From: a virus
Virus record (IMG/VR): IMGVR_UViG_3300002542_000002
Strand: one strand, 5' to 3'
DNA length: 46,935 nucleotides
This document shows positions 1 through 46,935 of this stretch, piece after piece. How positions within the stretch are numbered: position 1 is the first letter of the stretch; the number at the start of each line of letters is the position of its first letter. The position numbers and the translations under genes were made by a program. The notes below the pieces were generated by a model that ran no database searches, had not been told where the DNA came from, and saw only the letters and a list, made by a program, of their open reading frames with translations.

Positions 1-101
1 CCAATATTCGGATTTTTATTTTTCTGCTTGGTATCCCGCCGTCGGACGAGTCGCATTTTCGGCTCATTTTTACGAATGTTTACCGACGAGTAGCGGGATA
101 A
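1..101. repeat. terminal direct repeat, left copy (identical to 46835-46935)
   Basis: Base-by-base comparison: 1-101 equals 46835-46935 (ccaatattcgg...tagcgggataa). Indicates a circular or circularly permuted assembly, or a short DTR. Confidence 0.95.
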
Positions 102-109
102 AGTTAGCG
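7..109. repeat. structured 103-nt repeat unit R1 (candidate pac/TerS-binding element or ncRNA)
   Basis: Aligns without gaps to 177-279 (70/103 identical by hand count). Conserved blocks are TTGGTATCCCGC, TCGCATTTT, TTTTTACGAAT, AGCGGGATAA and TTAGCG. Long inverted repeat TATCCCGC-CGTCGG ... CCGACG-agta-GCGGGATA. Confidence 0.7.
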
Positions 110-127
110 TTTTTCCTGTTTTTTGCT

Positions 128-175
128 GCTATCCCGCTCCCAATTTGAACATTTTCTCGCATTTTCGCCTCGATC
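128..175. repeat. partial (half) copy of the R unit
   Basis: Contains TATCCCGCTCC (130-140) and CTCGCATTTTCG (156-167) but no matching GCGGGATA arm. Confidence 0.45.
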
Positions 176-176
176 A

Positions 177-279
177 TTCGGCTTTTTGTCCTCTTTCTTG
201 GTATCCCGCTCGGGAGCAGATCGCATTTTATCTCGTTTTTTACGAATATTTTCGAGCAAAGAGCGGGATAATATTAGCG
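177..279. repeat. structured 103-nt repeat unit R2
   Basis: Second copy of R1, 170 nt downstream. Arms TATCCCGCTC / GAGCGGGATA (10 bp) enclose the same conserved TCGCATTTT and TTTTTACGAAT blocks. Confidence 0.7.
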
Positions 280-353
280 ATCCGGTTATTTTGCCTCCGG
301 ATCGGATCCTTACGAAATAATAATTACACTCGCTTTTCATGCTGTCGCTCCTT

Positions 354-1664
354 TTATGCTACTTGTTCCATAACGAAATATCTCAATGAGTCCATACAAT
401 GGTCGTTTTGCTTGAGCGGCGCATCCTCGCCTCTCTCGCTTGCTTTCGGATCCCAAACATATAAACCAAACTCTTTGATCGTTTCCTTACAATCCTCCAT
501 GACAAAGATTTGATCGTTATAAATCATATTTGCGGTTTCGGCGATCCCTTCGAGTACGTCGTTTTTCGCTGGAGTAACCGTATAGCGGCGGCGCTCAAAC
601 TCTCGAGCGAGCGCTTTAGCGGATGGATCGAGTATGATCTCGGATACCCTAACGCCTCGAGGGAGCCATTTCTCGAAATCGTCTACATACTCGGTTACAC
701 TTTTCGAGATCTTGCTCTCCCTCCCGCTATAATAGTACTCCTTGAGGATCACGAAATATTTTTTCTTCCCATCCCGGTACTCGCCGATTAAGAGGAAAAC
801 GGTAGCGTTTTGATCCCCATAGTCGCCCGATACATAGTAGCGGCGAGGCTCTCCCGGCGGTTTTTCCTTGAGTACATGCTTTTCCGGTTTGAAACATTGA
901 TAAATAACGCCGTCGGCAATAACCCATTTACCGAGGATCATTCTTTGATAACGAGCGGGGATCCCTGCATATTGCCGCTTTAGACGCTCTTTGTACTCCT
1001 CGGATAGAGCGAGGTTATCCTCAAGCGTAAACTTATGACGGCTCCAATCCTTCTTCTTTTTCTCGTTCTCTACATAGTTGGTTAAAAGCCAATGTTTCGG
1101 ATGATCCGGGTTTGTCGTCGCTAAAAGGATCGACTCCTTATACGATAAACGTCCTACTAACTCATCGAAAACCTCTTGCGGGATGAGCGAGATCTCGTCT
1201 ACGTAAGCGATCATAAGCGTCGATCCACGTACCCGGCGGATCGCATCTTTATTTTTAGCTCCGACGATAAACATCCGCCGCTTTCGAGCCTCTCCGGTTT
1301 CTCGATCGGTGTAAAAAACGTCGATATACTTGCCTTTTACATAGTGATACGATCCCTCGCCTAAAATATCCATGAAGTCATTTAGAAAGTTTCGCTCGAT
1401 TGTGTCCGGCGTTTGCCCGAGGAGCATACCGTTTCCTCTTGGGAGAGTAGTTATCTTCTCAATGAGCCAAGCTAAGGATAGAAACGTTTTTCCGGAGCGG
1501 ATCGATCCCTCCCACAAGTTAAACGGCTTATTACTCTCGAATAGCGCTTTTAACTGATTGAAGGTAAACGGCTTTATCCGGAATTGATCGAGATCCATCC
1601 CCAGCTCTTTCGCTAACTCCCTCCAGCTCGGGAGCTTCTTTTCCGGATGTATTAGCCCGATCAT
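354..1664 (-). CDS. terL: terminase large subunit (PBSX/Terminase_3-like)
   Basis: 436-aa ORF with P-loop WEGSIRSGKTFLS and Walker B-like STLMIAYVDEIS. C-terminal nuclease half (...QNDHCMDSLRYF). Lies 4 nt downstream of terS. Confidence 0.93.
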   Translation of the reverse strand: MIGLIHPEKKLPSWRELAKELGMDLDQFRIKPFTFNQLKALFESNKPFNLWEGSIRSGKTFLSLAWLIEKITTLPRGNGMLLGQTPDTIERNFLNDFMDILGEGSYHYVKGKYIDVFYTDRETGEARKRRMFIVGAKNKDAIRRVRGSTLMIAYVDEISLIPQEVFDELVGRLSYKESILLATTNPDHPKHWLLTNYVENEKKKKDWSRHKFTLEDNLALSEEYKERLKRQYAGIPARYQRMILGKWVIADGVIYQCFKPEKHVLKEKPPGEPRRYYVSGDYGDQNATVFLLIGEYRDGKKKYFVILKEYYYSGRESKISKSVTEYVDDFEKWLPRGVRVSEIILDPSAKALAREFERRRYTVTPAKNDVLEGIAETANMIYNDQIFVMEDCKETIKEFGLYVWDPKASERGEDAPLKQNDHCMDSLRYFVMEQVA

Positions 1665-1667
1665 CGC

Positions 1668-2180
1668 TTACTCCTCCTCTTGCTCGTTATCTTGATCCGG
1701 ATCCTCGCCGTTTTCAGCTTGCGCTTTTCGTAATTGAGCCTCGTAAAGTTTTCGTCCGGCTTGGATAGCGTCGGTTAGCTCTTTCATTAAGCCGCCTTTT
1801 CCGGCATCGCCTTCTCCCATAAGCTCTAAGTCGAGCTGGATAATACGAACGAGATCGAGCGGCGTTTCGATCTTGAATTTTTGAGCCTTAAAATCCTCGA
1901 TCGCTTTCGCTATCATCGCCTTAAGAAAGGTATGATATTTCGCTTTGATCTCGACGATCGTTTCGTTTGTCTTTTTCTCGAGGAGCTTAGCGTTTTCCGC
2001 ATCTCTAAGCTCGATCCGACTTTTCCAATCAAACGAAACGCTCCAATTATGGACACTCGTTAAAGAAACGTTAAACTCTTTCGCTACATCTCGGAGGTTT
2101 CGTTTATCTCCCATCGCATAGTAATATTCAAACGCCCGGCGATGTATTTCCTTTTCCTCTTTGATTAAGGAGCTAGGCAT
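1668..2180 (-). CDS. terS: terminase small subunit
   Basis: 170 aa with N-terminal HTH (RNLRDVAKEFNVSLTSVHNWSVSF), coiled-coil middle and acidic tail. Positioned directly upstream of terL. Confidence 0.8.
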   Translation of the reverse strand: MPSSLIKEEKEIHRRAFEYYYAMGDKRNLRDVAKEFNVSLTSVHNWSVSFDWKSRIELRDAENAKLLEKKTNETIVEIKAKYHTFLKAMIAKAIEDFKAQKFKIETPLDLVRIIQLDLELMGEGDAGKGGLMKELTDAIQAGRKLYEAQLRKAQAENGEDPDQDNEQEEE

Positions 2181-2393
2181 ATTATCGCCTCCTTTTGCTT
2201 TATATTTCTTGTTAAATTTTAGACATATCGCTTATACGTTGTTTATATCTCAATTTTACCATGATGATACTAAAATTAGCGCTTTATCCCGCTCCTCCAT
2301 CTCTTTATAAATCTTTAGCGGCTCTCTTGAAAATGTTAAAGATGATCCCCTCGATCCCGCTCCGCTCTTGAATTTTTCGAGCTTTAACAGACA

Positions 2394-2424
2394 ATAAAAA
2401 AGAGGGAGCGTTTCCGCTTCCCTC
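2394..2424 (-). terminator. rho-independent terminator ending the early/middle region
   Basis: Minus strand reads GAGGGAAGCG-GAAA-CGCTCCCTC followed by TTTTTT. Lies 7 nt after the stop of the 2431-2655 ORF. Confidence 0.8.
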
Positions 2425-2430
2425 ATCCGC

Positions 2431-2655
2431 TTAATGGATCCGTCTAACCCGCTTCACTTTGTAGCCGCTCTCGACGGTTTCACATTCGACGACATAATCC
2501 CGGCTTTGTATCGCCGAGTATGTCGAATAATACTCCGAAACGTGAAACTCCCGAGTATCGTTAAACCAACAAGCCCGGATATTTATGTTTTTGCCGACAC
2601 AAAACTTTTTAATATCGTTCTCATCCTTGACGATCGTACCTAATGGAATGAACAT
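2431..2655 (-). CDS. hypothetical protein (74 aa)
   Basis: ORF with SD GGGAGGG 6 nt upstream of ATG. In operon register. Confidence 0.6.
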   Translation of the reverse strand: MFIPLGTIVKDENDIKKFCVGKNINIRACWFNDTREFHVSEYYSTYSAIQSRDYVVECETVESGYKVKRVRRIH

Positions 2656-2657
2656 AC

Positions 2658-2978
2658 TTAACCCTCCCGCTCCGCTTTTTGGTTTTGCTTGAGGCGGCGG
2701 AGGAGAAAGAGCGCTCCTTCTAAGGCGCTTATCTTCCCCGCCTCGGTGTATTTATGAGCATCGTCTAAATAGAGATCGTGATTAAGCTCATACCGTTTTA
2801 GAACGATCAACCGATTAAGCTCATCGATAACCTCATCGAGCGTTTTCGGATCGGTGTTAGGTTTTCGCTTTCTTAGCTCCTCCATTTCCTCGCATTGATC
2901 GCAATAATCAAGCCATCCCTCGATAGTTGTTCCACATCCCCGGCAAGTAGTAACGCTTTCCGATGGATCCCAGCGCAT
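2658..2978 (-). CDS. hypothetical zinc-ribbon protein (106 aa)
   Basis: CRGC...CDQC cysteine pairs. SD AAGGAGGAG. TAATG stop/start overlap with the upstream ORF. Confidence 0.65.
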   Translation of the reverse strand: MRWDPSESVTTCRGCGTTIEGWLDYCDQCEEMEELRKRKPNTDPKTLDEVIDELNRLIVLKRYELNHDLYLDDAHKYTEAGKISALEGALFLLRRLKQNQKAEREG

Positions 2979-3208
2979 TATTTTTCTCCTCCTTCTCGTT
3001 TATAACTCATCCGCTCCCGATACGTTAGCGGTATTAAGATGTTTAAGAGATCGATAGCGTTATTTTCCTCGAGCGCCCGGAGGAGATCCGCCTTTTCTCG
3101 CTCGCTTGCTCCCCGGACGACTCGAAATAAGTATCGATTTATCTCCGCTTGGAAGCTTTCCTCCTCTTTGCTTGCCTTCGCCGCTAAGAAATCGATGATC
3201 TTTTCCAT
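2978..3208 (-). CDS. hypothetical protein (76 aa)
   Basis: First ORF after the class I promoter at 3264-3292. SD AGGGGAG. Confidence 0.6.
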   Translation of the reverse strand: MEKIIDFLAAKASKEEESFQAEINRYLFRVVRGASEREKADLLRALEENNAIDLLNILIPLTYRERMSYKREGGEK

Positions 3209-3263
3209 GTGTACCGCTCCCCTTTCGTTTATTTTCTTGGCGATAATATCCTTTACGACTCTA

Positions 3264-3292
3264 ATTATAAGTTAATTCGTTTCACTTGTAAA
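3264..3292 (-). promoter_or_regulatory. sigma-A type promoter, class I (TTTACA-17-TATAAT within the TGTTTACAAGTGAAAC box)
   Basis: Minus strand reads TGTTTACAAGTGAAACGAATTAACTTATAAT. The -35 is at 3287-3292, the -10 at 3264-3269, and the spacer is exactly 17 nt. Confidence 0.75.
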
Positions 3293-3328
3293 CATATAAA
3301 TTATATTTTCGGCGATATTTTTCGCAAT

Positions 3329-3355
3329 AAAAAAGAGCGAGGATTTTCCCCGCTC
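3329..3355 (-). terminator. rho-independent terminator
   Basis: Minus strand reads GAGCGGGG-AAAAT-CCTCGCTC followed by TTTTTT. Lies downstream of the 3381-3626 ORF. Confidence 0.7.
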
Positions 3356-3380
3356 CGTTTTTTGTTTTACCCTTGATCGT

Positions 3381-3626
3381 CTATACGGAAAAGGTAGCGT
3401 TATCTTTTTCATTCTCTCCCGCTCCCTCCTCGATCTTAAAGAAATATCGTAAATGTCGCCGCTCGGCGATATAGAGCGTTTTTTCTCCGATGATAACCGT
3501 ATATCCGATCCCCGGACGTTTCCCGCCTAAAAGCTCTCCGGTTTCGCCTTTCTTGATCGTTAGCGTTTTCTCGGTTTTCCCATCGTTTAAGATCATATCC
3601 CGCTTAGCTATTACTTTTCTCCGCAT
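3381..3626 (-). CDS. hypothetical protein (81 aa)
   Basis: ORF with SD GGAGGAGG upstream. Followed by a terminator. Confidence 0.6.
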   Translation of the reverse strand: MRRKVIAKRDMILNDGKTEKTLTIKKGETGELLGGKRPGIGYTVIIGEKTLYIAERRHLRYFFKIEEGAGENEKDNATFSV

Positions 3627-3629
3627 TGT

Positions 3630-3869
3630 TTAATATTCCTCCTCCGCTAAGATCGCCTTTATTTCGTCTTTTCCCGCCTCCAGCAAGCCCATGAGCTTTA
3701 ATACGTTCATCGTCGTATATCCGGCTTTGATCGTTCCATCTTGGCAAAGGGATATACATATGAGATGTTTAACCTCTCCTCGCTCCGCCGCCGCTAATAC
3801 ATTTTTGGCAAGCGAGAGGGGAGTAACTTTCCCCTCTTTTCTCGCTTTGTATTCGCTAAATTGATCCAT
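3630..3869 (-). CDS. hypothetical protein (79 aa)
   Basis: ORF with SD AAGGAGGA upstream. Confidence 0.6.
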   Translation of the reverse strand: MDQFSEYKARKEGKVTPLSLAKNVLAAAERGEVKHLICISLCQDGTIKAGYTTMNVLKLMGLLEAGKDEIKAILAEEEY

Positions 3870-3886
3870 CCTATCCCCTTTCCTCC

Positions 3887-4003
3887 TTACTCTCCCGCTC
3901 CGGGATCGTTCTTTTTGTCTTTTTTGATCGGCAATAAACTGATAGTGAAACCGAGTACAAGGAAAATAAGGATTGTATAGCCAATATAGCGTAATTCGAT
4001 CAT
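3887..4003 (-). CDS. small single-pass membrane peptide (38 aa)
   Basis: Internal ATG at 4003 with SD AGGAGAGG 5 nt upstream. MIELRYIGYTILIFLVLGFTISLLPIKK has one hydrophobic helix. The longer track ORF (to 4132) would overlap the ParB-like gene by 100 nt. Confidence 0.5.
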   Translation of the reverse strand: MIELRYIGYTILIFLVLGFTISLLPIKKDKKNDPGAGE

Positions 4004-4031
4004 AATAGCCTCTCCTATCTTTTGCGTTGTC

Positions 4032-4727
4032 TTATAAGCCGAGCCGGATCTTAATCTCGTCGATAACGCTCTCGTAATCGTCGCCATGAGTCGCCTTGAT
4101 CTCTTGGATCCATGTATTATAAACGTCGGCATTTACCATAAACTCGTATTTTCCGATCTTGAAAAATACCTCTTTCGGCGGTTTTTCTTCTTGAGGCTCC
4201 TCGTATGGTAGCTCCTCCGGCTCCGGATCCTCTTTTTCGATCTCTCCCGGATCCGATCCGCCTCCCAGCTCGTCGAAATCGGAGGTATCCATCTCTAATT
4301 GATCGAGATCATCTAACCCGGCGAGCAAGCTATCGAGATCCTCCTCGTCGAAACCTGTAAGCTTTAGCTCCGGCGTTTCTAACTCTTGGACGAGTTGAGC
4401 GAGTTTATCGAGATCCCACTCCGAGCCGACTTTAGGGTTATTAAGTGTAATGTTTAACGCTTTTTCCTTCTCGAGCGGGAGATCGACTACCGATACTTTT
4501 ACCTTTTGGATCCCCTCGTCGAGATACATATAATATCTTTGATGACCGCCGACGATGTTCCCGGTACGTTTGTTCCATACGATCGGGAGTACTTCCCCAA
4601 ACTCCATAAGGGAAGCTTTTAGCTTTTCGTACCCTTTATCTCCCCGGCGGAGGATCTTTCTCGGGTTGTATTCGGCGGGTTTGAGATCTTTTATATCGAC
4701 GGTTTGCATTTCTATCGCTCTAATCAT
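4032..4727 (-). CDS. ParB N-terminal (ParB/Srx nuclease-like) domain protein with acidic C-terminal half
   Basis: 231 aa. DIKDLKPAEYNPRK ... IVGGHQRY motifs are typical of the ParB-like domain. Residues ~120-190 are strongly acidic (DEEDLDSLLAGLDDLDQLEMDTSDFDE...). Confidence 0.7.
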   Translation of the reverse strand: MIRAIEMQTVDIKDLKPAEYNPRKILRRGDKGYEKLKASLMEFGEVLPIVWNKRTGNIVGGHQRYYMYLDEGIQKVKVSVVDLPLEKEKALNITLNNPKVGSEWDLDKLAQLVQELETPELKLTGFDEEDLDSLLAGLDDLDQLEMDTSDFDELGGGSDPGEIEKEDPEPEELPYEEPQEEKPPKEVFFKIGKYEFMVNADVYNTWIQEIKATHGDDYESVIDEIKIRLGL

Positions 4728-4749
4728 AATAATAACTCCTTTCCAATGT

Positions 4750-4794
4750 AAAAAGGCGCTTTATCTCCCCCTTACATAGAGATAAGCGCCTTTT
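4750..4794. terminator. strong bidirectional-looking terminator hairpin
   Basis: GGCGCTTTATCTC (4755-4767) pairs with GAGATAAGCGCC (4779-4790). An A-run lies before it and a T-run after it, so a U-tract is present in both orientations. Confidence 0.7.
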
Positions 4795-5081
4795 GATATT
4801 GAGGGATAACTCCGGTACTCACTCCGCAAACAGGCAAGCAAAAAACAGAGCTTCCCGGTTAGACTCTACCCTCGAGAGCCTCCTCTAAGCTAATTTATAG
4901 AGATCTTAGAGGTATCTCTATTACTCACTCCTTGTTACGCTCGTTAAATAACGAGGAGCGGTACCCTGCTTATACGATAACATATCCGCCGCCTTTTTTG
5001 CTGGGAGGATATGAGCGGCGCTACCCATATCTCCCCGATTCCTTATCGTTATAGGGTTAATTTTGTCTTTTTAACCGTTTT
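4795..5081 (-). other. non-coding, structure-rich island (candidate ncRNA, leader or ori)
   Basis: No ORF of 60 aa or more in any frame. Multiple mutually exclusive hairpins and pseudoknot-type complementarities. Direct repeat GGAGTGAGTA x2 on the minus strand. Only one GATC in the 4741-5081 island. Confidence 0.4.
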
Positions 5082-5378
5082 TTAGTTTCTCTTTGTTTCA
5101 TCCTTTGTGTATTCATAGAAAATATAGGCGACTTGTTGCCATAGATCCCGCTCCCGCTTGAGTTTTCGGATCTCCTCTTTTAGTTGGTTGTTTTCGTTCA
5201 TGAGATCCATAACCTCGCCGCTATATACTTGGTACTCCTCCAGCTCGTCAAACTCCGCTAGTTTCTCCGTCGCCGCTGTTATATTTTCCGGCTCGAAAGC
5301 TTCTCCAGCGTCAAAAAATTGTAAATTGAGCGGGATCCCCTTTACTTGCCGCTCTCCAGCTTTAAAAAATTCACCCAT
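5082..5378 (-). CDS. hypothetical acidic coiled-coil protein carrying an N-terminal LNLQFF (Prp-type) motif
   Basis: 98 aa. Residues 17-23 are LNLQFFD. SD AAAGGAG 9 nt upstream. Confidence 0.65.
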   Translation of the reverse strand: MGEFFKAGERQVKGIPLNLQFFDAGEAFEPENITAATEKLAEFDELEEYQVYSGEVMDLMNENNQLKEEIRKLKRERDLWQQVAYIFYEYTKDETKRN

Positions 5379-5403
5379 CGAAAAGATCTCCTTTCTTTTG
5401 TTT

Positions 5404-5889
5404 TTAAGCCCTTCCTCGGCTCATATTTAATTGATTAAGCTCGATATGCTGGCGAGTTTGGATCTTCTTAAGGATGTTTATTTGCTCCAATATGTAAGCC
5501 CGAGCGTTTTCCCAGCGCTTGGCGTTTTTGATCCATTCCCGCTCTTTTTCTCGGTAAGGGATAAGATCGATTTGAGCTTTATACTCGGCATCCTTCGATG
5601 AGTATTTTTTGCCGTCTTTCCCTCGCCCTTCTCGGTACATAAAGTAAAACTCCGCCTCTTTTTCTTTTCTTATAGCATAAGCTCTCTCTTTCTCCTCTAA
5701 AGCGATCGCTTGTAATTGTCCGACGATATCGAGTACATGTCCGTAAGCTTGGATCTTCTCCTCGATCATCGTTTCCTCATCGAGCATCTTTGCCCGGTTA
5801 TGGACGACGATAAGCCGCTTATAAAGCTCTTGATAGTCAAGGCTAAACGTTAGCTCCGCCTCCGGGTATCGTATTTCCTCTTTATTCAT
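5404..5889 (-). CDS. hypothetical coiled-coil protein (161 aa)
   Basis: Start moved to the ATG at 5889 (MNKEEIRYPE...) with SD GGAAGGAG. The longer track ORF would overlap the RusA-like gene by >100 nt. Confidence 0.6.
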   Translation of the reverse strand: MNKEEIRYPEAELTFSLDYQELYKRLIVVHNRAKMLDEETMIEEKIQAYGHVLDIVGQLQAIALEEKERAYAIRKEKEAEFYFMYREGRGKDGKKYSSKDAEYKAQIDLIPYREKEREWIKNAKRWENARAYILEQINILKKIQTRQHIELNQLNMSRGRA

Positions 5890-6358
5890 TTCTCCCGCTC
5901 CTTCCCAATTCGTAAGGGATAACCTCGATCTCGATCCTCGGATCTTTCGGATCGATCTCGAAATCTTGGATCCGGAGGAGGATATAATAATCATCCTCCG
6001 CTATGACTCCCTTTAAAGCATCGAGTAATAGTTTCGGTACGTTATGAGTATCCCGGATCCGCTTGTCGGGAAAATAAAACCATACATCGGCATATACTTT
6101 CTCTTTCGGCGGGATCCGGTAGCCGTTTCGGTTTTTCCATGAGAGCGCCATAAGCCGCCATTTATCCCGATGAGCCTCGGCGATCTTTGAGAGCGCTCTT
6201 TGCCCGGTATTTTTCATTTTCTTTTCTTTCGGATCCCAGCGAGCGATATTTACGAAAATATGATTTTCGGTAGGAAACAATCCCTTAGAGTTTTGAGGAG
6301 TGTAAAGCTTGCCTTTATGCTCCCCAAACATCATAAGAGGCAAAACAATCCGCTCCAT
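5882..6358 (-). CDS. rusA: RusA-like Holliday junction resolvase
   Basis: 158 aa. ...DKRIRDTHNVPKLLLDALKGVIAEDDYY matches the RusA D-x-(D/H)N...K...DAL...DD signature. Confidence 0.7.
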   Translation of the reverse strand: MERIVLPLMMFGEHKGKLYTPQNSKGLFPTENHIFVNIARWDPKEKKMKNTGQRALSKIAEAHRDKWRLMALSWKNRNGYRIPPKEKVYADVWFYFPDKRIRDTHNVPKLLLDALKGVIAEDDYYILLRIQDFEIDPKDPRIEIEVIPYELGRSGRNE

Positions 6359-6362
6359 CCGC

Positions 6363-6485
6363 TTACTCCCCTCTTTTTCTTTTTAGCTCCTCATTTTTAA
6401 GCTTGAAACCTTCAAAAACGCCCATAAGAAAGTCGTATATAACCCAGCTAACAGCGGCGCAAAAAATGAGATCCCAAAGATCCAT
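6363..6485 (-). CDS. small membrane peptide (40 aa)
   Basis: Below the track threshold, read by hand: MDLWDLIFCAAVSWVIYDFLMGVFEGFKLKNEELKRKRGE. The ATG directly abuts the upstream stop (TAAATG). Confidence 0.4.
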   Translation of the reverse strand: MDLWDLIFCAAVSWVIYDFLMGVFEGFKLKNEELKRKRGE

Positions 6486-6725
6486 TTATACCATCTCCCC
6501 GCTTTCGTATTTATCGATGATCGCTTTTACTTTCGGAGCGTAAGGCTCGTCCGTATTTACGACATAGTAATGAGGATCCGGGTTTTTCCCTTTCTGTTTT
6601 CGGTACTCTTTAACGGTATCGAGTATCCCGATCATTTGTTTAACTTGCTCATCCGATAAAGCCTCCTCGAGATCATCCAGCTTTAAAACGATAAACTTTA
6701 CGAAATCGACTTTCTCGCCGCTCAT
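6486..6725 (-). CDS. hypothetical protein (79 aa)
   Basis: ORF in register. TAATGA-type overlap with the upstream ORF. Confidence 0.6.
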   Translation of the reverse strand: MSGEKVDFVKFIVLKLDDLEEALSDEQVKQMIGILDTVKEYRKQKGKNPDPHYYVVNTDEPYAPKVKAIIDKYESGEMV

Positions 6726-6991
6726 TATTTTTTACCTCTCTTTCTATTGCTTGCTTTTCTTGCCTCTCTCCTTGCTTGGATCATTTCGTAAGTATTTTCC
6801 GGGTTTTTCTTGCATACGAGCTTTAAATCCTTTGTAACTCCGACAAAAACGCTTGTCGGCTCGTTAATTTTAAGGTAGCCTTTTAAAAATGATATAAACT
6901 TTTCCTCATTTTCCACAAACATTAAATAATAATGTGGATAAGCGACGTAATACTCGCCCGGTTTGAGCGGCTCCGGATAATCGTAAGCCAT
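6725..6991 (-). CDS. hypothetical protein (88 aa)
   Basis: SD AAGGAGGG upstream of ATG. Confidence 0.6.
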   Translation of the reverse strand: MAYDYPEPLKPGEYYVAYPHYYLMFVENEEKFISFLKGYLKINEPTSVFVGVTKDLKLVCKKNPENTYEMIQARREARKASNRKRGKK

Positions 6992-7002
6992 AAGATCCCT
7001 CC

Positions 7003-7230
7003 TTAGTAGTTATATTTCGCCTCGTCCGCCGGGAGCTGGACATGCTTTTTTACCGCTTTGCATTTATAACACCATAGATCCTTTATATGTCCGGCTTGAT
7101 AAGCCCGGCTTTTATGGATCCCCCGATATACGATATACTTGTTAGAGCAATCCGGACACTCGACGACGCTCCGGGATACCGCTCGTTTTGCTATAATACT
7201 ATATCTCCCTCTAACGTTTTCTTTTGCCAT
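7003..7230 (-). CDS. hypothetical zinc-finger protein (75 aa)
   Basis: CPDC...CYKC cysteine pairs. SD GGGAGAGGGAG. Confidence 0.6.
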   Translation of the reverse strand: MAKENVRGRYSIIAKRAVSRSVVECPDCSNKYIVYRGIHKSRAYQAGHIKDLWCYKCKAVKKHVQLPADEAKYNY

Positions 7231-7306
7231 ACTCTCTCCCTCTCCCTTTTGATTAAGATAGGAGCCGGAAGATCCTCTCCCCGATCCCCGGCTCTTATGC
7301 TTGTTC

Positions 7307-7885
7307 TTAGGAGTCTTTTTCTACCGCCGCAAAAATACCTCCGATATTATGATCCTCCCGCTCGATGTTTCGCTTGTTTTTCTCATAGTACGCTTTCTCT
7401 ATTTCCTCCTCGGTAAAGCCGAAATGCTCGCCTAATCCTCGATACAAAGCGAAAGCATCGTAAAAGGATTGTACTCCGGCTATATTTACGATCACTACCG
7501 AGAGTAAAAAGATATGCTGGATCGGATTTTTAAACATTATGACTCTATCGTGATAAGGCGGGATATTGAGATCGTTCCCGAGGGATAATAAGAAATGGAT
7601 CCCATCGACAAACTCCTCGAGCGCCTTTTCCCGCTTCATTTTCTTATTGCTCCAATATTTAAAAAGCTCTTTCCACTCGTTCACAAGTTCGCCCAGCTCT
7701 ACCCATAGAGCAAGTTTCCGTTTATCAAAGGTTTCTTTTCGAGTTAATCCGGCGTTATGATGGTACTCTTGGTCTATTAAAGCTTGAGTTTTTAACATAT
7801 TTTCGATACTCCAATGACGATCGATGATCGCCGGGTAGTCATCGGTTTTTATTTTTTGTCCGTTAGGTAAAATAATCTCTTTCAT
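7307..7885 (-). CDS. dut: all-alpha (dimeric-type) dUTPase / NTP-pyrophosphohydrolase
   Basis: 192 aa. LALWVELGELVNEWKELFKYWSNKK...EEFVDGIHFLLSLG resembles the dimeric dUTPase (dUTPase_2) core motifs. Confidence 0.6.
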   Translation of the reverse strand: MKEIILPNGQKIKTDDYPAIIDRHWSIENMLKTQALIDQEYHHNAGLTRKETFDKRKLALWVELGELVNEWKELFKYWSNKKMKREKALEEFVDGIHFLLSLGNDLNIPPYHDRVIMFKNPIQHIFLLSVVIVNIAGVQSFYDAFALYRGLGEHFGFTEEEIEKAYYEKNKRNIEREDHNIGGIFAAVEKDS

Positions 7886-7888
7886 CAG

Positions 7889-8083
7889 TTAATCGCTCTC
7901 CTTTTCCGCTAATTTTATGATCGCTTTTTTAACCATTTTCCCTAAATAGTTCTCATGACTACAATTGTCGCAATAAATCGCCGTTACTCCCTCCAATGGT
8001 ATGTAATCTCTTATGATGTTGATCGGGATCCGTTTCGGCGCTCCACAATTAGAGCAAAACATAAGATAAACTTTGTTCCCCAT
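7889..8083 (-). CDS. hypothetical zinc-ribbon protein (64 aa)
   Basis: CSNCGAP...CDNCSHEN. Confidence 0.6.
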   Translation of the reverse strand: MGNKVYLMFCSNCGAPKRIPINIIRDYIPLEGVTAIYCDNCSHENYLGKMVKKAIIKLAEKESD

Positions 8084-8109
8084 CGTTCACTCTCTCCCCG
8101 ATTTTTAAT

Positions 8110-8137
8110 CCGGAGGAGGATATCCCCGCTCCTCCGG
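8110..8137 (-). other. stable intercistronic hairpin without U-tract
   Basis: CCGGAGGAG ... CTCCTCCGG (9-bp arms) lies between SSB and the next gene. No T-run on either strand. Confidence 0.5.
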
Positions 8138-8168
8138 TAGTGTATAGATGGAGCCGAAACTTGATCGA

Positions 8169-8615
8169 CTAAAAGGGTAAATCCTCATCTCGAATATTGA
8201 TAGGCTCCCCTTCATTATGGAAAGGATCTTCATCTCTCCAGCCGCCGCCATTATATCCGCCGCCGCTCGAGCCGCCGTTTCTTCTCTCTCCGGCGCTTTT
8301 CGGCTCTAAAAATTGTACGCTTTCGGCGACTACCTCGGTAACATATACCCGCTTTCCTTCGCTGTTTTCATAAGAGCGAGTTTGTAAACGCCCATCGACT
8401 CCAGCAAGCGAGCCTTTCCGTAAAAAGTTAGCGGCATTTTCAGCAGTTCGCCGCCATACGACGACGTTAATAAAATCCGCCTCTCGCTCGCCTTGTTGGT
8501 TTGTAAATGGACGATTGACGGCGAGAGTAAAGGTAGCTACTGCTACTCCGGACGGCGTATACCTAAGATCCGGATCCTTTGTTAGCCTCCCGACTAAGAT
8601 CACTCGATTTATCAC
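8169..8615 (-). CDS. ssb: single-stranded DNA-binding protein
   Basis: 148 aa. [23 protein letters not shown]...[13 protein letters not shown]-fold signature, Gly-rich linker and acidic tip DEDLPF. GTG start. Confidence 0.95.
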
Positions 8616-8652
8616 GCTATTTCCTCCTCCTTTTTTCTACTAACCTATTAAT

Positions 8653-8681
8653 ATACTATCATATTAGCGATAATATTACCA
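8653..8681 (-). promoter_or_regulatory. candidate promoter, class II-like (TGGTAA-17-TAGTAT, spacer begins TATTATCGCTA)
   Basis: Minus strand reads TGGTAATATTATCGCTAATATGATAGTAT upstream of ssb. Shares the spacer box with the promoters at 13707-13738 and 15919-15950. Confidence 0.45.
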
Positions 8682-8781
8682 TAAAAAAAGAGGATTTTTT
8701 GATAAATTTTCCTCCGTTTTTTAGTCGTAAAATCGGATGGATGATCGTATACTTATAAACGTACCGATCATCCGTTTAAAA

Positions 8782-9129
8782 TCATCCCTCGGATCTCTCT
8801 CCCCGATCGGATGGATTAACATTAAACTTTTCGAGGCTACTTTTAAGCTCTTGGAGCAAGCTTGCATTTCGTTTATAAGTTTGTAACTCCGCCTCCGCCT
8901 CGCTAAGTCTTTCTTTTAGCTTGGCGATTTGATCGGTAGCTTTTTTTAGCTCTCTCCTTAAAGAGTTCTCCCTTTTGAGTAGGATCTCGACTCTCTCCTC
9001 GAGATCCTCTTTTTCTCTTAGGAGATCGGAGTTAGCTTTAATTAAATTTTTATCGACTTGAAAAGTTTTTAAATACTCGTCTAAAGCGGTTTTTAGAGCG
9101 TCGATTTTTCTTTCGATGTTATGTTTCAT
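8782..9129 (-). CDS. hypothetical coiled-coil protein (115 aa)
   Basis: Start placed at ATG 9129 (MKHNIERKIDAL...) with SD AGGGAGG 9 nt upstream. Confidence 0.6.
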   Translation of the reverse strand: MKHNIERKIDALKTALDEYLKTFQVDKNLIKANSDLLREKEDLEERVEILLKRENSLRRELKKATDQIAKLKERLSEAEAELQTYKRNASLLQELKSSLEKFNVNPSDRGERSEG

Positions 9130-9694
9130 CTCGTTTTGCCTCCCTTGCCTTTCGTTCTTCCTCGAGCATAAACTCCTCGTATAGCTTATCGGTTGGCTCC
9201 TCAATTAAGCCGAGTAACCATAGATCCCACTTGTCCATATAATAATACTCGCCGTAAATGGATCGGAGTAACTTTCTCCATTTTTCCGCATAGGCTCTCG
9301 ATTCATGACAAAGATCGTGATGAGTATCGCATAGAGGTACTCCGTTTCTCCATACTCCCCGCCCGGAGCCGCTTCTAAATTTTGCATGATGAAAATGTAT
9401 GTAAGGCGATCCACACTCGGCGCATCGAGCGCCTCCGAAAGCCTCGATGATCTTTAACTTTTCCTTTCTACTAAACTCGTTTCTTACGCTTTTCGGAGGG
9501 ATCTTTAACCCTTTCCGGATGACTTTAAGCTCCTTTTTCGTTTTCGGCTTTTTGCGCTTCGTCGGTTTCGGTTGTTTTAACGGCTGTTTCGCCTTTAAAG
9601 AGCTTTTCGCCTTGAGCGGCTTATTTCTTTTTAGTCCTTTATACTTCTTTTTCTCCTCTTTTGGCGGCTTAGGTACCGGGTTATAAGTAAACAT
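9119..9694 (-). CDS. HNH/NinG-like nuclease with Lys-rich N-terminus
   Basis: CAECGSPYIHFHHAKFRSGSGRG...VPLCDTHHDLCHES (HNH-type Cys/His cluster). Start at 9694 with SD GGAGG 7 nt upstream. Confidence 0.6.
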   Translation of the reverse strand: MFTYNPVPKPPKEEKKKYKGLKRNKPLKAKSSLKAKQPLKQPKPTKRKKPKTKKELKVIRKGLKIPPKSVRNEFSRKEKLKIIEAFGGARCAECGSPYIHFHHAKFRSGSGRGVWRNGVPLCDTHHDLCHESRAYAEKWRKLLRSIYGEYYYMDKWDLWLLGLIEEPTDKLYEEFMLEEERKAREAKRDET

Positions 9695-9708
9695 TACTCC
9701 GCCTCCGA

Positions 9709-9933
9709 TCAATTAAATTTAATCATAAACTTGTCGGATAATAAGATATCGTCGAGGTTATCTAACTCGATGATCTCCGATACGATGTAAAGTACCCGCT
9801 CCACATACGAGCGCTCGGATCCGTAATAGATCTCCATCGCTAACTCGTACCCGATATCCGGATCCTCCATCGAAAAGACTTGTAACGCCGCTTTGCTATC
9901 ATCGAAAACTAAATACCCTTTCGGTTTAGCCAT
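9709..9933 (-). CDS. hypothetical protein (74 aa)
   Basis: ORF in operon register. Confidence 0.55.
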   Translation of the reverse strand: MAKPKGYLVFDDSKAALQVFSMEDPDIGYELAMEIYYGSERSYVERVLYIVSEIIELDNLDDILLSDKFMIKFN

Positions 9934-9988
9934 ATTATAACCCTCCTTTAACGATTAAAGGGAGAGGAGGCTTTCCTCCCCTCCCCTT

Positions 9989-10282
9989 TTATTCGTTTTG
10001 CGCTTTCTTGTTGCCTTTCGCTAACTTTTTCCACTTTTTAACCTCATCCTCGAGCTTGGCGATCTTAAGATCGTACATCGTAAGTTTTCGCTTGAGGTAT
10101 TTATTTTCTTTCGCTATATCCGCATCGACTTTTTTCGGAGCTGGAGCGGCGGTTTCTAAATAATTCGCCGCCTCCTCAAATAATTCGATATAAGGCTTTA
10201 GTTTGTTTGTTCTTACTTGAGTTTGAGCGGAAACGATCTCTTTAAGATCCGCTACTCCTTTTTTAAATTGATTGATATCCAT
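9989..10282 (-). CDS. hypothetical coiled-coil protein (97 aa)
   Basis: Preceded by the conserved AGGAGGAGTTTTAAAATG initiation cassette. Confidence 0.6.
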   Translation of the reverse strand: MDINQFKKGVADLKEIVSAQTQVRTNKLKPYIELFEEAANYLETAAPAPKKVDADIAKENKYLKRKLTMYDLKIAKLEDEVKKWKKLAKGNKKAQNE

Positions 10283-10301
10283 TTTAAAACTCCTCCTTTT
10301 T

Positions 10302-11636
10302 TTAGCTTGCTTCGCCGAAACGGCGCTCGAGGTTAAGAAACTTATTCCACTCTTTGATATAGGCGAGCTGTACCGTTCCGGTCGATCCTTCCCTATTTTT
10401 AGCGATAATAAGCTCGATTATGTTTTTATTTTCCGTATCCTTGTCGTAATAATCATCCCGGTAAAGGAAAATAACGATATCGGCATCTTGTTCGATCGAG
10501 CCGCTATCCCGGATATCCGATAGCATCGGTCGCTTATCTTGCCGCTTTTCGACTTCCCTCGAGAGCTGGGATAAGGCGATAACCGTACAATTAAGATCAT
10601 TAGCCATATTTTTAAGCGCCCGAGAGATCTCGCTTATCTCTAAGTTACGGTTTCCTTGATAGTTGCGGCTCGGTTTAATGAGCTGGAGATAGTCGATAAC
10701 TACGATATGATGTTTATCCGGATAGTCTTTCATGTTTTCCCTTACTCTCGCCCGGATCTCCTCGACGGTGATCGTACTCTCGTCGCAAATATCGAGATTT
10801 TCCTCCCATTGACTCATAACGCTAAGCGCATGAGAGTATTTCGTCCAATCCTCATCATCGAAATACTCGATCGGATTTTTTACTTTGCGTCCGTCGATAT
10901 TGCCTAAGCATGATATCATCCGGTTTGTTAATTGATCCTCGCCCATTTCCAGCGAGAAGATAGTAGCGAAAACCTCCTCATCTTTACCGAGCGATCTTTC
11001 GATAGTGTTATTAACGATATTTAAAGCGAAAGCCGTTTTCCCTACCGACGGTCGAGCGGGTACGATGATGAGCTTTTTCTTTTCCAATCCCTCGAGCATG
11101 ATATCGAGATCATTAAATCCGGTTTCGGCTCCGACTAATCCTCTTTTCATGTTTTCCATTCGACTATATTTATCGATTAAATGCTCCCTTATGGAAAAGC
11201 GTTTTCTCCGCCGCCCGGTATTCTCGATCTCCTCGATCTCTTGGCGGATTTTAGCGTCAATCTCGTCATCATCGAGGTTAGTAAGCGCCTTTTGATAAAC
11301 CTTATACTTTTCCCGCCGCTTCCAATTATCGATAACGATACCCTCGTAAAACTTGATATTAGCGGTAGTCGGTACCGAGATCATCATATCGGAGAGGTAG
11401 CTTATCCCTCCCACTTCATTAACCCGCTCTTTTGCGATCTCCGCAATCGCTACGAGATCGATCGGGATCTCTTTTCGTTGTAGCTCTCTCATCCATTTAA
11501 AAAGCTTGATATGCTTAGGATCGGAGAAATGTTCCGGCTTAATAATGAGATCGTTTATAAGATCCGGCTCGAGTAAAACCGAGCCGAGTACCATTCTTTC
11601 CGCCTCGAAATTGTAAAACATAGCGATAGCATCCAT
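10302..11636 (-). CDS. dnaB: replicative DNA helicase, DnaB family (SPP1 G40P-like)
   Basis: 444 aa. N-terminal DnaB domain (FEAERMVLGSVLLEPD), Walker A PARPSVGKTAFALN, FSLEMGEDQLTNRM and VVIDYLQLI motifs. Confidence 0.95.
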   Translation of the reverse strand: MDAIAMFYNFEAERMVLGSVLLEPDLINDLIIKPEHFSDPKHIKLFKWMRELQRKEIPIDLVAIAEIAKERVNEVGGISYLSDMMISVPTTANIKFYEGIVIDNWKRREKYKVYQKALTNLDDDEIDAKIRQEIEEIENTGRRRKRFSIREHLIDKYSRMENMKRGLVGAETGFNDLDIMLEGLEKKKLIIVPARPSVGKTAFALNIVNNTIERSLGKDEEVFATIFSLEMGEDQLTNRMISCLGNIDGRKVKNPIEYFDDEDWTKYSHALSVMSQWEENLDICDESTITVEEIRARVRENMKDYPDKHHIVVIDYLQLIKPSRNYQGNRNLEISEISRALKNMANDLNCTVIALSQLSREVEKRQDKRPMLSDIRDSGSIEQDADIVIFLYRDDYYDKDTENKNIIELIIAKNREGSTGTVQLAYIKEWNKFLNLERRFGEAS

Positions 11637-11639
11637 CTT

Positions 11640-11972
11640 TTACGCTCTCCCCTTTGCTTGCTTGATAAAGTCCGGCATACGATCCTCCGGGATGTATTTA
11701 AGCGCTCCTTTTTTCATACCCTCCAGCCGTAAAACCTCGCCTTTATCTAAGTATCCCGAGTTAGCGGCGAAAGTCGGTACTCCCCGGAGATCCGCAATAG
11801 ATGGAGGGTACTTTTCCCGCTGGATATGGTTTTTAAGGTTTTCGAGTACGGTATAAAAATCTTGATCCTTTAACATCTCGCTCCATAGGTCTACCTTTTC
11901 CTCCGTTACCTCAAACATGTCATAAGCGTTCGCTATGAGGGAGAAAAGCTTGATTGTTTCCACCCGATCCAT
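11640..11972 (-). CDS. helicase loader/inhibitor, SPP1 G39P-like
   Basis: 110 aa. ETIKLFSLIANAYDMFEVTEEKVDLWSEMLKDQDF...KYPPSIADL matches the G39P-family N-terminal pattern. Immediately upstream of dnaB. Confidence 0.8.
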   Translation of the reverse strand: MDRVETIKLFSLIANAYDMFEVTEEKVDLWSEMLKDQDFYTVLENLKNHIQREKYPPSIADLRGVPTFAANSGYLDKGEVLRLEGMKKGALKYIPEDRMPDFIKQAKGRA

Positions 11973-12897
11973 TTTTACGTACCTCCTTCTCCATCATTTC
12001 TCGGAGGAGATCATTTTTCCTTGCTCCCCGAGATTGATAGCCGCCGCTACCGTATCCCGCTCTCGCTCTCGCCTTTTTCTCAAGCTCGGCTTTCCGTTGC
12101 ATATACAAAACATCGTACTGTTTCCGGAGTTTTTCCGTACTTAGGATATTCGTTTTCCAAAAATCATGATTTTGACACCAATCGATGATAGCCGCTATCT
12201 CCTCCGGATCCCGGTTATCTCTCTCGATCATTAAACGGATCACATCCGCCCATTTTTGCGGGTTTGGTTTTTTGGCGTTAGGATTGTTTTTAAGCATCCA
12301 ATAAAAGAGCCTTGCCGCTAACTTATACTCGATATCGTCTTTTGTATAAACCCGCTTACCTTTCTTTTTCTTAGGCTTGTCCGTTTCGACGGTTTCGGTT
12401 TCCGGCGGTAAAGCTGGAGTTAGTTCTTTGTTATTTTCCTCCCCGGCTTTGATAAATTCGCTCATTTCCTCCGATACCTCCTCGTTTTGTTGCTCCGGCT
12501 CGGTATCGATCGGCTCATCATCGGTATGTAATATCTCCGGATCCGTTTGGTATTCGTTCCATTGTAAGATAGTTACGATCGAGTACTTTCGGCTCGGAGC
12601 GGTTTCGATTTGAATGTTACCCATTTTCTCGAGTTTTTTAAGCCAATTCCATAGAGTCGTATCGCTTACCCGATTTTTCGGCGCTAAGCCGTCGTTATAT
12701 TCGTTAAAAAGGGATTTTCTCCCGGTTACTAACTGTCCGGCTTTAAGATCGACTGTTTCCCCCTCCCATTCGATCGATCTTTCCGAGTGAGAGGCTTTCA
12801 TGAGGAGTAAGATCCATAAGCGGAGGAGATCCGGATCTCTGAAAACCTCGCTATATTGTAATTTTCTATGTAGCCGAAACCATCCCTTAGCGCTCAT
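11920..12897 (-). CDS. replication initiation / replisome organiser protein (DnaD-like C-terminal domain)
   Basis: 325 aa. Winged-helix-like N-terminus (WFRLHRKL...VTGRKSL...TLWNWLKKLEKMG), acidic linker, and C-terminal DnaD/phage-conserved domain (KLAARLFYWMLKNNP...WADVIRLMIERD...IIDWCQNHDFW). Confidence 0.75.
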   Translation of the reverse strand: MSAKGWFRLHRKLQYSEVFRDPDLLRLWILLLMKASHSERSIEWEGETVDLKAGQLVTGRKSLFNEYNDGLAPKNRVSDTTLWNWLKKLEKMGNIQIETAPSRKYSIVTILQWNEYQTDPEILHTDDEPIDTEPEQQNEEVSEEMSEFIKAGEENNKELTPALPPETETVETDKPKKKKGKRVYTKDDIEYKLAARLFYWMLKNNPNAKKPNPQKWADVIRLMIERDNRDPEEIAAIIDWCQNHDFWKTNILSTEKLRKQYDVLYMQRKAELEKKARARAGYGSGGYQSRGARKNDLLREMMEKEVRKNGSGGNNQAFLPHSERL

Positions 12898-12928
12898 CGA
12901 TCCGGGTACCTCCTCTCCTCATAGTTTT

Positions 12929-13351
12929 TTATAATAGCTTAGTAGGCTTGAATTTATAGTATCGAGTACCTCTCTCGGCGGTAAAGCTATGAACGAGGGT
13001 TATATATCCCTCACGTTTAAGCCGATCGAGATCATTTTTAACTTGGTTTCGACTCGCTCCGGTGAGATCCACCATATCCGAGATCGTAAAGTATTTATCC
13101 CGAGAGTAAAACTCGCATATCATCACATAAAGGAAACGAGGATAAGGGTTATGATTTTCGCCTTTAGGTAGTTTCGGGATCTCAAGGATCCGCTCCTCCT
13201 TTTCTTTTGCCGCTTTATCGATCATCGCCTCGATCTCTTTAAGAGAGTTATAGATTTTTTGACGAGCGGCGATATCGAGGTTATATCCCTCCATAACCGA
13301 CTCCGAGATGAGTAATTTTAGATCGTTGATAATATTTTTAGCTCTCTCCAT
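12929..13351 (-). CDS. putative winged-helix DNA-binding protein (140 aa)
   Basis: C-terminal FTISDMVDLTGASRNQVKNDLDRLKREGYITLV is wHTH-like. Confidence 0.5.
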   Translation of the reverse strand: MERAKNIINDLKLLISESVMEGYNLDIAARQKIYNSLKEIEAMIDKAAKEKEERILEIPKLPKGENHNPYPRFLYVMICEFYSRDKYFTISDMVDLTGASRNQVKNDLDRLKREGYITLVHSFTAERGTRYYKFKPTKLL

Positions 13352-13393
13352 TTTAAAACTCTCTCCTTTCTTTATTTAAAGCGACGAGAAATA

Positions 13394-13654
13394 TTACTCC
13401 TCGCCGCTTATATCCATATCATCGAGATCGTTTTCTTGATCGGGATCGTCATTAATAAGATCCTCGATCGATACTCCTAAAGCGTCGGCGAGCTTTTTCG
13501 TTATTTCTAACCCTACACGCTTAACGCCGCTCTCGATCTCGCTTATGTGAGATTGAGAAACGCCGGATATTTTCGCTAGAGCGTTTTGTGATAAACCCGC
13601 CTTGATCCTGTATTCCTTTAATTTAATGATCGGTTGATTTTGCTTTATTGTCAT
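13394..13654 (-). CDS. XRE/Cro-CI family HTH transcriptional regulator
   Basis: 86 aa. LKEYRIKAGLSQNALAKISGVSQSHISEIESGVKR canonical HTH_3. Acidic tail. Confidence 0.85.
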   Translation of the reverse strand: MTIKQNQPIIKLKEYRIKAGLSQNALAKISGVSQSHISEIESGVKRVGLEITKKLADALGVSIEDLINDDPDQENDLDDMDISGEE

Positions 13655-13706
13655 TTTTAACCGCTTGCCTCCTTTTCGTTATCGCTTTAAAAATATGCAA
13701 TCTACA

Positions 13707-13738
13707 ATTATATTAACATAGTAGCGATAATATGACAA
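13707..13738 (-). promoter_or_regulatory. sigma-A type promoter, class II (TTGTCA-17-TAATAT, then AAT)
   Basis: Minus strand reads TTGTCATATTATCGCTACTATGTTAATATAAT upstream of the XRE gene. The -35 is at 13733-13738. Confidence 0.6.
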
Positions 13739-13741
13739 TCT

Positions 13742-14722
13742 CTAAAGTAAATTTTTTTCTCGAAACTCTTTTATCAGATAGGCGAGCGTTGTTCTATGTA
13801 TCCCCAGCTCCTCCGCTATCTCTCCCTTTGTTTTGCCGCTCGCTAAAAGATCCTTGATTTGCTCCGGCTTGATCCGGTTTCTAGGGAGCCGCAAAGTATG
13901 AGGGATACCGAGTTTTTTCCGGTACTTTGTAATGGTTGTCGGATATAATCCGTACATTTCCGCTATTTCTTGATCGGTATAGTTTGGTACTAACTCGAGC
14001 ATTTTTTCCCGAGTTAATCCCAGCTCCTCCGGTTTCGGTAGCTTTTTCGGTTTAACGATCCCCCATTCTTTCTTTAACTTTAAAAGCGACGAGGTAGAGA
14101 TATCCCATAGCTCGGCGATCTCCTTATCGGTTAGCCCTTTCTTTTTGGAAAGGTATTTGTATTCGTCGATCGTAAACTTTGCTTTGATCGTATGATCGGT
14201 CGCCTCGATCCCCCATTTTTTCCGCCGCTTTTGGATCGTTACCTTAGACACGCCGTACATGTCCGCTATTTCTTGATCCGTATAGATCTTACTAAGCTCC
14301 TCGAGCTTTTCTTTTGTCATATCCTTAAGAACGAGCCTCGGCTTGATAAACTCCTCGACTTTCGTCAATCCCCATGCTTGCTTACGCCGGGTTAAAGTGA
14401 TCCGGCTTATACCGTATTTCTCCCGGATCTCGGCATCGGTCATATTTTGACTTTTAAGCTTGAGGTACTTGTCTTTTGTTAGCTCCGGCGCTTTAAAATG
14501 GTTATTCGCCATCGCTCCGTATTCGATGATCCCTCCGAGCGCCCGGATCTTTCTCCCGATTTTACATTCATTCATGCAATAAAACTGCATTTCGTAATAT
14601 GTTTGCCCTTGCTCTCTTAATTCCGTTTTGATTGTGCATTTTTTACAATAGTTTTCCTCGAGTTTGCCGATCTCCTTTACCGCTTCTTTCGCCGTTTTTA
14701 TTTTTCTAGGCTTTTTCCCCAT
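13742..14722 (-). CDS. zinc-finger protein with five tandem HTH repeats
   Basis: 326 aa. N-terminal CKKC...CMNEC. Then 5 units of ~50 aa: MTDAEIREKYGISRITLTRRKQAWGL, YTDQEIADMYGVSKVTIQKRRKKWGI, LTDKEIAELWDISTSSLLKLKKEWGI, YTDQEIAEMYGLYPTTITKYRKKLGI, KTKGEIAEELGIHRTTLAYLIKEF. Confidence 0.75.
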   Translation of the reverse strand: MGKKPRKIKTAKEAVKEIGKLEENYCKKCTIKTELREQGQTYYEMQFYCMNECKIGRKIRALGGIIEYGAMANNHFKAPELTKDKYLKLKSQNMTDAEIREKYGISRITLTRRKQAWGLTKVEEFIKPRLVLKDMTKEKLEELSKIYTDQEIADMYGVSKVTIQKRRKKWGIEATDHTIKAKFTIDEYKYLSKKKGLTDKEIAELWDISTSSLLKLKKEWGIVKPKKLPKPEELGLTREKMLELVPNYTDQEIAEMYGLYPTTITKYRKKLGIPHTLRLPRNRIKPEQIKDLLASGKTKGEIAEELGIHRTTLAYLIKEFREKNLL

Positions 14723-14750
14723 CGCTAAGATCTCCCTCCTTGTTTTGATA

Positions 14751-14777
14751 AAAAAGGAGCGGGGGAGCCGCTCCCCT
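14751..14777 (-). terminator. rho-independent terminator
   Basis: Minus strand reads GGAGCGG-CTCCC-CCGCTCC followed by TTTTTT. Lies just after the ERF gene stop. Confidence 0.75.
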
Positions 14778-14781
14778 TTAT

Positions 14782-15720
14782 TTACTCGAAAAATACCTCC
14801 TTGCCGTTATACTCGACGGTTTTCCCGGTCGATACGTCCGTTACCGTTATCGTATTTTGAGCGCTCTCCTCTTGGATCTCTTTAAGCTCCTCCGGCTCTC
14901 CCTGCTTGTCCGGTTTTTGCGCTGGAGTTTGATCCTCGGCTCGTTTTGCTTGCTCCGCTTGTTTTGCCTTTTCCGCTTGCTTAGCTTGGATCTTACCGAG
15001 GAGGATTTGATCTATCCAATCGAGATCTTTACCCTCCGCTTGTTTCTTAGCGATATACTCTTTCAATCCCTCGAGGGATCCGTTATTTAATACTTTCCAT
15101 TTTGCCTCAATGCTAGAGATAGAGGCTTTCGGTTTTTGTTGTTTAGTTTGTGTCTTTTTGTTGCCGCTGGAGCCGCTTTTCGTTTGTGATCCTTTGCCGC
15201 TGGATCCTTTAGCCGCTTTCGGCTCCTCGAAAACTTGCTCGCTATCTCCATACTCCGGATCATTCTCTTTCTCCCCGGTCGAGATGAGAAAGTTATTAAT
15301 GAGATAGTACTTAATACATCCGGAGTATGCTTTATAAAGTCCTTTGTCGCCTGTATCGGTAGCGACTCCTTTCGATCGTTTAACGTCCATATATCCGGTA
15401 TCGTTATCCGTTAGGATAAACTCCATCGTAACAGTATGGAGCCATGCTTTCCCTTGTCGAGTTTGTACCTCCTCCTTTTCGTCCGAGATTAACTCTACAT
15501 CGAGCGTTAATCCCGCCTCGCTTAATAAGGATCTTACTCCCTCTTTGATATCCGACTCGGTAGAATATTCGTATTTATGGAAGTCATTCCATCCATTTTT
15601 AGCGATCCGTTGAATAGATCCGACGACTTTCGCTTTTTTCTTTTGGAGCTTAGCTCTTAGCTCGAGGATTTTTAAACGTTCCTCGAGCGGCATCGCTTTT
15701 ATTTCTTCGACTGTATACAT
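14782..15720 (-). CDS. erf: ERF-family single-strand annealing recombinase
   Basis: 312 aa. ...IAKNGWNDFHKYEYSTESDIKEGVRSLLSEAGL...GDKGLYKAYSGCIKYYLINNFLISTGE..DPE matches the ERF core. Low-complexity K/Q/A-rich C-terminal half. Confidence 0.75.
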   Translation of the reverse strand: MYTVEEIKAMPLEERLKILELRAKLQKKKAKVVGSIQRIAKNGWNDFHKYEYSTESDIKEGVRSLLSEAGLTLDVELISDEKEEVQTRQGKAWLHTVTMEFILTDNDTGYMDVKRSKGVATDTGDKGLYKAYSGCIKYYLINNFLISTGEKENDPEYGDSEQVFEEPKAAKGSSGKGSQTKSGSSGNKKTQTKQQKPKASISSIEAKWKVLNNGSLEGLKEYIAKKQAEGKDLDWIDQILLGKIQAKQAEKAKQAEQAKRAEDQTPAQKPDKQGEPEELKEIQEESAQNTITVTDVSTGKTVEYNGKEVFFE

Positions 15721-15881
15721 TACTTCCCGCCTCCCAGCATCGCTTTATTTAAAAGTTTGTCCAATTCTTGCGATAAGCGGATCGTTTCCGGATGATTTAA
15801 GCCGTATTTTTGCCCGGCGGCGATCATCTCCTCCCGCTTACGCTCGATCTCCTTTCTAAGCTTTCCTAATCTTTTACTCAT
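15720..15881 (-). CDS. Spo0E-family aspartyl-phosphate phosphatase-like protein (53 aa)
   Basis: Hand-translated (below track threshold): MSKRLGKLRKEIERKREEMIAAGQKYGLNHPETIRLSQELDKLLNKAMLGGGK. Carries the Spo0E signature SQELD in a two-helix context. TAATG overlap with the ERF start. Confidence 0.7.
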   Translation of the reverse strand: MSKRLGKLRKEIERKREEMIAAGQKYGLNHPETIRLSQELDKLLNKAMLGGGK

Positions 15882-15918
15882 ATTCAGCTCTCCCCTTTCT
15901 ATCGATCTTGAATCTATT

Positions 15919-15950
15919 ATTATATTATCGCTTTATCGGTAATATGACAA
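15919..15950 (-). promoter_or_regulatory. sigma-A type promoter, class II (TTGTCA-17-TAATAT, then AAT)
   Basis: Minus strand reads TTGTCATATTACCGATAAAGCGATAATATAAT. The -35 is at 15945-15950 and the -10 at 15922-15927. Confidence 0.6.
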
Positions 15951-15970
15951 GTAGAAAATAAAAAAATCAT

Positions 15971-16001
15971 AAAAAAATAGCTTACGATTTACTCGTAAGC
16001 T
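15971..16001 (-). terminator. strong rho-independent terminator after the ATPase gene
   Basis: Minus strand reads AGCTTACGA-GTAAA-TCGTAAGCT followed by TTTTTTT. Confidence 0.85.
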
Positions 16002-16002
16002 T

Positions 16003-18171
16003 TCAATCTTGCATAGACGGAGGCGGAGCCATTCGAGCGACGAAAGGCTTTAGATAATCGCCGCCGGAGCGGATAACATTAATCGCATAATGTCTTTTCG
16101 TTTTGAGCGCCTCCTCTACCGTTATCGGCGCTATTTCTTGAGCGAGATCCCGGTACGTTTTCGCCGAGCTGGAGTATAAATGGTAGTGAGGGAGAGCGCT
16201 CTTAATGATATCTCGGAGATCCGGATCGATTTGTTTCCATTCGTGAAAGAGCCAAACGTACCCGATCCGCCATTTTCTCGACTCTACCGAGGCGCTTTTC
16301 CATATCCGAGCGCTCTTACTGTATTGATGAGGCTCGTCGGCAATAACGAAAAACGGAAACTGATTTTCCGGCTTTCGGAGAGTCATAGCGAGATCGATTT
16401 TTGTACTTAAGAGAGCGCCGATAATGTTTACTCCCTCGGTACCGACGATACTCTTAGGTACATCGATAACGATCGCTTTCTTTTGACTCATAAGATCAAC
16501 GAGATCGATCCCATCATCCGCCTCGAAACACTCGGCGAGAAACTCATCTCCGAGGATTGTATCGAAACGGTTAAGGATCGGCTCAAGGATTTGCCGCCGC
16601 CGTCCGTCGCTATGCTTATGGAGATCCTCGAGAGTCGTTTTATGGATACCCGGAGAAATCCGTTTAAGCGCCTCCTCCCGCTCTTTTTTATCCTCAAGGA
16701 TAGAAAGTACCTCGGAAAGCTTATCGCCTCTCATAGCCATAACAGCGGCTCTTAAATAGCGGCTCGTTTGAGCGCCTGCCTCGTCGGTCGAGTCGGCAAA
16801 AAAGGAGAGGATCGTATTAGCGAGCCTACCTCTCGCTTTAACGCTATGCTTAACCTCTCTCCAATCGAGCGAGATCGGTTTTTCGCCGATCCGGATCCTT
16901 ACGATCTTATCCGCCGGGAGCTTACTCTCCAGCTCGTCGCCAATCTCCCCCTTTGCTGGATCGATACATAAAGCGCCGAAACCATTTAATACCGCTTGAT
17001 ACATAAAGTTAGCGCCAAAGCCTCGGGTTTTCCCCGATCCCATCCCTCCGATAACGATCCGAGGTAGACATAACTCATCCCAATCATTAACCGGGAAGTA
17101 TACCTTTTCCTCTTTTCCTTTGATCGTATGAGTACCCAGCCATAAACCGCCTTTAAGCAAGCGATCCGGGAGCGGCGTTTCTAAGCTGGAAACTCGCTCG
17201 ATGTTGTATTTTTCTTGGAGCGGGTTTGTAGGCATTAAAAGCAATCGAGAAAACTCCGGGATACTCATATAATCCTTTTGTAATTTAAAGCCGCTTTTAC
17301 GCTCTTTCATAAGTTTAAATCCCCTTTCTGTATCGATCGTTTTATCGGTTAGATAATTATCCCCATCGAGCGAACGAAACGCCGTATAAATCATCCGAGC
17401 GAGATCCGCCGATCGCTGCTTATTTTTTGAAATGATCCCGATCCGGATCGTTACATCGTAAGCCTCGCCTCTTGCTTTATGGATTGTTTCGTTTCTAAGG
17501 TATCCATCCCGGAGTATTTGAGATCGCTCCGCTTGATCGAGATCGATCGGATCCTCCAGCTTGCCGCCTGTTAGCTCGACGATCGTTTCGACGGCTCCGA
17601 GTACCGCTTTCGTCGTAAAGAGGAGAGCGGTTTTCCCGAAATACGCTTTATCGAGGCGGATCTTTCTCGGCAAGGATCCCTTTTTAAACTGTTTATAAGC
17701 CTCTACCGCTCCGATATACCAATCATTAGCGGCGGGGATCGCTAAGTATTGCAAATAAATCTCCTCGTCATCGGACATCATAAGGGTAGTATCCAATATA
17801 GCGGATAGGAGAGCGTTCGTTCTCTTATCCACTCTTAGGGATAAAAAGTAATGGTTAGCATACATTAGCTCGCTCATAAAGGTAGGCTTTTTAACGATCG
17901 GATCCTCAACTTTGCGGATCGTCGCTTTCGGAAACGTACTTTCGATCGCTTTAACGACGATATCCTCGCTCTCGTCTTTAACGGTAACGATAAAGCGGGT
18001 ACCTTTTTTCTTGAGGATCGTTTCAAACGAAAGGAAAGGATGTTTCTCGAAACGCTTTTTCTCCGGATCCCAGCGAGTTAAAAGCGGCTTATACGTTGCT
18101 AAGGAGCGAGCGAGCGTTTCGACTTGAGAGTTATCGATCCGATCATCGGGGATGATTTGTAAATGGATCAT
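16003..18171 (-). CDS. P-loop ATPase, HerA/FtsK/VirD4 (type IV coupling protein)-like, no TM segment
   Basis: 722 aa. Walker A VIGGMGSGKTRG, Walker B-like FPFFVIADEPHQY, followed by SVESRKWRIGYVWLFHEWKQ (TraG-D_C/HerA-like arrangement). The ~350-aa N-terminal region has no motif I recognise. Confidence 0.6.
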   Translation of the reverse strand: MIHLQIIPDDRIDNSQVETLARSLATYKPLLTRWDPEKKRFEKHPFLSFETILKKKGTRFIVTVKDESEDIVVKAIESTFPKATIRKVEDPIVKKPTFMSELMYANHYFLSLRVDKRTNALLSAILDTTLMMSDDEEIYLQYLAIPAANDWYIGAVEAYKQFKKGSLPRKIRLDKAYFGKTALLFTTKAVLGAVETIVELTGGKLEDPIDLDQAERSQILRDGYLRNETIHKARGEAYDVTIRIGIISKNKQRSADLARMIYTAFRSLDGDNYLTDKTIDTERGFKLMKERKSGFKLQKDYMSIPEFSRLLLMPTNPLQEKYNIERVSSLETPLPDRLLKGGLWLGTHTIKGKEEKVYFPVNDWDELCLPRIVIGGMGSGKTRGFGANFMYQAVLNGFGALCIDPAKGEIGDELESKLPADKIVRIRIGEKPISLDWREVKHSVKARGRLANTILSFFADSTDEAGAQTSRYLRAAVMAMRGDKLSEVLSILEDKKEREEALKRISPGIHKTTLEDLHKHSDGRRRQILEPILNRFDTILGDEFLAECFEADDGIDLVDLMSQKKAIVIDVPKSIVGTEGVNIIGALLSTKIDLAMTLRKPENQFPFFVIADEPHQYSKSARIWKSASVESRKWRIGYVWLFHEWKQIDPDLRDIIKSALPHYHLYSSSAKTYRDLAQEIAPITVEEALKTKRHYAINVIRSGGDYLKPFVARMAPPPSMQD

Positions 18172-18590
18172 TGTTTGCTCATCTCCTTGCCGATCTCGAC
18201 GAGGATCCCCATTAAAGCGGGAGCTAATTGTAAGCCGATATATCCTAATCCGGCGTATTTCATCATCGAGATACCTCTCGATTTTTGCCCGGTCATTATG
18301 AGGAGAAATCCGGCGGTTATCATTAAGAAAGCTACCGGGTACGATATCCCTTGTAATAGCTGGATAAGCGGATCGAAAGCGTGTATTATCCTTTCTTGCA
18401 AACTTGCCGCTAAAGTAACGGATCCTCCCATCGGATCAAAAACAGCGCATACGGCGGATAAACCGAGCAAGGAGTAGCTAATGATATCCTCGATCCTTTC
18501 CTTTTTGGATCTTCTCTCCTTTTGCTTATAAGATCCGTCCATAAAATCCCGGAAAGAGATCGTTTCCGTTTTGTTTAACACTTTAAGCAT
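18168..18590 (-). CDS. polytopic small membrane protein (140 aa), translationally coupled to the ATPase
   Basis: Basic N-terminus, then three hydrophobic segments (IISYSLLGLSAVCAVF; ISYPVAFLMITAGFLLIM; AGLGYIGLQLAPALMGILV). 4-nt overlap with the downstream ATPase gene. Confidence 0.65.
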   Translation of the reverse strand: MLKVLNKTETISFRDFMDGSYKQKERRSKKERIEDIISYSLLGLSAVCAVFDPMGGSVTLAASLQERIIHAFDPLIQLLQGISYPVAFLMITAGFLLIMTGQKSRGISMMKYAGLGYIGLQLAPALMGILVEIGKEMSKQ

Positions 18591-18640
18591 GTTTTAACCC
18601 TCCCCTTAAAATACGTCCGGATGAAAATCCCGGACATAAT

Positions 18641-18660
18641 TATTTATTTATTTATTTATT
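18641..18660. repeat. (TATT)5 microsatellite
   Basis: tatttatttatttatttatt read directly. Confidence 0.9.
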
Positions 18661-18682
18661 AATTCTTTATATATAATTCTTG

Positions 18683-18858
18683 TTTGTGCAAAAAATGTTG
18701 TCAAAAACAGTTGTCAAAAATCACTTGTTGAGGTTGTTAAAAATCCGAAACGAAAAACGGCGGATCCCTTGATACTCTAGGGATTAAAGGAGGTATTAGG
18801 TTGTCAAAGATCACGAAAGAAGGTTGTCAAAAAGGGTTGCAAAAAAGGTTGTCAAAAA
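18683..18858. repeat. array of eight same-orientation 11-bp iterons GTTGTCAAAAA (two clusters of four)
   Basis: Perfect copies at 18697-18707, 18710-18720, 18823-18833 and 18848-18858. One-mismatch copies at 18733-18743 and 18800-18810. Degenerate copies at about 18683-18695 and 18836-18846. Centre-to-centre spacings are 12-13 or 23 nt. The complement of each copy reads TTTTTGACAAC. Confidence 0.85.
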
Positions 18859-18970
18859 TGATTTTATTTCCCGATCATTTCCCGATCGAAAAGGAGGCGG
18901 TAAACATGGTACCTCTCGGGTACATCCTTGTAATCATCGGCGGCATTATCGTTATGGTTAAAGCCTTTTA

Positions 18971-19189
18971 TTAATCGTCTAACTTAAACTTGATCCCTCC
19001 GGATCCAGCCGAGCGAATCACTTTAGAAGATGGAGCGGGAGAGGCGGCTTTCCTTACCGCCCGATCCCGCTCGATTAACCCTTTTACATACGCCGAAAAG
19101 TTTTTAAATTGTAGCGTATACCGATAAAGCTCCGCTTGAGCTGGATCCTCGAGATTAAAGGCGACTCCTCGAGTTTTTATAGCGCTCAC
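18971..19189 (-). CDS. ribbon-helix-helix (CopG/Arc/ParG/ParR-like) DNA-binding protein
   Basis: 72 aa. TRGVAFNLEDPAQAELYRYTLQFKNFSAYVKGLIERD fits a beta-strand/helix/helix RHH pattern. GTG start overlaps the upstream stop (GTGA). Confidence 0.55.
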   Translation of the reverse strand: MSAIKTRGVAFNLEDPAQAELYRYTLQFKNFSAYVKGLIERDRAVRKAASPAPSSKVIRSAGSGGIKFKLDD

Positions 19190-19314
19190 TTTTTAGCCTC
19201 CTCTTTGATTTTCTTAGCGATAGCGACGGCGATCGCTTGATCTTTCGCCAAAAATTTACGAGGTTTTTTCTCGTTTTTAATTTTGATCGTGTAAGTTTTT
19301 AACATCTTGATCCT
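19186..19314 (-). CDS. small basic protein (42 aa)
   Basis: Hand-translated: MLKTYTIKIKNEKKPRKFLAKDQAIAVAIAKKIKEEAKK. SD GGAGAGG upstream. Coupled to the RHH gene. Confidence 0.45.
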   Translation of the reverse strand, partial: RIKMLKTYTIKIKNEKKPRKFLAKDQAIAVAIAKKIKEEAKK

Positions 19315-19323
19315 CTCCTTAAC

Positions 19324-19341
19324 ATGTAATTTTGATTACAT
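19324..19341. promoter_or_regulatory. palindromic operator ATGTAAT-TTTG-ATTACAT in the cassette leader
   Basis: Perfect 7-bp inverted arms between a TATAAT -10 (complement of 19365-19370) and the SD of the 42-aa ORF. The 9-mer ACATGTAAT recurs at 19775-19783. Confidence 0.5.
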
Positions 19342-19528
19342 TACATATTACTACCGGGTTAGCGATTATATACCTAAAAAAAAGATAAAAATTTTTTCGG
19401 ATCTCTTTCTCTAATTATCCCGGATACCGCTCTCGCTTCAAAAATCGCCGTATAAGGAGCGAAAAGAGGCTCCCGAGGGTATTTATACCCGAGAGCCGAA
19501 AACGTCAAAAATACGCCTTTTTAGGCAT

Positions 19529-19554
19529 AAAAAAAGAGCCGTTTACTCCGGCTC
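19529..19554 (-). terminator. rho-independent terminator overlapping the stop of the Zn-ribbon gene
   Basis: Minus strand reads GAGCCGG-AGTAAA-CGGCTC followed by TTTTTTT. Confidence 0.75.
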
Positions 19555-19737
19555 CTCATTCTCCATTAAATACCCGCATCCTTCACATTTTTTACCTCCC
19601 GGGATGATATGATCCTCATACTCGATGATCCCACAATCCAAACATAAATAAATAATGACTCCGGAGCGGCGTTTGAGTTGCTTACCGATCCGCCGCCGGA
19701 TATTTTGCCGCTCTTTTTCCGTATATTTGATACTCAT
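19543..19737 (-). CDS. hypothetical zinc-ribbon protein (64 aa)
   Basis: Start at ATG 19737 with SD AAGGAGAGG. CLDC...CEGC. Confidence 0.6.
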   Translation of the reverse strand: MSIKYTEKERQNIRRRIGKQLKRRSGVIIYLCLDCGIIEYEDHIIPGGKKCEGCGYLMENEEPE

Positions 19738-19880
19738 ATCCCGATCCTCTCCTTGTTTTGAAGTGTTTAAAATGACATGTAATGAAATGCTAACCATTCG
19801 CAATAAATAAGGGAGATCTCGCTTAGGCTGGAGATCCCCCTTAAAAGCTCCTAAAGGAGCTTATGCTCGCCGGAGCGATT

Positions 19881-20306
19881 TTATGCACGTTTACCATGAA
19901 TTTTTTTACTCCGCTTTAGATTTTCGTAAAGAAGATCGGTAAATCGATCCCAATCGATCGGATAGATCTCCGCTTTTAATACCCGCTTTATTCCGATTTT
20001 TTCCGAGTAAGGGATGATCTCGTAAGCGGCTCGAAAAGCCTCCTCGCTAAATAAGCCGCCTCCCAGCTTATAACCGTTTTGATCTCGCTCGATCCCGATC
20101 CATACTACCTCGGTATAAGGCGATCCTTCCCGCTGGATTAATTGTAGCGGCGCTCGGTAAACTTGGTATCCAGCCGCTAATGCATCCTTAAGATGTTTGT
20201 ATCCTGCCTGCTTAAGCAGTATCGGGAGGATATGATAATAAGCCTTTTCCATGATATCGTCGATCGATCCGTTTACCATCTCCACACAAAAAGCGATATT
20301 CGTCAT
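19881..20306 (-). CDS. hypothetical protein (141 aa)
   Basis: ORF with a 4-nt overlap with the upstream ORF. Confidence 0.6.
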   Translation of the reverse strand: MTNIAFCVEMVNGSIDDIMEKAYYHILPILLKQAGYKHLKDALAAGYQVYRAPLQLIQREGSPYTEVVWIGIERDQNGYKLGGGLFSEEAFRAAYEIIPYSEKIGIKRVLKAEIYPIDWDRFTDLLYENLKRSKKIHGKRA

Positions 20307-20668
20307 TCGTTTACCCTCCCCACATGAAAAGAACGATACTCGGATCCGACAAGTCGGATCTCGAAAACGGTATGCTCTTTATATTCGTATCTTAGATCGA
20401 TTTGTCCATGATGATAGCGGAAAAGCGCCTCCGCTAACTCTTTGCATGTTTCCGGATCCCGAGCTACCGCTATCTCCTCCCAGCGATCCACTCCCGGCTT
20501 TGCGTAAGGATTAAGCTCATAGATCGAGTAAAGTTCCTCGATCCCCTCTAAGCCGTTTATGACGTTTTCCGCTACATCCCGAGCGCCTCGATGATAATCG
20601 TCATCGATCCGCTCCTCCATTACATCATTTACAAACTTTTCGATAAACGCTATCGCTTTTTTAATCAT
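20303..20668 (-). CDS. hypothetical protein (121 aa)
   Basis: ORF overlapping the upstream HTH gene by 8 nt. Confidence 0.6.
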   Translation of the reverse strand: MIKKAIAFIEKFVNDVMEERIDDDYHRGARDVAENVINGLEGIEELYSIYELNPYAKPGVDRWEEIAVARDPETCKELAEALFRYHHGQIDLRYEYKEHTVFEIRLVGSEYRSFHVGRVNE

Positions 20669-20855
20669 AAACTTTCAACCCTCGCTTTTCTTCGTATTTT
20701 CTGATATCACTTTCTTTGTATAGTGGGATCGCTCCATTAGATACATATTGTACCGGAGCGGGAAAATCCTCATGTCTTTTACTCCAATTATTCACGACTT
20801 GGCGGGAAACTCCCCATCTCATCCCGAGATCTACCTTAGTAAAAAGCCTCTCCAT
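20661..20855 (-). CDS. excisionase/MerR-like HTH DNA-binding protein
   Basis: 64 aa. FTKVDLGMRWGVSRQVVNNWSKRHEDFPAPVQYVSNGAIPLYKESDIRKYEE fits the Xis/AlpA-type HTH plus wing pattern. Confidence 0.6.
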   Translation of the reverse strand: MERLFTKVDLGMRWGVSRQVVNNWSKRHEDFPAPVQYVSNGAIPLYKESDIRKYEEKRGLKVYD

Positions 20856-20968
20856 GATGTAAAGCCTCCTTGCTTGTGTTATAATAAGGGAGATCTCCTA
20901 TCCCGAGATCCATTTTAAAACTTTTCTCCTTGTTTTGATTTAAGGATCCGGCTCTCCCCGGATCCCTC

Positions 20969-21199
20969 TCATTTATAGCGGATATACGAAACGATGGAGC
21001 TTGTCGGGATCTCAAGGTTTAATCCCTCATCGTCGAAACCGATTAAATAACTCTCTCCCTCGATCTCCCGGGATCCGGTTACTTTAAAGGATCCGATCGT
21101 AAGCGGGAGATCTTCTCTTTTGCCGTCTAACTCGAAAGCGTAAACGCCGCCGAGAAACTCCGTAAGATCCTTTATTATTTTTTGCGGTTGTCTTAGCAT
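20969..21199 (-). CDS. hypothetical protein (76 aa)
   Basis: First ORF after the class I promoter at 21244-21272. Confidence 0.6.
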   Translation of the reverse strand: MLRQPQKIIKDLTEFLGGVYAFELDGKREDLPLTIGSFKVTGSREIEGESYLIGFDDEGLNLEIPTSSIVSYIRYK

Positions 21200-21243
21200 T
21201 TTAACCTCTCCTTTCGTGTATTTATCGCCTTACCGCTAATCTT

Positions 21244-21272
21244 ATTATAACCCTTTGCGTTTCATTTGTAAA
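21244..21272 (-). promoter_or_regulatory. sigma-A type promoter, class I (TTTACA-17-TATAAT)
   Basis: Minus strand reads TGTTTACAAATGAAACGCAAAGGGTTATAAT. Confidence 0.75.
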
Positions 21273-21312
21273 CATGATAAACAAAAAAGGGAAGGTTTCC
21301 CTTCCCCTGTTT

Positions 21313-21798
21313 TTAGAAATCTTTATATAAGCGGCTTTCGCTTTTATACTCCTCCTCTAAGAAATCCCGGTACTTTCTAAAGAACGCCTCCGCTCTCTTT
21401 CTCCAGCTCTCGGCGATCCGATCCGGAGCCTCGATTAATCCATCATCGAGGAGATCCCACTCGTTTAATACCGGGAAAAGGATATTTCCGATTGTTTTCT
21501 CCGGCATATTATCCAGCTCCGGAGCGAAATAGTTATTTTTTAGCTTGTAAGCATCATCGAGAGCCTCATTTATAAGCTTTTCCCGAGCCTCCTTGGAGAT
21601 CTCCTTAAGGATCCATCGATCGCCTTGCTTTTCCATACATACAAGCGGTACGATAGCGGAGTTTTTCTTATCCATGAGATCCATCGTATCAAGTCGGTAT
21701 TGTTTTTGGTCTTTGAAACGGTAGACGGTAAAAACGCCGATTTTATTAGCGAATTTATTTTCTTTTGCCTTTTCGATCGCATTGATAAGTTTATACAT
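21313..21798 (-). CDS. hypothetical protein (161 aa)
   Basis: Long ORF with SD AAAGGAGAGGG upstream. The overlapping 82-aa ORF at 21570-21818 is rejected. Confidence 0.65.
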   Translation of the reverse strand: MYKLINAIEKAKENKFANKIGVFTVYRFKDQKQYRLDTMDLMDKKNSAIVPLVCMEKQGDRWILKEISKEAREKLINEALDDAYKLKNNYFAPELDNMPEKTIGNILFPVLNEWDLLDDGLIEAPDRIAESWRKRAEAFFRKYRDFLEEEYKSESRLYKDF

Positions 21799-21897
21799 GG
21801 TTTCCCTCTCCTTTGCATGTGATTTTATCCGCTTGAAATGTCATTTAAACTACTTGGAAAGGGAGGAGCGGGGAGATCCCAGCGCCTCCCCGATCTC

Positions 21898-22149
21898 TTA
21901 GTAGTTTTGTTTAATGTAAGCCTCGGCGAGAAACTTTAGGTAGTGATGGATATCGCCGTTTTTAAAGTCGATCATCCGGATCGTATCGGCGATCACTTTC
22001 TTTTCACTTTCCGGCGCTTGCATGATAAGCTCGATCACTTGATCCGATCCGATGAAATGAGTTTCTCCGTTATGCTCGATCTCGTAAAGCTTGATCCCGA
22101 GATCTTTCTCCTCGAAAAATTTTTGTAGGTACTCGCTTGTTTTTGTCAT
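21898..22149 (-). CDS. hypothetical protein (83 aa)
   Basis: First ORF after the class I promoter at 22212-22240. Confidence 0.6.
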   Translation of the reverse strand: MTKTSEYLQKFFEEKDLGIKLYEIEHNGETHFIGSDQVIELIMQAPESEKKVIADTIRMIDFKNGDIHHYLKFLAEAYIKQNY

Positions 22150-22211
22150 CTTAGCATCTCTCCTTATCCTTTATTTTTTGCGGCTTTGCTTATCGCTCAA
22201 CCGCTAATTTT

Positions 22212-22240
22212 ATTATATATCATTTTGTTTCACTTGTAAA
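22212..22240 (-). promoter_or_regulatory. sigma-A type promoter, class I (TTTACA-17-TATAAT)
   Basis: Minus strand reads TGTTTACAAGTGAAACAAAATGATATATAAT. Confidence 0.75.
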
Positions 22241-22279
22241 CACTTTAGACAAGAAAAAAGCGGGAGAAATATCTCCCAC

Positions 22280-22465
22280 TCACCCGAGAAAAGGTTTTAT
22301 AATGATAATGATCCCGGCGAAAGATCCCGCTCCAGCGAGCAAAAGAGCAAGGAGCGAGAAACGATCCATCGCCTCCGGATCGGTTTTCTTTAAAGCCGTA
22401 TAAGCGGCTCCCGCTCCCGAGATTACACATAGAAAAGCGGCGATGATTAATAACACTTGATCCAT
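22280..22465 (-). CDS. small two-TM membrane protein (61 aa)
   Basis: MDQVLLIIAAFLCVISGAGAAY...FSLLALLLAGAGSFAGIIIIIKPF. Preceded by the conserved initiation cassette. Confidence 0.6.
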   Translation of the reverse strand: MDQVLLIIAAFLCVISGAGAAYTALKKTDPEAMDRFSLLALLLAGAGSFAGIIIIIKPFLG

Positions 22466-22521
22466 TTTAAAACTCCTCCTTTAAATGTTTAAGGTAGGGA
22501 GGGAGCGATCCCTCCCGCTTT

Positions 22522-23379
22522 TTATGCTTTTACCGCTTGCCGCTTCTTAAGGATGATTAAAAGGTTTTTATACGCTTCTTTAAACATCTCCCTTAATTCG
22601 TTTACCCGATCCTCGCCGATCAAGTCGATATGATATCTAACGTTAGCTCCGACTTGCATTAACCGCTCCGGAGCATCTTTTCCGATATATCCCGGGTAGT
22701 CGGTTGGGATCGGAGTAAATACCGTCTTAAAGTATCGATATAGTACCTCGCCGTTATGCTTACGGATATCCTCGTCGGTTAGCTGGATCCATTCGTTATT
22801 AAAAAGCTCCTCATCTAAGCGGCTCCCGCTTTCGCCTTTCTCCTCTCTTTGACAAGCGTAACACTTGAGCGAAACCGGATCTACGAAAGTATAAAACTCG
22901 AAAGAGGCTTTACAATGTGGACAAACAATATACGATTTTTTGCTCCATTTATGATAAAACTTAGCGATCATATAAGCGGCGCTATCGTTATAACATTTCC
23001 CCTCGTCGAGTACTTGAGCGATATCGCTCGGCTCGATAACCGTTTCGCCGCCGTCGATAAAGGTTACTTTAAGCGCTCCGGTTATCGGGGATTGTCCGGT
23101 TAAAACCGCTACCTCCTCATGTTTCCGGGATCCCCGAGGTTTAACAAGGATCGTACTCCATTGAGCGACGTTCCCTCTAAGGATATACCGAGCATCGTTA
23201 TGCTCGATCTCCCGCTCCTCGCCGTTATAGTTTACTCTCCATCTATTAGCCCGGTCATGTTGGTTATATCCGCATGTTTCAATGTCCGAGCCGACGAGTT
23301 TCTCATACCATGATCCAGCCGGAGCGGATACGATCCGGATCTTAAAGGTTTTTTCGTTGTAAGGATTAAACTTTTTCAT
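22522..23379 (-). CDS. hypothetical protein with internal zinc ribbon (285 aa)
   Basis: CPHCKASF...CYACQRE. Preceded by the conserved initiation cassette. Confidence 0.65.
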   Translation of the reverse strand: MKKFNPYNEKTFKIRIVSAPAGSWYEKLVGSDIETCGYNQHDRANRWRVNYNGEEREIEHNDARYILRGNVAQWSTILVKPRGSRKHEEVAVLTGQSPITGALKVTFIDGGETVIEPSDIAQVLDEGKCYNDSAAYMIAKFYHKWSKKSYIVCPHCKASFEFYTFVDPVSLKCYACQREEKGESGSRLDEELFNNEWIQLTDEDIRKHNGEVLYRYFKTVFTPIPTDYPGYIGKDAPERLMQVGANVRYHIDLIGEDRVNELREMFKEAYKNLLIILKKRQAVKA

Positions 23380-23483
23380 TTTAAAACTCCTCCTTGTTTT
23401 AAATGTTCTAAGTTTTTTGTTCGTATTGTATAATGGACGAAACGGAAAGCTTTTCCGTCATTACACTTTAGGAGGTAGATAAT

Positions 23484-23840
23484 GTGGCGACTACTTCTAA
23501 AGCGATCAAATTAAACGATAATTTTACTTATCCGGGTACCGGATACCTTAACACATCCGAGGATTATCTTAACGTTTATGCTACTTGGGAAACGCCTTAT
23601 AATACTTATGTTTACGCTAAAATGACACTCCAGCGCTACGAGAATGGAGCTTGGAAAAACATCGAAACGAAAGGCGCTTACGCTTTGTACTCTCACACTC
23701 AACGGTATCATGCTAATGTTCAGTTTACGAACATAGCCAAGAAAAACGCTAAAATGAGGGTAAAAATTAACTTACATGACGGTTGGGATCCGAGTAGCCC
23801 TTCGCTACAAACAGCTTACGGCGCTACTTGGACGAGATAA
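23484..23840 (+). CDS. hypothetical Tyr/Thr/Asn/Trp-rich protein (118 aa); the only plus-strand gene (moron-like)
   Basis: GTG start 8 nt after GGAGG (23471-23475). Own terminator at 23854-23887. Composition and GATC density differ from the rest of the genome. Confidence 0.6.
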   Translation: MATTSKAIKLNDNFTYPGTGYLNTSEDYLNVYATWETPYNTYVYAKMTLQRYENGAWKNIETKGAYALYSHTQRYHANVQFTNIAKKNAKMRVKINLHDGWDPSSPSLQTAYGATWTR

Positions 23841-23853
23841 TCCGGTAAGATCC

Positions 23854-23887
23854 AGCGGGAGGATATCGATCCTCTCGCTTTATTTTT
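23854..23887 (+). terminator. rho-independent terminator of the plus-strand gene (convergent with the minus-strand unit)
   Basis: AGCGGGAGGAT-ATCG-ATCCTCTCGCT (11-bp stem including one G-U pair) followed by TATTTTT. Confidence 0.75.
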
Positions 23888-24044
23888 GCTTAAATACTTT
23901 CACCATCCTAACCGGATCATCGTAAGCGATAATCGGCTTTTCGAGATCGAAACCCTCCGCTATCAAGCAAGCCTTTATTACAAGCTCATTTAAAACTTTG
24001 AGCGGCGAGCTTATATCCGTAAAAGGGATCTCGCATATCTTCAT
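23880..24044 (-). CDS. hypothetical small protein (54 aa)
   Basis: Hand-translated: MKICEIPFTDISSPLKVLNELVIKACLIAEGFDLEKPIIAYDDPVRMVKVFKQK. SD GGAGGGAG. Sole ORF between promoter 24080-24108 and the convergent terminator. Confidence 0.5.
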   Translation of the reverse strand: MKICEIPFTDISSPLKVLNELVIKACLIAEGFDLEKPIIAYDDPVRMVKVFKQK

Positions 24045-24079
24045 TTTCTCCCTCCTTTCATTATCTCGCTCTAGCGATA

Positions 24080-24108
24080 ATTATAAAGCTTTTTGTTTCA
24101 TTTGTAAA
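24080..24108 (-). promoter_or_regulatory. sigma-A type promoter, class I (TTTACA-17-TATAAT)
   Basis: Minus strand reads TGTTTACAAATGAAACAAAAAGCTTTATAAT. Confidence 0.75.
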
Positions 24109-24146
24109 CACTAAAAATAAAAAAATAACCGAGATTTTTCTCTCGG

Positions 24147-24701
24147 TTATTGATCCCTAAATGTTTCCTCGATAAATTCCTTTTCTTCTTCCGGCGAAAG
24201 GATCCCGGTCGCTCTCCCGATCGTTCCGCCTTGCCATTCCCATATAGTATTATGATCCTTGTCGATCTTGCTAAAATCGCCTTTTTTCCACTTCTTGAGG
24301 ATCTTAAGCATTTCGTCTTTATGCTCGTAATCGCTATCCTTGACGATCCGGATAAGCTCATCGATCCGCTCAGGAGTCATTTCGACGGCTCCCCATTTTA
24401 CGGAGGCTCTTACTTTTTGATGAGTCATTTTGTGCATAGTAGCGAGCGCTTGTTCTTCATTCCAATTAATTGTAACGTCTTTCCCTTCTTCTCGGTATTT
24501 ACGAGCATTATCGAGCGTTTCTCCTTCCTCGGTTACTACTACTCCGGATCCTATCCCGATCAATTCGTTTAAGAGCATCGTACCGAGCTTATACACTCCG
24601 AAAAGGATCACGAAAGAGGCGATCGTTACTTTTACCCATTTTTTAAGCTTGCGTTTTTTCTTTTGCTCCCGAGTTTGAAAGTTTGCGTTAAGATTAACCA
24701 T
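24147..24701 (-). CDS. N-terminally membrane-anchored hypothetical protein (184 aa)
   Basis: Basic N-terminus followed by a TM helix (VTIASFVILFGVYKLGTMLL). Preceded by the conserved initiation cassette. Confidence 0.65.
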   Translation of the reverse strand: MVNLNANFQTREQKKKRKLKKWVKVTIASFVILFGVYKLGTMLLNELIGIGSGVVVTEEGETLDNARKYREEGKDVTINWNEEQALATMHKMTHQKVRASVKWGAVEMTPERIDELIRIVKDSDYEHKDEMLKILKKWKKGDFSKIDKDHNTIWEWQGGTIGRATGILSPEEEKEFIEETFRDQ

Positions 24702-24721
24702 TTTAAAACTCCTCCTTGTTT

Positions 24722-24979
24722 TTAGTTGATATCGTATTTTTCAATAGGATTGATAAGCTTAATATCTTTGATCTTGTAAGCAAGCTCGTAATCTTCGATG
24801 AGTTGCTTAGCGTTTTCGGCTTTCATTACTCCGGTTAGCGGTATAGCTGCTATCCCGCTCTCGTCCATCTTATGAGCATAAACTCTCGCTCGGTTTCCTC
24901 GATACCATTGTAGAAAGAGATTATCCGGCGGGATCTTCATCTTGATAATGTCCGGGTTATCCCAAAACTTGCGGCTCAT
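24722..24979 (-). CDS. hypothetical protein (85 aa)
   Basis: Start placed at ATG 24979 (MSRKFWDNPD...) with a GGAGGGGAGAG SD. The track ORF extends to 25021. Confidence 0.55.
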   Translation of the reverse strand: MSRKFWDNPDIIKMKIPPDNLFLQWYRGNRARVYAHKMDESGIAAIPLTGVMKAENAKQLIEDYELAYKIKDIKLINPIEKYDIN

Positions 24980-25244
24980 TGTAAAAGATCTCTCCCCTCC
25001 GGTATTTGCTAAAGATCTCATCGATCCCCGCTCGATCCATAAGCTCTAAGAGAAAATCGATCTCCTCGAGAGCTTCCCTAAGCTCTTTCTCTTTCGCCTC
25101 CAGCCGCTCGACTTTCTTTTTTCGATCCTCCGGACGGAGATAAGGATCTAAATCCCGGTAAAAGAATAGATCCCCTACCGTTTCCTTGAGTCGCTCATCT
25201 AAGCGGGAGCGCTCTTTCTTGAGAAAGTGACGAGCATACCGCAT
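24957..25244 (-). CDS. hypothetical coiled-coil protein (95 aa); first gene after the late terminator
   Basis: SD AAAGGAGAGGG upstream. Downstream of promoter 25285-25313. Confidence 0.6.
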   Translation of the reverse strand: MRYARHFLKKERSRLDERLKETVGDLFFYRDLDPYLRPEDRKKKVERLEAKEKELREALEEIDFLLELMDRAGIDEIFSKYRRGEIFYNEPQVLG

Positions 25245-25284
25245 TTTAACCCTCTCCTTTATTTAATTTTATCGCTTTGGTTAT

Positions 25285-25313
25285 AATATACATCATCGCT
25301 CGTCTGTTTACAA
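25285..25313 (-). promoter_or_regulatory. candidate promoter TTGTAA-17-TATATT overlapping an inverted copy of the class I box
   Basis: The plus strand carries TGTTTACAAGTGAAA at 25305-25319, the opposite orientation to the four other copies. The minus strand reads TTGTAAACAGACGAGCGATGATGTATATT. Confidence 0.5.
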
Positions 25314-25336
25314 GTGAAAAATACATATTTTTAGAG

Positions 25337-25369
25337 AAAAAATTTAAAGGAGCGGGTAAAATCCGCTCC
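25337..25369 (-). terminator. rho-independent terminator ending the late (structural/lysis) operon
   Basis: Minus strand reads GGAGCGG-ATTTTAC-CCGCTCC followed by TTTAAATTTTTT. Confidence 0.8.
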
Positions 25370-25379
25370 TCATCGGCTT

Positions 25380-25664
25380 TTATTGCTTTTTCACTTTTGA
25401 TAGATCATATAAACCCGAGGCTCCTACTCCGGCGAAAAATCCAGCCCATAACCGGAGAGTTAGCTCCATATCCGTAAAAGGGTAAACAAGCGCTCCAATA
25501 ACTAAGCCGATAGCGACGGAAAGGAGCGGGAGGTACTTAGCTCGGGAGCCGCCTTTATCAAAACTCGGAGCCGTTTTCTTTAAAAGCTGGAGGAGGATCA
25601 AAACGATAACCGAGATCGCCGATCCCAGCGCCAAAACTTGAGTCATACCGTTTAAGCTTTCCAT
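25380..25664 (-). CDS. small three-TM membrane protein of the lysis cassette (holin-like or accessory)
   Basis: 94 aa. Hydrophobic segments VLALGSAISVIVLILLQLL, LLSVAIGLVIGALVY and LWAGFFAGVGASGLY. Immediately downstream of the endolysin. Confidence 0.55.
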   Translation of the reverse strand: MESLNGMTQVLALGSAISVIVLILLQLLKKTAPSFDKGGSRAKYLPLLSVAIGLVIGALVYPFTDMELTLRLWAGFFAGVGASGLYDLSKVKKQ

Positions 25665-25676
25665 CAGTTTAACCTC

Positions 25677-26684
25677 CTATTTTACTCGTAATTTTTGTCC
25701 GACGTAAATTTTGTTTACGTCTTTGAGTTTGTTCCATTCTTTGATTTTAGCGATCGATGTACCGTATTTCGCCGCTAACTCGGAAACGGTATCGCCTTTC
25801 TTTACTGTATGATAAACCGGAGTGTTTTTAGCGCTCGGGAGCTTTAATACTTGTCCGACATAAATCTTATCCGGATCCTTAATATCGTTTAAGCGCTGGA
25901 GTTCGCTTACCGTCGTATTAAATTTTCTCGCCAATCCGGAGAGCGTATCTCCTGCTTTGACGGTATAAGTACCCGCCGCTTGTTTCGGCGTTTCTTTTGG
26001 CGATGGAGCGGTTTTAGAGGCACTTGTCGCCTTTGAAGCGCCCGGGATCTTTAACACTTGTCCAATATAAATCTTATTCGGATCCTTAATACCGTTTAAT
26101 CGCTGGAGTTCTCTTACCGTCGTATTAAACTTTTGCGCTAACTCGGAGAGCGTATCTCCCGCTTTGACGGCATAAGTACTCGCCGCTTGTTCCGGCTCCG
26201 CTTTCGGCGCTGGAGCGGCTTTTTTGTCGTATTGAGTGAGGTTATAAGTTTCGATCATATTGATAAGCTTTTTAGCGTAATTAGGATCCGTCGCATATCC
26301 GGCGGCTTGTACCGCTCGGCAAGCCTTTTTGTAGTCTTTCTCCCCTATAACCGCTTTGTACTTATCTCGATCCCAGCTAACGCCGTTTACGTAAAGCTTA
26401 GCGAGATCCTCGAGGCTCTCGTACCATGATGGATATTTGCGGAAAGCGGCATCGACATAAACATCTTTTCCGTTAATATGCTCCCATGTTTTCATAACAA
26501 TAGAGTCGCCGTTATAGGATCCTTTCACTCCGAAAAGGTTTTTCCCTTTTCGAGCTAAACCGCTCTCTCCGAAACGGCTCTCATGACAAGCTTGAGCGAT
26601 GATAAGGCTAGCTAAAATATTGTATTTTTCCGCTACTTTTTGAGCGTAAGGCGCTATCTCTTTAATGAAATCGAGTTTACCCAT
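25677..26684 (-). CDS. endolysin: N-acetylglucosaminidase domain plus 3 LysM repeats
   Basis: 335 aa. N-terminal [30 protein letters not shown] (glucosaminidase/FlgJ-like). Three LysM units ([24 protein letters not shown]...KIY.GQVLK.P). Confidence 0.93.
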
Positions 26685-27150
26685 CTTTTTTCTCCTCCTT
26701 TTTCTCGTTCACTTGATCGGTAACGCCGCCGATCGTATCTCCGTTTTGTAATTGTTCCAAACGATCATATAAAACCCTCGGGATCTTTACTCCCATTCGA
26801 GCGAGATTTTCCATAATGGAGATACCCTCGGTACCGATAAGGATCATTAGTACCGCTCCTCGGAGAAAGCCATCGCCGGAGCCGAAAGTATAGTCTAATT
26901 GAGTCGCTACAATAGCGAAACACATCATCCCCGCTTTTTTCGCCAATCCTCGGAAAGCTCGATCGGATGAAAGTTTAGCGGTATACCATCCGGCTAAGGC
27001 TCCGGTAAAGTAATCTAAAGCGACGAAAATACCGAAAGCGATCATAAGATTATCGAAACCGCCGACGAGATAGGAAACGGTAGCGAAAAAACCTCCGGTT
27101 ACTCCATTGTAAAGAGAGTCGCTATGAGGTACATTTTGCGTCGTTTTCAT
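26677..27150 (-). CDS. holin (phage_holin_4_1 / LL-H-like)
   Basis: 157 aa. [26 protein letters not shown]...[17 protein letters not shown] is the typical family pattern with several TM helices. Overlaps the endolysin start by 8 nt. Confidence 0.8.
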
Positions 27151-27159
27151 ACCATAACC

Positions 27160-27212
27160 TTACCTCCCTCGTATTCTATCGATCTATACCTAGTATAACG
27201 TAAGGGAGGTAA
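27160..27212 (-). promoter_or_regulatory. SD-sequestering hairpin in front of the holin gene
   Basis: Perfect 10-bp inverted repeat. On the mRNA, TTACCTCCCT (from 27203-27212) pairs with AGGGAGGTAA (from 27160-27169). The latter is the holin SD, 9 nt upstream of ATG 27150. The loop is 33 nt. Confidence 0.5.
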
Positions 27213-27215
27213 ATT

Positions 27216-30200
27216 TTAGATCCCCGGAGGCGCTTCGTGATATGGTACTACATCCGGGATCGTTTCAAAGAGTCGAGGATCCTCTTGCCCCATCGTCCAT
27301 AAACCGATACCTTTCGCTCCATACTCATTTACGGCTCTATTCATCGTATCGAGGAAAGAGTAGCTATCTCCGCACCATGTAACGGAGGCTCCCTCTTTAT
27401 CGCATACATAAAGATAAGCGTACCATATCCCCGGATCGTCAAAGATAACCTTAATATCGGCGGATCCGTCAAAGCCCGGTACCTCGGTTATAAAAAACTC
27501 ATAATCTAGCGATATCTCCGGTTTCTTTCCGTCCGGTAGCGGATCCCGAGTAACTGTTTCGTCGATCCCCGAAAAATTGAGATACCCGAAATTAGGATCG
27601 ATCGTATACCCGCTCCGAGAGATCGCTCCGAACGTTTTCCGGTATGTTTGTCCGCCGATCTTTGTTTCTACTGTAAATTTTTCCATGAGATCCCATTTAT
27701 CCGTCGTCGAGATCCGCAATACATAGAAACGAGCCTCTACCTTATTCGCATAGATCCCGGTTACTCCTCCGGATCCTCGGGAAAGGTCAAAGATTTGTCC
27801 TCCGAAAGCCTTAACGTCCGAGTATCCGAAATAAAAGTATCCTTTTCCGTTATGGAGGATAACCTTAAGCTTTGTCCGATCCCCGACTCCATAGCTTGCC
27901 GGGAGATCTTGTTCTTGGATAACGACATCGTTTAAGGTAAGCCGGAGTTTTCGAGCTTTGTAATCCGCTACAAATACATATCCATCCGTACCGCTCGATC
28001 CTCCAAACTGTATACCTACCGCTCCCGCTTGAGTAACTCGAAACTCGATCTCTACACATAAATTAGAGCGAAACTCGTAATTAACGAGCAAGCGCCCGCC
28101 GCTATTGAGATCTCCCCAATAAGCATAAGCATCGTCCGGATTGCCGTTATAAGGATCTTGCTTAACCGCCCAAACTCCCCAGCTATAACCGATCTCATAC
28201 GTCGGGTTAGCTGGATCATAGCAGTAAGTTTTGTCCGCCGAGAGAGTATCGCCGTTTCCTTTCGCCGTTCTTACCTCATATTTTGCATAATAGCTTGAGG
28301 TAGTGAGATCCGGTAAATCTTGATAAGTAACGTTCCCTTGCTCGTCCACTACCCGGCGGTATTGAGCGAAACGATCCTCCCACATAATGAGCGGGATCGG
28401 ATCTTGCCGGAGCGCTTTCGAGGTTATAGCAAGGGTAGCGGGTACCGAGGCATAAGTACCGTCCTTCTTTTTAAACGGCTTTACCGTACTTTTGAACGTT
28501 ACCTCGCCGCCGCTAAAATTGTTTTTAAAATCCTCGCATACAATAAAGCCATAAATAACCGTCCCATCGTCGCTAAGATCGCCGTCGATCGTGATTGTAT
28601 TCGCTCCCGCTTGGAATTGCTTAACGCCGCAATCGTACCAATGACTAGCCTTAAACATAAGCGGGTAGTAATCGGCGAAAGGTTGTATCGTGAAGCTATG
28701 AGAGCCGTTTAAAATACATCCGAGTTTTGCTTGGTTATACCATATAAACGATACGAGAGCGATTAAACGGTAAGATCCGGCGCTCGGTACGTTTAGGGTA
28801 TAGGTTACTTTCCCGCTCGGTACTAAGTCGCAATAAGTTCCGACTCCTTGCTCCGTTTTCGGGATCCATTTCTTACCGTATGTCTGATAACCGATGATCC
28901 CGGAGCGGGTACTAACGACTCCATTTTCTTTGATCGTTATCGGAGTGTTAATGATACCGTTATATGTTCTAACTTGACCGCTCGGCGACGGAGCGGGATC
29001 CGTACTCGATGGAGCAAAACTTTCCGCTACAATATTCGTAAATTCGGATCGCTGGATCCGGGAGTAAGTCGTAATATACTCTTGTCCGTTATAAGTCGAT
29101 AACCTTGCCGTCGGGGATCCGTTTACCTCCGATACGACTCCATAACGAGCCTTGAAATAGTCATATACATGTTGCTGGAGTATTTGGTTTTTACTTTCTT
29201 GATCCTCGATACCTGCAAAACATAAAAATTCTTGGTTGTGCCATTCGTAAATAGTATTTCCATCGCTCCCGATTTGCTCGGTCGAATGGTTATGCTTATA
29301 TAGTCCGTTTTGCCAATCGATAAAGTTTCGATAAGTAATCGTCGATCCGTATAAGCGGTTATAATCATAGATCCCCCATCTATGTCCATACCCAGCGGCT
29401 CCGAAAAAGACTCGATCCATCGTTAGCTTAGCGCCCGGCGCTCCGAAACATTGTTTCGCCCAATCCGATACCTCTTTAAACCACCATAAAGGAGTAGAGG
29501 CTCCCGGAGAGGATCCATTCCATGAAAAGTCATATGTCATTATCTGTAATTCGTCGATAACGGCGTTTCCTTGCGAGTCGGTCGTATTAGCGAAAAGCTC
29601 GTAATCATGAAAGCGATAGTAAAAAGGAGTGTTTTTCCCCCACATCGCATAAGCGTTGACTTGTAACGCTAACCCTCGAGGGATACATACCTCGTTTTTG
29701 ATCCGCTTAAGGATGTTCATATAAGTTATGTTATCCCCGGTACGATAGTCGTATTGACTATCGCTAAAGCTCGCCTCGAAATCGATCTCGATCCCTTTGA
29801 TATATGGAGCGTTGCTTTCGCCGGGATAGTTATAGCTATTCATCACGTTATCGATAACCGCTTTTACATTCTCGATAAAGTTATCTTGATAAGCCGGGTT
29901 ATCAAACATCCGAGTAACCCTTGTCGCTCCAAAAAGGATAAAAGAAATATAATGTCTAATATGACTCCATCGGCGCATACCTCGCTCGATGGATCGCCAA
30001 AAACTCCAGCTCATCCATGAGCGAGTCTTAGCGTTATCGATGAAATGATCCGGCAAGCCGTCGCCGTCGGCATCCGCTCCCCATCGATAAGTACCGTAAT
30101 TATCGCCGTCGTAAAAGCTCGGGATCGCTCTCCGGACATATATTTCGCCGTCGTATTCGACTTGAAACTCATGTACTCCGAGAGCGTATATTTTATGTCC

Positions 30201-30278
30201 GTATTTTTCGAGATCCTCCTCATACGCTTGCGATCCAGCGTTTAACGTCCAAGTTAATAACCGTCTTTGTCCACTCAT
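27216..30278 (-). CDS. large tail/receptor-binding protein with a split GH18-like (chitinase/peptidoglycan-hydrolase-like) barrel
   Basis: Start chosen at ATG 30278 (TAATG overlap, SD GGGAGGAG); the track ORF starts at 30305. Track numbering: YIKGIEIDFE (168-177), IMTYDFSW (255-262), FFGAAGYGHRWG (300-311), then ~640 aa, then GAKGIGLWTMGQED (996-1009). Confidence 0.7.
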   Translation of the reverse strand: MSGQRRLLTWTLNAGSQAYEEDLEKYGHKIYALGVHEFQVEYDGEIYVRRAIPSFYDGDNYGTYRWGADADGDGLPDHFIDNAKTRSWMSWSFWRSIERGMRRWSHIRHYISFILFGATRVTRMFDNPAYQDNFIENVKAVIDNVMNSYNYPGESNAPYIKGIEIDFEASFSDSQYDYRTGDNITYMNILKRIKNEVCIPRGLALQVNAYAMWGKNTPFYYRFHDYELFANTTDSQGNAVIDELQIMTYDFSWNGSSPGASTPLWWFKEVSDWAKQCFGAPGAKLTMDRVFFGAAGYGHRWGIYDYNRLYGSTITYRNFIDWQNGLYKHNHSTEQIGSDGNTIYEWHNQEFLCFAGIEDQESKNQILQQHVYDYFKARYGVVSEVNGSPTARLSTYNGQEYITTYSRIQRSEFTNIVAESFAPSSTDPAPSPSGQVRTYNGIINTPITIKENGVVSTRSGIIGYQTYGKKWIPKTEQGVGTYCDLVPSGKVTYTLNVPSAGSYRLIALVSFIWYNQAKLGCILNGSHSFTIQPFADYYPLMFKASHWYDCGVKQFQAGANTITIDGDLSDDGTVIYGFIVCEDFKNNFSGGEVTFKSTVKPFKKKDGTYASVPATLAITSKALRQDPIPLIMWEDRFAQYRRVVDEQGNVTYQDLPDLTTSSYYAKYEVRTAKGNGDTLSADKTYCYDPANPTYEIGYSWGVWAVKQDPYNGNPDDAYAYWGDLNSGGRLLVNYEFRSNLCVEIEFRVTQAGAVGIQFGGSSGTDGYVFVADYKARKLRLTLNDVVIQEQDLPASYGVGDRTKLKVILHNGKGYFYFGYSDVKAFGGQIFDLSRGSGGVTGIYANKVEARFYVLRISTTDKWDLMEKFTVETKIGGQTYRKTFGAISRSGYTIDPNFGYLNFSGIDETVTRDPLPDGKKPEISLDYEFFITEVPGFDGSADIKVIFDDPGIWYAYLYVCDKEGASVTWCGDSYSFLDTMNRAVNEYGAKGIGLWTMGQEDPRLFETIPDVVPYHEAPPGI

Positions 30279-31108
30279 TAAAACCGACTCCTCCCGAAAG
30301 TCCATTGATTAAACTTAGCTGTTCCGTAATAACCGATCCCGGTATCTTGTAAGATCCCATTTTTAAACTTATAAAACTCGATCCGAAAGCGGCTCGCTCC
30401 TTTTTGCGCTAAGAAAAAGCTCCGCCGCTTAATAGGAAAGTTACTCCCATCCGAGAGCGTTATACTATTGACTCCTCCTATCGGTAGCCTTGTCGAGCCT
30501 ACATACGCTTTTCCGGAGCGGGAGAGGATCTTAATCGGTACTCCAGCCGATCCGCCGCCGATCGTAAACTCTCGGGTATATGTCATCGAGAGCGGATGAT
30601 CCGGATCGTTGTTATAGTAATGTTCCGGATCTTTTAAGGATCCGTCGTTAGTACATAGGCGGAAAAGATCGTAATCATCTTTCGGGATGATCTCGAAATC
30701 GACTCCGGTAGGCAATACTTGGACATACCAATCATCCGGATACCAATTAGGTAGAGTAAAAACCTCTATCCCTCGCCCGGCGATGTTATACTCTCGAAAC
30801 TCTAAATTAGTCCGTTTAACCGGAGTTTTTCCGCCGTTGTAAATATCGTCTACCGATACCCGAGTTTTCGTTTCGTCGTTAGTATGATAGAGTTTTCTCA
30901 AAAACTCCCGAGTTTCCGGTACCCATCCGGTTAATTGTTTCCCTGCTTGAAAATGGATATCGGTTATATAGAGCGGTACATCCTCGTTATTTTCGTTACG
31001 GATAACCGCATCATCGGCGACGATCTCGACTCTAACGAAATCGATCGGCTCATCATGAGAAAATGAGAAAGTACCGGAAAAGCGCCGCCATTTCTTAGGA
31101 TCAAGCAT
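30278..31108 (-). CDS. tail fibre / baseplate-associated protein (276 aa)
   Basis: Lies in the tail-tip module. N-terminal segment DFVRVEIVADDAVI...PLYITDIHFQAGK is paralogous to the 71-aa upstream protein. Start at ATG 31108 (SD GGAG 8 nt upstream). Confidence 0.55.
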   Translation of the reverse strand: MLDPKKWRRFSGTFSFSHDEPIDFVRVEIVADDAVIRNENNEDVPLYITDIHFQAGKQLTGWVPETREFLRKLYHTNDETKTRVSVDDIYNGGKTPVKRTNLEFREYNIAGRGIEVFTLPNWYPDDWYVQVLPTGVDFEIIPKDDYDLFRLCTNDGSLKDPEHYYNNDPDHPLSMTYTREFTIGGGSAGVPIKILSRSGKAYVGSTRLPIGGVNSITLSDGSNFPIKRRSFFLAQKGASRFRIEFYKFKNGILQDTGIGYYGTAKFNQWTFGRSRF

Positions 31109-31316
31109 TTTCAAAACTCCATCTTATCTCGGATACATGTCCGATATGAGAAGTCGCTACCGTTCCGCCTTGTAGCATAATGTCCGTAATGTATAACGCT
31201 CCCTCGATTTGAACATTTTCCGCCGCTACTTCGACTCGGATCGAGTCTAATTTTTGCGAGCTATCGATCGGGATCTTTAATACAATCGGCTGGAAAGAGC
31301 CTTTATCCAGCGCCAT
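31101..31316 (-). CDS. small tail-module protein (71 aa), paralogous to the N-terminus of the next gene
   Basis: Start at ATG 31316 with SD AAGGAGG 8 nt upstream. DSIRVEVAAENVQIEGALYITDIMLQGG. Confidence 0.5.
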   Translation of the reverse strand: MALDKGSFQPIVLKIPIDSSQKLDSIRVEVAAENVQIEGALYITDIMLQGGTVATSHIGHVSEIRWSFENA

Positions 31317-31400
31317 TATAACCGCCTCCTTATTGTAAGAAAGGCGCTCCATCTTAACGATAAGCGCCTTTCTCTTTTAATTTAATTATACCTCGTTTCT

Positions 31401-34016
31401 TTATTGATCGTCATAACTCATATTAGTAACATCCGGGATCTTGAGGAGTTTAACCTCCTCTTTAACGACTCCATTTTCATCCGGTTTGTATCTTACTCGG
31501 ATCCGGATCCCTACGAAACCGTTAGCTCCCGCCGTAATGTTCCCCTCTTTGTAAACCATAGCGGAGATCGTATATGTCGAGCGATGAGAAAGGTTATAAA
31601 CATCTTGGTAAATGCTCTTATACTCGCCGTAATTCGCCGTAATTTTAAAGCTATTCTCGCCGCTAAAGCCTCCCTCGGTCGAGGCGGTTATCCCCGGAGC
31701 GCCTACTTGAGTCCATTCGGCTAAGCCGTCATCCGCCCGAGAGTTTAAAAGATGATTAAATACGGTCATTTCTTGGATATCGGCGTTAGAAACCGGATCC
31801 GACTCGGTTAATACTTGGATTTGATCCTCAAAGGCTCGAGATTGTACCTCGGCAAGCTCCTTTTTCGGTTGGTCTAACTCTACCTCGCTCTTGTACGGCT
31901 CTCTTACGTTGTATTTACGTCGAACGATCCGGCTCGGTAAATGATCGATCATAAGATCCTCATCGATCGGATAAACGGTATCGCCGAGATGGATCGTTTC
32001 CGGCTCATGTCCGGAGCGGGAGCTAAGCTCTAATAGTTTCATTGAGTAAGTGATATTAGGTTTGGATAGCTCCGCTAACATTCTTTGACCGTCCTCGAGC
32101 AAGTTTTGAGGGATCGTATAGCGTTCATCTCTGAAATAGTCCGGACGGATCTTATTTCTTAGCCTGAGCTTGTTTACCCATTCGAGATTTTCGATATAAG
32201 GCAAGCCGTTATTTACGGTCGTGATATCCAGCTCTCCCGCTCCATATAGGTAGAGGCGAGTAACCATACCGTAAGTATCGATGATCCGCTCGATCTCTTT
32301 TATGTTTTTGTTGTAGTAAAAGCGGATCCGTTTATCCTCGCCGATCATATCGGTTATATCGATAAGATCTTGATCGCTTTCGGGATCATAGTAAAACCTT
32401 AGCTCGACTCCGAAAGTACTTTCTACCTCCCGGAGCAAAGCGAGAGCGCTTTTCCATGTTCCCCGGATCGTTCTTTTTTGTGTTTTCGTCGAGGTATTAA
32501 CGCCGATCCGCCATGTCGGAGTAGGGATCGCCTCCGATAAGATTTTTTGGACATGTTCCGTTACGGTTGCCTCTACTAACTCATACTCCGGTATCTTGCA
32601 ATCGTTTAGCTCGTACCATTTCGCCTCCGCTTTAAATTCGGATATTCTTTTTCCGTCGGATCCTTTTACATCCCGATTTTCTTTAATGATATATCGGCGG
32701 TTTCCGAGCTGGAGGAGATACTCTACCGCTTCATTTCCTAACATCCGCCGCTTAGGATCGGTCATCGGGAGCTTAAAGGTTAGAATATCCTTGCTCTTTA
32801 GCTCCTCCTCGATCCATATATCATAAGCGTTATGGAGGATACCCAGCGATTTAAGCCCGGTTTCGAGATCCGCAAAAACCCGGAGCGGCTCGGATATAAG
32901 CTCGTATTGTATCGGTCGAGCATATTCAAGGATCTCCAGCTCTTTTAAAACCGGAGTACTCACGTTCGAGCTTGTCATAAGCTCGACTTTTATTTGATAG
33001 TACCGCTTTTTCGGCGAGTAAATGGTACCGTCGGCTCCTACCGCTTGCCATGAGTCGAAATTTACTCCATCATCCGATACTCGGGTATAAAGGTTAATCG
33101 TATGGACGGATGGATCTAAAGCGGCGTTCATATGGAGCCGTCCGTAATAATCGATCGGCGGATCTCCGATATCGATAACGTTACTCTCCCATACGATCGG
33201 AGTAGCGGTTAGATAAGTACCGTCCGCTCGTTTCGGGATTTGTATCGATCCCGGCTCCGTACTGTAATCGACATATCTCCCATCGAGGATACCGTTATAG
33301 TAAGTACCGATAGTAGCGGCATCCCATACTTTCGAGCCTTTAAAGAACATAAACTCGTCTACGATCATATCCGGCGGGTAGGTATTCGCATCGGTCGCCG
33401 ATAATTGTCCGATCGTTAGATCCCGAGTAAAGGCTCCTAGACCGACATCCGTACTCCCGACGACTACGAGCGTATTATTAAAGTATACCTTGAGTTTATA
33501 CCCGGTATTTTCCGGCGATACGTCGTATATAAAGACGACATGATACCATACATCCGGCTGGGCATTAAACGCCGGGATAACGGTCATTTTATGACTCTCT
33601 TGGTTTTCTACTAAAGAGCCGTTTTTATAAAGCCTTGCGATGATCTGACCGTTTCCCTCGGCGGAGTTATACATCGCTAAATGAAAGCCATGATCGGAGG
33701 CGCTAGGCGTTCCCCGAGTCGTAAAGATGATCGTCCATTTCCCCGACTGAAAAGCGGACGGTTTGAATTTTACCCACATCGAAAACATGTTCTTTTGAGC
33801 GTCGAAAGTAACATTTTTAACCCGATAATGAGCTTGAGAGTTTAGATCCTTAGCGATCCCTCTTACTCCCGGTACATCTAGCGGAGTCCGGGTAAGCAAA
33901 AAGTTAGCGGGTTGATCCTCCATGTTGAAAAAGAGATCGGGATTAAACTCTAAGCCGCTTATACCGTTTCGGATAAAGTCGCTTTTGTTGGTTATGAGCG
34001 CTCTTGAGGTTGCCAT
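31401..34016 (-). CDS. tail-associated protein (Tal / phage minor structural protein) with N-terminal LamG-like and C-terminal CBM-like domains
   Basis: 871 aa, directly after Dit. The middle region (ISEPLRVFADLETGLKSLGILHNAYDIWIEEELKSKDILTFKLP...) resembles the minor-structural-protein/tail-endopeptidase N-region. Residues ~60-250 look like a concanavalin/LamG jelly-roll (FSMWVKFKPS...WYHVVFIYD...KVYFNNTLV). Confidence 0.7.
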   Translation of the reverse strand: MATSRALITNKSDFIRNGISGLEFNPDLFFNMEDQPANFLLTRTPLDVPGVRGIAKDLNSQAHYRVKNVTFDAQKNMFSMWVKFKPSAFQSGKWTIIFTTRGTPSASDHGFHLAMYNSAEGNGQIIARLYKNGSLVENQESHKMTVIPAFNAQPDVWYHVVFIYDVSPENTGYKLKVYFNNTLVVVGSTDVGLGAFTRDLTIGQLSATDANTYPPDMIVDEFMFFKGSKVWDAATIGTYYNGILDGRYVDYSTEPGSIQIPKRADGTYLTATPIVWESNVIDIGDPPIDYYGRLHMNAALDPSVHTINLYTRVSDDGVNFDSWQAVGADGTIYSPKKRYYQIKVELMTSSNVSTPVLKELEILEYARPIQYELISEPLRVFADLETGLKSLGILHNAYDIWIEEELKSKDILTFKLPMTDPKRRMLGNEAVEYLLQLGNRRYIIKENRDVKGSDGKRISEFKAEAKWYELNDCKIPEYELVEATVTEHVQKILSEAIPTPTWRIGVNTSTKTQKRTIRGTWKSALALLREVESTFGVELRFYYDPESDQDLIDITDMIGEDKRIRFYYNKNIKEIERIIDTYGMVTRLYLYGAGELDITTVNNGLPYIENLEWVNKLRLRNKIRPDYFRDERYTIPQNLLEDGQRMLAELSKPNITYSMKLLELSSRSGHEPETIHLGDTVYPIDEDLMIDHLPSRIVRRKYNVREPYKSEVELDQPKKELAEVQSRAFEDQIQVLTESDPVSNADIQEMTVFNHLLNSRADDGLAEWTQVGAPGITASTEGGFSGENSFKITANYGEYKSIYQDVYNLSHRSTYTISAMVYKEGNITAGANGFVGIRIRVRYKPDENGVVKEEVKLLKIPDVTNMSYDDQ

Positions 34017-34032
34017 TTAAAAACCTCCTCCT

Positions 34033-34788
34033 TTATAGCCATGTATCCCGATAAATCACTCGTATATTAGAGATCGATCCGGATACGACGGAGATTGTAT
34101 TATCGCCGTTTTGCAAAGTAAAGTATTTTTCCTCGTCGAGATACTCGTAAGCTCCCTCGCTATCGAGGAGGCTTGTTTGCTCCTTACTATTTATTGTATA
34201 GACTCCAGCCGGAGAGTTACTACTAAAAGCGATCTCCTCGGTCGTTTGGTCGGGATGAGTACATCTAATAACCGCCGCTCCCACTCCTTTTGTGATGATG
34301 AGAGTCGGCTTTGCTACGTGAGATCCGGCGTTATTGGCGATAATCTCACTTGTACCGGATAGATCTTTCTCCGCTACCGAGTAGGTAAATGGATCGTAAC
34401 ATATAAAATTAAGTGTAAACTCGTCCGAGATCAAGCCGAGCCGAGTCGGAGAAAAGTTTTCCGAGAGTCGAGCGAAATACATTTTATCCGGCTCGTCATC
34501 GAAAATAAGCTCCTTAGATCCGAGCCTCGGATTAAGTACCGCTGCTATATTGCGGAGCTTATTCATATAGTCGGCTTTGCTCGTCGCTCCTAATACTCTA
34601 ACCTTTACCGGGATGATCTTAGGCTTATAGCGTACTCCGAAATCGTAAGCTCCATCGATCCCCGGCGTTTCCTCTGTTTGCTCCTCGATCTCCGGCATAA
34701 GCGGGATCTCCTTATCGATAACCATAAGGGAAAGGGAGGAGCTTGTAACTCCCCCGAAAGTAAAGCCATCATGGAAAGTATAAGCCAT
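34033..34788 (-). CDS. distal tail protein (Dit)
   Basis: 251 aa, immediately after the tape measure. MAYTFHDGFTFGGVTSSSLSLMVIDKEIPLMP... is a typical siphovirus Dit N-terminus. Confidence 0.75.
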   Translation of the reverse strand: MAYTFHDGFTFGGVTSSSLSLMVIDKEIPLMPEIEEQTEETPGIDGAYDFGVRYKPKIIPVKVRVLGATSKADYMNKLRNIAAVLNPRLGSKELIFDDEPDKMYFARLSENFSPTRLGLISDEFTLNFICYDPFTYSVAEKDLSGTSEIIANNAGSHVAKPTLIITKGVGAAVIRCTHPDQTTEEIAFSSNSPAGVYTINSKEQTSLLDSEGAYEYLDEEKYFTLQNGDNTISVVSGSISNIRVIYRDTWL

Positions 34789-34803
34789 CGATTAAACCTC
34801 CCT

Positions 34804-37800
34804 TTATACGGTTTTTCTACCTCTTGCCCGGTCGTAATCTTGTTGCAAACGGAATAAGCCGTTAGAGATAACCCGAGCATCGGTTTCGTCGTTTTGATAG
34901 TAGTTTTCGATATACATAAGCGGCGCTTGATAGTTAGTAACGATCCCAGCGCCTTCGCTCGAGTCGCCGCTATTATCCGGTTTCGGTAGCTGGGAAGCTA
35001 TTACCTCTCCGGTCATCGCTCCGATCCCCGCCGGATCCGGCTCGATCATAGCGCTCTCGGCTAAGGCTTGAGTCGTTTTAGCTACGAGTTTCCGACTTTG
35101 ATCGATACCGATCGCCAATCCTTCGCCGAGATAGTTACCGATATCTCTAAATACCCGGCTCGGAGAGTGGATACCGAAAAATCCTGTTACTTTATCCTTG
35201 ATCGACTTAGCGAAAGAGGTTACTTTATCTCGGATCCATCCCGCCATACTCGAGATACCGTTCCACAATCCCCGAACGATATTCGCTCCGACACTTACGA
35301 GGTTTATCCCCTTGAAAGCGGAGATGATCCGGGAGGCGGTATTTCTTACGATACTCATCACATTGTTTAAGCCGCTCGAGAAGATCGATTTTAAGGAGCT
35401 TATGACATTCGATACGATCCCCTTGATCGCCGAAAAGTTTCCGGTAAAGATCGCCTTGATCGCTTGAATGATCCCGGAGATGATCGTCTTAGCGGCGTTA
35501 AACCCGGTACTTATGATCGAGCGTACCGCCGATATCCATCCGGACACGAAAGAGCGGATCGCATTAAAGACTCCGGTCACGATGGATTTTATGTTATTTA
35601 CGGCGTTGCTTACTCCGGTTTTGATAGCGTTCCATACCGTTATAACCGTACTTTTCAAGCCGTTTAATACGGATTGTACGGTAGACTTGATAGCGTTCCA
35701 TATTGTGAGTATCGTATTTTTGGTAGCGGAAAGTACGTTCGATATCCCGCTCTTGATACCGTTCCACGTATTAACCGCCGCCGTCTTTAAGCCGTTCCAT
35801 ATCGAAACTGCCGTACTCTTGATCCCATTCCATAGGTTAGATACCCAGCTTTTAAAGCCGCTCCATGCATTAGATATTGCTTGGATCGTTTGAGGTACTA
35901 CTTTCTTGAGCCATTCAAAGACGGCGATCGCTCCGCTCTTGATAGCGCTCCACGCTGAAAGAACGATATTTCTAAATGTTTCGCTCTTTTGCCATGCTGT
36001 ATATAGAGCGACTCCTAACCCGACGAGCAAGGCGATGATTAAACCGATCGGGTTAAGCGACATAACGAGGTTAAGCAAGCGGGTAGCTACGGCAAGCGCT
36101 TTTGTTCGAGCGATTTGTAAGAGCATCGGCGCTTGTAAGGCGAGCAAGTAAGCCTTATACGCCAAAAATCCCGCTAAAATACCGTTCATTATCGGTATAA
36201 AGCCTTCCCACTCGGTAAACTTAGCGACAATCGTCGTTATACCGTTAATAATCGGCGCTAAGACTGATCCGAGAGCGGTAAAAGCGACGACTAATACGGA
36301 TCCTATCCAGCCTCCGGCGTTTTTAAAGACGATAAAAAGGTTTTCAAAGGTCGGCTTAAACTTGTTGATCGTATCAAAGATCACATTAAAAGCCGTTCCT
36401 AGAGCCTCTTTTATCGCTGGGAGGTTTTGTCGTAAGCTATTTATCATATTGTTAATCGTCGGCATCACTTTTTGCTGTACGGAGTCGATAACCTCGACTT
36501 GTAACATCCGTCCGACTCCCCGCAAAGCTTCGCCTAAGCTGTTAAATCTTACTTCTCCCATCTTTTGGAGAGTATCGGCGCTCATATTCGCCTCATCTCG
36601 TACCTTACCGAGAGCGAGGATCGTTTTGTACTCTAAGTCCTCGAATTGAGTACCCATTAAGGCGACTCCGATAGCGTTACGCTTAACCGGATCCTCGATC
36701 TCGCCGAGCTTTTGGAAAACGGTTTGTAATGCTTTTTGAGCGCTCGATCCGCCTTTAGCGAAAGCTTGCTCCATTTGAGTAGCATCCAGCCCGAGAGCGG
36801 AAAAAGCCTCATGAGTAGACTTCGATTGATCCTTTACCCGGATCCCCAGCTCTTTGATAGCATCCCCGACTTTATCGAGGTTAAATGCTCCCGCTTCCGC
36901 TCCGGCGGCGAGTACGTTAAACATACCCTCGGCATCGAAACCGAGTTGTTTAAAATAAACGGCGTACTCGTTAAACGTATCGAGCATATCGCCGCTCTTA
37001 TCGAGTCCTTTTTGCGCTCCTTGAGCGATGAGAGTAAACGCTTGCTCTCCGGTTATTCCAAACTGCTTCATTAGCGTATCGGCTGTCCGAGTCGTTTCCG
37101 ATACGTCATATTGGAAAGTATCCCGGAGTAATAAGGCGTGTTTCGTCATATCCTCGAGAGCCTTACCCGCTAACCCGGTATTATTGGCGGTTAGAGCTAG
37201 AGCCTCTCCGATATCGGCGAAACTCTCGCCATAGTTAGCGGCATAGATATTTTTAAGGGTTTGCCCGAGTTGTTTCGTTTCCTCATCGGTAGCTCCGGTT
37301 TGTGCGACGACTCCGTTTAATGCTCTTTGATAATCGTCGGTTACTTTGATCGCTCCAGCTATCCCGGTACCGATCCCGACGAAAGCGGTAGCTCCGATCG
37401 TTTTTAATTTTGTGAATGTATTTTGATAGTTTTTTAAGGCTTGCTCCGCTTCTTTCGTCGCTCCGCTCGCATTTTTCCCGAAATCTTGGATCGCCTTGTC
37501 TGCTTCTCGGATCGCTTGATCCAATCCTCCGAGATTGACATTATCCCCGAGCTTGTCGATCGTTTTTTTCGCTTTATTTACCGACGTTTGAAGCTCGAGC
37601 ATAGTAGAAACGGAAAGCCGCCCGAACGTACTTAGGTCGCTTTCCGCTTTTGTGATCGCCTTATCCAATCCGCTAAACATATCGGAGGATCCCGCTCCAG
37701 CGTTTTTAAGAGCGGAGCGGAGGTTAGTAAGGCTCTTTCGCATACCGTCAAAGGCTTGGTTAGCCTCGGCGGTAGCTTTAGCGCTATCCTTCCCGATACT

Positions 37801-37893
37801 GTTTATCTCTTGTTTCAATCCAGCAACGGCGGATTTAAAACTACTGATTTGAGCCGAAAATCTCGCTCTTAGCTCGCTAACGACTCCCGGCAT
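34804..37893 (-). CDS. tail tape measure protein
   Basis: 1029 aa, alpha-helical. TP901-type core (ATDEETKQLGQTLKNIYAANYGESFADIGEALALTANNTGLAG...), central hydrophobic segments and an 11-residue W/F periodic repeat block. Confidence 0.92.
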   Translation of the reverse strand: MPGVVSELRARFSAQISSFKSAVAGLKQEINSIGKDSAKATAEANQAFDGMRKSLTNLRSALKNAGAGSSDMFSGLDKAITKAESDLSTFGRLSVSTMLELQTSVNKAKKTIDKLGDNVNLGGLDQAIREADKAIQDFGKNASGATKEAEQALKNYQNTFTKLKTIGATAFVGIGTGIAGAIKVTDDYQRALNGVVAQTGATDEETKQLGQTLKNIYAANYGESFADIGEALALTANNTGLAGKALEDMTKHALLLRDTFQYDVSETTRTADTLMKQFGITGEQAFTLIAQGAQKGLDKSGDMLDTFNEYAVYFKQLGFDAEGMFNVLAAGAEAGAFNLDKVGDAIKELGIRVKDQSKSTHEAFSALGLDATQMEQAFAKGGSSAQKALQTVFQKLGEIEDPVKRNAIGVALMGTQFEDLEYKTILALGKVRDEANMSADTLQKMGEVRFNSLGEALRGVGRMLQVEVIDSVQQKVMPTINNMINSLRQNLPAIKEALGTAFNVIFDTINKFKPTFENLFIVFKNAGGWIGSVLVVAFTALGSVLAPIINGITTIVAKFTEWEGFIPIMNGILAGFLAYKAYLLALQAPMLLQIARTKALAVATRLLNLVMSLNPIGLIIALLVGLGVALYTAWQKSETFRNIVLSAWSAIKSGAIAVFEWLKKVVPQTIQAISNAWSGFKSWVSNLWNGIKSTAVSIWNGLKTAAVNTWNGIKSGISNVLSATKNTILTIWNAIKSTVQSVLNGLKSTVITVWNAIKTGVSNAVNNIKSIVTGVFNAIRSFVSGWISAVRSIISTGFNAAKTIISGIIQAIKAIFTGNFSAIKGIVSNVISSLKSIFSSGLNNVMSIVRNTASRIISAFKGINLVSVGANIVRGLWNGISSMAGWIRDKVTSFAKSIKDKVTGFFGIHSPSRVFRDIGNYLGEGLAIGIDQSRKLVAKTTQALAESAMIEPDPAGIGAMTGEVIASQLPKPDNSGDSSEGAGIVTNYQAPLMYIENYYQNDETDARVISNGLFRLQQDYDRARGRKTV
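35239..35961 (-). repeat. 11-residue (33-nt) periodic repeats inside the tape measure gene
   Basis: Residues ~645-885. W/F/L recurs every 11 or 22 aa (LWNGIKS, IWNGLKT, TWNGIKS, IWNAIKS, LNGLKS, VWNAIKT, VFNAIRS, ...). Confidence 0.8.
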
Positions 37894-37905
37894 AAAACCG
37901 CCTCC

Positions 37906-38256
37906 TTATTGTTTATTTTTCGGTTTCGCTCTAAATTCATCCAGCTTGGAGAAATCCCATTCGAGCTTTTTGTGAGGGTTGCCGAGTAAACGCCCTCCGG
38001 TTTCTCGAGGTTTGATCTTGTCATAAAACTTTTTCCGCTGTTTCGGATCGACTCGAGAGTTAGCTCCGAAAAATAGTAAATGAAATTGTTCTAAGCGGCG
38101 ACTCTCCCGCTCTTGCCGCTCCATAGCGAGATAATTAAGCGCCTCGAGTACCGGAGTTTCTAATACCTCGGATCTCCCTCCTAAGATTGGGGATAAGCGG
38201 TAGACAATAAGCTCGAAAGGATCGAGCTTTATTTTACTACCTTGAACCCTCCCCAC
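37906..38256 (-). CDS. tail assembly chaperone, T-part (expressed as G-T fusion by -1 frameshift)
   Basis: The ORF lies in the -1 frame relative to 38229-38696 and overlaps it. It has no convincing SD of its own. The reading frame is open from the slippery site. Confidence 0.7.
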   Translation of the reverse strand: MGRVQGSKIKLDPFELIVYRLSPILGGRSEVLETPVLEALNYLAMERQERESRRLEQFHLLFFGANSRVDPKQRKKFYDKIKPRETGGRLLGNPHKKLEWDFSKLDEFRAKPKNKQ

Positions 38257-38696
38257 TTGCTCCGAGCCATAAAAAAAGTTTGTTTCGCCCGCTCGATCAT
38301 CGCTTTAAAGTCGTTCACTTCGATAACCGCTTGAGCGATATCGAAAAGGGTATCGTAATCTTGCTCGTCGAGTACTTCCTCCTCGATCCCGCTTACGATC
38401 GCTAAAAGCTCCGTTATTTCGTCCGGGATCCGATTAAAGAGGATCTTAAAGGCGTTTAATAGATTTTCGATAAAGATTTTATCCTCGAGAGCGTCATCCA
38501 TAGCGGCTCCCGCTTCTCCCGGTTTAATGTCCATTTCCATAAAGTAAGAGATAAGCTCCGACGTACTTTCCTCGTTTTGCACTAAACTAATAATCTCTTG
38601 TATCTTCTTTAAAGCCTTTTTTAGCTGTTTGACTTTCATTTTTTCGATTTTAACGTTTTGATCTTCTCCGTTAATGTTTAATAATACCTTTGCCAT
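38229..38696 (-). CDS. tail assembly chaperone (gpG-like)
   Basis: 155-aa acidic protein between the major tail and tape measure genes. Ends shortly after a slippery heptamer. Confidence 0.75.
   Translation of the reverse strand: MAKVLLNINGEDQNVKIEKMKVKQLKKALKKIQEIISLVQNEESTSELISYFMEMDIKPGEAGAAMDDALEDKIFIENLLNAFKILFNRIPDEITELLAIVSGIEEEVLDEQDYDTLFDIAQAVIEVNDFKAMIERAKQTFFMARSKWGGFKVVK
38271..38277 (-). other. -1 programmed ribosomal frameshift slippery site (T TTT TTT in the zero frame)
   Basis: Minus strand reads AAA CAA ACT TTT TTT ATG. The heptamer T_TTT_TTT is in X_XXY_YYZ phase. The -1 frame then reads Y G S E Q V G R V Q G S K..., continuous with the 37906-38256 ORF. Confidence 0.75.
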
Positions 38697-38737
38697 AATG
38701 GTACCTCCTTGTTTTGAGAGAAATTTTTTACAAGTCT

Positions 38738-38769
38738 ATTATAATACAAAAAAGAGGAGGAGAAATGCT
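38738..38769 (-). terminator. rho-independent terminator after the major tail gene
   Basis: Minus strand reads GAGGAGGAGA-GCATT-TCTCCTCCTC followed by TTTTTT. Confidence 0.75.
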
Positions 38770-38787
38770 CTCCTCCTCCCTCTGTTA

Positions 38788-39351
38788 TTAAGTTCCGGCG
38801 TTCGGATCCGTTTCTCCGATATAGAAAAAGTTACCCGGTAAGTTTGCATCCGCTCCATCTCTCGGATACATTTGTAGAGTGATCTCGTTTTGCCCTTGCT
38901 CGTTAGCGTAAGACTCGTTAAACTCGGATACTCCAGCCATTTTGTAGATCGTGATATCGTTCGATTTATCGGATCCCATTCCTCGAGGATGGATAACGAC
39001 TTTTTTCGCTTTCGAGCGCATGGATGTACCGATTTTCGCATCCATTAGCCCGACGGTTTGCCCTCCGGTATCCGTAATCGCCTCGGTGTAACCCATAGCA
39101 AGCGCTAAGATCTTAAGATCTCGGTTTCCCGCTACGATTGTAAGCTCGCCGTTATAACCGACTACGATTTGATCGTATGGAGTGTTTCCAAAGTCCGGGA
39201 TCGTGATATCCTCAAGCTCCGGCTCGATAGAGATCTCGCCGCCGTCCGCTTGGAGATATGTTTTCCCGTCAAACATTATTTGGTCTGTTCCTTCGCCTAC
39301 TGTAATATCGGCTAAACCGAAAGGGATGTATTTTCCGTCAACTTGCGGCAT
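38788..39351 (-). CDS. major tail protein
   Basis: 187 aa, beta-rich. Canonical position upstream of the G/GT chaperones. Followed by an attenuating terminator. Confidence 0.65.
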   Translation of the reverse strand: MPQVDGKYIPFGLADITVGEGTDQIMFDGKTYLQADGGEISIEPELEDITIPDFGNTPYDQIVVGYNGELTIVAGNRDLKILALAMGYTEAITDTGGQTVGLMDAKIGTSMRSKAKKVVIHPRGMGSDKSNDITIYKMAGVSEFNESYANEQGQNEITLQMYPRDGADANLPGNFFYIGETDPNAGT

Positions 39352-39353
39352 AG

Positions 39354-39764
39354 CTATTTAACCTCCTTTAAGGTTGCCCTTAGATTTATACTATAATCGA
39401 GATGTTTCCCCTCCACTCCTACCCGGATCGGAGGATCACACTCGATAAAAAATATCCGGTAAGAGCGGGAGCCTAAAAGCTCTCCTTTTTTGTTTCGGTA
39501 CTCTCGGGTAGCTACCTCATCCCGCCGCTTATTAAGGATATCATATACCTTGTAAGCGAGGTACTCGACTTTCGCAAAGTCGGAGGATCTTAGGTATACT
39601 TGGTAGCTCGGGAAAATAAACTCCCGCTCGTCGTTTGAATCGGAGGGAGAGGGATTATTCATTATAACCGTTCCGGTATCATCCTCGCCGGAGTAAGCCT
39701 CTATGCTCCACTCAAGCTCGGGGATCTCCGCCGCTAATAAATCCTTTATATACTTTTGGATCAT
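39354..39764 (-). CDS. tail terminator / tail completion protein
   Basis: 136 aa. Assigned by position between the HK97 gp10-like gene and the major tail gene. Confidence 0.45.
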   Translation of the reverse strand: MIQKYIKDLLAAEIPELEWSIEAYSGEDDTGTVIMNNPSPSDSNDEREFIFPSYQVYLRSSDFAKVEYLAYKVYDILNKRRDEVATREYRNKKGELLGSRSYRIFFIECDPPIRVGVEGKHLDYSINLRATLKEVK

Positions 39765-39766
39765 CC

Positions 39767-40249
39767 CTACTCGCCTCCTAAGACTCGCTCTAAAATACGC
39801 TTATTCATTTTCTCAAAGTCCGGCTTGAGGAGATTAACCGCTCGCTCTTGAAACTTTCGCCCGGCTTTTTCTCCTCGAAAGCCCGGCTTATTTCGAGTAC
39901 GAGCGCCTCGTCCGTTCACGTAATAGCCCGGAAACTTAGCTCCATTATCGTACTTAGGATAAACGCCCATCCGATAAGGCTCCTCATGTCTACGGACGGC
40001 ATACTCGCTATTTGATCCGCCTTCTACTACGATCTCATCGCCTTCTCGTCGAGCGGGAGCGATATTATAACTACTTTCGAGATCGCCCTCATCTCGAGGC
40101 ATTAAAGCTTTTACCGCTTCCTCTACTAGAAAGCCGAAATCGGTATACTCCTCTTTAGCGATCCTCTCGATCCGTTCCTCCATCCCATCGAGTAACCGCT
40201 CCATCTCGGCTAAGCCTTCCCATTCTATCGAGATAAAGTCTTTAGCCAA
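39767..40249 (-). CDS. HK97 gp10-like tail-head joining protein
   Basis: 160 aa. The N-terminus (ISIEWEGLAEMERLLDGMEERIERIAKE...) resembles the HK97 gp10 family. Confidence 0.55.
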   Translation of the reverse strand: MAKDFISIEWEGLAEMERLLDGMEERIERIAKEEYTDFGFLVEEAVKALMPRDEGDLESSYNIAPARREGDEIVVEGGSNSEYAVRRHEEPYRMGVYPKYDNGAKFPGYYVNGRGARTRNKPGFRGEKAGRKFQERAVNLLKPDFEKMNKRILERVLGGE

Positions 40250-40586
40250 TGGTAGAAAACCTCGATAAAACTCGCTTGCCGAGCGGATCGGTATTTTCCT
40301 CGATGGTTATGATCTTCCCCCGATATACCCGGTTAAACGGATCCTTATACTCCAGCTCGTCGCCGTAATCGTACTCCACATCCGGCGGAAAGTCTACCTC
40401 CATAAAGGTACTAACCTCCGCTCCGTCGGCATCTCTTACGACGTTTTGCCGGAGATCGATAGCGACATTTACCTCGATCGGCTGGAGTTGAAAGTTACCG
40501 TAATCGTCTTTTAGGTACCGTCCGGGATTATTCGGATCCGGGATCTTTCGGTATAACGTCGCTTTTTGCGGGAAAAATAACATCAT
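40242..40586 (-). CDS. head closure / head-tail adaptor protein
   Basis: 114 aa. Call based on position only. Confidence 0.4.
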   Translation of the reverse strand: MMLFFPQKATLYRKIPDPNNPGRYLKDDYGNFQLQPIEVNVAIDLRQNVVRDADGAEVSTFMEVDFPPDVEYDYGDELEYKDPFNRVYRGKIITIEENTDPLGKRVLSRFSTIG

Positions 40587-40924
40587 TAGATTAACCTCCC
40601 CGCTGGAGTCGGAGGATCCCCGATAATCTCTCTTACTTGAGGAGAAATAGACGAGTAGGATCCGCTGGTAAAGGATATCGAGCCTCGTTTCGTCGAGTAA
40701 GAGGCGATCCCTTGCCGCTTGAGGCTTTCATACTCTCCGGCGGCGCTTTCGGCGTTATAAATCGCTTGTAAGACGACGATCCGAGGCGTGATATGTCTAG
40801 GATGATAAATCGATAGATCCTCTCGAGCCTTAAAAAAGGCTTTGTCGAGATCGGCATCATCTAAAGAGGAGAGCGGGTTAGGCGGGAGTTTAGAAAGGTA
40901 CTCCTTTTCTAACTCGTAAGCCAT
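40586..40924 (-). CDS. head-tail connector (gp6/gp15-like)
   Basis: 112 aa. Second ORF downstream of the capsid gene, after the 63-aa ORF. Call based on position. Confidence 0.45.
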   Translation of the reverse strand: MAYELEKEYLSKLPPNPLSSLDDADLDKAFFKAREDLSIYHPRHITPRIVVLQAIYNAESAAGEYESLKRQGIASYSTKRGSISFTSGSYSSISPQVREIIGDPPTPAGRLI

Positions 40925-40944
40925 CTATACCCGCTCCTTTCGTT

Positions 40945-41136
40945 TTATTCTTCGTCTTTATCTTTTGCTTTTTTAACCTTGTCTTTTACGTTTTCGTATT
41001 CTTCCGGAGTGAGGAAAATCTCCTCGCCTGTTTTGTAAACTTTGCCTTTTTTATAAAGATAGCCTTGATCGCCGACGATGTACTTAGTTTCTTTTACTTC
41101 TTGTTTTTGAGTTTCTTTTTCTTGAGCTTTAGCCAT
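40945..41136 (-). CDS. hypothetical Lys/Glu-rich small protein (63 aa)
   Basis: ORF with SD GGGAGG upstream. Follows the terminator after the capsid gene. Confidence 0.5.
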   Translation of the reverse strand: MAKAQEKETQKQEVKETKYIVGDQGYLYKKGKVYKTGEEIFLTPEEYENVKDKVKKAKDKDEE

Positions 41137-41168
41137 GATTTTAACCTCCCGATCATAATTTTTTAAGG

Positions 41169-41200
41169 AAAAAGCGGCGGATATTGCTATCCGATCCGCT
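41169..41200 (-). terminator. rho-independent terminator after the major capsid gene
   Basis: Minus strand reads AGCGG-at-CGGATA-GCAA-TATCCG-CCGCT followed by TTTTT (GNRA-type loop). Confidence 0.65.
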
Positions 41201-41212
41201 TTATATGGTTAA

Positions 41213-42208
41213 TTAAGCATCGATCCAAGCTACGGCGCTCGGGATCGCTAACGCTGGGAAGATCGTTTCTCCGACATATACCGCTTGCATCGGAGGGTTT
41301 GTTTCTTTGATCTCTGTTACGACGTACATACCCGGCTTATAGTTATTTTCGACTGTAATACCTTGATATAAGTTACCGAGCGTACCGTTTGGCAAGAAAA
41401 CGATCCGGCGCTCCGGTAAAAGTCTAACCTCTCCCTCGTTCGTTTCCACTACATCGTCATTAATCACGAAACGAGGCAAGCCTAAAGACTCGAACAAGGT
41501 TTGTAATTGATCCCGAGTAACGATACGAGCATCGGTCGGAGATCCGTAAATATGGTTTTTAACTTGAGCGTTAGCGAGGATATCGTTTAGCATCGCCGTA
41601 CTCATGTGCATCTCGCCCGGGTTTTTCTGTTTGTTTGCGTTTTTATAGATTTGTACCATTTGTTGTAAAACGGTTAGCGGCTGGGAGTTTGTATGGTCGG
41701 AGAAAGCATCCGAGCCGACAAGCGTTAATTTATTCCCCGCTGGTACTCCGAAATCGATATCGAGCTTGATATCGTTCTCGTTGTATTGTAGTTTCCCGGT
41801 ATAGATCGCTTGCGCTCGCATCCATTCCTCTACATCCCGGACACCCTCGACGAGTTCATCCGTTTGATCGTAAATGTACTCTACTACGGATTGTTGTTCC
41901 TCGTCGCTACGAGGTTGGTTAAAGCGGAGTAGCTCCTCCTCGTCTAAGCGAAAACCATGTTGTACCTTAGCGACTTCTCCGAAAGCTTTTTCTAAGCCTT
42001 GCTTAGTACGGAGCGGCGCTCCAGCGTTAAAACCTGTAATAGAAGCGGTACGAGCATATTTTCCGTTAATAACGTTATAGCTAAACTTGATATCATAAAC
42101 CGGCTTGATCGGCATAAAACGCTCTAAAATACGTGTTTTTGCCGGAGGGAGATTTTCGATATATCCTTGAAACGCTTCTCTCGAAAACTCGGCTAAATGT
42201 AAAGGCAT
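41213..42208 (-). CDS. major capsid protein (lambda gpE-like class by context)
   Basis: 331 aa. Position follows the scaffold and a small decoration-type protein. Followed by a terminator, as expected for a highly expressed gene. Confidence 0.8.
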   Translation of the reverse strand: MPLHLAEFSREAFQGYIENLPPAKTRILERFMPIKPVYDIKFSYNVINGKYARTASITGFNAGAPLRTKQGLEKAFGEVAKVQHGFRLDEEELLRFNQPRSDEEQQSVVEYIYDQTDELVEGVRDVEEWMRAQAIYTGKLQYNENDIKLDIDFGVPAGNKLTLVGSDAFSDHTNSQPLTVLQQMVQIYKNANKQKNPGEMHMSTAMLNDILANAQVKNHIYGSPTDARIVTRDQLQTLFESLGLPRFVINDDVVETNEGEVRLLPERRIVFLPNGTLGNLYQGITVENNYKPGMYVVTEIKETNPPMQAVYVGETIFPALAIPSAVAWIDA

Positions 42209-42265
42209 AGGTTTTTACCTCCTTTTATCGCTATAAAAGTAATCCTTAGATGTTAGCGGCTAGGA

Positions 42266-42637
42266 TTAACCGTAAATGTAACGGTCTTTTGTTGCATCTT
42301 TGAAAGCCGCCGTTACTCCGGTAAGTTTCGACGTATTTACATAAGCTCGGACGACGGCTCCGACTACCGGGTTAGTTCCCGCTTTAATAACGGCATCTTG
42401 AGCGGTTAGATAAACCTCCGCTCCCGCTGGGAAGTTACCCGCATCGTCGGCATACGGCTTAAATAAGCCTGTCGCTCCGTCTTTCATAACGGCGGTACCC
42501 GCTTTAACGATCGTACCATCTGCTCCGAAAGCGGATCCGTCTAACGTGATCCCGCCGACTTTATGGACTAAACCCTCGGCGCTTAGTAAAAACTCGTCTT
42601 GAACGACGATTGTTTCTCTACGAGGTTGTAAATTCAT
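42266..42637 (-). CDS. head decoration protein-like
   Basis: 123 aa, Gly/Ala/Val-rich and beta-type. Lies between the scaffold and capsid genes as in gpD/gpE-type modules. Confidence 0.5.
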   Translation of the reverse strand: MNLQPRRETIVVQDEFLLSAEGLVHKVGGITLDGSAFGADGTIVKAGTAVMKDGATGLFKPYADDAGNFPAGAEVYLTAQDAVIKAGTNPVVGAVVRAYVNTSKLTGVTAAFKDATKDRYIYG

Positions 42638-42652
42638 AGGATTTTACCTCCC

Positions 42653-43441
42653 TTAGTCTTTAATTAAGCCTTTTCGCTTAGCTCGCTCTAAGGCTTTGTT
42701 TTTGCCTAATTCTCGGAGATCCTTTTCTTTCGGTTTGTTCGTTTTCTTACGAGAAACGACTTTATGAGAGCGAGTTTTCGTCTTAGTTTCTTGATCTTCT
42801 TCCTCATCCTCGCCGCTATCCTCATCTTTCGAGCTACGAAAAAGCTCCGGAAACTCCTCCGTTAGCTCCTCGATGACTTCCTCGAGATCGTCCGGATCTA
42901 CCTCGCCATCCTCGTTAAGCTCGATCCGGTCGAAATCGACTAAGCGAGCGAGTAGTTTCGGGTTAAGGTTATGATCGACGGCATACTCTTTTACCGCTAA
43001 GCGCTTAGCTTTTAGCTCGATCTTACGAGCTTTTTCCGCTATCTCATCCCCTAGATTATCCCGATCGTCGTCATTGTCGGCTTTTTTGCCTTGCTGTTTT
43101 TGGTTGTGTTCTTTGATGAGCTTTTTAGCGAGCTTAAGGTCTACTCCTTTAAGCCGCTTTTTAAAGCGCTCTTTAAACATCTCATCGAATTGTTTTTTAA
43201 GATCGGGATTTTCTTTTAACAGTTGCTCGAGGGATGGAGTCGAGCCATCTTCCGGATCATCATCGTCGTTTTCCGGATCTTCGCCATCCTCCGGATCGTC
43301 GTCATCCTCCGGATCGTCGCCGTCGCCATCTTTGCCTCCGGCGAAAAATTGAAGATCCAGCCGATGATATCCGGCTTTTTGTTCTTCTTCTTGCTTTTTA
43401 GCTTCTAAAAACTCTCGCATTTTTTCGAGTTGTTTTTCCAT
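42653..43441 (-). CDS. scaffolding protein with N-terminal Prp-type LQFFA motif
   Basis: 262 aa, highly charged, helical and acidic. HRLDLQFFAGG at residues 26-36. Confidence 0.75.
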   Translation of the reverse strand: MEKQLEKMREFLEAKKQEEEQKAGYHRLDLQFFAGGKDGDGDDPEDDDDPEDGEDPENDDDDPEDGSTPSLEQLLKENPDLKKQFDEMFKERFKKRLKGVDLKLAKKLIKEHNQKQQGKKADNDDDRDNLGDEIAEKARKIELKAKRLAVKEYAVDHNLNPKLLARLVDFDRIELNEDGEVDPDDLEEVIEELTEEFPELFRSSKDEDSGEDEEEDQETKTKTRSHKVVSRKKTNKPKEKDLRELGKNKALERAKRKGLIKD

Positions 43442-43620
43442 AGGGTTACTTACTCCTTTTCTATTAATCTCTTTCCGCTTATTGCTTGAAAGCTTGGAGG
43501 TAAGCGGTAAGGTCGAAACCCTCGCAAGCCCGAAAGTGTATCTCCTATCTATTCGGAGCCGATAGGGAGGCTATCGCTTACATGTTTATTATACCCGATT
43601 TTTAACAATAGAGGAGCGGC

Positions 43621-44715
43621 TTAGGTGTTTTCCCGCTCCTCGTCTATTTGTTGGATCGCCGCTTTATATTCTTCTTGTAATTTTATCCATTGAGTATCCT
43701 TTTTCCTTCTCATTCTCCGATAAGCGGCGAGCGTTTTCGGAGCCTTATCTCCGAGTACCGCCTTTATTTTTTCGTAATCTCGTTTCTCTTGAGCCGCTTT
43801 CCGGCGGATCGCTTGCTCTTTCTCGTATGCTTTCTTTTGCGCCTCGGAGCGGGGATCCTTATCCGGGTTATACTTTTTCCGTTTATCCCGCTCGATCTCC
43901 TCTTTCGTTTTGTACTTGAGGATATACGGACGTATCGTATGTCTACAATTCGGATGATAAGGAGGTAAACCTATTTCATCCTTAGTTACGTATCCGGGAG
44001 TATCTCCGGTTAGCGAGATAACAATCCCTTGTTTCTTGGCGCATACCTCACAAGTCGGATGATGTTCGTCTACTATAACGAGATCGATACCGTTTTCTCG
44101 GTAGCGATTTTCCGCTCCTCGGTTATGAGCGGATCGGAGCTTAGTTTTTACGACGGTAGAGGCGTAAAAGTCAAGCGGGAGCTTTCGGATTACTCCGTTT
44201 TTATCCTCGACGGTAAAACAAGTAAGCGCCTCTTTTGCGAAAATCTCCGATACTCGAGCCGTCGCTTTTTTGCGGTTTTCTCCGGTAAGGATCGCTTGCC
44301 CTAACTCTTTCGTAATATCCTCGAGGATTTGATCCAGCCGCTTAGGAGCCTCCTCTTTGATCGTATTAATCGCCGCTTTAAGATCGCCCATCCCCTCGGA
44401 GATAAGCGCATCGAGCGCCTCGATATGGATCCTTTTTCTTGGAGAGGTAGCGACTAAAGCGGATCCAGCCATCCCCGCCTCGATAAGCAAAGCCTCTCCC
44501 GCTTTGATCCCGCTTGCGTATTGCTCCGCTACCGCTTCCGGGAAGATTTGCTCTAAGGCGATCCCCAGCTCCTCGAGCCGAGCGAGGATACTCTCCAATA
44601 ATCCCGCCTTTTGAGCGTTATCGAATAGATCTCCTACCGAGCCTATATCCGTCATGATAGCCTCAACGATAGCGGCTACCATTTCAAGGATAAGCTCCTC
44701 CCGAGTCTTTGCCAT
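43621..44715 (-). CDS. head morphogenesis protein, SPP1 gp7 / Mu F-like
   Basis: 364 aa. VDEHHPTCEVCAKKQG...LPPYHPNCRHTIRPY is the Mu F-family signature. Directly after the portal. Confidence 0.88.
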   Translation of the reverse strand: MAKTREELILEMVAAIVEAIMTDIGSVGDLFDNAQKAGLLESILARLEELGIALEQIFPEAVAEQYASGIKAGEALLIEAGMAGSALVATSPRKRIHIEALDALISEGMGDLKAAINTIKEEAPKRLDQILEDITKELGQAILTGENRKKATARVSEIFAKEALTCFTVEDKNGVIRKLPLDFYASTVVKTKLRSAHNRGAENRYRENGIDLVIVDEHHPTCEVCAKKQGIVISLTGDTPGYVTKDEIGLPPYHPNCRHTIRPYILKYKTKEEIERDKRKKYNPDKDPRSEAQKKAYEKEQAIRRKAAQEKRDYEKIKAVLGDKAPKTLAAYRRMRRKKDTQWIKLQEEYKAAIQQIDEERENT

Positions 44716-44772
44716 TTGTATAACCTCCTAAAAAGCGGGATACCCTAAAAAGGGATGATCCCGCCGCTTGTT

Positions 44773-46419
44773 TTATTCTTCTTGATCGGTATTATCTTGG
44801 TTTTCTCCAGTTCCAGCGGCTCCAGCCTCTCCGCCTCCGCTAACGAGCGGAGTATCTCGGTTATCTAAGAGGTTGGATAGCGTTCGTCTACCTCGAGCGA
44901 GGCTCGTACTATCATCGGATAGCTTTTCCGACTCGATAAGAGCTACCTCATCCTCGATACTTGCCTCGCTATCGTTAGGTTTGATCCGCTTAACCGTTTC
45001 ATAGCGGGACTGTATACCTTTCTCGAAAGCGAGCGCCTCTTGCTCGAGTAGCTCTCTCCGGGAGATTGGGATCATATCGAGCAAGGCGATATCCGGCTTT
45101 TCTACCGGGAGATCCGGCAAGTCGCCTAATTCTCTCTCCAGCCATAGAGCCGACTCGAAAAGGTTTTGTAAAAAGCGGATGTATTCTTTTGCGAGCTTTT
45201 CCGCTTTGACGATCGACGTAAAGAGATCGTAAAACTTAGCGACTCCCGAGATCGCTCCGCCGCTGGAGCCTCCTTCGAGGTAAAAGTCTACCGCTTTCTC
45301 GCTCGTTTGCGTTTCAACGAACATTAGTTTCATGAGATCCTTTACCCATTCGATATTACCGATCTTAGAAACGTCGATTTGTATAACCTCGATCGCCTTT
45401 CCGTTTTCGTCCATTTGTACGATCTCGAGGTTTCGAGCATCGATCTTATTTTCATCGCCGTAAGTATCGTAAGCGATATCTTGGAGCTTTTTCATAATAC
45501 CCTTAGTAACCGCTATCCGAGGCTTTCCGTTACGCTCGAATACAATAGCGGAGCGGGTAAGAGTCCAATTTATCTCCTCTTGCTTGCTTTCTTGTCCAGC
45601 TAAAGCGGAGCGCCCGAGCGGATCGTTAAAGGTTTTATTATTCGCCCAATATTCGATAAAACCTCGAGAGCGGTTAGGGTACTCGGTTGTTAGCTCCTCA
45701 AGCCCGAGCTTTTCTTTCGCTTCCTCCTCGTCTACCTCGGTAAGAGATCCGTCATCCTCGATCTTATATAAAAAATGCTGTACGATGAGCTTGCTTTTCC
45801 GCTTTTTCGTTTCCGGATCCCGCTCCTTAGAGCGCTCGATCCGCTCCCGGTATATGTGGAGGTAAGACTCAAGCTCGCCTTCCTCGTTTTCGTATTCCTC
45901 CTCGAGAGCGATATCCGCTCCTCTGCCGTCGTCGTGAGGAAAGTACACATCCCGAGCTTTCATTTCGATAACCGGAATATCGTCGGCATCCTTCATCACT
46001 ACTCCGACGAGTCCGCCGTCTATTTGATGTTGGAGGATATTTGTATAATGCTCAAAGGCGAGGTTACTGTTTTCCTCGATCTCCTCGAGGATCTGTCTTT
46101 GTAACTCTTGTACCTCCGGCGGATGATCCATATCGTTAGCGGGAGATACTCGCCCGATCGCCCGAGATACGAGCATCGCTGGGATCTCCGGGATAAGTTT
46201 CGATACGTTAGCGATAATATACGGTACTTTGTTTCGTGTAACCTTCCCGGTTTTCGAGATCTCCATTAAGTCGGATATGATCTCGCCCTCCTCCGCTAAG
46301 GCTTTCGCCCGAGGGAAAAGCTTTGCATGTTTGCCGTCGTATAGATCCCGGTAAAAATAAACGTCGCCATGTTTTTTCCGGATTACTTCTTTATCCCATC
46401 TTGTCCATTTTATCGTCAT
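44773..46419 (-). CDS. portal protein (SPP1 gp6-like)
   Basis: 548 aa. Position lies between the terminase region and the MuF-like gene. N-terminal ...YFYRDLYDGKH motif and acidic C-terminus. Confidence 0.8.
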   Translation of the reverse strand: MTIKWTRWDKEVIRKKHGDVYFYRDLYDGKHAKLFPRAKALAEEGEIISDLMEISKTGKVTRNKVPYIIANVSKLIPEIPAMLVSRAIGRVSPANDMDHPPEVQELQRQILEEIEENSNLAFEHYTNILQHQIDGGLVGVVMKDADDIPVIEMKARDVYFPHDDGRGADIALEEEYENEEGELESYLHIYRERIERSKERDPETKKRKSKLIVQHFLYKIEDDGSLTEVDEEEAKEKLGLEELTTEYPNRSRGFIEYWANNKTFNDPLGRSALAGQESKQEEINWTLTRSAIVFERNGKPRIAVTKGIMKKLQDIAYDTYGDENKIDARNLEIVQMDENGKAIEVIQIDVSKIGNIEWVKDLMKLMFVETQTSEKAVDFYLEGGSSGGAISGVAKFYDLFTSIVKAEKLAKEYIRFLQNLFESALWLERELGDLPDLPVEKPDIALLDMIPISRRELLEQEALAFEKGIQSRYETVKRIKPNDSEASIEDEVALIESEKLSDDSTSLARGRRTLSNLLDNRDTPLVSGGGEAGAAGTGENQDNTDQEE

Positions 46420-46460
46420 GCTCCTTTTACCTCCCTTTCCCTAAGATGATAAGCCGCCGC

Positions 46461-46541
46461 TTATCTTTTCTTTTGTACTTTGACCGATAAGAACATAAGC
46501 TCGGTAAAGACGATCGCTATTAATACGGATATCCAGCCCAT
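46461..46541 (-). CDS. possible 26-aa hydrophobic peptide
   Basis: Hand-translated: MGWISVLIAIVFTELMFLSVKVQKKR. SD GGGAGGAGG 10 nt upstream. Could be fortuitous. Confidence 0.25.
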   Translation of the reverse strand: MGWISVLIAIVFTELMFLSVKVQKKR

Positions 46542-46607
46542 ACGGTCGGTACCTCCTCCCTTTCAGACTCCGAGCCTTTCTCTTGGTGATCCCTCATTCA
46601 TTATAGA

Positions 46608-46823
46608 TTAAGCATCATAAACGGTATATCCCTTCTCCTCCGCTAAACGTCTAAGCTCTTTTTTCGCCTCGTCGTGATCCTCTTTCGTTTCGCCTTGAGT
46701 GTACGCTTTTAGTTTGTTTTCTATCTTTAGCTCATACCGCTTTTCGATCTCGTTCCAATAGATAAAAGCCATACCGTAAAGATCGCCGCCTAATGTTTTT
46801 CTTTTTCGCTTATCTTTTGCCAT
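46608..46823 (-). CDS. small basic protein (71 aa) between the repeat region and the portal
   Basis: Start at ATG 46823 (MAKDKRKRKTLGG...) with SD GGAGG 8 nt upstream. The track ORF extends into the terminal repeat. Confidence 0.6.
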   Translation of the reverse strand: MAKDKRKRKTLGGDLYGMAFIYWNEIEKRYELKIENKLKAYTQGETKEDHDEAKKELRRLAEEKGYTVYDA

Positions 46824-46834
46824 CGTTTCCGCCT

Positions 46835-46935
46835 CCAATATTCGGATTTTTATTTTTCTGCTTGGTATCCCGCCGTCGGACGAGTCGCATTTTCGGCTCA
46901 TTTTTACGAATGTTTACCGACGAGTAGCGGGATAA
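46835..46935. repeat. terminal direct repeat, right copy (identical to 1-101)
   Basis: Identical 101 nt. Contains most of repeat unit R1. Confidence 0.95.

Follow-up and report, generated by a model that had tools for sequence, protein, structure and literature searches.

The virus genome examined here raises the question of how a virulent phage from which half of the six-letter palindromes have been removed can carry the four-letter palindrome GATC at fourfold its chance frequency. The window, meaning the whole stretch of 46,935 nt that was analysed, represented a complete virulent siphovirus of 46.8 kb that had assembled as a circle. It is a phage of thermophilic Bacillaceae and a relative of Geobacillus phage TP-84. 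Its completeness as a siphovirus was indicated by the terminase, portal, major capsid, tape measure, tail and LysM endolysin genes (Table 1). Positions 1-101 exactly duplicated 46835-46935, a circular-assembly overlap that leaves a unique genome of 46,834 bp with the GATC count unchanged at 715, and the window was circularly permuted relative to contigs L002-L004. A phage primase was not found in the window. The ParB-like protein matched phage ParB-methyltransferase fusions over their N-terminal ParB portion alone and was without a methyltransferase domain. A methyltransferase signature was absent from all window ORFs of at least 200 aa, in agreement with the initial annotation in which no methyltransferase gene had been recognised. 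The cassette at 23484-23840, which is held in common with TP-84 gp80 (46766-47121; 79% nucleotide and 81% amino acid identity), was inverted relative to the remaining genome. The amino acid identity of other genes was 23-60%.

Table 1. Features of the window and of its GATC distribution
Feature	Coordinates	Strand	Remarks
Terminase large subunit	354-1664	-	siphovirus marker
ParB-like protein, 231 aa	4032-4727	-	weak Pfam ParB_N; phrog_620; phrog_498 positions 33-179 of 633
Proposed GATC-poor island 1	4741-5081		1 GATC; Poisson P=0.034 per window; ~5 such windows expected genome-wide
DnaB-like helicase	10302-11636	-	
G39P-like loader	11640-11972		precedes DnaB-like helicase
DnaD-like organiser	11920-12897		precedes DnaB-like helicase
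Direct repeat ATTTCCCGATC x2	18866-18887		directly upstream of ribosome-binding site; contains the GATC sites at 18873 and 18884; read from sequence
118-aa protein, phrog_24885 (proposed GATC-poor gene)	23484-23840	+	PHROG match; sole sizeable plus-strand gene; 2 GATC; P=0.09; ~12 such windows expected
LysM endolysin	25677-26684		siphovirus marker
Tape measure	34804-37893		siphovirus marker
Major capsid	41213-42208		siphovirus marker
Proposed GATC-poor island 2	43442-43620		0 GATC; P=0.065; ~17 such windows expected
Portal	44773-46419		siphovirus marker

An exact count gave 715 GATC sites in 46,935 nt, or one per 66 nt, while 173 were expected from base composition and 180 after strand symmetrisation. 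This corresponds to an excess of 4.0-4.1 fold, and GATC ranked first in over-use among the 136 strand-symmetric 4-mers. The 4-5 fold excess initially estimated from hand counts was thus confirmed, although the density of one per 55 nt was too high. Three of the four sample counts were correct (13 in 4201-4740, 10 in 10021-10800 and 13 in 31401-32000) while 1-960 contained 15 sites rather than 16, and the three sites placed within 18870-18890 proved to be two, at 18873 and 18884. The excess remained under the codon-usage and dinucleotide controls that the initial annotation had called for. First- and second-order Markov models predicted 305 and 535 sites, respectively. Coding sequences held 649 sites compared with 375±13 under a synonymous-codon shuffle that preserves the proteins and codon usage (z=21), and a swap null with codon usage fixed gave 451±12 against 639 observed. 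Every gene in the window showed the excess, which was present in all three codon phases (1.43-, 2.1- and 1.9-fold) and in intergenic DNA (3.0-fold by base composition and 1.41-fold by second-order Markov).

Within the limits set by the proteins, 57% of the synonymous GATC opportunities were filled in the window, rising to 90% for Asp-[LPHQR], compared with fillings of 13-16% for neutral relatives and 0-1% for GATC-purged phages. Before ATC, 66% of 4-fold codons ended in G, compared with 30% before other codons starting with A, and GAG was chosen 56 out of 56 times before ATC. The dipeptides capable of encoding GATC were themselves enriched (D-[LPHQR] 1.29, [GR]-S 1.56) compared with the purged phages (0.85-1.03 and 0.86-0.96), a shift that points to selection rather than mutation bias. 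Hexamers containing GATC included GGATCC (86), CGATCG (59) and AGATCT (28). Other words were also favoured, including AGCG/CGCT (z=24) and CGAG/CTCG (z=20) to a degree similar to GATC and the heptamers CCGCTCC (43) and GGAGCGG (27), and CpG rho was 1.57.

A generic bias of Bacillaceae chromosomes was not borne out as a source of the excess. GATC had a median of 0.91-fold and a maximum of 1.95-fold across 77 Bacillaceae chromosomal loci, and plasmids of the host species were at 1.24- and 0.86-fold. Among the phages the distribution was bimodal. TP-84 (4.06-fold), PK2.1 (4.20-fold) and BpsM-61 (3.21-fold) were flooded with GATC, which was the top-ranked 4-mer in each, while the sister phages S4-3, PBC5 and GBK2 were purged to 1, 7 and 2 sites. 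GATC was unenriched in milder or temperate relatives. PM1 and D6E were near an observed to expected ratio of 1, and GATC was at 0.50-0.57-fold in Geobacillus phages that encode their own Dam and at 0.5-0.6-fold in other G. thermodenitrificans phages (PT9.1, NIIg9.7 and PK5.1). The publication describing TP-84 counts 743 GATC sites, lists no methyltransferase and does not present the sites as an excess (PMC5889276).

TP-84 (Saundersvirus Tp84), PK2.1 and Bacillus phage vB_BpsM-61 resemble the window as 46-48 kb virulent siphoviruses with unidirectional genes, structural, tail, lysis and replication modules in a common order (25-60% amino acid identity), an equal per-phase GATC excess and GATC saturation of 48-59%. 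The window differs in sharing nucleotide similarity in patches only, which places it outside the genus of TP-84, and in missing the ThyA-like and RecB-like genes that TP-84 carries. Their word biases were otherwise unrelated, as the 4-mer profiles of the window and TP-84 were uncorrelated (r=-0.11) and z-profile correlations of the window were 0.00 with TP-84 and 0.03 with BpsM-61, and yet the two carry the same DNA-level flood of GATC. The biases of TP-84 and BpsM-61 were correlated (r=0.56), so that the GATC-rich phages represent in effect only two independent lineages.

The window was devoid of CGCG, GGCC and 32 of the 64 six-bp palindromes including TGATCA (0 copies where 10.7-14 were expected, P ~2e-5), and was purged of most CAG/CAC words, while TP-84 is purged of GAG/CTC words and GGATCC. 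Absent six-bp palindromes numbered 18-27 in TP-84, PK2.1 and BpsM-61 and 5-11 in temperate relatives. This strong, strand-symmetric loss of short palindromes is like the restriction-site avoidance of virulent phages, but the window over-uses the classic target GATC most of all words. A survey of RM-site avoidance gives GATC as under-represented only (PMC6286503).

We give about even odds to the explanation that selection on nucleotide sequence produced the excess of GATC as a DNA-level trait of the whole genome, with a GATC-specific push added to passive compensation, rather than as a collection of functional sites. The purge of restriction-type words would squeeze the genome into a small vocabulary of safe words, of which GATC would be one since hosts evidently leave it uncut. 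In line with this, unmethylated, PCR-assembled TP-84 genomes are infectious and reboot in the host (PMC12205831). A host without GATC restriction, the first of the options initially offered, is therefore supported as a necessary condition by these genomes and by 715 sites in a phage without a methyltransferase, but alone it would put the ratio close to 1, where PM1 and D6E lie, and not at 4. An avoidance-only simulation reproduced the real 4-mer landscape with r=0.88 in the window (0.72-0.92 overall) and showed that between about a fifth and a third of the GATC excess comes from passive compensation. Predicted and observed enrichments were 1.40- and 2.72-fold for the window, 1.27- and 2.73-fold for TP-84 and 1.07- and 2.23-fold for BpsM-61, leaving GATC residuals of z=2.1, 2.5 and 3.6. 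In the window this residual of about 2 SD equalled that of CGAG, so GATC is no lone outlier there. The simulation recovered 35% of the AATC compensation in the GATC-free phage S4-3, and with known compensation under-recovered the passive share may exceed the estimate.

Atop compensation, a push specific to GATC of roughly twofold, common to TP-84-like phages, would drive the word to its level of synonymous saturation together with the excess of GATC-capable dipeptides. This suggests that GATC density itself is under direct positive selection, giving a flooded state that would be the alternative to the purged state (0-7 sites) of sister phages whose hosts restrict GATC. A putative GATC-reading host or phage factor would reward density; the phage genome yielded neither a reader nor a writer of GATC. 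The sites are interchangeable and accessible, and most likely unmodified.

That GATC could be a pure by-product, the commonest safe word left by a restriction-driven purge on hosts that do not cut it and with no selection for GATC itself, appears rather unlikely. The avoidance-only model fits the 4-mer profile, raises GATC in the right direction and recovers the Asp GAT preference (0.73 against 0.75 observed); AGCG, CGAG and GAGC are as strongly enriched as GATC in the window, and the method captures just 35-77% of the known passive compensation in S4-3. However, the model falls short of the observed GATC enrichment in all three phages, no uncapped word lies further out than GATC in TP-84 and BpsM-61, and the Ile ATC preference of 0.58-0.76 is missed (0.39-0.42 in the model). 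Enrichment also does not scale with compression, as BpsM-61, which lacks just 18 palindromes and has a z-dispersion of 4.9, shows the same 1.7-fold excess over the shuffle, and GATC comes first in both the window and TP-84 from wholly different sets of avoided words. The shift toward GATC-capable dipeptides likewise counts against it.

Modification was considered improbable as the driver. Under this explanation GATC would be modified by a host Dam/DpnII-class or unrecognised phage enzyme, dense modified sites would be protective and selection would raise the motif. Enzymes of the BclI type cut at TGATCA and are blocked by Dam methylation, so the purge of this hexamer from the window means that m6A cannot be constant. 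GGATCC and AGATCT are purged in TP-84 and PK2.1 and AGATCT in BpsM-61, and with one or two NGATCN hexamers lost in every GATC-rich relative, GATC in virion DNA is accessible. A GATC methyltransferase was suspected by the TP-84 authors (PMC5889276), the close relative PK2.1 has gained a beta-class N6/N4 methyltransferase of undefined specificity, and Dam genes are frequent in other Geobacillus phages (PMC10459684), a frequency which indicates that restriction and methylation directed at GATC operate in this ecosystem. Nevertheless, the window, TP-84 and BpsM-61 are without a methyltransferase, the Dam-encoding phages are depleted of GATC by about half, TP-84 DNA is cut by BglII (PMC9502220) and PCR-made TP-84 genomes are infectious. 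Protection by modification, as suggested earlier, was not supported, and neither was blanket GATC modification.

A repair or mutation drive, in which very-short-patch-type or HIP1-like repair with a GATC cytosine methyltransferase turns near-GATC mismatches into GATC, was judged highly improbable. In each of the four GATC-rich phages AATC/GATT fell short of its second-order Markov prediction (0.61-0.78) and site gains and losses between variants were chiefly GATC to AATC/GATT transitions or the reverse, but the transversion neighbour TATC was equally or more depleted (0.67-0.91). The excess was missing from host chromosomes and plasmids and from phages of the same host species, and the dipeptide shift points away from a mutation bias. 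In E. coli, VSP repair raises CCWGG and lowers its T-derivatives. The window likewise over-uses a short palindrome and under-uses the neighbouring words, but its neighbour depletion is not specific to deamination products and the pattern is absent from host DNA and co-resident phages. HIP1 (GCGATCGC), the highly iterated palindrome of cyanobacteria, is an 8-mer of host chromosomes linked to resident methyltransferases. It too is an over-represented GATC-core palindrome in genes and spacers whose copies turn over and whose function is not agreed, whereas the unit in the window is a bare 4-mer, is phage-specific and has no comparable partner in the phage or the sampled Bacillaceae chromosomes.

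Along the genome GATC spacing was geometric, with a gap CV of 0.99, seven gaps of at least 300 nt (7.1 expected) and a variance/mean of 0.84 in 500-nt windows. The GATC-poor regions singled out initially had the stated counts of 1, 0 and 2, but with this spacing their depletion is within chance (Table 1). Turnover relative to a 97%-identical variant was 8.3% for GATC and 9.5% for all 4-mers, and 6- to 10-mers were as frequent as their (k-1)-mers predict, giving no motif longer than GATC. Sites controlled through Dam, such as P1 pac and oriC-type clusters, use the same motif, but they are tightly grouped at set positions and are read via methylation state, while those of the window show neither clustering nor positional conservation and probably carry no methylation. 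Signals for packaging, origins or promoters under Dam control are thus a most implausible cause despite the one GATC pair that a direct repeat places upstream of a gene, given the random spacing, the bare 4-mer, the shifting positions, the excess in every gene and the subsistence of sister phages on 0-7 sites. A positive role, the third option of the initial annotation, is retained as selection on density and dropped in its pac-like or Dam-transcription form. Primase sites as a cause of the excess were not supported. The direct repeat itself, as read from the sequence, is possibly an operator.

The tetranucleotide GATC occurred 715 times in the window, once per 66 nt, against 173-180 copies expected from base composition (4.0-4.1x), and ranked first in over-representation among the 136 strand-symmetric tetranucleotides. 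First- and second-order Markov models gave expectations of 305 and 535 copies, respectively. A genome-wide synonymous-codon shuffle that kept both the proteins and the codon usage gave 375±13 coding sites versus 649 observed (z=21), and the excess was present in all three codon phases (1.43x, 2.1x and 1.9x). Intergenic DNA contained 63 sites against 21 expected, which was 1.41x over the second-order Markov expectation. Codon choice was context-dependent, matching the prediction of site-level selection, as G was the third base in 66% of four-fold codons before ATC versus 30% before other A-starting codons, lysine before ATC was encoded by AAG in 75% of cases versus 35% elsewhere, and all 56 glutamate codons before ATC were GAG. 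Saturation, the share of protein-permitted GATC positions that were filled, was 57%, and reached 90% for Asp before Leu, Pro, His, Gln or Arg.

Neither codon usage nor amino-acid composition can explain the excess, given the outcomes of the synonymous shuffle and the phase analysis and the surplus of sites between genes. Translational selection for ATC or GAT is likewise ruled out as other NNY codons behaved differently (GAC 24%, AAC 58%, TTC 33%), and is also contradicted by the equal excess in intergenic DNA. A synthetic or recoded sequence is ruled out by a codon usage that is biased yet natural and by the assembly of the phage in 14 independent metagenome contigs. Host-like composition was ruled out by 77 Bacillaceae chromosomal loci of approximately 20 kb each (GATC 0.50-1.95x, median 0.91; median Markov-2 ratio 0.84), including Geobacillus and Anoxybacillus loci at 0.70-1.16x, and by plasmids of G. 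thermodenitrificans (1.24x) and A. pseudofirmus (0.86x). Three further phages with G. thermodenitrificans as their isolation host had GATC at 0.50-0.63x. The excess is real, strong, phage-specific and acts at the DNA level; it neither fell to a ratio near 1 under codon control nor reflected a generic bias of host genomes. The sample counts of the initial annotation, which had claimed a 4-5-fold excess, were accurate to within one site by exact counting, while the three sites it placed in 18870-18890 are two.

The terminal 101 nt were identical at 1-101 and 46835-46935 and three further metagenome contigs of about 46.9 kb were identical to the window and circularly permuted, so the window is a circular assembly of a complete phage genome, 46,834 bp long and possibly packaged by a headful mechanism. 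Genes run almost exclusively on the minus strand, and those identified encode structural and lysis functions (terminase, portal, major capsid, tape measure and tail-tip proteins, a LysM endolysin), replication functions (a DnaB-type helicase, G39P-like loader, DnaD-like organiser, Erf and SSB), a dUTPase_2 protein, an HNH endonuclease, a 722-aa VirD4/TraG-like ATPase and a Spo0E-like protein. No tRNA was found in the window. A megablast search with 11 kb (27000-38000) gave no match to any deposited phage record, nucleotide similarity to TP-84 was confined to short blastn patches of 65-79%, and genus-level nucleotide identity with the TP-84-like siphoviruses (Saundersvirus and allies) was not reached. 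The phage is nevertheless a member of the TP-84-like group by a common order of genes and by homology of the structural, tail and replication proteins. About 33 of the 78 ORFs had TP-84 homologues at 26-59% amino acid identity (81% for the gp80-like gene), including the tail-tip module, DUF6241, the Spo0E-like protein and the 722-aa ATPase, and proteins of the window were 25-60% identical to those of the Geobacillus phages TP-84 and PK2.1 and the Bacillus phages S4-3, vB_BpsM-61 (BpsM-61), PBC5, the 022DV001 group and PM1. The gp80-like gene has the opposite orientation to the genome as a whole and is far closer to TP-84 than the remaining genes (23-60% amino acid identity), which suggests a recent exchange with Geobacillus phages. 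The closest matches of the phage SSB were chromosomal SSBs of Geobacillus and Anoxybacillus (70-71%) and one source metagenome was a thermophilic switchgrass/compost enrichment; with the Spo0E-like homologue, which implies a spore-forming host, these point to a thermophilic spore-former within the Bacillaceae, an assignment that stops short of species level.

Features of the phage genome discussed in the text, with their positions
Feature	Position	Strand	Description
Spo0E-like sporulation phosphatase homologue, 53 aa	15720-15881	-	Among the relatives compared, detected solely in GATC-rich ones
Direct repeat ATTTCCCGATC, two copies	18866-18887		Directly upstream of a ribosome-binding site; candidate operator
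gp80-like gene	23484-23840	+	Sole sizeable plus-strand gene; 79% nucleotide and 81% amino acid identity to TP-84 gp80

Word biases in phages are usually read one way, with site loss taken as escape from restriction, while in this one family a restriction-type word has been eliminated in some lineages and driven towards saturation in others. GATC was the top tetranucleotide in TP-84 (744 sites, 4.06x), PK2.1 (746, 4.20x) and BpsM-61 (582, 3.21x), which with the window phage make up the GATC-rich or flood state; the per-phase excess was as in the window, saturation was 48-59% and the intergenic Markov-2 ratio was 1.45x. The purged sister phages included S4-3 with a single site and the closest capsid protein of all, PBC5 with seven and GBK2 with two. 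GATC was at 0.39x in 022DV001 and was near or below expectation in mild or temperate relatives (PM1 1.00, or 0.95 under the codon shuffle; D6E 1.08; SPP1 0.67). The closest metagenomic relatives, three contigs with 65% capsid identity (L015-L017), lacked CGCG and GGCC entirely, carried GATC at 2.1-2.3x and probably share a host community with the window phage. GATC-capable dipeptides were over-used in the four flood phages, with D-[LPHQR] at 1.08-1.29 and [GR]-S at 1.14-1.56, and stood at expectation or lower in the purged phages (0.85-1.03 and 0.86-0.96). The nucleotide-level pressure therefore appears to extend into protein sequence in both directions, and the flood push suffices to alter which dipeptides are used. 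No gene specific to the GATC-rich phages and able to read or write GATC was found, nor any enzyme specific to the flood clade; the flood-specific genes comprised a DUF6241 membrane-type protein, the Spo0E-like protein, an XRE regulator, a 64-aa ORF and tail genes. The tail-tip genes have homologues in GATC-free GBK2 according to annotations in the BpsM-61 record. The TP-84 paper published 743 GATC sites and did not comment on the excess (PMC5889276). Beyond that count, literature searches yielded no account of GATC enrichment as a selected state in phages or of a purge-or-flood split, nor an earlier description of selected over-representation of any restriction-type tetranucleotide in a phage.

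The GATC finding belongs with restriction-driven word bias, a known phenomenon. CGCG was absent against 116-310 copies expected (167 under the codon-preserving null), as was GGCC against 116-131 (72), and under the codon-preserving null GAGCTC and TGATCA were absent against 27 and 14. Half of the six-bp palindromes (32 of 64, TGATCA included) were missing from the window, compared with 11 in PM1 and five each in D6E and PT9.1. Words containing CAG/CTG and CAC/GTG were 6- to 30-fold fewer, the trinucleotides themselves being at 0.16-0.17x, and the dinucleotide rho was 0.50 for CA/TG and 1.57 for CG. A few palindromes were abundant, namely GGATCC (86), ATCGAT (67), TCCGGA (62), CGATCG (59) and CTCGAG (54). 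Under the codon shuffle, word z-scores had a dispersion of 8.5 in the window and 2.8 in the mildly shaped PM1. The window is a restriction-shaped, palindrome-purged virulent genome, in which palindromes are under-represented more strongly than in its temperate or mild relatives. Such genomes will mislead host prediction based on k-mers and inference based on codon usage, and the purge list would serve as a signature of the restriction enzymes present among thermophilic compost communities.

Two nulls were used to separate passive compensation from selection on GATC. In a synonymous-swap null that fixed proteins and codon usage and allowed no rise in about 210 strongly depleted 4- to 6-mers, the expectation for the window rose from 375 to 451±12 versus 639 observed; the corresponding values were 379 to 423 versus 646 for TP-84, 318 to 331 versus 529 for BpsM-61, and 164 to 164 versus 156 for the control PM1. 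In a free-resampling null that started from neutral codon usage and capped 411, 333 and 121 depleted words in the window, TP-84 and BpsM-61, respectively, expected GATC rose from 228 to 311, 240 to 297 and 232 to 252; the softly depleted neighbours AATC and CATC were left uncapped since capping them forces GATC up by construction. Compensation explains a fifth to a third of the GATC excess, and possibly more, as the simulation method recovered just 35-77% of the necessarily passive compensation in S4-3. We hold with about even confidence that a restriction-driven purge would leave a safe vocabulary, to which GATC would belong where hosts do not cut it, and that some agent would then push GATC in a lineage-specific manner beyond compensation.

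The main rival, that GATC is a leftover safe word and itself under no selection, is in our judgement rather unlikely. The avoidance-only model did fit the whole 4-mer landscape (r=0.88, 0.83, 0.72 and 0.92) and free resampling reproduced the preference for GAT at Asp; AGCG/CGCT (z=24) and CGAG/CTCG (z=20) were about as favoured as GATC in the window, where the residuals of GATC and CGAG were equal, and the under-recovery in S4-3 tends the same way. The model failed, however, on the preference for ATC at Ile, and GATC exceeded it by 2.1, 2.5 and 3.6 SD in the window, TP-84 and BpsM-61, being the largest uncapped outlier in the latter two. GATC also topped both the window and TP-84 despite uncorrelated word profiles (r=-0.11; z-profiles r=0.00), with GAG/CTC words purged by TP-84 and over-used by the window. 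This recurrence across lineages with differing purge lists is the main support for a component specific to GATC. More tentatively, GATC density may be directly and positively selected in this clade of virulent Bacillaceae siphoviruses, which would hold two stable states (a purge with 0-7 sites and a flood with about 57% of positions used, dipeptides being shifted likewise) towards a 4-bp restriction target ubiquitous in the sampled Bacillus/Geobacillus phage lineages, the flood being kept by a putative factor that reads bare, unmodified GATC at a small benefit per site. If so, a GATC-reading interaction would operate in thermophilic Bacillaceae, in defence and counter-defence or in replication and recombination. 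The question is directly open to test, since TP-84 grows in culture and assembled DNA suffices to reboot it.

Protection by modification, suggested in the initial annotation, was not supported, and it is improbable that GATC density is kept because modified sites protect the DNA. No methyltransferase signature was found in ORFs of at least 200 aa (Pfam, PHROGs), so that protection by an orphan enzyme of the phage itself is unsupported; a ParB-like ORF matched the ParB half alone of ParB-methyltransferase fusions (phrog_498). The absence of TGATCA (10.7 expected from flank frequencies, P about 2e-5; 14.3 from the shuffle) indicates that window DNA is not reliably m6A-methylated, as Dam methylation stops BclI-type enzymes from cutting. 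One or two NGATCN hexamers were purged in each flood phage (GGATCC and AGATCT in TP-84 and PK2.1, AGATCT in BpsM-61), which would be needless under blanket GATC modification and counts against it. BglII cuts TP-84 virion DNA (PMC9502220) and TP-84 genomes put together by PCR can be rebooted in its host (PMC12205831). Modified bases were argued for TP-84 from a G+C content of 54.5% versus 42% by buoyant density (PMC5889276), an argument that largely dissolves since the deposited sequence (NC_041918.2) has 45.5% G+C. Possession of Dam was ruled out as a route to enrichment by the mild GATC depletion in Dam-encoding Geobacillus phages. In favour of modification, PK2.1 alone acquired a predicted beta-class N6/N4 methyltransferase.

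A repair drive creating GATC, as for the VSP/HIP1-type iterated palindromes, is very improbable. AATC/GATT, the deamination-product neighbour, was at 0.61-0.78 of the Markov-2 expectation, as such a drive would have it, but the transversion neighbour TATC was equally depleted (0.67-0.91), so the depletion is not specific to the transition neighbour. A palindrome of this type would also be expected in excess in the host genome, but GATC had a median of 0.91x in the 77 Bacillaceae chromosomal loci, and the bias was missing from co-resident phages. Every NATC word was raised in TP-84 and BpsM-61, which suggests a GAT/ATC trinucleotide unit. Primase recognition of this unit was ruled out, as the DnaG of Firmicutes, G. 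stearothermophilus among them, begins at CTA/TTA (PMC2978363). TP-84 was itself strongly depleted in host-primase start trinucleotides (CTA/TAG 0.24x, TTA/TAA 0.39x).

GATC spacing was geometric (CV 0.99; seven gaps of at least 300 nt versus 7.1 expected), with at most 15 sites in the densest 500-nt window. The three depleted islands listed in the initial annotation (4741-5081, 43442-43620 and the gp80-like gene) reflect chance, as 5 to 17 equally poor windows are expected in a genome of this size. No extended motif was found around the tetranucleotide, the sole flank effect being a preference for S-GATC-S and exclusion of T-GATC-A. Comparison with a variant of 97% identity found in a different metagenome showed 24 losses among 288 sites and 17 gains; GATC turnover was 8.3%, as against 9.5% across tetranucleotides in general. 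Every gene carried the excess. The sites are consequently interchangeable and GATC is a density trait rather than a set of signals, so that pac-, origin- or promoter-type functions, of which the pac-like and promoter-like had been suggested earlier, can be discounted almost entirely. The P1 pac element combines a GATC cluster at a fixed locus with a Dam-type methyltransferase acting on the DNA; in the window there was no such cluster and, among ORFs of at least 200 aa, no methyltransferase domain.

Several word biases were strand-asymmetric, with GGGC, CAGG and GACC present 1, 2 and 6 times on the plus strand versus 69, 20 and 41 for their complements GCCC, CCTG and GGTC. Double-strand restriction would not be expected to produce such asymmetry, which may point to a constraint on the coding strand or at the level of RNA. 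The pentamer AGCGG, the Chi sequence of B. subtilis AddAB, occurred 377 times (5.7x, compared with a median of 1.69x in the 77 Bacillaceae loci), 236 on the coding and 141 on the opposite strand, and its excess was mostly accounted for by the constituent 4-mers (Markov-3 expectation 131+206). No homologue of a Gam-like gene or of the TP-84 RecB-like gene was found among the window ORFs by tblastn comparison. The heptamers CCGCTCC and GGAGCGG were present in 43 and 27 copies.

Follow-up and report, generated by a model that had tools for sequence, protein, structure and literature searches.

A described counterpart of the locus analysed here is found in phage SPP1, whose gp32 is early and non-essential and has been proposed to form a translocon with gp31.1/31.2 (Godinho et al. 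2018, PMC6316719). Mass spectrometry of purified TP-84 virions picked up that phage's homologue of the membrane protein (PMC5889276). On pCLK, the gene for a 'TrbC/VirB2 family protein' overlaps that for an 800-aa ATPase homologue. SPP1 gp31.1/gp32 and SPO1 gp27.4 are distant homologues of a membrane-protein/ATPase pair (PHROG 5156 plus 5422) encoded in the window, by which we mean the whole stretch of 46,935 nucleotides; it holds the circularly closed, complete 46,834-bp genome of a Bacillus-type phage. The pairing is conserved in TP-84, BpsM-61, PBC5, SPP1 and pCLK. The pair occurs in about 145 isolated phages (144 phage records) of spore-forming bacteria, SPP1 and SPO1 included, and on Bacillus and Clostridium plasmids, among them some of Clostridium botulinum. 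Three divergent queries retrieved phage homologues that appear to come almost exclusively from phages of endospore-formers, a host range not described before for this cassette, and chromosomal loci follow the same distribution. The sequence-only reading had matched the cassette to no described phage system; the pair is in fact widespread and has a translocon idea attached to it, and the part that stands is that its function has only been proposed. We put at about even the chances that the region constitutes an early operon, autonomous and self-regulated, for a two-component membrane machine derived from T4SS/conjugation systems.

A membrane protein coupled to a large ATPase

The 722-aa ATPase ORF overlaps the 140-aa ORF by ATGA, which bears out the translational coupling claimed earlier. 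The protein contains all the motifs listed for it, GGMGSGKT (Walker A, residues 375-382), FFVIADEPHQY (607-617, with Walker B at 607-613) and RKW...LFHEWKQ (632-647, with E-x-RK at 630-633), and it is soluble as described, with no TM segment by hydropathy (maximum KD19 1.43). An N-terminal alpha/beta domain (~1-340) is followed by a nucleotide-binding domain of the FtsK-HerA superfamily with a helical insertion (~438-560). The AF2 model (pLDDT 88.7) gives Foldseek probabilities of 1.0 to TrwK/VirB4, HerA, TrwB, DndH-C, DotL and Cagbeta. The alignment to TrwK/VirB4 (E 5e-12) extends over ~830-870 columns, more than the motor domain alone, and the target TM-score for TrwB is about 0.6. VirB4 homology of the N-terminal domain is only putative, because the global TM-score against full-length VirB4 is low (~0.3). 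A 50-member family profile run against PDB sequences found HerA (E 4.6e-6, E-x-RK motif included) and also DptH and IcmO, and TrwB_AAD_bind is matched by 7/50 family members. Pfam and NCBIfam returned no match for the window ATPase, hhalign against PrgJ, TrwK, PcfC and TrwB was not significant, and profile searches detected neither an FtsK domain nor a gamma-type winged helix. The Foldseek and profile results support the proposed HerA/FtsK/VirB4-VirD4 class, with VirB4/TrwK, HerA and TrwB/VirD4 as the closest folds of the predicted structure; at the level of sequence the protein appears to pass no family-specific test for VirB4, VirD4, FtsK or HerA. The protein is neither the replicative helicase nor the terminase of the phage. 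DnaB (10302-11636) and TerL (354-1664) are separate genes outside the cassette, and the terminase and a full replication module are located elsewhere in the genome.

The 140-aa protein has three hydrophobic segments by hydropathy (33-51, 78-101 and 113-133), in agreement with the three TM segments first assigned to it. A signal-anchor-like segment ends in an A-x-A-type site (TLAAS) and is followed by two hydrophobic helices, and a conserved N-terminal motif, K-TI-F-DFMDGSYK, is assigned to the cytoplasm. Pfam T4SS_pilin matches the protein with an E-value of 7e-5, below the curated cut-off; 17/19 of its relatives match T4SS_pilin and 9/19 match TrbC. The hhalign comparison with the pCLK 'TrbC/VirB2 family protein' gives 99%, and a 99%-identical protein is named 'Type IV secretion system pilin' by JGI. 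Foldseek with a medium-confidence model gave no informative match. The Pfam scores on which the pilin assignment rests are sub-threshold.

Operon layout and conserved control elements

The minus-strand operon runs in the order promoter, operator, 39-aa ORF, 72-aa ORF, 380-nt gap, 140-aa ORF and 722-aa ORF (Table 1). Terminator-like hairpins with T runs at both ends support the earlier claim of an autonomous transcription unit, and a terminator stands at the upstream-border position also in relatives. The TATAAT box is present where it was first placed (19370-19365); it has no good -35, and a consensus promoter scan made no call there. A GGxATAxxA -10-like box lies at the equivalent position in relatives L005 and L006 and in TP-84, BpsM-61 and PBC5. 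The ORFs scanned in the circularly closed genome include no integrase or recombinase, in agreement with what had been stated. The gene that follows downstream of the cassette is Spo0E-like, both here and in several relatives. A 118-aa plus-strand ORF (23484-23840) matches a PHROG.

Table 1 Features of the cassette, from its upstream to its downstream border
Feature	Position	Strand	Remarks
Terminator-like hairpin, upstream border	19533-19557	-	9-bp stem, 5 GC pairs, T run; closes preceding gene
TATAAT -10 of operon promoter	19365-19370	-	Read by eye; A/T-rich upstream
Operator-like element ATGTAATGTAAT-N4-ATTACAT	19324-19346	-	Between -10 box and first ribosome-binding site
Basic ORF, 39 aa	19186-19305	-	13 K+R; translationally coupled to next gene via GTGA
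RHH-like small DNA-binding protein (predicted), 72 aa	18971-19189	-	GTG start; PHROG 8966/4223
Micro-ORF, 22-aa single-TM peptide MVPLGYILVIIGGIIVMVKAFY	18906-18974	+	Strong Shine-Dalgarno AAAGGAGG
Tandem 11-bp repeat ATTTCCCGATC x2	18866-18887		Between micro-ORF ribosome-binding site and iteron cluster 1
Iteron cluster 1, four copies	18800-18858	-	Start-to-start spacing 12, 13, 23 bp
TATCAAGGGAT motif in 56-nt inter-cluster spacer	18764-18774	-	Conserved; compare L005, L006, L092
Iteron cluster 2, three good copies and one degenerate	18685-18743	-	Kept in L004-L007, L095
Promoter-like site of membrane-protein/ATPase genes	18676-18704	-	-35 TTGACA, 17-nt spacer, -10 AAGAAT; 10/12 matches
A/T stretch, ~45 nt, almost pure A/T	18635-18680		Directly downstream of iterons; GC 0.25 over 18600-18699
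Hairpin/palindrome GTCCGGGAT-N4-ATCCGGAC	18614-18634	-	5' leader of membrane-protein gene
VirB2/TrbC-pilin-like membrane protein, 140 aa	18168-18590	-	Pfam, relatives' profiles, hydropathy, alignment
Soluble ATPase (predicted), 722 aa	16003-18171	-	AF2 model, Foldseek, PHROG 5156 E 1e-213
Terminator-like hairpin and T run, operon end	15979-16001	-	Intrinsic type

The operator, described before as a perfect palindrome at 19324-19341, has 7 + 7 complementary bases (ATGTAAT/ATTACAT), but its 4-nt centre is non-symmetric and it is part of a larger element. Half-sites of the form ATGTAATGTAA/TTACAT occur at the equivalent position in L005, L006, TP-84, BpsM-61, PBC5, L091, L092 and L095, and a conserved operator ATGTAATGTAA, newly recognised here, appears to lie 5' of the operon in every lineage examined. 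The first ORF, given before as 42 aa, is in truth 39 aa long; it resembles TP84_44 of TP-84 by eye and found no match in family profile searches. Its stop is overlapped by the GTG start of the 72-aa ORF. The product of the latter contains a KTRGVAFNL strand, an NFSAYVK helix start and a conserved GGIKF tail, a pattern that makes the suggested ribbon-helix-helix (RHH) assignment plausible, but the fold was not confirmed in searches. In TP-84, BpsM-61, PBC5, L005, L006, L091 and L092, the RHH-like gene immediately precedes the membrane gene. Its conserved strand residues go with the conserved ATGTAA operator and not with the variable iterons; binding of the protein to this operator would autoregulate the operon.

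The gap between the RHH-like gene and the membrane gene (18591-18970) has the 380 nt first reported but is not empty. It carries, as a further new element, what we predict to be a conserved opposite-strand micro-ORF for a ~20-aa transmembrane peptide. The micro-ORF is convergent with the RHH-like gene, abuts its stop and is the sole conserved plus-strand gene recognised in the cassette region. The peptide is kept at the equivalent site in L005, L006, L091, L092, L095, TP-84, BpsM-61 and PBC5, and similar peptides are encoded upstream of the ATPase gene at 11 GTDB prophage loci. Within the TP-84-like siphophages, the elements ahead of the pair are invariably a promoter, the ATGTAATGTAA operator, a small basic ORF, the gene of an RHH-like protein and, on the opposite strand, the micro-ORF. 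The tandem repeat, kept as CCGGGAAATA x2 in L005, L006 and L095, has the look of a second operator-like element. In the leader hairpin, 8 pairs are kept in 5 relatives with zero compensatory changes, so that the element may act as RNA or as DNA.

Iterons and the readings built on them

The iterons have the sequence TTTTTGACAAC(C) and form two clusters of four in one orientation. Matches with up to two mismatches in the cassette region fall 7/7 on the minus strand (18697-18858), and an eighth, degenerate copy, TTTTTTGCACA, lies at about 18685-18695; the count of eight given before thus comprises seven good copies and one degenerate. No copy with up to one mismatch occurs elsewhere in the 46.9-kb window, and at up to two mismatches 29 matches are observed, compared to 10.6 ± 3.0 in shuffles. 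The layout of cluster 1 is shared with L005, L006, L007 and L095, and the core of cluster 2 varies, to TTTTTCGCAACC in L089 and TGACA(A/G)C in L092. The outermost copies supply -35-like boxes of both promoter-like sites: on the plus strand, that of cluster 1 holds a TTGTCA box facing the micro-ORF, and the last full iteron of cluster 2 contains the TTGACA of the membrane-gene site, where TTGACA-N17-(T)AAGAAT is conserved in L004, L005, L006 and L095.

The cassette order is kept in related phages, but the iterons are absent from TP-84, vB_BpsM-61, PBC5 and L091 (in L091 for the reading upstream of the membrane gene only). They appear limited to the sub-lineage of the window, a restriction not noted before, and co-occur with a separate multi-HTH protein gene (13742-14722), not with the RHH-like gene. 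This link is confounded by shared ancestry. In L089, which has a different iteron core, the recognition helices of the multi-HTH protein show no visible change. The iterons would not belong to the core of the machine but represent a sub-lineage-specific insertion, set in the control region from which the micro-ORF and the membrane gene diverge. An operator array is their most likely role, and the multi-HTH protein is no worse a candidate for binding it than the RHH-like protein. Overall they resemble a control region particular to the lineage, although an origin is possible.

That the iteron block and an A/T-rich unwinding element are the phage origin, inside the cassette by chance and bound by the multi-HTH protein or a DnaD-like organiser, seems to us unlikely. 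The eight iterons, the sole such array in the whole window, are followed by ~45 nt of nearly pure A/T, but the -10 box and leader of the membrane-protein gene fall within this stretch too. The multi-HTH gene is followed by the replication genes, which encode a wHTH protein, the DnaD-like organiser, a G39P-like loader and DnaB. TP-84 and BpsM-61 have other arrays (TGTCACCCC x5; TCATGGTGACAC x4) near their replication genes, at about the site that the multi-HTH gene occupies in the window lineage. The array of the window, however, is 5-6 kb away from the replication genes and exactly between two divergent genes, with promoter-like boxes in its outer copies, and PBC5 and L091 have no array in the region examined.

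We give little credence to a partition cassette of an episomal prophage, with the iteron clusters as centromere, the RHH-like protein as adaptor, and the ATPase and its membrane partner segregating or anchoring phage genomes. Two oriented direct-repeat clusters do adjoin the RHH-like gene, the window lacks an integrase, and Bacillus and Clostridium plasmids carry ATPase homologues. In many isolate assemblies, iteron-bearing relatives from the B. cereus group form stand-alone contigs of ~50.6 kb and have a resolvase gene as neighbour, features that suggest a plasmid-like state. The analogy to plasmid centromeres drawn at first is nevertheless weak, because the iterons are confined to one sub-lineage, track the multi-HTH gene and are missing from TP-84, vB_BpsM-61 and PBC5, which, like L091, have the RHH-like, membrane and ATPase genes in equal order. 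The NTPase is none of ParA, ParM and TubZ, SPP1, described as lytic, has the pair as well, the RHH-like strand residues fit the ATGTAA operator, and the outermost iterons overlap promoter-like boxes.

Equally improbable in our view is a sequence-directed pump, in which a membrane-anchored ATPase would read the oriented iterons and move phage DNA across a membrane, for example through the sporulation septum into the forespore, or into a neighbouring cell; the iterons would then play the part of clt, read by Streptomyces TraB, or of SRS/KOPS, read by SpoIIIE/FtsK. The motor belongs to the FtsK-HerA class, the iterons adjoining its gene all have one orientation, and the endospore-former distribution, the Spo0E-like gene and the Replic_Relax protein encoded next to the SPO1 homologue all fit. 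Against this, most family members have no iterons, which can therefore not be a general recognition site, the FtsK domain and gamma-type winged helix went undetected, a polytopic channel protein is absent, and the host restriction may be due simply to gene flow within Bacillales and Clostridia. A conflict module (superinfection exclusion, defence or anti-defence), whose membrane complex and micro-peptide would keep out the DNA of competing phages or plasmids or kill the cell on a trigger, the antisense micro-ORF acting like a type I toxin, we hold to be just as doubtful: the non-essential early SPP1 counterpart, the moron-like autonomy with its own terminators, the small hydrophobic peptide encoded antisense to operon read-through in the manner of type I toxin-antitoxin loci, and the frequency of HerA- and DndH-type motors in defence systems are offset by the lack of a PADLOC match, by conservation among very different kinds of strictly lytic phage and by a cassette without nuclease or other effector domain.

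A putative T4SS-derived membrane machine

The best reading of the locus is a T4SS-derived two-component membrane machine, which in our estimate has an even chance of being correct. A VirB2/TrbC-like propilin-type protein is made in translational coupling with the large soluble ATPase, which may assemble into a ring and dock onto the membrane protein at the conserved cytoplasmic N-terminus of the latter. ATP hydrolysis could then serve to extract pilin-like subunits and assemble them into an envelope-spanning structure, as in VirB4, or alternatively to move a substrate (DNA or protein) across the membrane in the manner of VirD4/FtsK. Genes for VirB3, VirB6, VirB8 or a relaxase are not present, and a channel therefore could not be built from known parts. 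The function of this machine would be accessory and tied to the biology of the endospore-forming hosts.

Organization of the cassette and its genome

The cassette is a minus-strand unit in which a small basic ORF is followed by a 72-aa ribbon-helix-helix (RHH)-like protein, a control gap of 380 nt, a 140-aa membrane protein and a 722-aa ATPase. A sequence-only reading had described it accurately, and its borders, gene order, coupling and two clusters of short direct repeats (iterons) were all found again in the window. Two details are corrected here. The basic ORF, previously given as 42 aa, is 39 aa long, and the supposedly perfect palindrome ahead of it really consists of 7 + 7 bases flanking an asymmetric center. 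The features of the cassette and of the other genes discussed here are listed in the table.

Features of the cassette and of related genes in the window
Feature	Coordinates	Strand	Basis
Terminator-like hairpin + T run, upstream border	19557-19533	-	hairpin scan
TATAAT box	19370-19365	-	sequence reading
Operator-like element ATGTAATGTAAT-N4-ATTACAT	19346-19324	-	sequence reading
Basic ORF, 39 aa	19305-19186	-	ORF reading
72-aa ORF, GTG start overlapping preceding stop	19189-18971	-	ORF reading
Micro-ORF, 22-aa transmembrane peptide MVPLGYILVIIGGIIVMVKAFY, strong Shine-Dalgarno AAAGGAGG	18906-18974	+	ORF reading, conservation
Conserved tandem repeat ATTTCCCGATC x2, beside micro-ORF ribosome-binding site	18866-18887		
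Conserved short element TATCAAGGG (TATCAAGGGAT), inter-cluster spacer	18764-18774		comparison with relatives
Conserved hairpin/palindrome GTCCGGGAT-N4-ATCCGGAC, membrane-gene leader	18614-18634	-	
140-aa membrane-protein ORF	18590-18168	-	ORF reading
722-aa ATPase ORF, ATGA overlap with 140-aa ORF	18171-16003	-	ORF reading
Terminator-like hairpin + T run, downstream border	16001-15979	-	hairpin scan
Spo0E-like sporulation-regulatory phosphatase gene, first past cassette terminator	15720-15881	-	Pfam E 1e-18
Multi-HTH protein, 326 aa: N-terminal zinc finger zf-C2HCIx2C, ~five tandem HTH repeats	13742-14722	-	matches to HTH_23, Sigma70_r4
ParB N-terminal-domain protein	4032-4727	-	PHROG 620 'ParB-like partition protein' E 2e-40; Pfam ParB_N under cut-off

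Bases 1-101 of the window are repeated at its end (46835-46935), and we therefore take it to be a 46,834-bp genome closed into a circle. Apart from the cassette it encodes terminase, portal, tail and lysis genes, Erf, RusA and a complete replication module with a DnaD-like organizer, a G39P-like loader, DnaB and SSB. Among the window ORFs scanned, none was identified as an integrase or recombinase, in agreement with the sequence-only reading. The Spo0E-like neighbor also occurs in the relatives L004/L095/L096, L006/L007, L088/L092-L094 and L089 and in phage vB_BpsM-61 (BpsM-61). The ParB-like protein is located far from the iterons and is unrelated to the cassette.

The ATPase and its pilin-like partner

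The 722-aa ATPase has no match in Pfam, NCBIfam or PADLOC and is a full-length member of PHROG 5156 (E 1e-213). A precomputed Pfam label, PF26449.1, on some of its homologues (P0023 and others) was not reproduced by fresh Pfam scans of the same proteins. Modeling by AlphaFold2 with 35 homologues gave a confident structure (pLDDT 88.7), which has an N-terminal alpha/beta domain (residues ~1-340) that opens with a beta-alpha-beta unit, followed by a RecA-like core. Walker A is located at 375-382, Walker B (hhhhDE) at 607-613 and an E-x-RK(F/W) motif at 630-634, with an all-helical insertion (~438-560) between the two Walker motifs. In a Foldseek search of the PDB, the model matches TrwK/VirB4, HerA, TrwB, the DndH C-domain, DotL and Cagbeta with a probability of 1.0. 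The top matches are full-length chains of R388 TrwK (E 5e-12, ~830-870 columns), at a TM-score of only ~0.3 and an rmsd of 12-14 Å, and TrwB aligns with a target TM-score of ~0.6 over roughly 400-440 columns. A 50-member family profile searched against PDB sequences finds HerA (4d2i) at E 4.6e-6 and then, progressively weaker, DptH, IcmO/DotL, TrwB and VirB4; the alignment pairs the family motif vESRKwr (iivEsRKfrl) with IAREGRKFGV of 4d2i. Motifs, profile and Foldseek matches together give the ATPase the signature and fold of the FtsK-HerA superfamily. This bears out the HerA/FtsK/VirD4-like class proposed from the sequence alone, as well as the statement that the NTPase is not ParA, ParM or TubZ.

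The family-specific searches were less productive. The window ATPase matches neither the VirB4 family models (CagE_TrbE_VirB / AAA_10) nor TrwB_AAD_bind; among 50 members of its family, AAA_10 matches one and TrwB_AAD_bind matches seven weakly. The FtsK_SpoIIIE Pfam domain is absent from the window protein and its 50 relatives, and there is no FtsK chain among the best 50 Foldseek matches. With hhalign, no significant alignment is obtained to PrgJ, TrwK, PcfC or TrwB as individual sequences (PrgJ and TrwK probability <1%). The ATPase contains no hydrophobic segment or N-terminal transmembrane anchor (maximum KD19 1.43), and no VirB3, VirB6 or VirB8 homologue adjoins its gene, the neighbors, apart from the adjacent VirB2-like gene, being regulators and recombination genes. 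The ATPase is a distinct family within the FtsK-HerA superfamily, positive in none of the family-specific tests. As modeled, it resembles VirB4 in overall architecture, with a soluble N-terminal domain and a motor, and VirD4/HerA in the motor itself.

Two other identities were rejected. Since DnaB, the G39P-like loader and the DnaD-like organizer are encoded at 10302-12897 and TerS/TerL at 354-2180, the ATPase is neither the replicative helicase nor the terminase. The sequence-only reading had asked whether the protein would model as an ordinary replicative or packaging ATPase, and it did not: the confident model is of the FtsK-HerA class. The annotation as ABC transporter 'MsbA' in D6E, PBC5 and JL is a mis-annotation, as the protein has no ABC signature and an FtsK-HerA-class fold.

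The 140-aa membrane protein belongs to PHROG 5422. It matches Pfam T4SS_pilin at E 7e-5 with 23.2 bits, below the curated cut-off of 26.6, and TrbC/VirB2 at E 0.05. At E < 0.01, T4SS_pilin is found in 17 and TrbC in nine of 19 homologues. A 99%-identical protein is named 'Type IV secretion system pilin' by JGI, and both PGAP and JGI name close or related membrane proteins as pilins. Alignment and hydropathy give a propilin-like layout, with a charged, conserved cytoplasmic N-terminus (K-TI-F-DFMDGSYK), a signal-anchor-like segment and two hydrophobic helices. The hydrophobic segments span residues 33-51 (the leader/anchor, ending ...TLAAS), 78-101 and 113-133, and a putative A-x-(A/G/S) signal-peptidase-type site is kept, together with the two helices, in the alignment of 19 relatives. 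The predicted layout is therefore that of VirB2/TrbC pilins: a long leader, a putative cleavage site and two helices. The hhalign comparison of the membrane-protein profile with R388 TrwL is not significant. The structural model is confident for the two helices only (73-99 and 103-139, pLDDT 80-93), and Foldseek retrieves only random helical bundles with it. The TP-84 homologue, TP84_47, has been found by MS in purified virions (PMC5889276).

The control region: putative operator, micro-ORF and iterons

In all TP-84-like lineages examined, the gene just ahead of the membrane gene encodes the conserved 72-aa protein, with the consensus KT(K/R)GVAFNL-DP-Q--L--Y-----NFSAYVK-LI and the tail GGIKF. 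It displays an RHH-type pattern, namely a G-V-A-F-N-L strand, a helix from D-P and N-F-S capping helix 2, which fits a ribbon-helix-helix (beta-alpha-alpha) regulator. The protein has no Pfam match, and 6- and 40-member profiles matched no RHH protein in the PDB. Upstream, all lineages examined have in the same order a terminator, a -10-like box and the element ATGTAATGTAA (or the inverted TTACAT...ATGTAA), which sits just ahead of the first ribosome-binding site. Because this element and the putative DNA-reading strand are conserved and the iterons are not, we infer that ATGTAATGTAA, rather than the iterons, is the operator of the small RHH-like protein.

The micro-ORF on the opposite strand is convergent with the RHH-like gene and abuts its stop. 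A peptide of 19-26 aa is encoded at the equivalent place in the relatives L005, L006, L091, L092 and L095 and in TP-84, BpsM-61 and PBC5, with its own ribosome-binding site and the shared pattern M-x-(I/L/V)-G-(Y/W)-x-L-(V/I)-x-x-G-...-K. Eleven prophage loci in GTDB likewise have a similar peptide ahead of their ATPase gene. TP84_46, annotated on the other strand over the micro-ORF in TP-84, is probably spurious. The micro-ORF is antisense to any read-through from the operon promoter, and a conserved 20-32-aa transmembrane-peptide gene with a Shine-Dalgarno sequence in this arrangement is reminiscent of type I toxin-antitoxin loci. By this analogy the peptide may act as a switch of the type I toxin kind; a role as a small membrane component working with the machine would suit it equally.

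In the cassette region there are seven matches to TTTTTGACAAC with ≤2 mismatches, all on the minus strand (18697-18858), and a degenerate eighth copy completes two clusters of four. At this threshold the window contains 29 matches compared to 10.6 ± 3.0 in shuffles, and at ≤1 mismatch there is no site elsewhere in the window. The spacing is 12, 13 and 23 bp, followed by an inter-cluster spacer of ~56 nt. Two iterons contribute to promoter-like arrangements: the last full copy supplies TTGACA, which a 17-nt spacer separates from a conserved (T)AAGAAT ahead of the membrane gene, and the outermost copy, on the other strand, supplies TTGTCA facing the micro-ORF. The hairpin in the membrane-gene leader is kept in five relatives, with no compensatory changes in a covariation test.

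The iterons and their two-cluster layout are conserved in the relatives L004-L007 and L095; L092, from the B. cereus group, has the modified core TGACA(A/G)C and L089 the altered core TTTTTCGCAACC. TP-84, BpsM-61, PBC5 and L091 have no iterons: these lineages retain the RHH-like and ATPase genes, with only ~60-80 nt between the micro-ORF and the membrane gene. The iterons are therefore not part of the conserved machine. The analogy to a plasmid centromere drawn in the sequence-only reading is weak, since the repeats do not travel with the RHH-like and ATPase genes and the NTPase is of a different class.

Contigs of several relatives, L004 (1-50), L089 and L090 (1-40), independently begin inside iteron cluster 2. 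These starts are probably assembly breaks at the tandem 12-13-bp repeats and not genome ends, as tandem repeats are likely to break de Bruijn assemblies. A search of IMG/VR for tandem TTTTGACAAC gave 74 loci (L014-L087), which were rejected as cassette relatives because none has cassette genes in the stretch fetched. Several of these contigs contain two pairs ~210-270 bp apart; they probably represent a different element with a similar core, or a chance motif.

All iteron-bearing lineages with downstream sequence encode a ~290-330-aa zinc-finger protein with three to five HTH repeats, corresponding to the multi-HTH protein of the window. Its gene is placed between erf and the replication genes, and it was not found in the four iteron-less lineages within the regions seen. 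This co-occurrence is suggestive, and it is confounded by common descent. A tandem-HTH protein that would read tandem TTGACA-containing repeats makes an attractive candidate pairing on sequence grounds. Comparison of the L089 iteron variant with the multi-HTH recognition helices revealed no informative differences.

The iterons might alternatively constitute a replication origin. They are adjoined downstream by ~45 nt of almost pure A/T and form the only such array in the genome. TP-84 (L001, 802-950) and vB_BpsM-61 (L002, 1102-1190) have other arrays, TGTCACCCC x5 and TCATGGTGACAC x4 respectively, between erf and the replication genes, and these are likely replication origins. For these reasons an origin is a serious rival for the iteron block alone, although we consider it rather unlikely. 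The position of the TP-84 and vB_BpsM-61 arrays corresponds roughly to that of the multi-HTH gene in the window lineage.

Distribution, likeness to known systems and possible roles

A tblastn search with the window ATPase finds it in 144 phage records. D6E, TP-84, the 022DV001 group and others share 50-55% identity with it, and SPO1 (gp27.4), CP-51, SPP1 (gp32), GBK2, phage G, 0305phi8-36 and the Tsamsa group share 21-26% along almost the entire protein. The order of small protein, membrane protein and ATPase is the same as in the window in TP-84, vB_BpsM-61 and PBC5. Three divergent queries, from the window, the C. botulinum plasmid pCLK and SPO1, each return ~145 phage records. The hosts are Bacillus, Geobacillus, Lysinibacillus, Brevibacillus, Alicyclobacillus, Clostridium and Terrisporobacter, and none of the ~145 records is from a Staphylococcus, Streptococcus, Lactococcus, Listeria or Enterococcus phage. 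The remaining record is Microcystis phage MaeS (H106, MT362618.1, 73561-75462; 23% identity over 88% of the pCLK query), which has the only ATPase homologue from a phage with a stated host outside the endospore-forming Firmicutes. On chromosomes, the close subfamily occurs in Bacillaceae, Paenibacillaceae, Tumebacillus and Clostridium, and a profile search at E <= 1e-3 places 5,356 clusters (50% identity) in the ATPase family.

In SPO1 (L009), the gene directly downstream of gp27.4, gp27.3 (5127-5951), encodes a Replic_Relax protein (PF13814, E 3e-12), whose counterpart in CampHawk is annotated as 'plasmid replication-relaxation protein'; the window has no such gene. The domain hints that phages of the SPO1 group may process DNA beside the motor.

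Several known systems share part of this arrangement. In SPP1, the gene for a large soluble ATP-binding protein is likewise immediately preceded by early genes for small membrane proteins. Homology between the two ATPases extends across 92% of the query (tblastn, 23% identity, E 1e-29), and the membrane-protein profile can be aligned with gp31.1 (hhalign probability 58%, E 1e-4). SPP1 differs in having two membrane proteins, an 836-aa ATPase and no TTTTTGACAAC iterons in the region examined. SPP1 gp32 is non-essential, HHpred relates its C-terminus to TrwB, VirB4 and FtsK, and with gp31.1/gp31.2 it has been proposed as a possible trans-membrane translocon 'whose role remains to be established' (Godinho et al. 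2018, PMC6316719). Literature searches for work demonstrating what gp32-like proteins do turned up this SPP1 genome paper alone. On pCLK, the gene for a 133-aa 'TrbC/VirB2 family protein' (PGAP) overlaps that for an 800-aa ATP-binding protein (CLK_RS19275/19280). Here the membrane proteins align with an hhalign probability of 99% and the ATPases are 29% identical over 99% of the query, but the 267-kb plasmid has no RHH-like gene or iterons annotated nearby, and the neighbors are hypothetical.

Among secretion systems, the VirB2-VirB3-VirB4 core (R388 TrwL/TrwM/TrwK) also couples a pilin-type gene to a following soluble two-domain ATPase of ~700-800 aa, and full-length TrwK chains are the best Foldseek matches of the cassette ATPase; VirB4 acts on membrane-embedded pilin. 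The cassette, however, has no VirB3, VirB5, VirB6, VirB8 or VirB10 partners and is found in a Gram-positive phage context, and its ATPase combines a global TM-score of only ~0.3 with no VirB4 sequence match. Coupling proteins (TrwB/VirD4/PcfC) have a nucleotide-binding domain that the modeled one, with its helical insertion, resembles (target TM-score to TrwB ~0.6), and several ATPase homologues are named 'type IV secretion system DNA-binding domain-containing protein' by NCBI. Where these proteins have a membrane anchor, the cassette ATPase has a soluble N-terminal domain of 340 aa; its hhalign comparisons with PcfC and TrwB are not significant, and the window has no relaxase or oriT.

The favored reading, which we regard as about an even call, is that the cassette is a minimal, phage-borne derivative of the type IV secretion system (T4SS), a two-component membrane machine with its own autoregulated promoter. 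The pilin-like protein would offer its cytoplasmic leader as a docking site to the ATPase, which would drive either the extraction and assembly of pilin or the translocation of a substrate. The function of the machine would be accessory and tied to spore-forming hosts, and the iterons would serve as a lineage-specific operator array.

The other readings of the whole cassette are each considered unlikely. RHH partition loci (R1 parC/ParR/ParM; pSM19035 omega/delta) also have a small RHH-type gene beside short direct repeats that overlap a promoter, and a partition cassette of an episomal prophage would agree with the B. cereus-group relatives L092-L094 (Logan and NCBI assemblies, 63% ATPase identity). 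In many isolates these are stand-alone contigs of 50,597-50,635 bp, which suggests a plasmid-like or carrier state. They have a resolvase gene on the opposite strand 1.2 kb upstream of the cassette, and megablast of this cassette against plasmid and phage collections gave no match. Against partition stand the class of the NTPase, the membrane partner, the repeats missing in most cassette relatives and the existence of lytic relatives, and we doubt this reading.

An iteron-guided DNA pump, for example into the forespore, is similarly improbable. In Streptomyces TraB-clt, FtsK-KOPS and SpoIIIE-SRS, a gene for an FtsK-HerA-class motor is likewise found near short repeats of the same orientation, but the cassette ATPase lacks the FtsK_SpoIIIE domain, the gamma domain and N-terminal TM helices, and its repeats are lineage-specific. 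More speculative in scope, and given little weight, is the idea that the pilin-like protein and the ATPase are a minimal, phage-borne descendant of a conjugation machine for endospore-forming hosts, with the antisense micro-peptide acting as a switch. As a pump it would be anchored at the septum and load phage or plasmid DNA into the forespore, with the oriented iterons of the window lineage as loading site. As a pilus-building engine the two proteins would make an extracellular polymer, which would explain why the TP-84 membrane-protein homologue co-purifies with virions. An exclusion, defense or toxin module is a poor prospect too, and membership in a known defense system was rejected for want of a PADLOC match.

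The membrane-protein/ATPase gene pair of the proposed T4SS-derived machine is already known, though uncharacterized. As far as we could find, the operon anatomy, the conserved operator, the antisense micro-protein, the restriction to endospore-formers, and the lineage-specific iterons with their link to the multi-HTH gene have apparently not been described before. A VirB2-like protein and a VirB4/VirD4-like motor, with no other secretion part, are conserved in ~145 isolated phages. These include the models SPP1 and SPO1, jumbo phage G and the thermophilic TP-84, and the pair is also present on C. botulinum toxin plasmids. The defined operon, the conserved operator, the previously unannotated micro-protein, the iteron array that tracks the multi-HTH gene and the near-exclusive endospore-former hosts provide handles for experiments. 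If the module does move DNA or build a filament, it would be the smallest known type IV secretion system derivative and would add a new side to the biology of phages that infect sporulating bacteria.

Follow-up and report, generated by a model that had tools for sequence, protein, structure and literature searches.

In R1 (parC/ParR) and pBtoxis (tubC/TubR), two clusters of direct repeats of 11-12 bp lie around a promoter-like centre, with a small RHH gene adjacent. The SaPI origins of Staphylococcus aureus, together with their Rep proteins, display two sets of short iterons and a lineage-specific matching of initiator to iteron. Geobacillus phage TP-84 carries an iteron cluster, GGGGTGACACTGGTGTCACTCC, at about 36.6-36.9 kb, plus A+T-rich DNA. 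The largest gap of TP-84 and its promoters have been noted (PMC5889276).

An array of short repeats that resembles each of these in part is found in IMG/VR virus record IMGVR_UViG_3300002542_000002, a stretch of 46,935 nt, the whole of which is termed the window here. The array consists of eight same-direction 12-mers at 18682-18858 and has the form TTTTT-NN-CAACC on the gene (minus) strand. The repeats are real and highly non-random. Comparison with related phages suggests that the array is most likely an assembly site for a phage-encoded, sequence-specific DNA-binding protein. It is tentatively read, with confidence slightly under even, as an iteron-type replication origin that also serves as operator of the replication operon, the most likely reader being a DnaD-like replisome organiser.

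All substantial open reading frames of the window are on the minus strand (Table 1). The window looks like a complete, circularly permuted siphophage genome, apparently that of a virulent, TP-84-like phage. The phage belongs to the Bacillus group and the host is a spore-forming member of the Bacillaceae. At the protein level the relatives are Geobacillus phages TP-84, PK2.1 and D6E, Bacillus phages 031MP002, PBC5 and BpsM-61, and prophages of Anoxybacillus and Brevibacillus. At the DNA level the phage collection holds no match for the window, the plasmid collection gave none either, and scans of viral contigs with single proteins brought up few matches or none. Neither integrase nor plasmid-maintenance genes were seen in the genome. 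Related loci were gathered via the ATPase, the RHH protein and the organiser; WIN stands for the window sequence and L-numbers for related contigs or loci.

Table 1. Features of the array, its flanks and the surrounding genes (positions in the window)
Feature	Position	Strand	Remarks
Iteron 1, TTTTTGACAACC	18847..18858	(-)	outer copy, upstream cluster
Iteron 2, TTTTTTGCAACC	18835..18846	(-)	variant central dinucleotide
Iteron 3, TTTTTGACAACC	18822..18833	(-)	
Iteron 4, TCTTTGACAACC	18799..18810	(-)	inner single copy, 23 nt after iteron 3
Iteron 5, TTTTTAACAACC	18732..18743	(-)	inner single copy, downstream cluster
Iteron 6, TTTTTGACAACT	18709..18720	(-)	
Iteron 7, TTTTTGACAACA	18696..18707	(-)	its TTGACA at 18704-18699
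Iteron 8, TTTTTTGCAC, degenerate	18682..18695 (12-mer part 18695-18686)	(-)	fused to conserved block CACAAACAAGAAT
Tandem 11-mer GATCGGGAAAT x2 (gene strand)	18866..18887	(-)	upstream flank of array
Central spacer, 55 nt	18744..18798	(-)	holds conserved ..CCTAGAG..TCAAGGGAT.. block
A+T-rich stretch	18636..18681	(-)	candidate DNA-unwinding element and/or promoter region
Palindrome/hairpin GTCCGGGAT..ATCCGGAC	18615..18635	(-)	just 5' of the ribosome-binding site of the 140-aa membrane-protein gene
Gap holding array, 380 nt			between RHH gene and 140-aa membrane-protein gene
Portal, head, tail and lysis genes	about 46.4 to 24 kb	(-)	followed by small early genes
RHH-like gene, 72 aa	18971-19189	(-)	immediately upstream of array
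Membrane protein, 140 aa, pilin/VirB3-like	18168-18590	(-)	directly downstream of array
ATPase, 722 aa, VirB4/TrwK-like	16003-18171	(-)	
Spo0E-like gene (phosphatase)	15720-15881	(-)	ERF recombinase next
Zinc finger + five tandem HTH units, 326 aa	13742-14722	(-)	alternative candidate binder
XRE regulator	between five-HTH and HTH_36 genes	(-)	
HTH_36-type winged-helix protein, 140 aa	12929-13351	(-)	possible organiser partner
DnaD-like replisome organiser, 325 aa	11920-12897	(-)	candidate iteron reader
Helicase loader	11640-11972	(-)	
DnaB-like helicase	10302-11636	(-)	SSB gene follows
ParB-like protein	4032-4727	(-)	14 kb from array
Terminase small subunit	1668-2180	(-)	terminase large subunit also present

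The 11-mer GTTGTCAAAAA occurs in four exact and two one-mismatch copies, all on the plus strand and all within 18697-18858, six copies where a scan of the 46.9-kb genome gives a chance expectation of 0.53. With the central dinucleotide left free and at most one mismatch allowed (GGTTGNNAAAAA), 7 of the 11 matches in the window are in 18696-18858. The natural repeat unit is the 12-mer TTTTT-NN-CAACC and not the 11-mer. An earlier, sequence-only reading of this DNA had described eight copies pointing the same way, with four perfect and two one-mismatch 11-mers, and the motif count bears this out; the two clusters and the spacings that it gave agree with the mapped copies. It had also held that each copy contains a perfect TTGACA. 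This is true of only five of the eight; the remaining three read TTTGCA, TTAACA and TTTGCA, and the central dinucleotides in the window are GA (five copies), AA (one) and TG (two). A similar density of the motif elsewhere in the genome had been named as a finding that would speak against the array, and the whole-genome scan confines the repeats to the array locus.

The start-to-start spacings in the window are 12, 13, 23, 67, 23, 13 and about 12-14 nt. The layout is thus one of direct repeats with mirror-symmetric spacing, 3+1 / 1+3. Corresponding copies in the two clusters are separated by 115 or 126 nt, equal to 10.95 or 12.0 helical turns, so that they face the same side of the DNA. A 12-nt iteron period is unusually tight for an origin and counts against that role. 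It had been suggested as well that a conserved protein encoded across the region might account for the repeats as codon repeats. No conserved open reading frame covers the array and the iteron reading stands: a stop-free frame across the array is absent in six of seven related loci, and coding repeats are ruled out by best frames that differ between loci and by spacings that are not multiples of 3. A 57-aa plus-strand open reading frame at 18801-18974 was likewise set aside, since conservation is limited to its final 22 codons, which form a micro-ORF. A search of Rfam gave no family match, MicC at E = 0.15 being noise.

The array is accompanied by several other sequence elements. The A+T-rich stretch directly abuts the last iteron and is conserved in relatives; positions 18636-18675 are 97% A+T, the maximum of the 46.9-kb genome for windows of 40, 60 and 100 nt. 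Within the stretch are AAGAAT repeats at 18676-18681 and 18662-18667. Readings of these flanking repeats as Spo0A, sigma-H or SinR-type sites were judged by eye and are unsupported. The hairpin that follows is kept in relatives with a shift in the position of its bulge. A 9-nt inverted repeat at 18764-18784 is present in the central spacer; every relative retains the 67 nt from one inner iteron to the other, while the spacer sequence diverges. The tandem upstream of the array has the conserved form CCGGGAAAT x2 in the GA, AA and CG lineages, which are named after the central dinucleotide of their iterons. No DnaA boxes were found near the array, and no other iteron clusters in or near the replication genes.

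The array is carried only by the closest clade of relatives, where its architecture is conserved almost base for base. The conserved order begins with CCGGGAAAT x2 and continues with three iterons, a one-unit gap and one iteron. Next are the spacer with its ..CCTAGAG..TCAAGGGAT.. block, one iteron, a gap and three iterons, the last fused to CACAAACAAGAAT. The A+T-rich stretch with AAGAAT(G)TAT x2 or x3 follows, and the order ends with the palindrome GTCCGGGAT..ATCCCGGAC and the ribosome-binding site of the next gene. The spacing of 12-13-23-67-23-13-12 is essentially the same in WIN, L002, L005, L261, L263, L274, L033 and L256, apart from slight deviations in the downstream clusters of L002 and L263. 

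The central dinucleotide, on the other hand, changes in concert across the copies of an array, by lineage and with slight variation within arrays. GA-type arrays are found in WIN, L001/L276, L002, L005, L261 and L274, an AA-type array in L263, CG-type arrays in L259/L260 (upstream part) and L003/L004 (downstream part), and TC-type arrays in L033 and L256-258. A concerted change of eight copies in an unchanged geometry points to a diversified, phage-encoded reader. The variation among the copies in the window suggests that the dinucleotide may be read only loosely. At the TTGACA position other lineages have TTCGCA, TTTCCA or TTAACA, so that TTGACA is not a conserved feature; by this comparison its match to the promoter -35 box is incidental, evidently an accident of the GA lineage. 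A more distant type, in L278/L279 of the Bacillus cereus group, has the core TGACA[A/G]C at a period of 22-23 nt and has kept the central and terminal blocks.

A search of viral and metagenome contigs with the loose pattern TTTTTNNCAACC..TTTTTNNCAAC gave about 160 loci, nearly all of them unrelated coding or simple repeats; the L033 contig is the only true relative among them. Several Logan contigs start (L001, L003, L004, L276) or end (L259, L260) inside the array. Such ends are better explained by identical k-mers of the two clusters that break the assembly graph. Long contigs of about 46.9-47.7 kb carry the RHH and organiser genes of the window, which suggests an internal position for the array there too, as in the window. 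A packaging site or genome end was rejected, as the terminase genes are about 16.5 kb away from the array.

The proposal of the sequence-only reading that the repeats form a phased, origin- or centromere-type platform for a DNA-binding protein is supported, in that the array is unique, has a conserved geometry and is located beside the A+T maximum. Several of the readers it named can be dismissed on the distribution of genes. The module of RHH gene, antisense micro-ORF, membrane protein and ATPase is widespread: an RHH gene without the array is present in TP-84, PK2.1, BpsM-61, 031MP002 and PBC5, where the gap spans just 120-140 nt or so, the module of D6E likewise comes without an array, and the ATPase and membrane-protein pair is found in more than 80 loci that lack the array. 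In L274/L275 the RHH, membrane-protein and ATPase genes are all absent, yet a complete GA-type array with the flanking motifs is kept; the genes for ERF, the five-HTH protein, XRE, the HTH_36 protein, the organiser, the loader and DnaB follow it directly. The persistence of the array without these neighbours excludes the RHH protein, the membrane protein and the ATPase as readers. Against this background, a role as a centromere-like site for partition or anchoring, with the RHH protein as binder in the manner of ParG, ParR or omega, or else the ParB-like protein, is very improbable. Its attraction is the arrangement itself, two clusters of short direct repeats around a central region with an RHH gene immediately upstream, and the annotation of RHH homologues as 'partition protein' or 'ParG-like' in phages D6E and Novomoskovsk. 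However, the DNA-reading beta-strand of the RHH protein, KTRGVAFNL, is identical in GA phage L261 and CG phage L259; no ParA, ParM or TubZ-type NTPase is present among the proteins scanned (those encoded from 354 to 26684, outside the structural-gene region); and the ParB-like gene is distant from the array and lies some 1.9 kb ahead of the gene for the small terminase subunit. The lack of integrase and plasmid-maintenance genes and of matches in the plasmid collection also argues against partition. No solved relative of the RHH profile was found by sequence. Less probable still is a loading or recognition track, akin to oriT or clt, for the VirB4-like ATPase and its membrane partner. The array does lie directly upstream of both genes, and the RHH gene precedes the pair, a position that recalls that of relaxosome accessory proteins. 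A model of the ATPase (pLDDT 86) matches full-length TrwK/VirB4 and the TrwB and HerA motor domains. Type-specific substitutions are found in the ATPase at residues about 150-250, but the protein is VirB4-like and missing from L274, and no VirB4-type ATPase is known to recognise DNA by sequence.

A transcriptional role needs closer consideration. The divergent control region that separates the conserved antisense micro-ORF from the 140-aa membrane-protein gene is occupied by the array, and binding there must therefore also affect transcription; in array-less relatives the same region measures only about 50-60 nt. It had been stated that no copy has a properly spaced -10, but 17 nt separate the TTGACA of iteron 7 from AAGAAT (18681-18676); the pair is a 10/12 match to a promoter, and no other of the eight copies has a spaced -10-like hexamer. 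The distance of AAGAAT from the last iterons is kept in most relatives, the hexamer being degraded to AAAGAA/AAGAAA in the CG lineage. Each outer iteron ends a few bases from an outward -10-like hexamer, AAGAAT on the operon side and TAnnAT on the side of the micro-ORF. The TAnnAT-like hexamer, as read from the sequences of six lineages, is on the other strand, 3-5 nt beyond iteron 1. The presence of such hexamers at both ends is explained equally well by a transcriptional role and in that respect counts against an origin. Upstream of the array, at about 19557-19533, is a terminator-like site, and a promoter is needed downstream of it.

The main rival to the origin reading builds on these features and regards the array as purely transcriptional. 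A regulator, either the five-HTH protein or another small DNA-binding protein, would bind 4 + 4 copies cooperatively at two weak divergent promoters that drive the micro-ORF and the long operon; it would repress them or substitute for -35 recognition, and there would be no origin function. This is rather unlikely, even though the conserved 5' hairpin after the array and the five-HTH protein, which co-occurs with the array and has units resembling sigma-70 region 4, fit it as do the promoter-like hexamers and the terminator. The motif is restricted to a single locus, whereas at least four strong sigma-A promoters, TTTACA-17-TATAAT at 24108, 22240, 21272 and 3292, are without iteron-like sites, and the promoter-like -35 falls to 4/6 in the CG and TC lineages. 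Versions of the five-HTH protein with four HTH units (L005, L274) go with unchanged arrays, and one polar multi-HTH chain could not read a mirror layout of direct repeats twice alike. The sequence-only reading had listed this protein among the binders; its co-occurrence with the array agrees with that, but there is no covariation with the iteron type, and it stays a possible, unsupported candidate. A specific version, in which the five-HTH protein acts as a sigma-4 mimic on the 4 + 4 sites and replaces -35 recognition at two divergent -35-less promoters, again with no origin, is improbable. Were it true, the iterons would resemble -35 boxes because their reader mimics sigma-4, and the lineage dinucleotide would represent private promoter codes between related phages. 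It is highly unlikely that a host factor reads the array, be it as a sink for sigma-A region 4, a tandem -35 track or imperfect 0A boxes of Spo0A, an arrangement that would couple phage development to sporulation, as in phi29. In the five copies with TTGACA the opposite strand reads TGTCAAA, which departs from the 0A box consensus TGTCGAA (PMC2731898) at a single position; the hosts are spore-forming Bacillaceae and the phage encodes a Spo0E-like phosphatase. But Spo0A and sigma-A are conserved, and yet the copies of relatives outside the GA type have at least two mismatches to the 0A box, and their variants at the TTGACA position contradict the decoy for sigma region 4 that had been proposed. 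Functional tandem 0A boxes are 3 bp apart with a 10-nt period (PMC2731898), against 12-13 nt in the array, just one copy has a correctly spaced -10, and the sole exact TGTCGAA of the window, at 2521, is far from the array.

Among approximately 90 loci, the five-HTH, HTH_36 and organiser proteins are found only in array-bearing relatives. Covariation between protein and iteron type was scored in WIN, L005, L274 and L276 (GA), L003 (CG) and L033 (TC) as the number of alignment columns at which the four GA sequences share one residue and neither the CG nor the TC sequence has it, and scores were compared with those for 14 other choices of two outliers. Of five candidate proteins, only the organiser places the iteron-type partition first, with 5 columns against at most 3 for any other partition, a result that rests on one CG and one TC lineage. 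The iteron-type partition is not the top one for the HTH_36 protein (1 column), the five-HTH protein (1), XRE (0) or ERF (0), and a 64-aa HTH protein displays no covariation with iteron type. The GA organisers are 58-61% identical to one another, slightly closer than to most others, and shared ancestry could therefore explain the covariation.

An AF2 model of the organiser has an N-terminal winged helix with a pLDDT of about 95 and a recognition helix at residues 79-91 (DTTLWNWLKKLEK). One of the five covarying columns is T80, the second residue of this helix. The helix opens with the triplet DTT in each of the four GA lineages, with DRT in the TC lineage, EST in the CG lineage and KST in the 23-nt type; the comparison covers seven lineages with few independent changes, and DTT is the commonest triplet of the organiser family as GA is the commonest iteron. 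The start of the recognition helix is, if weakly, the only candidate feature that appears to track iteron type. A fold search with the organiser gave weak, generic winged-helix matches, all at E > 0.02, which include RepA_N initiators and TubR. 

The array shares its strand and apparently its operon with the organiser gene, from which it is 5.7 kb distant on the upstream side. An origin usually, though not universally, lies within or beside its initiator gene, but a search inside the replication genes found no repeats. The genes between array and organiser are common to array-less phages, and origin and initiator thus do not form one contiguous module. Two other properties of iteron origins are present, a unique cluster of direct repeats and an adjacent A+T-rich region, and the concerted, lineage-specific dinucleotide is the behaviour expected of initiator/iteron specificity sets. 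The iteron array that TP-84 has ahead of its replication genes, with A+T-rich DNA and a different initiator, likewise fits the origin reading, as does the lack of further iteron clusters near the replication genes of the window.

A mechanism can be proposed for such an origin; the identity of the reader, the melting of DNA and origin activity are here deduced from sequence. Eight protomers, 4 + 4, would bind the direct repeats, most likely through the N-terminal winged helix of the organiser and possibly together with the 140-aa HTH_36 protein. The fixed, same-face spacing would let the two clusters be bridged or wrapped into one complex. This complex might stress and open the adjoining 97% A+T stretch, where the helicase loader and the DnaB-like helicase would then be loaded. 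Occupancy of the array would also set transcription of the operon, since iterons 6-8 cover the -35 and spacer of TTGACA-17-AAGAAT.

If the array is an origin, it marks the replication start for an uncultured group of TP-84-like Bacillaceae phages. It would also provide a natural specificity series, in which one architecture carries the cores GA, AA, CG and TC and a form with a 23-nt period, and in which the core changes alongside a change of one to three residues at the start of the recognition helix. The series can be tested by swaps of iterons and residues, and could inform how initiator-origin pairs diversify. Possible uses are orthogonal replicons and origin-titration ('Per'-type) phage resistance in Bacillus and Geobacillus. 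The array further illustrates that the occurrence of a perfect promoter hexamer within a repeat may be accidental and peculiar to a single lineage.

Comparison with described systems places the array between several types. As in R1 parC and pBtoxis tubC, its two repeat clusters flank a promoter-like centre and an RHH gene adjoins. Unlike parC and tubC, it has no partition NTPase that could be found, the RHH gene is dispensable for the array (L274) and does not covary with it, and the genome looks virulent. With SaPI origins it shares two iteron sets and lineage-specific repeats. The A+T-rich stretch, however, lies between the iteron sets in SaPIs and outside the downstream cluster here, and the SaPI origin adjoins the rep gene. 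The genome resembles that of TP-84 in having all genes on one strand and the same module of RHH protein, membrane protein and ATPase. Both phages combine iterons with A+T-rich DNA, which in TP-84 occupy the largest non-coding gap and precede the replication genes; the TP-84 repeat, however, is unrelated and palindromic, stands directly before the replication genes and goes with a different initiator.

The likeness extends to lambda ori with O protein, iteron plasmids and oriL/oriR of Bacillus phage SPP1 with its replisome organiser G38P, where direct repeats also lie beside an A+T-rich stretch. As with the lambda, SPP1 and iteron-plasmid origins, a winged-helix organiser, a helicase loader and a DnaB-type helicase are encoded by the phage. 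Repeat specificity differs between close relatives and the repeats overlap a promoter-like site, as in iteron-type origins, and the 22-23-nt period of the distant L278 type is that of classical iterons. The array departs from iteron-type origins in its 12-nt repeats at a period of 12-13 nt, in the 3+1 / 1+3 mirror spacing and in its position 5.7 kb upstream of the organiser gene, and it is known from sequence only. As an origin, it would quite possibly represent a member of the well-known iteron class, one set apart by tight 12-nt packing, mirror-symmetric spacing and a lineage-specific series of cores.

Two short elements bracket the iteron array, a tandem 11-mer and a palindrome, and they share the core CCGGGA. 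Both are retained in L274, a relative that carries the array and is devoid of the RHH gene. Pairing in the palindrome is maintained in relatives, with bulges that shift in position. Coordinates of these and other features are listed in the table.

Features of the window and of two related sequences
Feature	Position	Strand	Remarks
Antisense micro-ORF, 22 aa, MVPLGYILVIIGGIIVMVKAFY	18906-18974	+	strong ribosome-binding site
T4SS pilin/VirB3-like membrane protein (140 aa) and VirB4/TrwK-like ATPase (722 aa)	16003-18590	-	
326-aa protein, C2HC zinc finger and five tandem HTH units	13742-14722	-	
Spo0E-like aspartyl-phosphate phosphatase gene	15720-15881	-	PF09388, E = 1e-18
Tandem 11-mer, CGGGAAAT x2	18866-18887		upstream side of array
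Palindrome, GTCCGGGAT..ATCCGGAC	18615-18635		downstream side of array
Near-consensus promoters (four, one type), TTTACA-17-TATAAT, 11/12 match	24108, 22240, 21272, 3292	-	
TP-84 iterons, GGGGTGACACTGGTGTCACTCC with partial copies (~5)	L042:11990-12140 (TP-84 record ~36.63-36.78 kb)		
L274 repeat-rich DNA	L274:3740-4085		upstream of array

The 326-aa protein is found solely in array-bearing phages. Its N-terminal C2HC zinc finger (PF10782) is followed by tandem HTHs of ~48 aa each that are similar to sigma-70 region 4 and to IS630 HTHs. The versions in L274 and in another related locus, L005, have four HTH units as opposed to the five in the window. The membrane-protein/ATPase pair is kept in many Bacillaceae phages and prophages. 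The AF2 model of the ATPase has a pLDDT of 86 and gives Foldseek matches to 7o42/7o43 (E about 1e-11), and the TP-84 counterpart of the membrane protein has been reported to be a virion protein (PMC5889276).

The antisense micro-ORF is convergent with the RHH gene. Its homologues, hydrophobic and 20-26 aa in length, are found at the equivalent position in 11 related loci, among them the Geobacillus phages TP-84, PK2.1 and D6E and Bacillus phage 031MP002, all of which are array-less. Possible identities of the micro-ORF are a small membrane peptide and a type I toxin-like gene. In L274, from which the membrane-protein and ATPase genes are absent as well as the RHH gene, the DNA upstream of the array has ~9 copies of AAAAAAACCGGAGG and three of a ~25-nt segment, agtcataccaagggattgagcc, with a match to the micro-ORF start region; this DNA looks like a rearranged, repeat-rich junction.

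TP-84 displays an iteron cluster of its own, which is flanked by A+T-rich DNA and lies in the largest non-coding gap of that genome, immediately upstream of the replication genes. It is a candidate for the TP-84 origin.

Independent Logan contigs are broken exactly within the iteron clusters; four start there (L001, L003, L004, L276) and two end there (L259, L260). These breaks are likely due to k-mers that are identical between the two clusters, and arrays like these would therefore be systematically split or absent in short-read unitig collections.

The Spo0E-like gene is kept in relatives. The presence and conservation of this phosphatase gene suggest that the phage interferes with the sporulation phosphorelay of its host. 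The four near-consensus promoters probably serve as the principal phage promoters for host RNA polymerase. Three of them fall within the early region, and the fourth lies ~1.1 kb upstream of the gene for the small terminase subunit.

The window as a whole displays an extreme tetranucleotide bias. GGCC and CGCG do not occur (0 vs 116 expected for each), CTAG (0.12x) and TGCA (0.2x) are under-represented, and CCGG (2.9x) and TCGA (2.7x) are over-represented. GATC is found 715 times, 4.1x the expected number, and this excess parallels the GATC count of TP-84, for which 743 sites have been reported.
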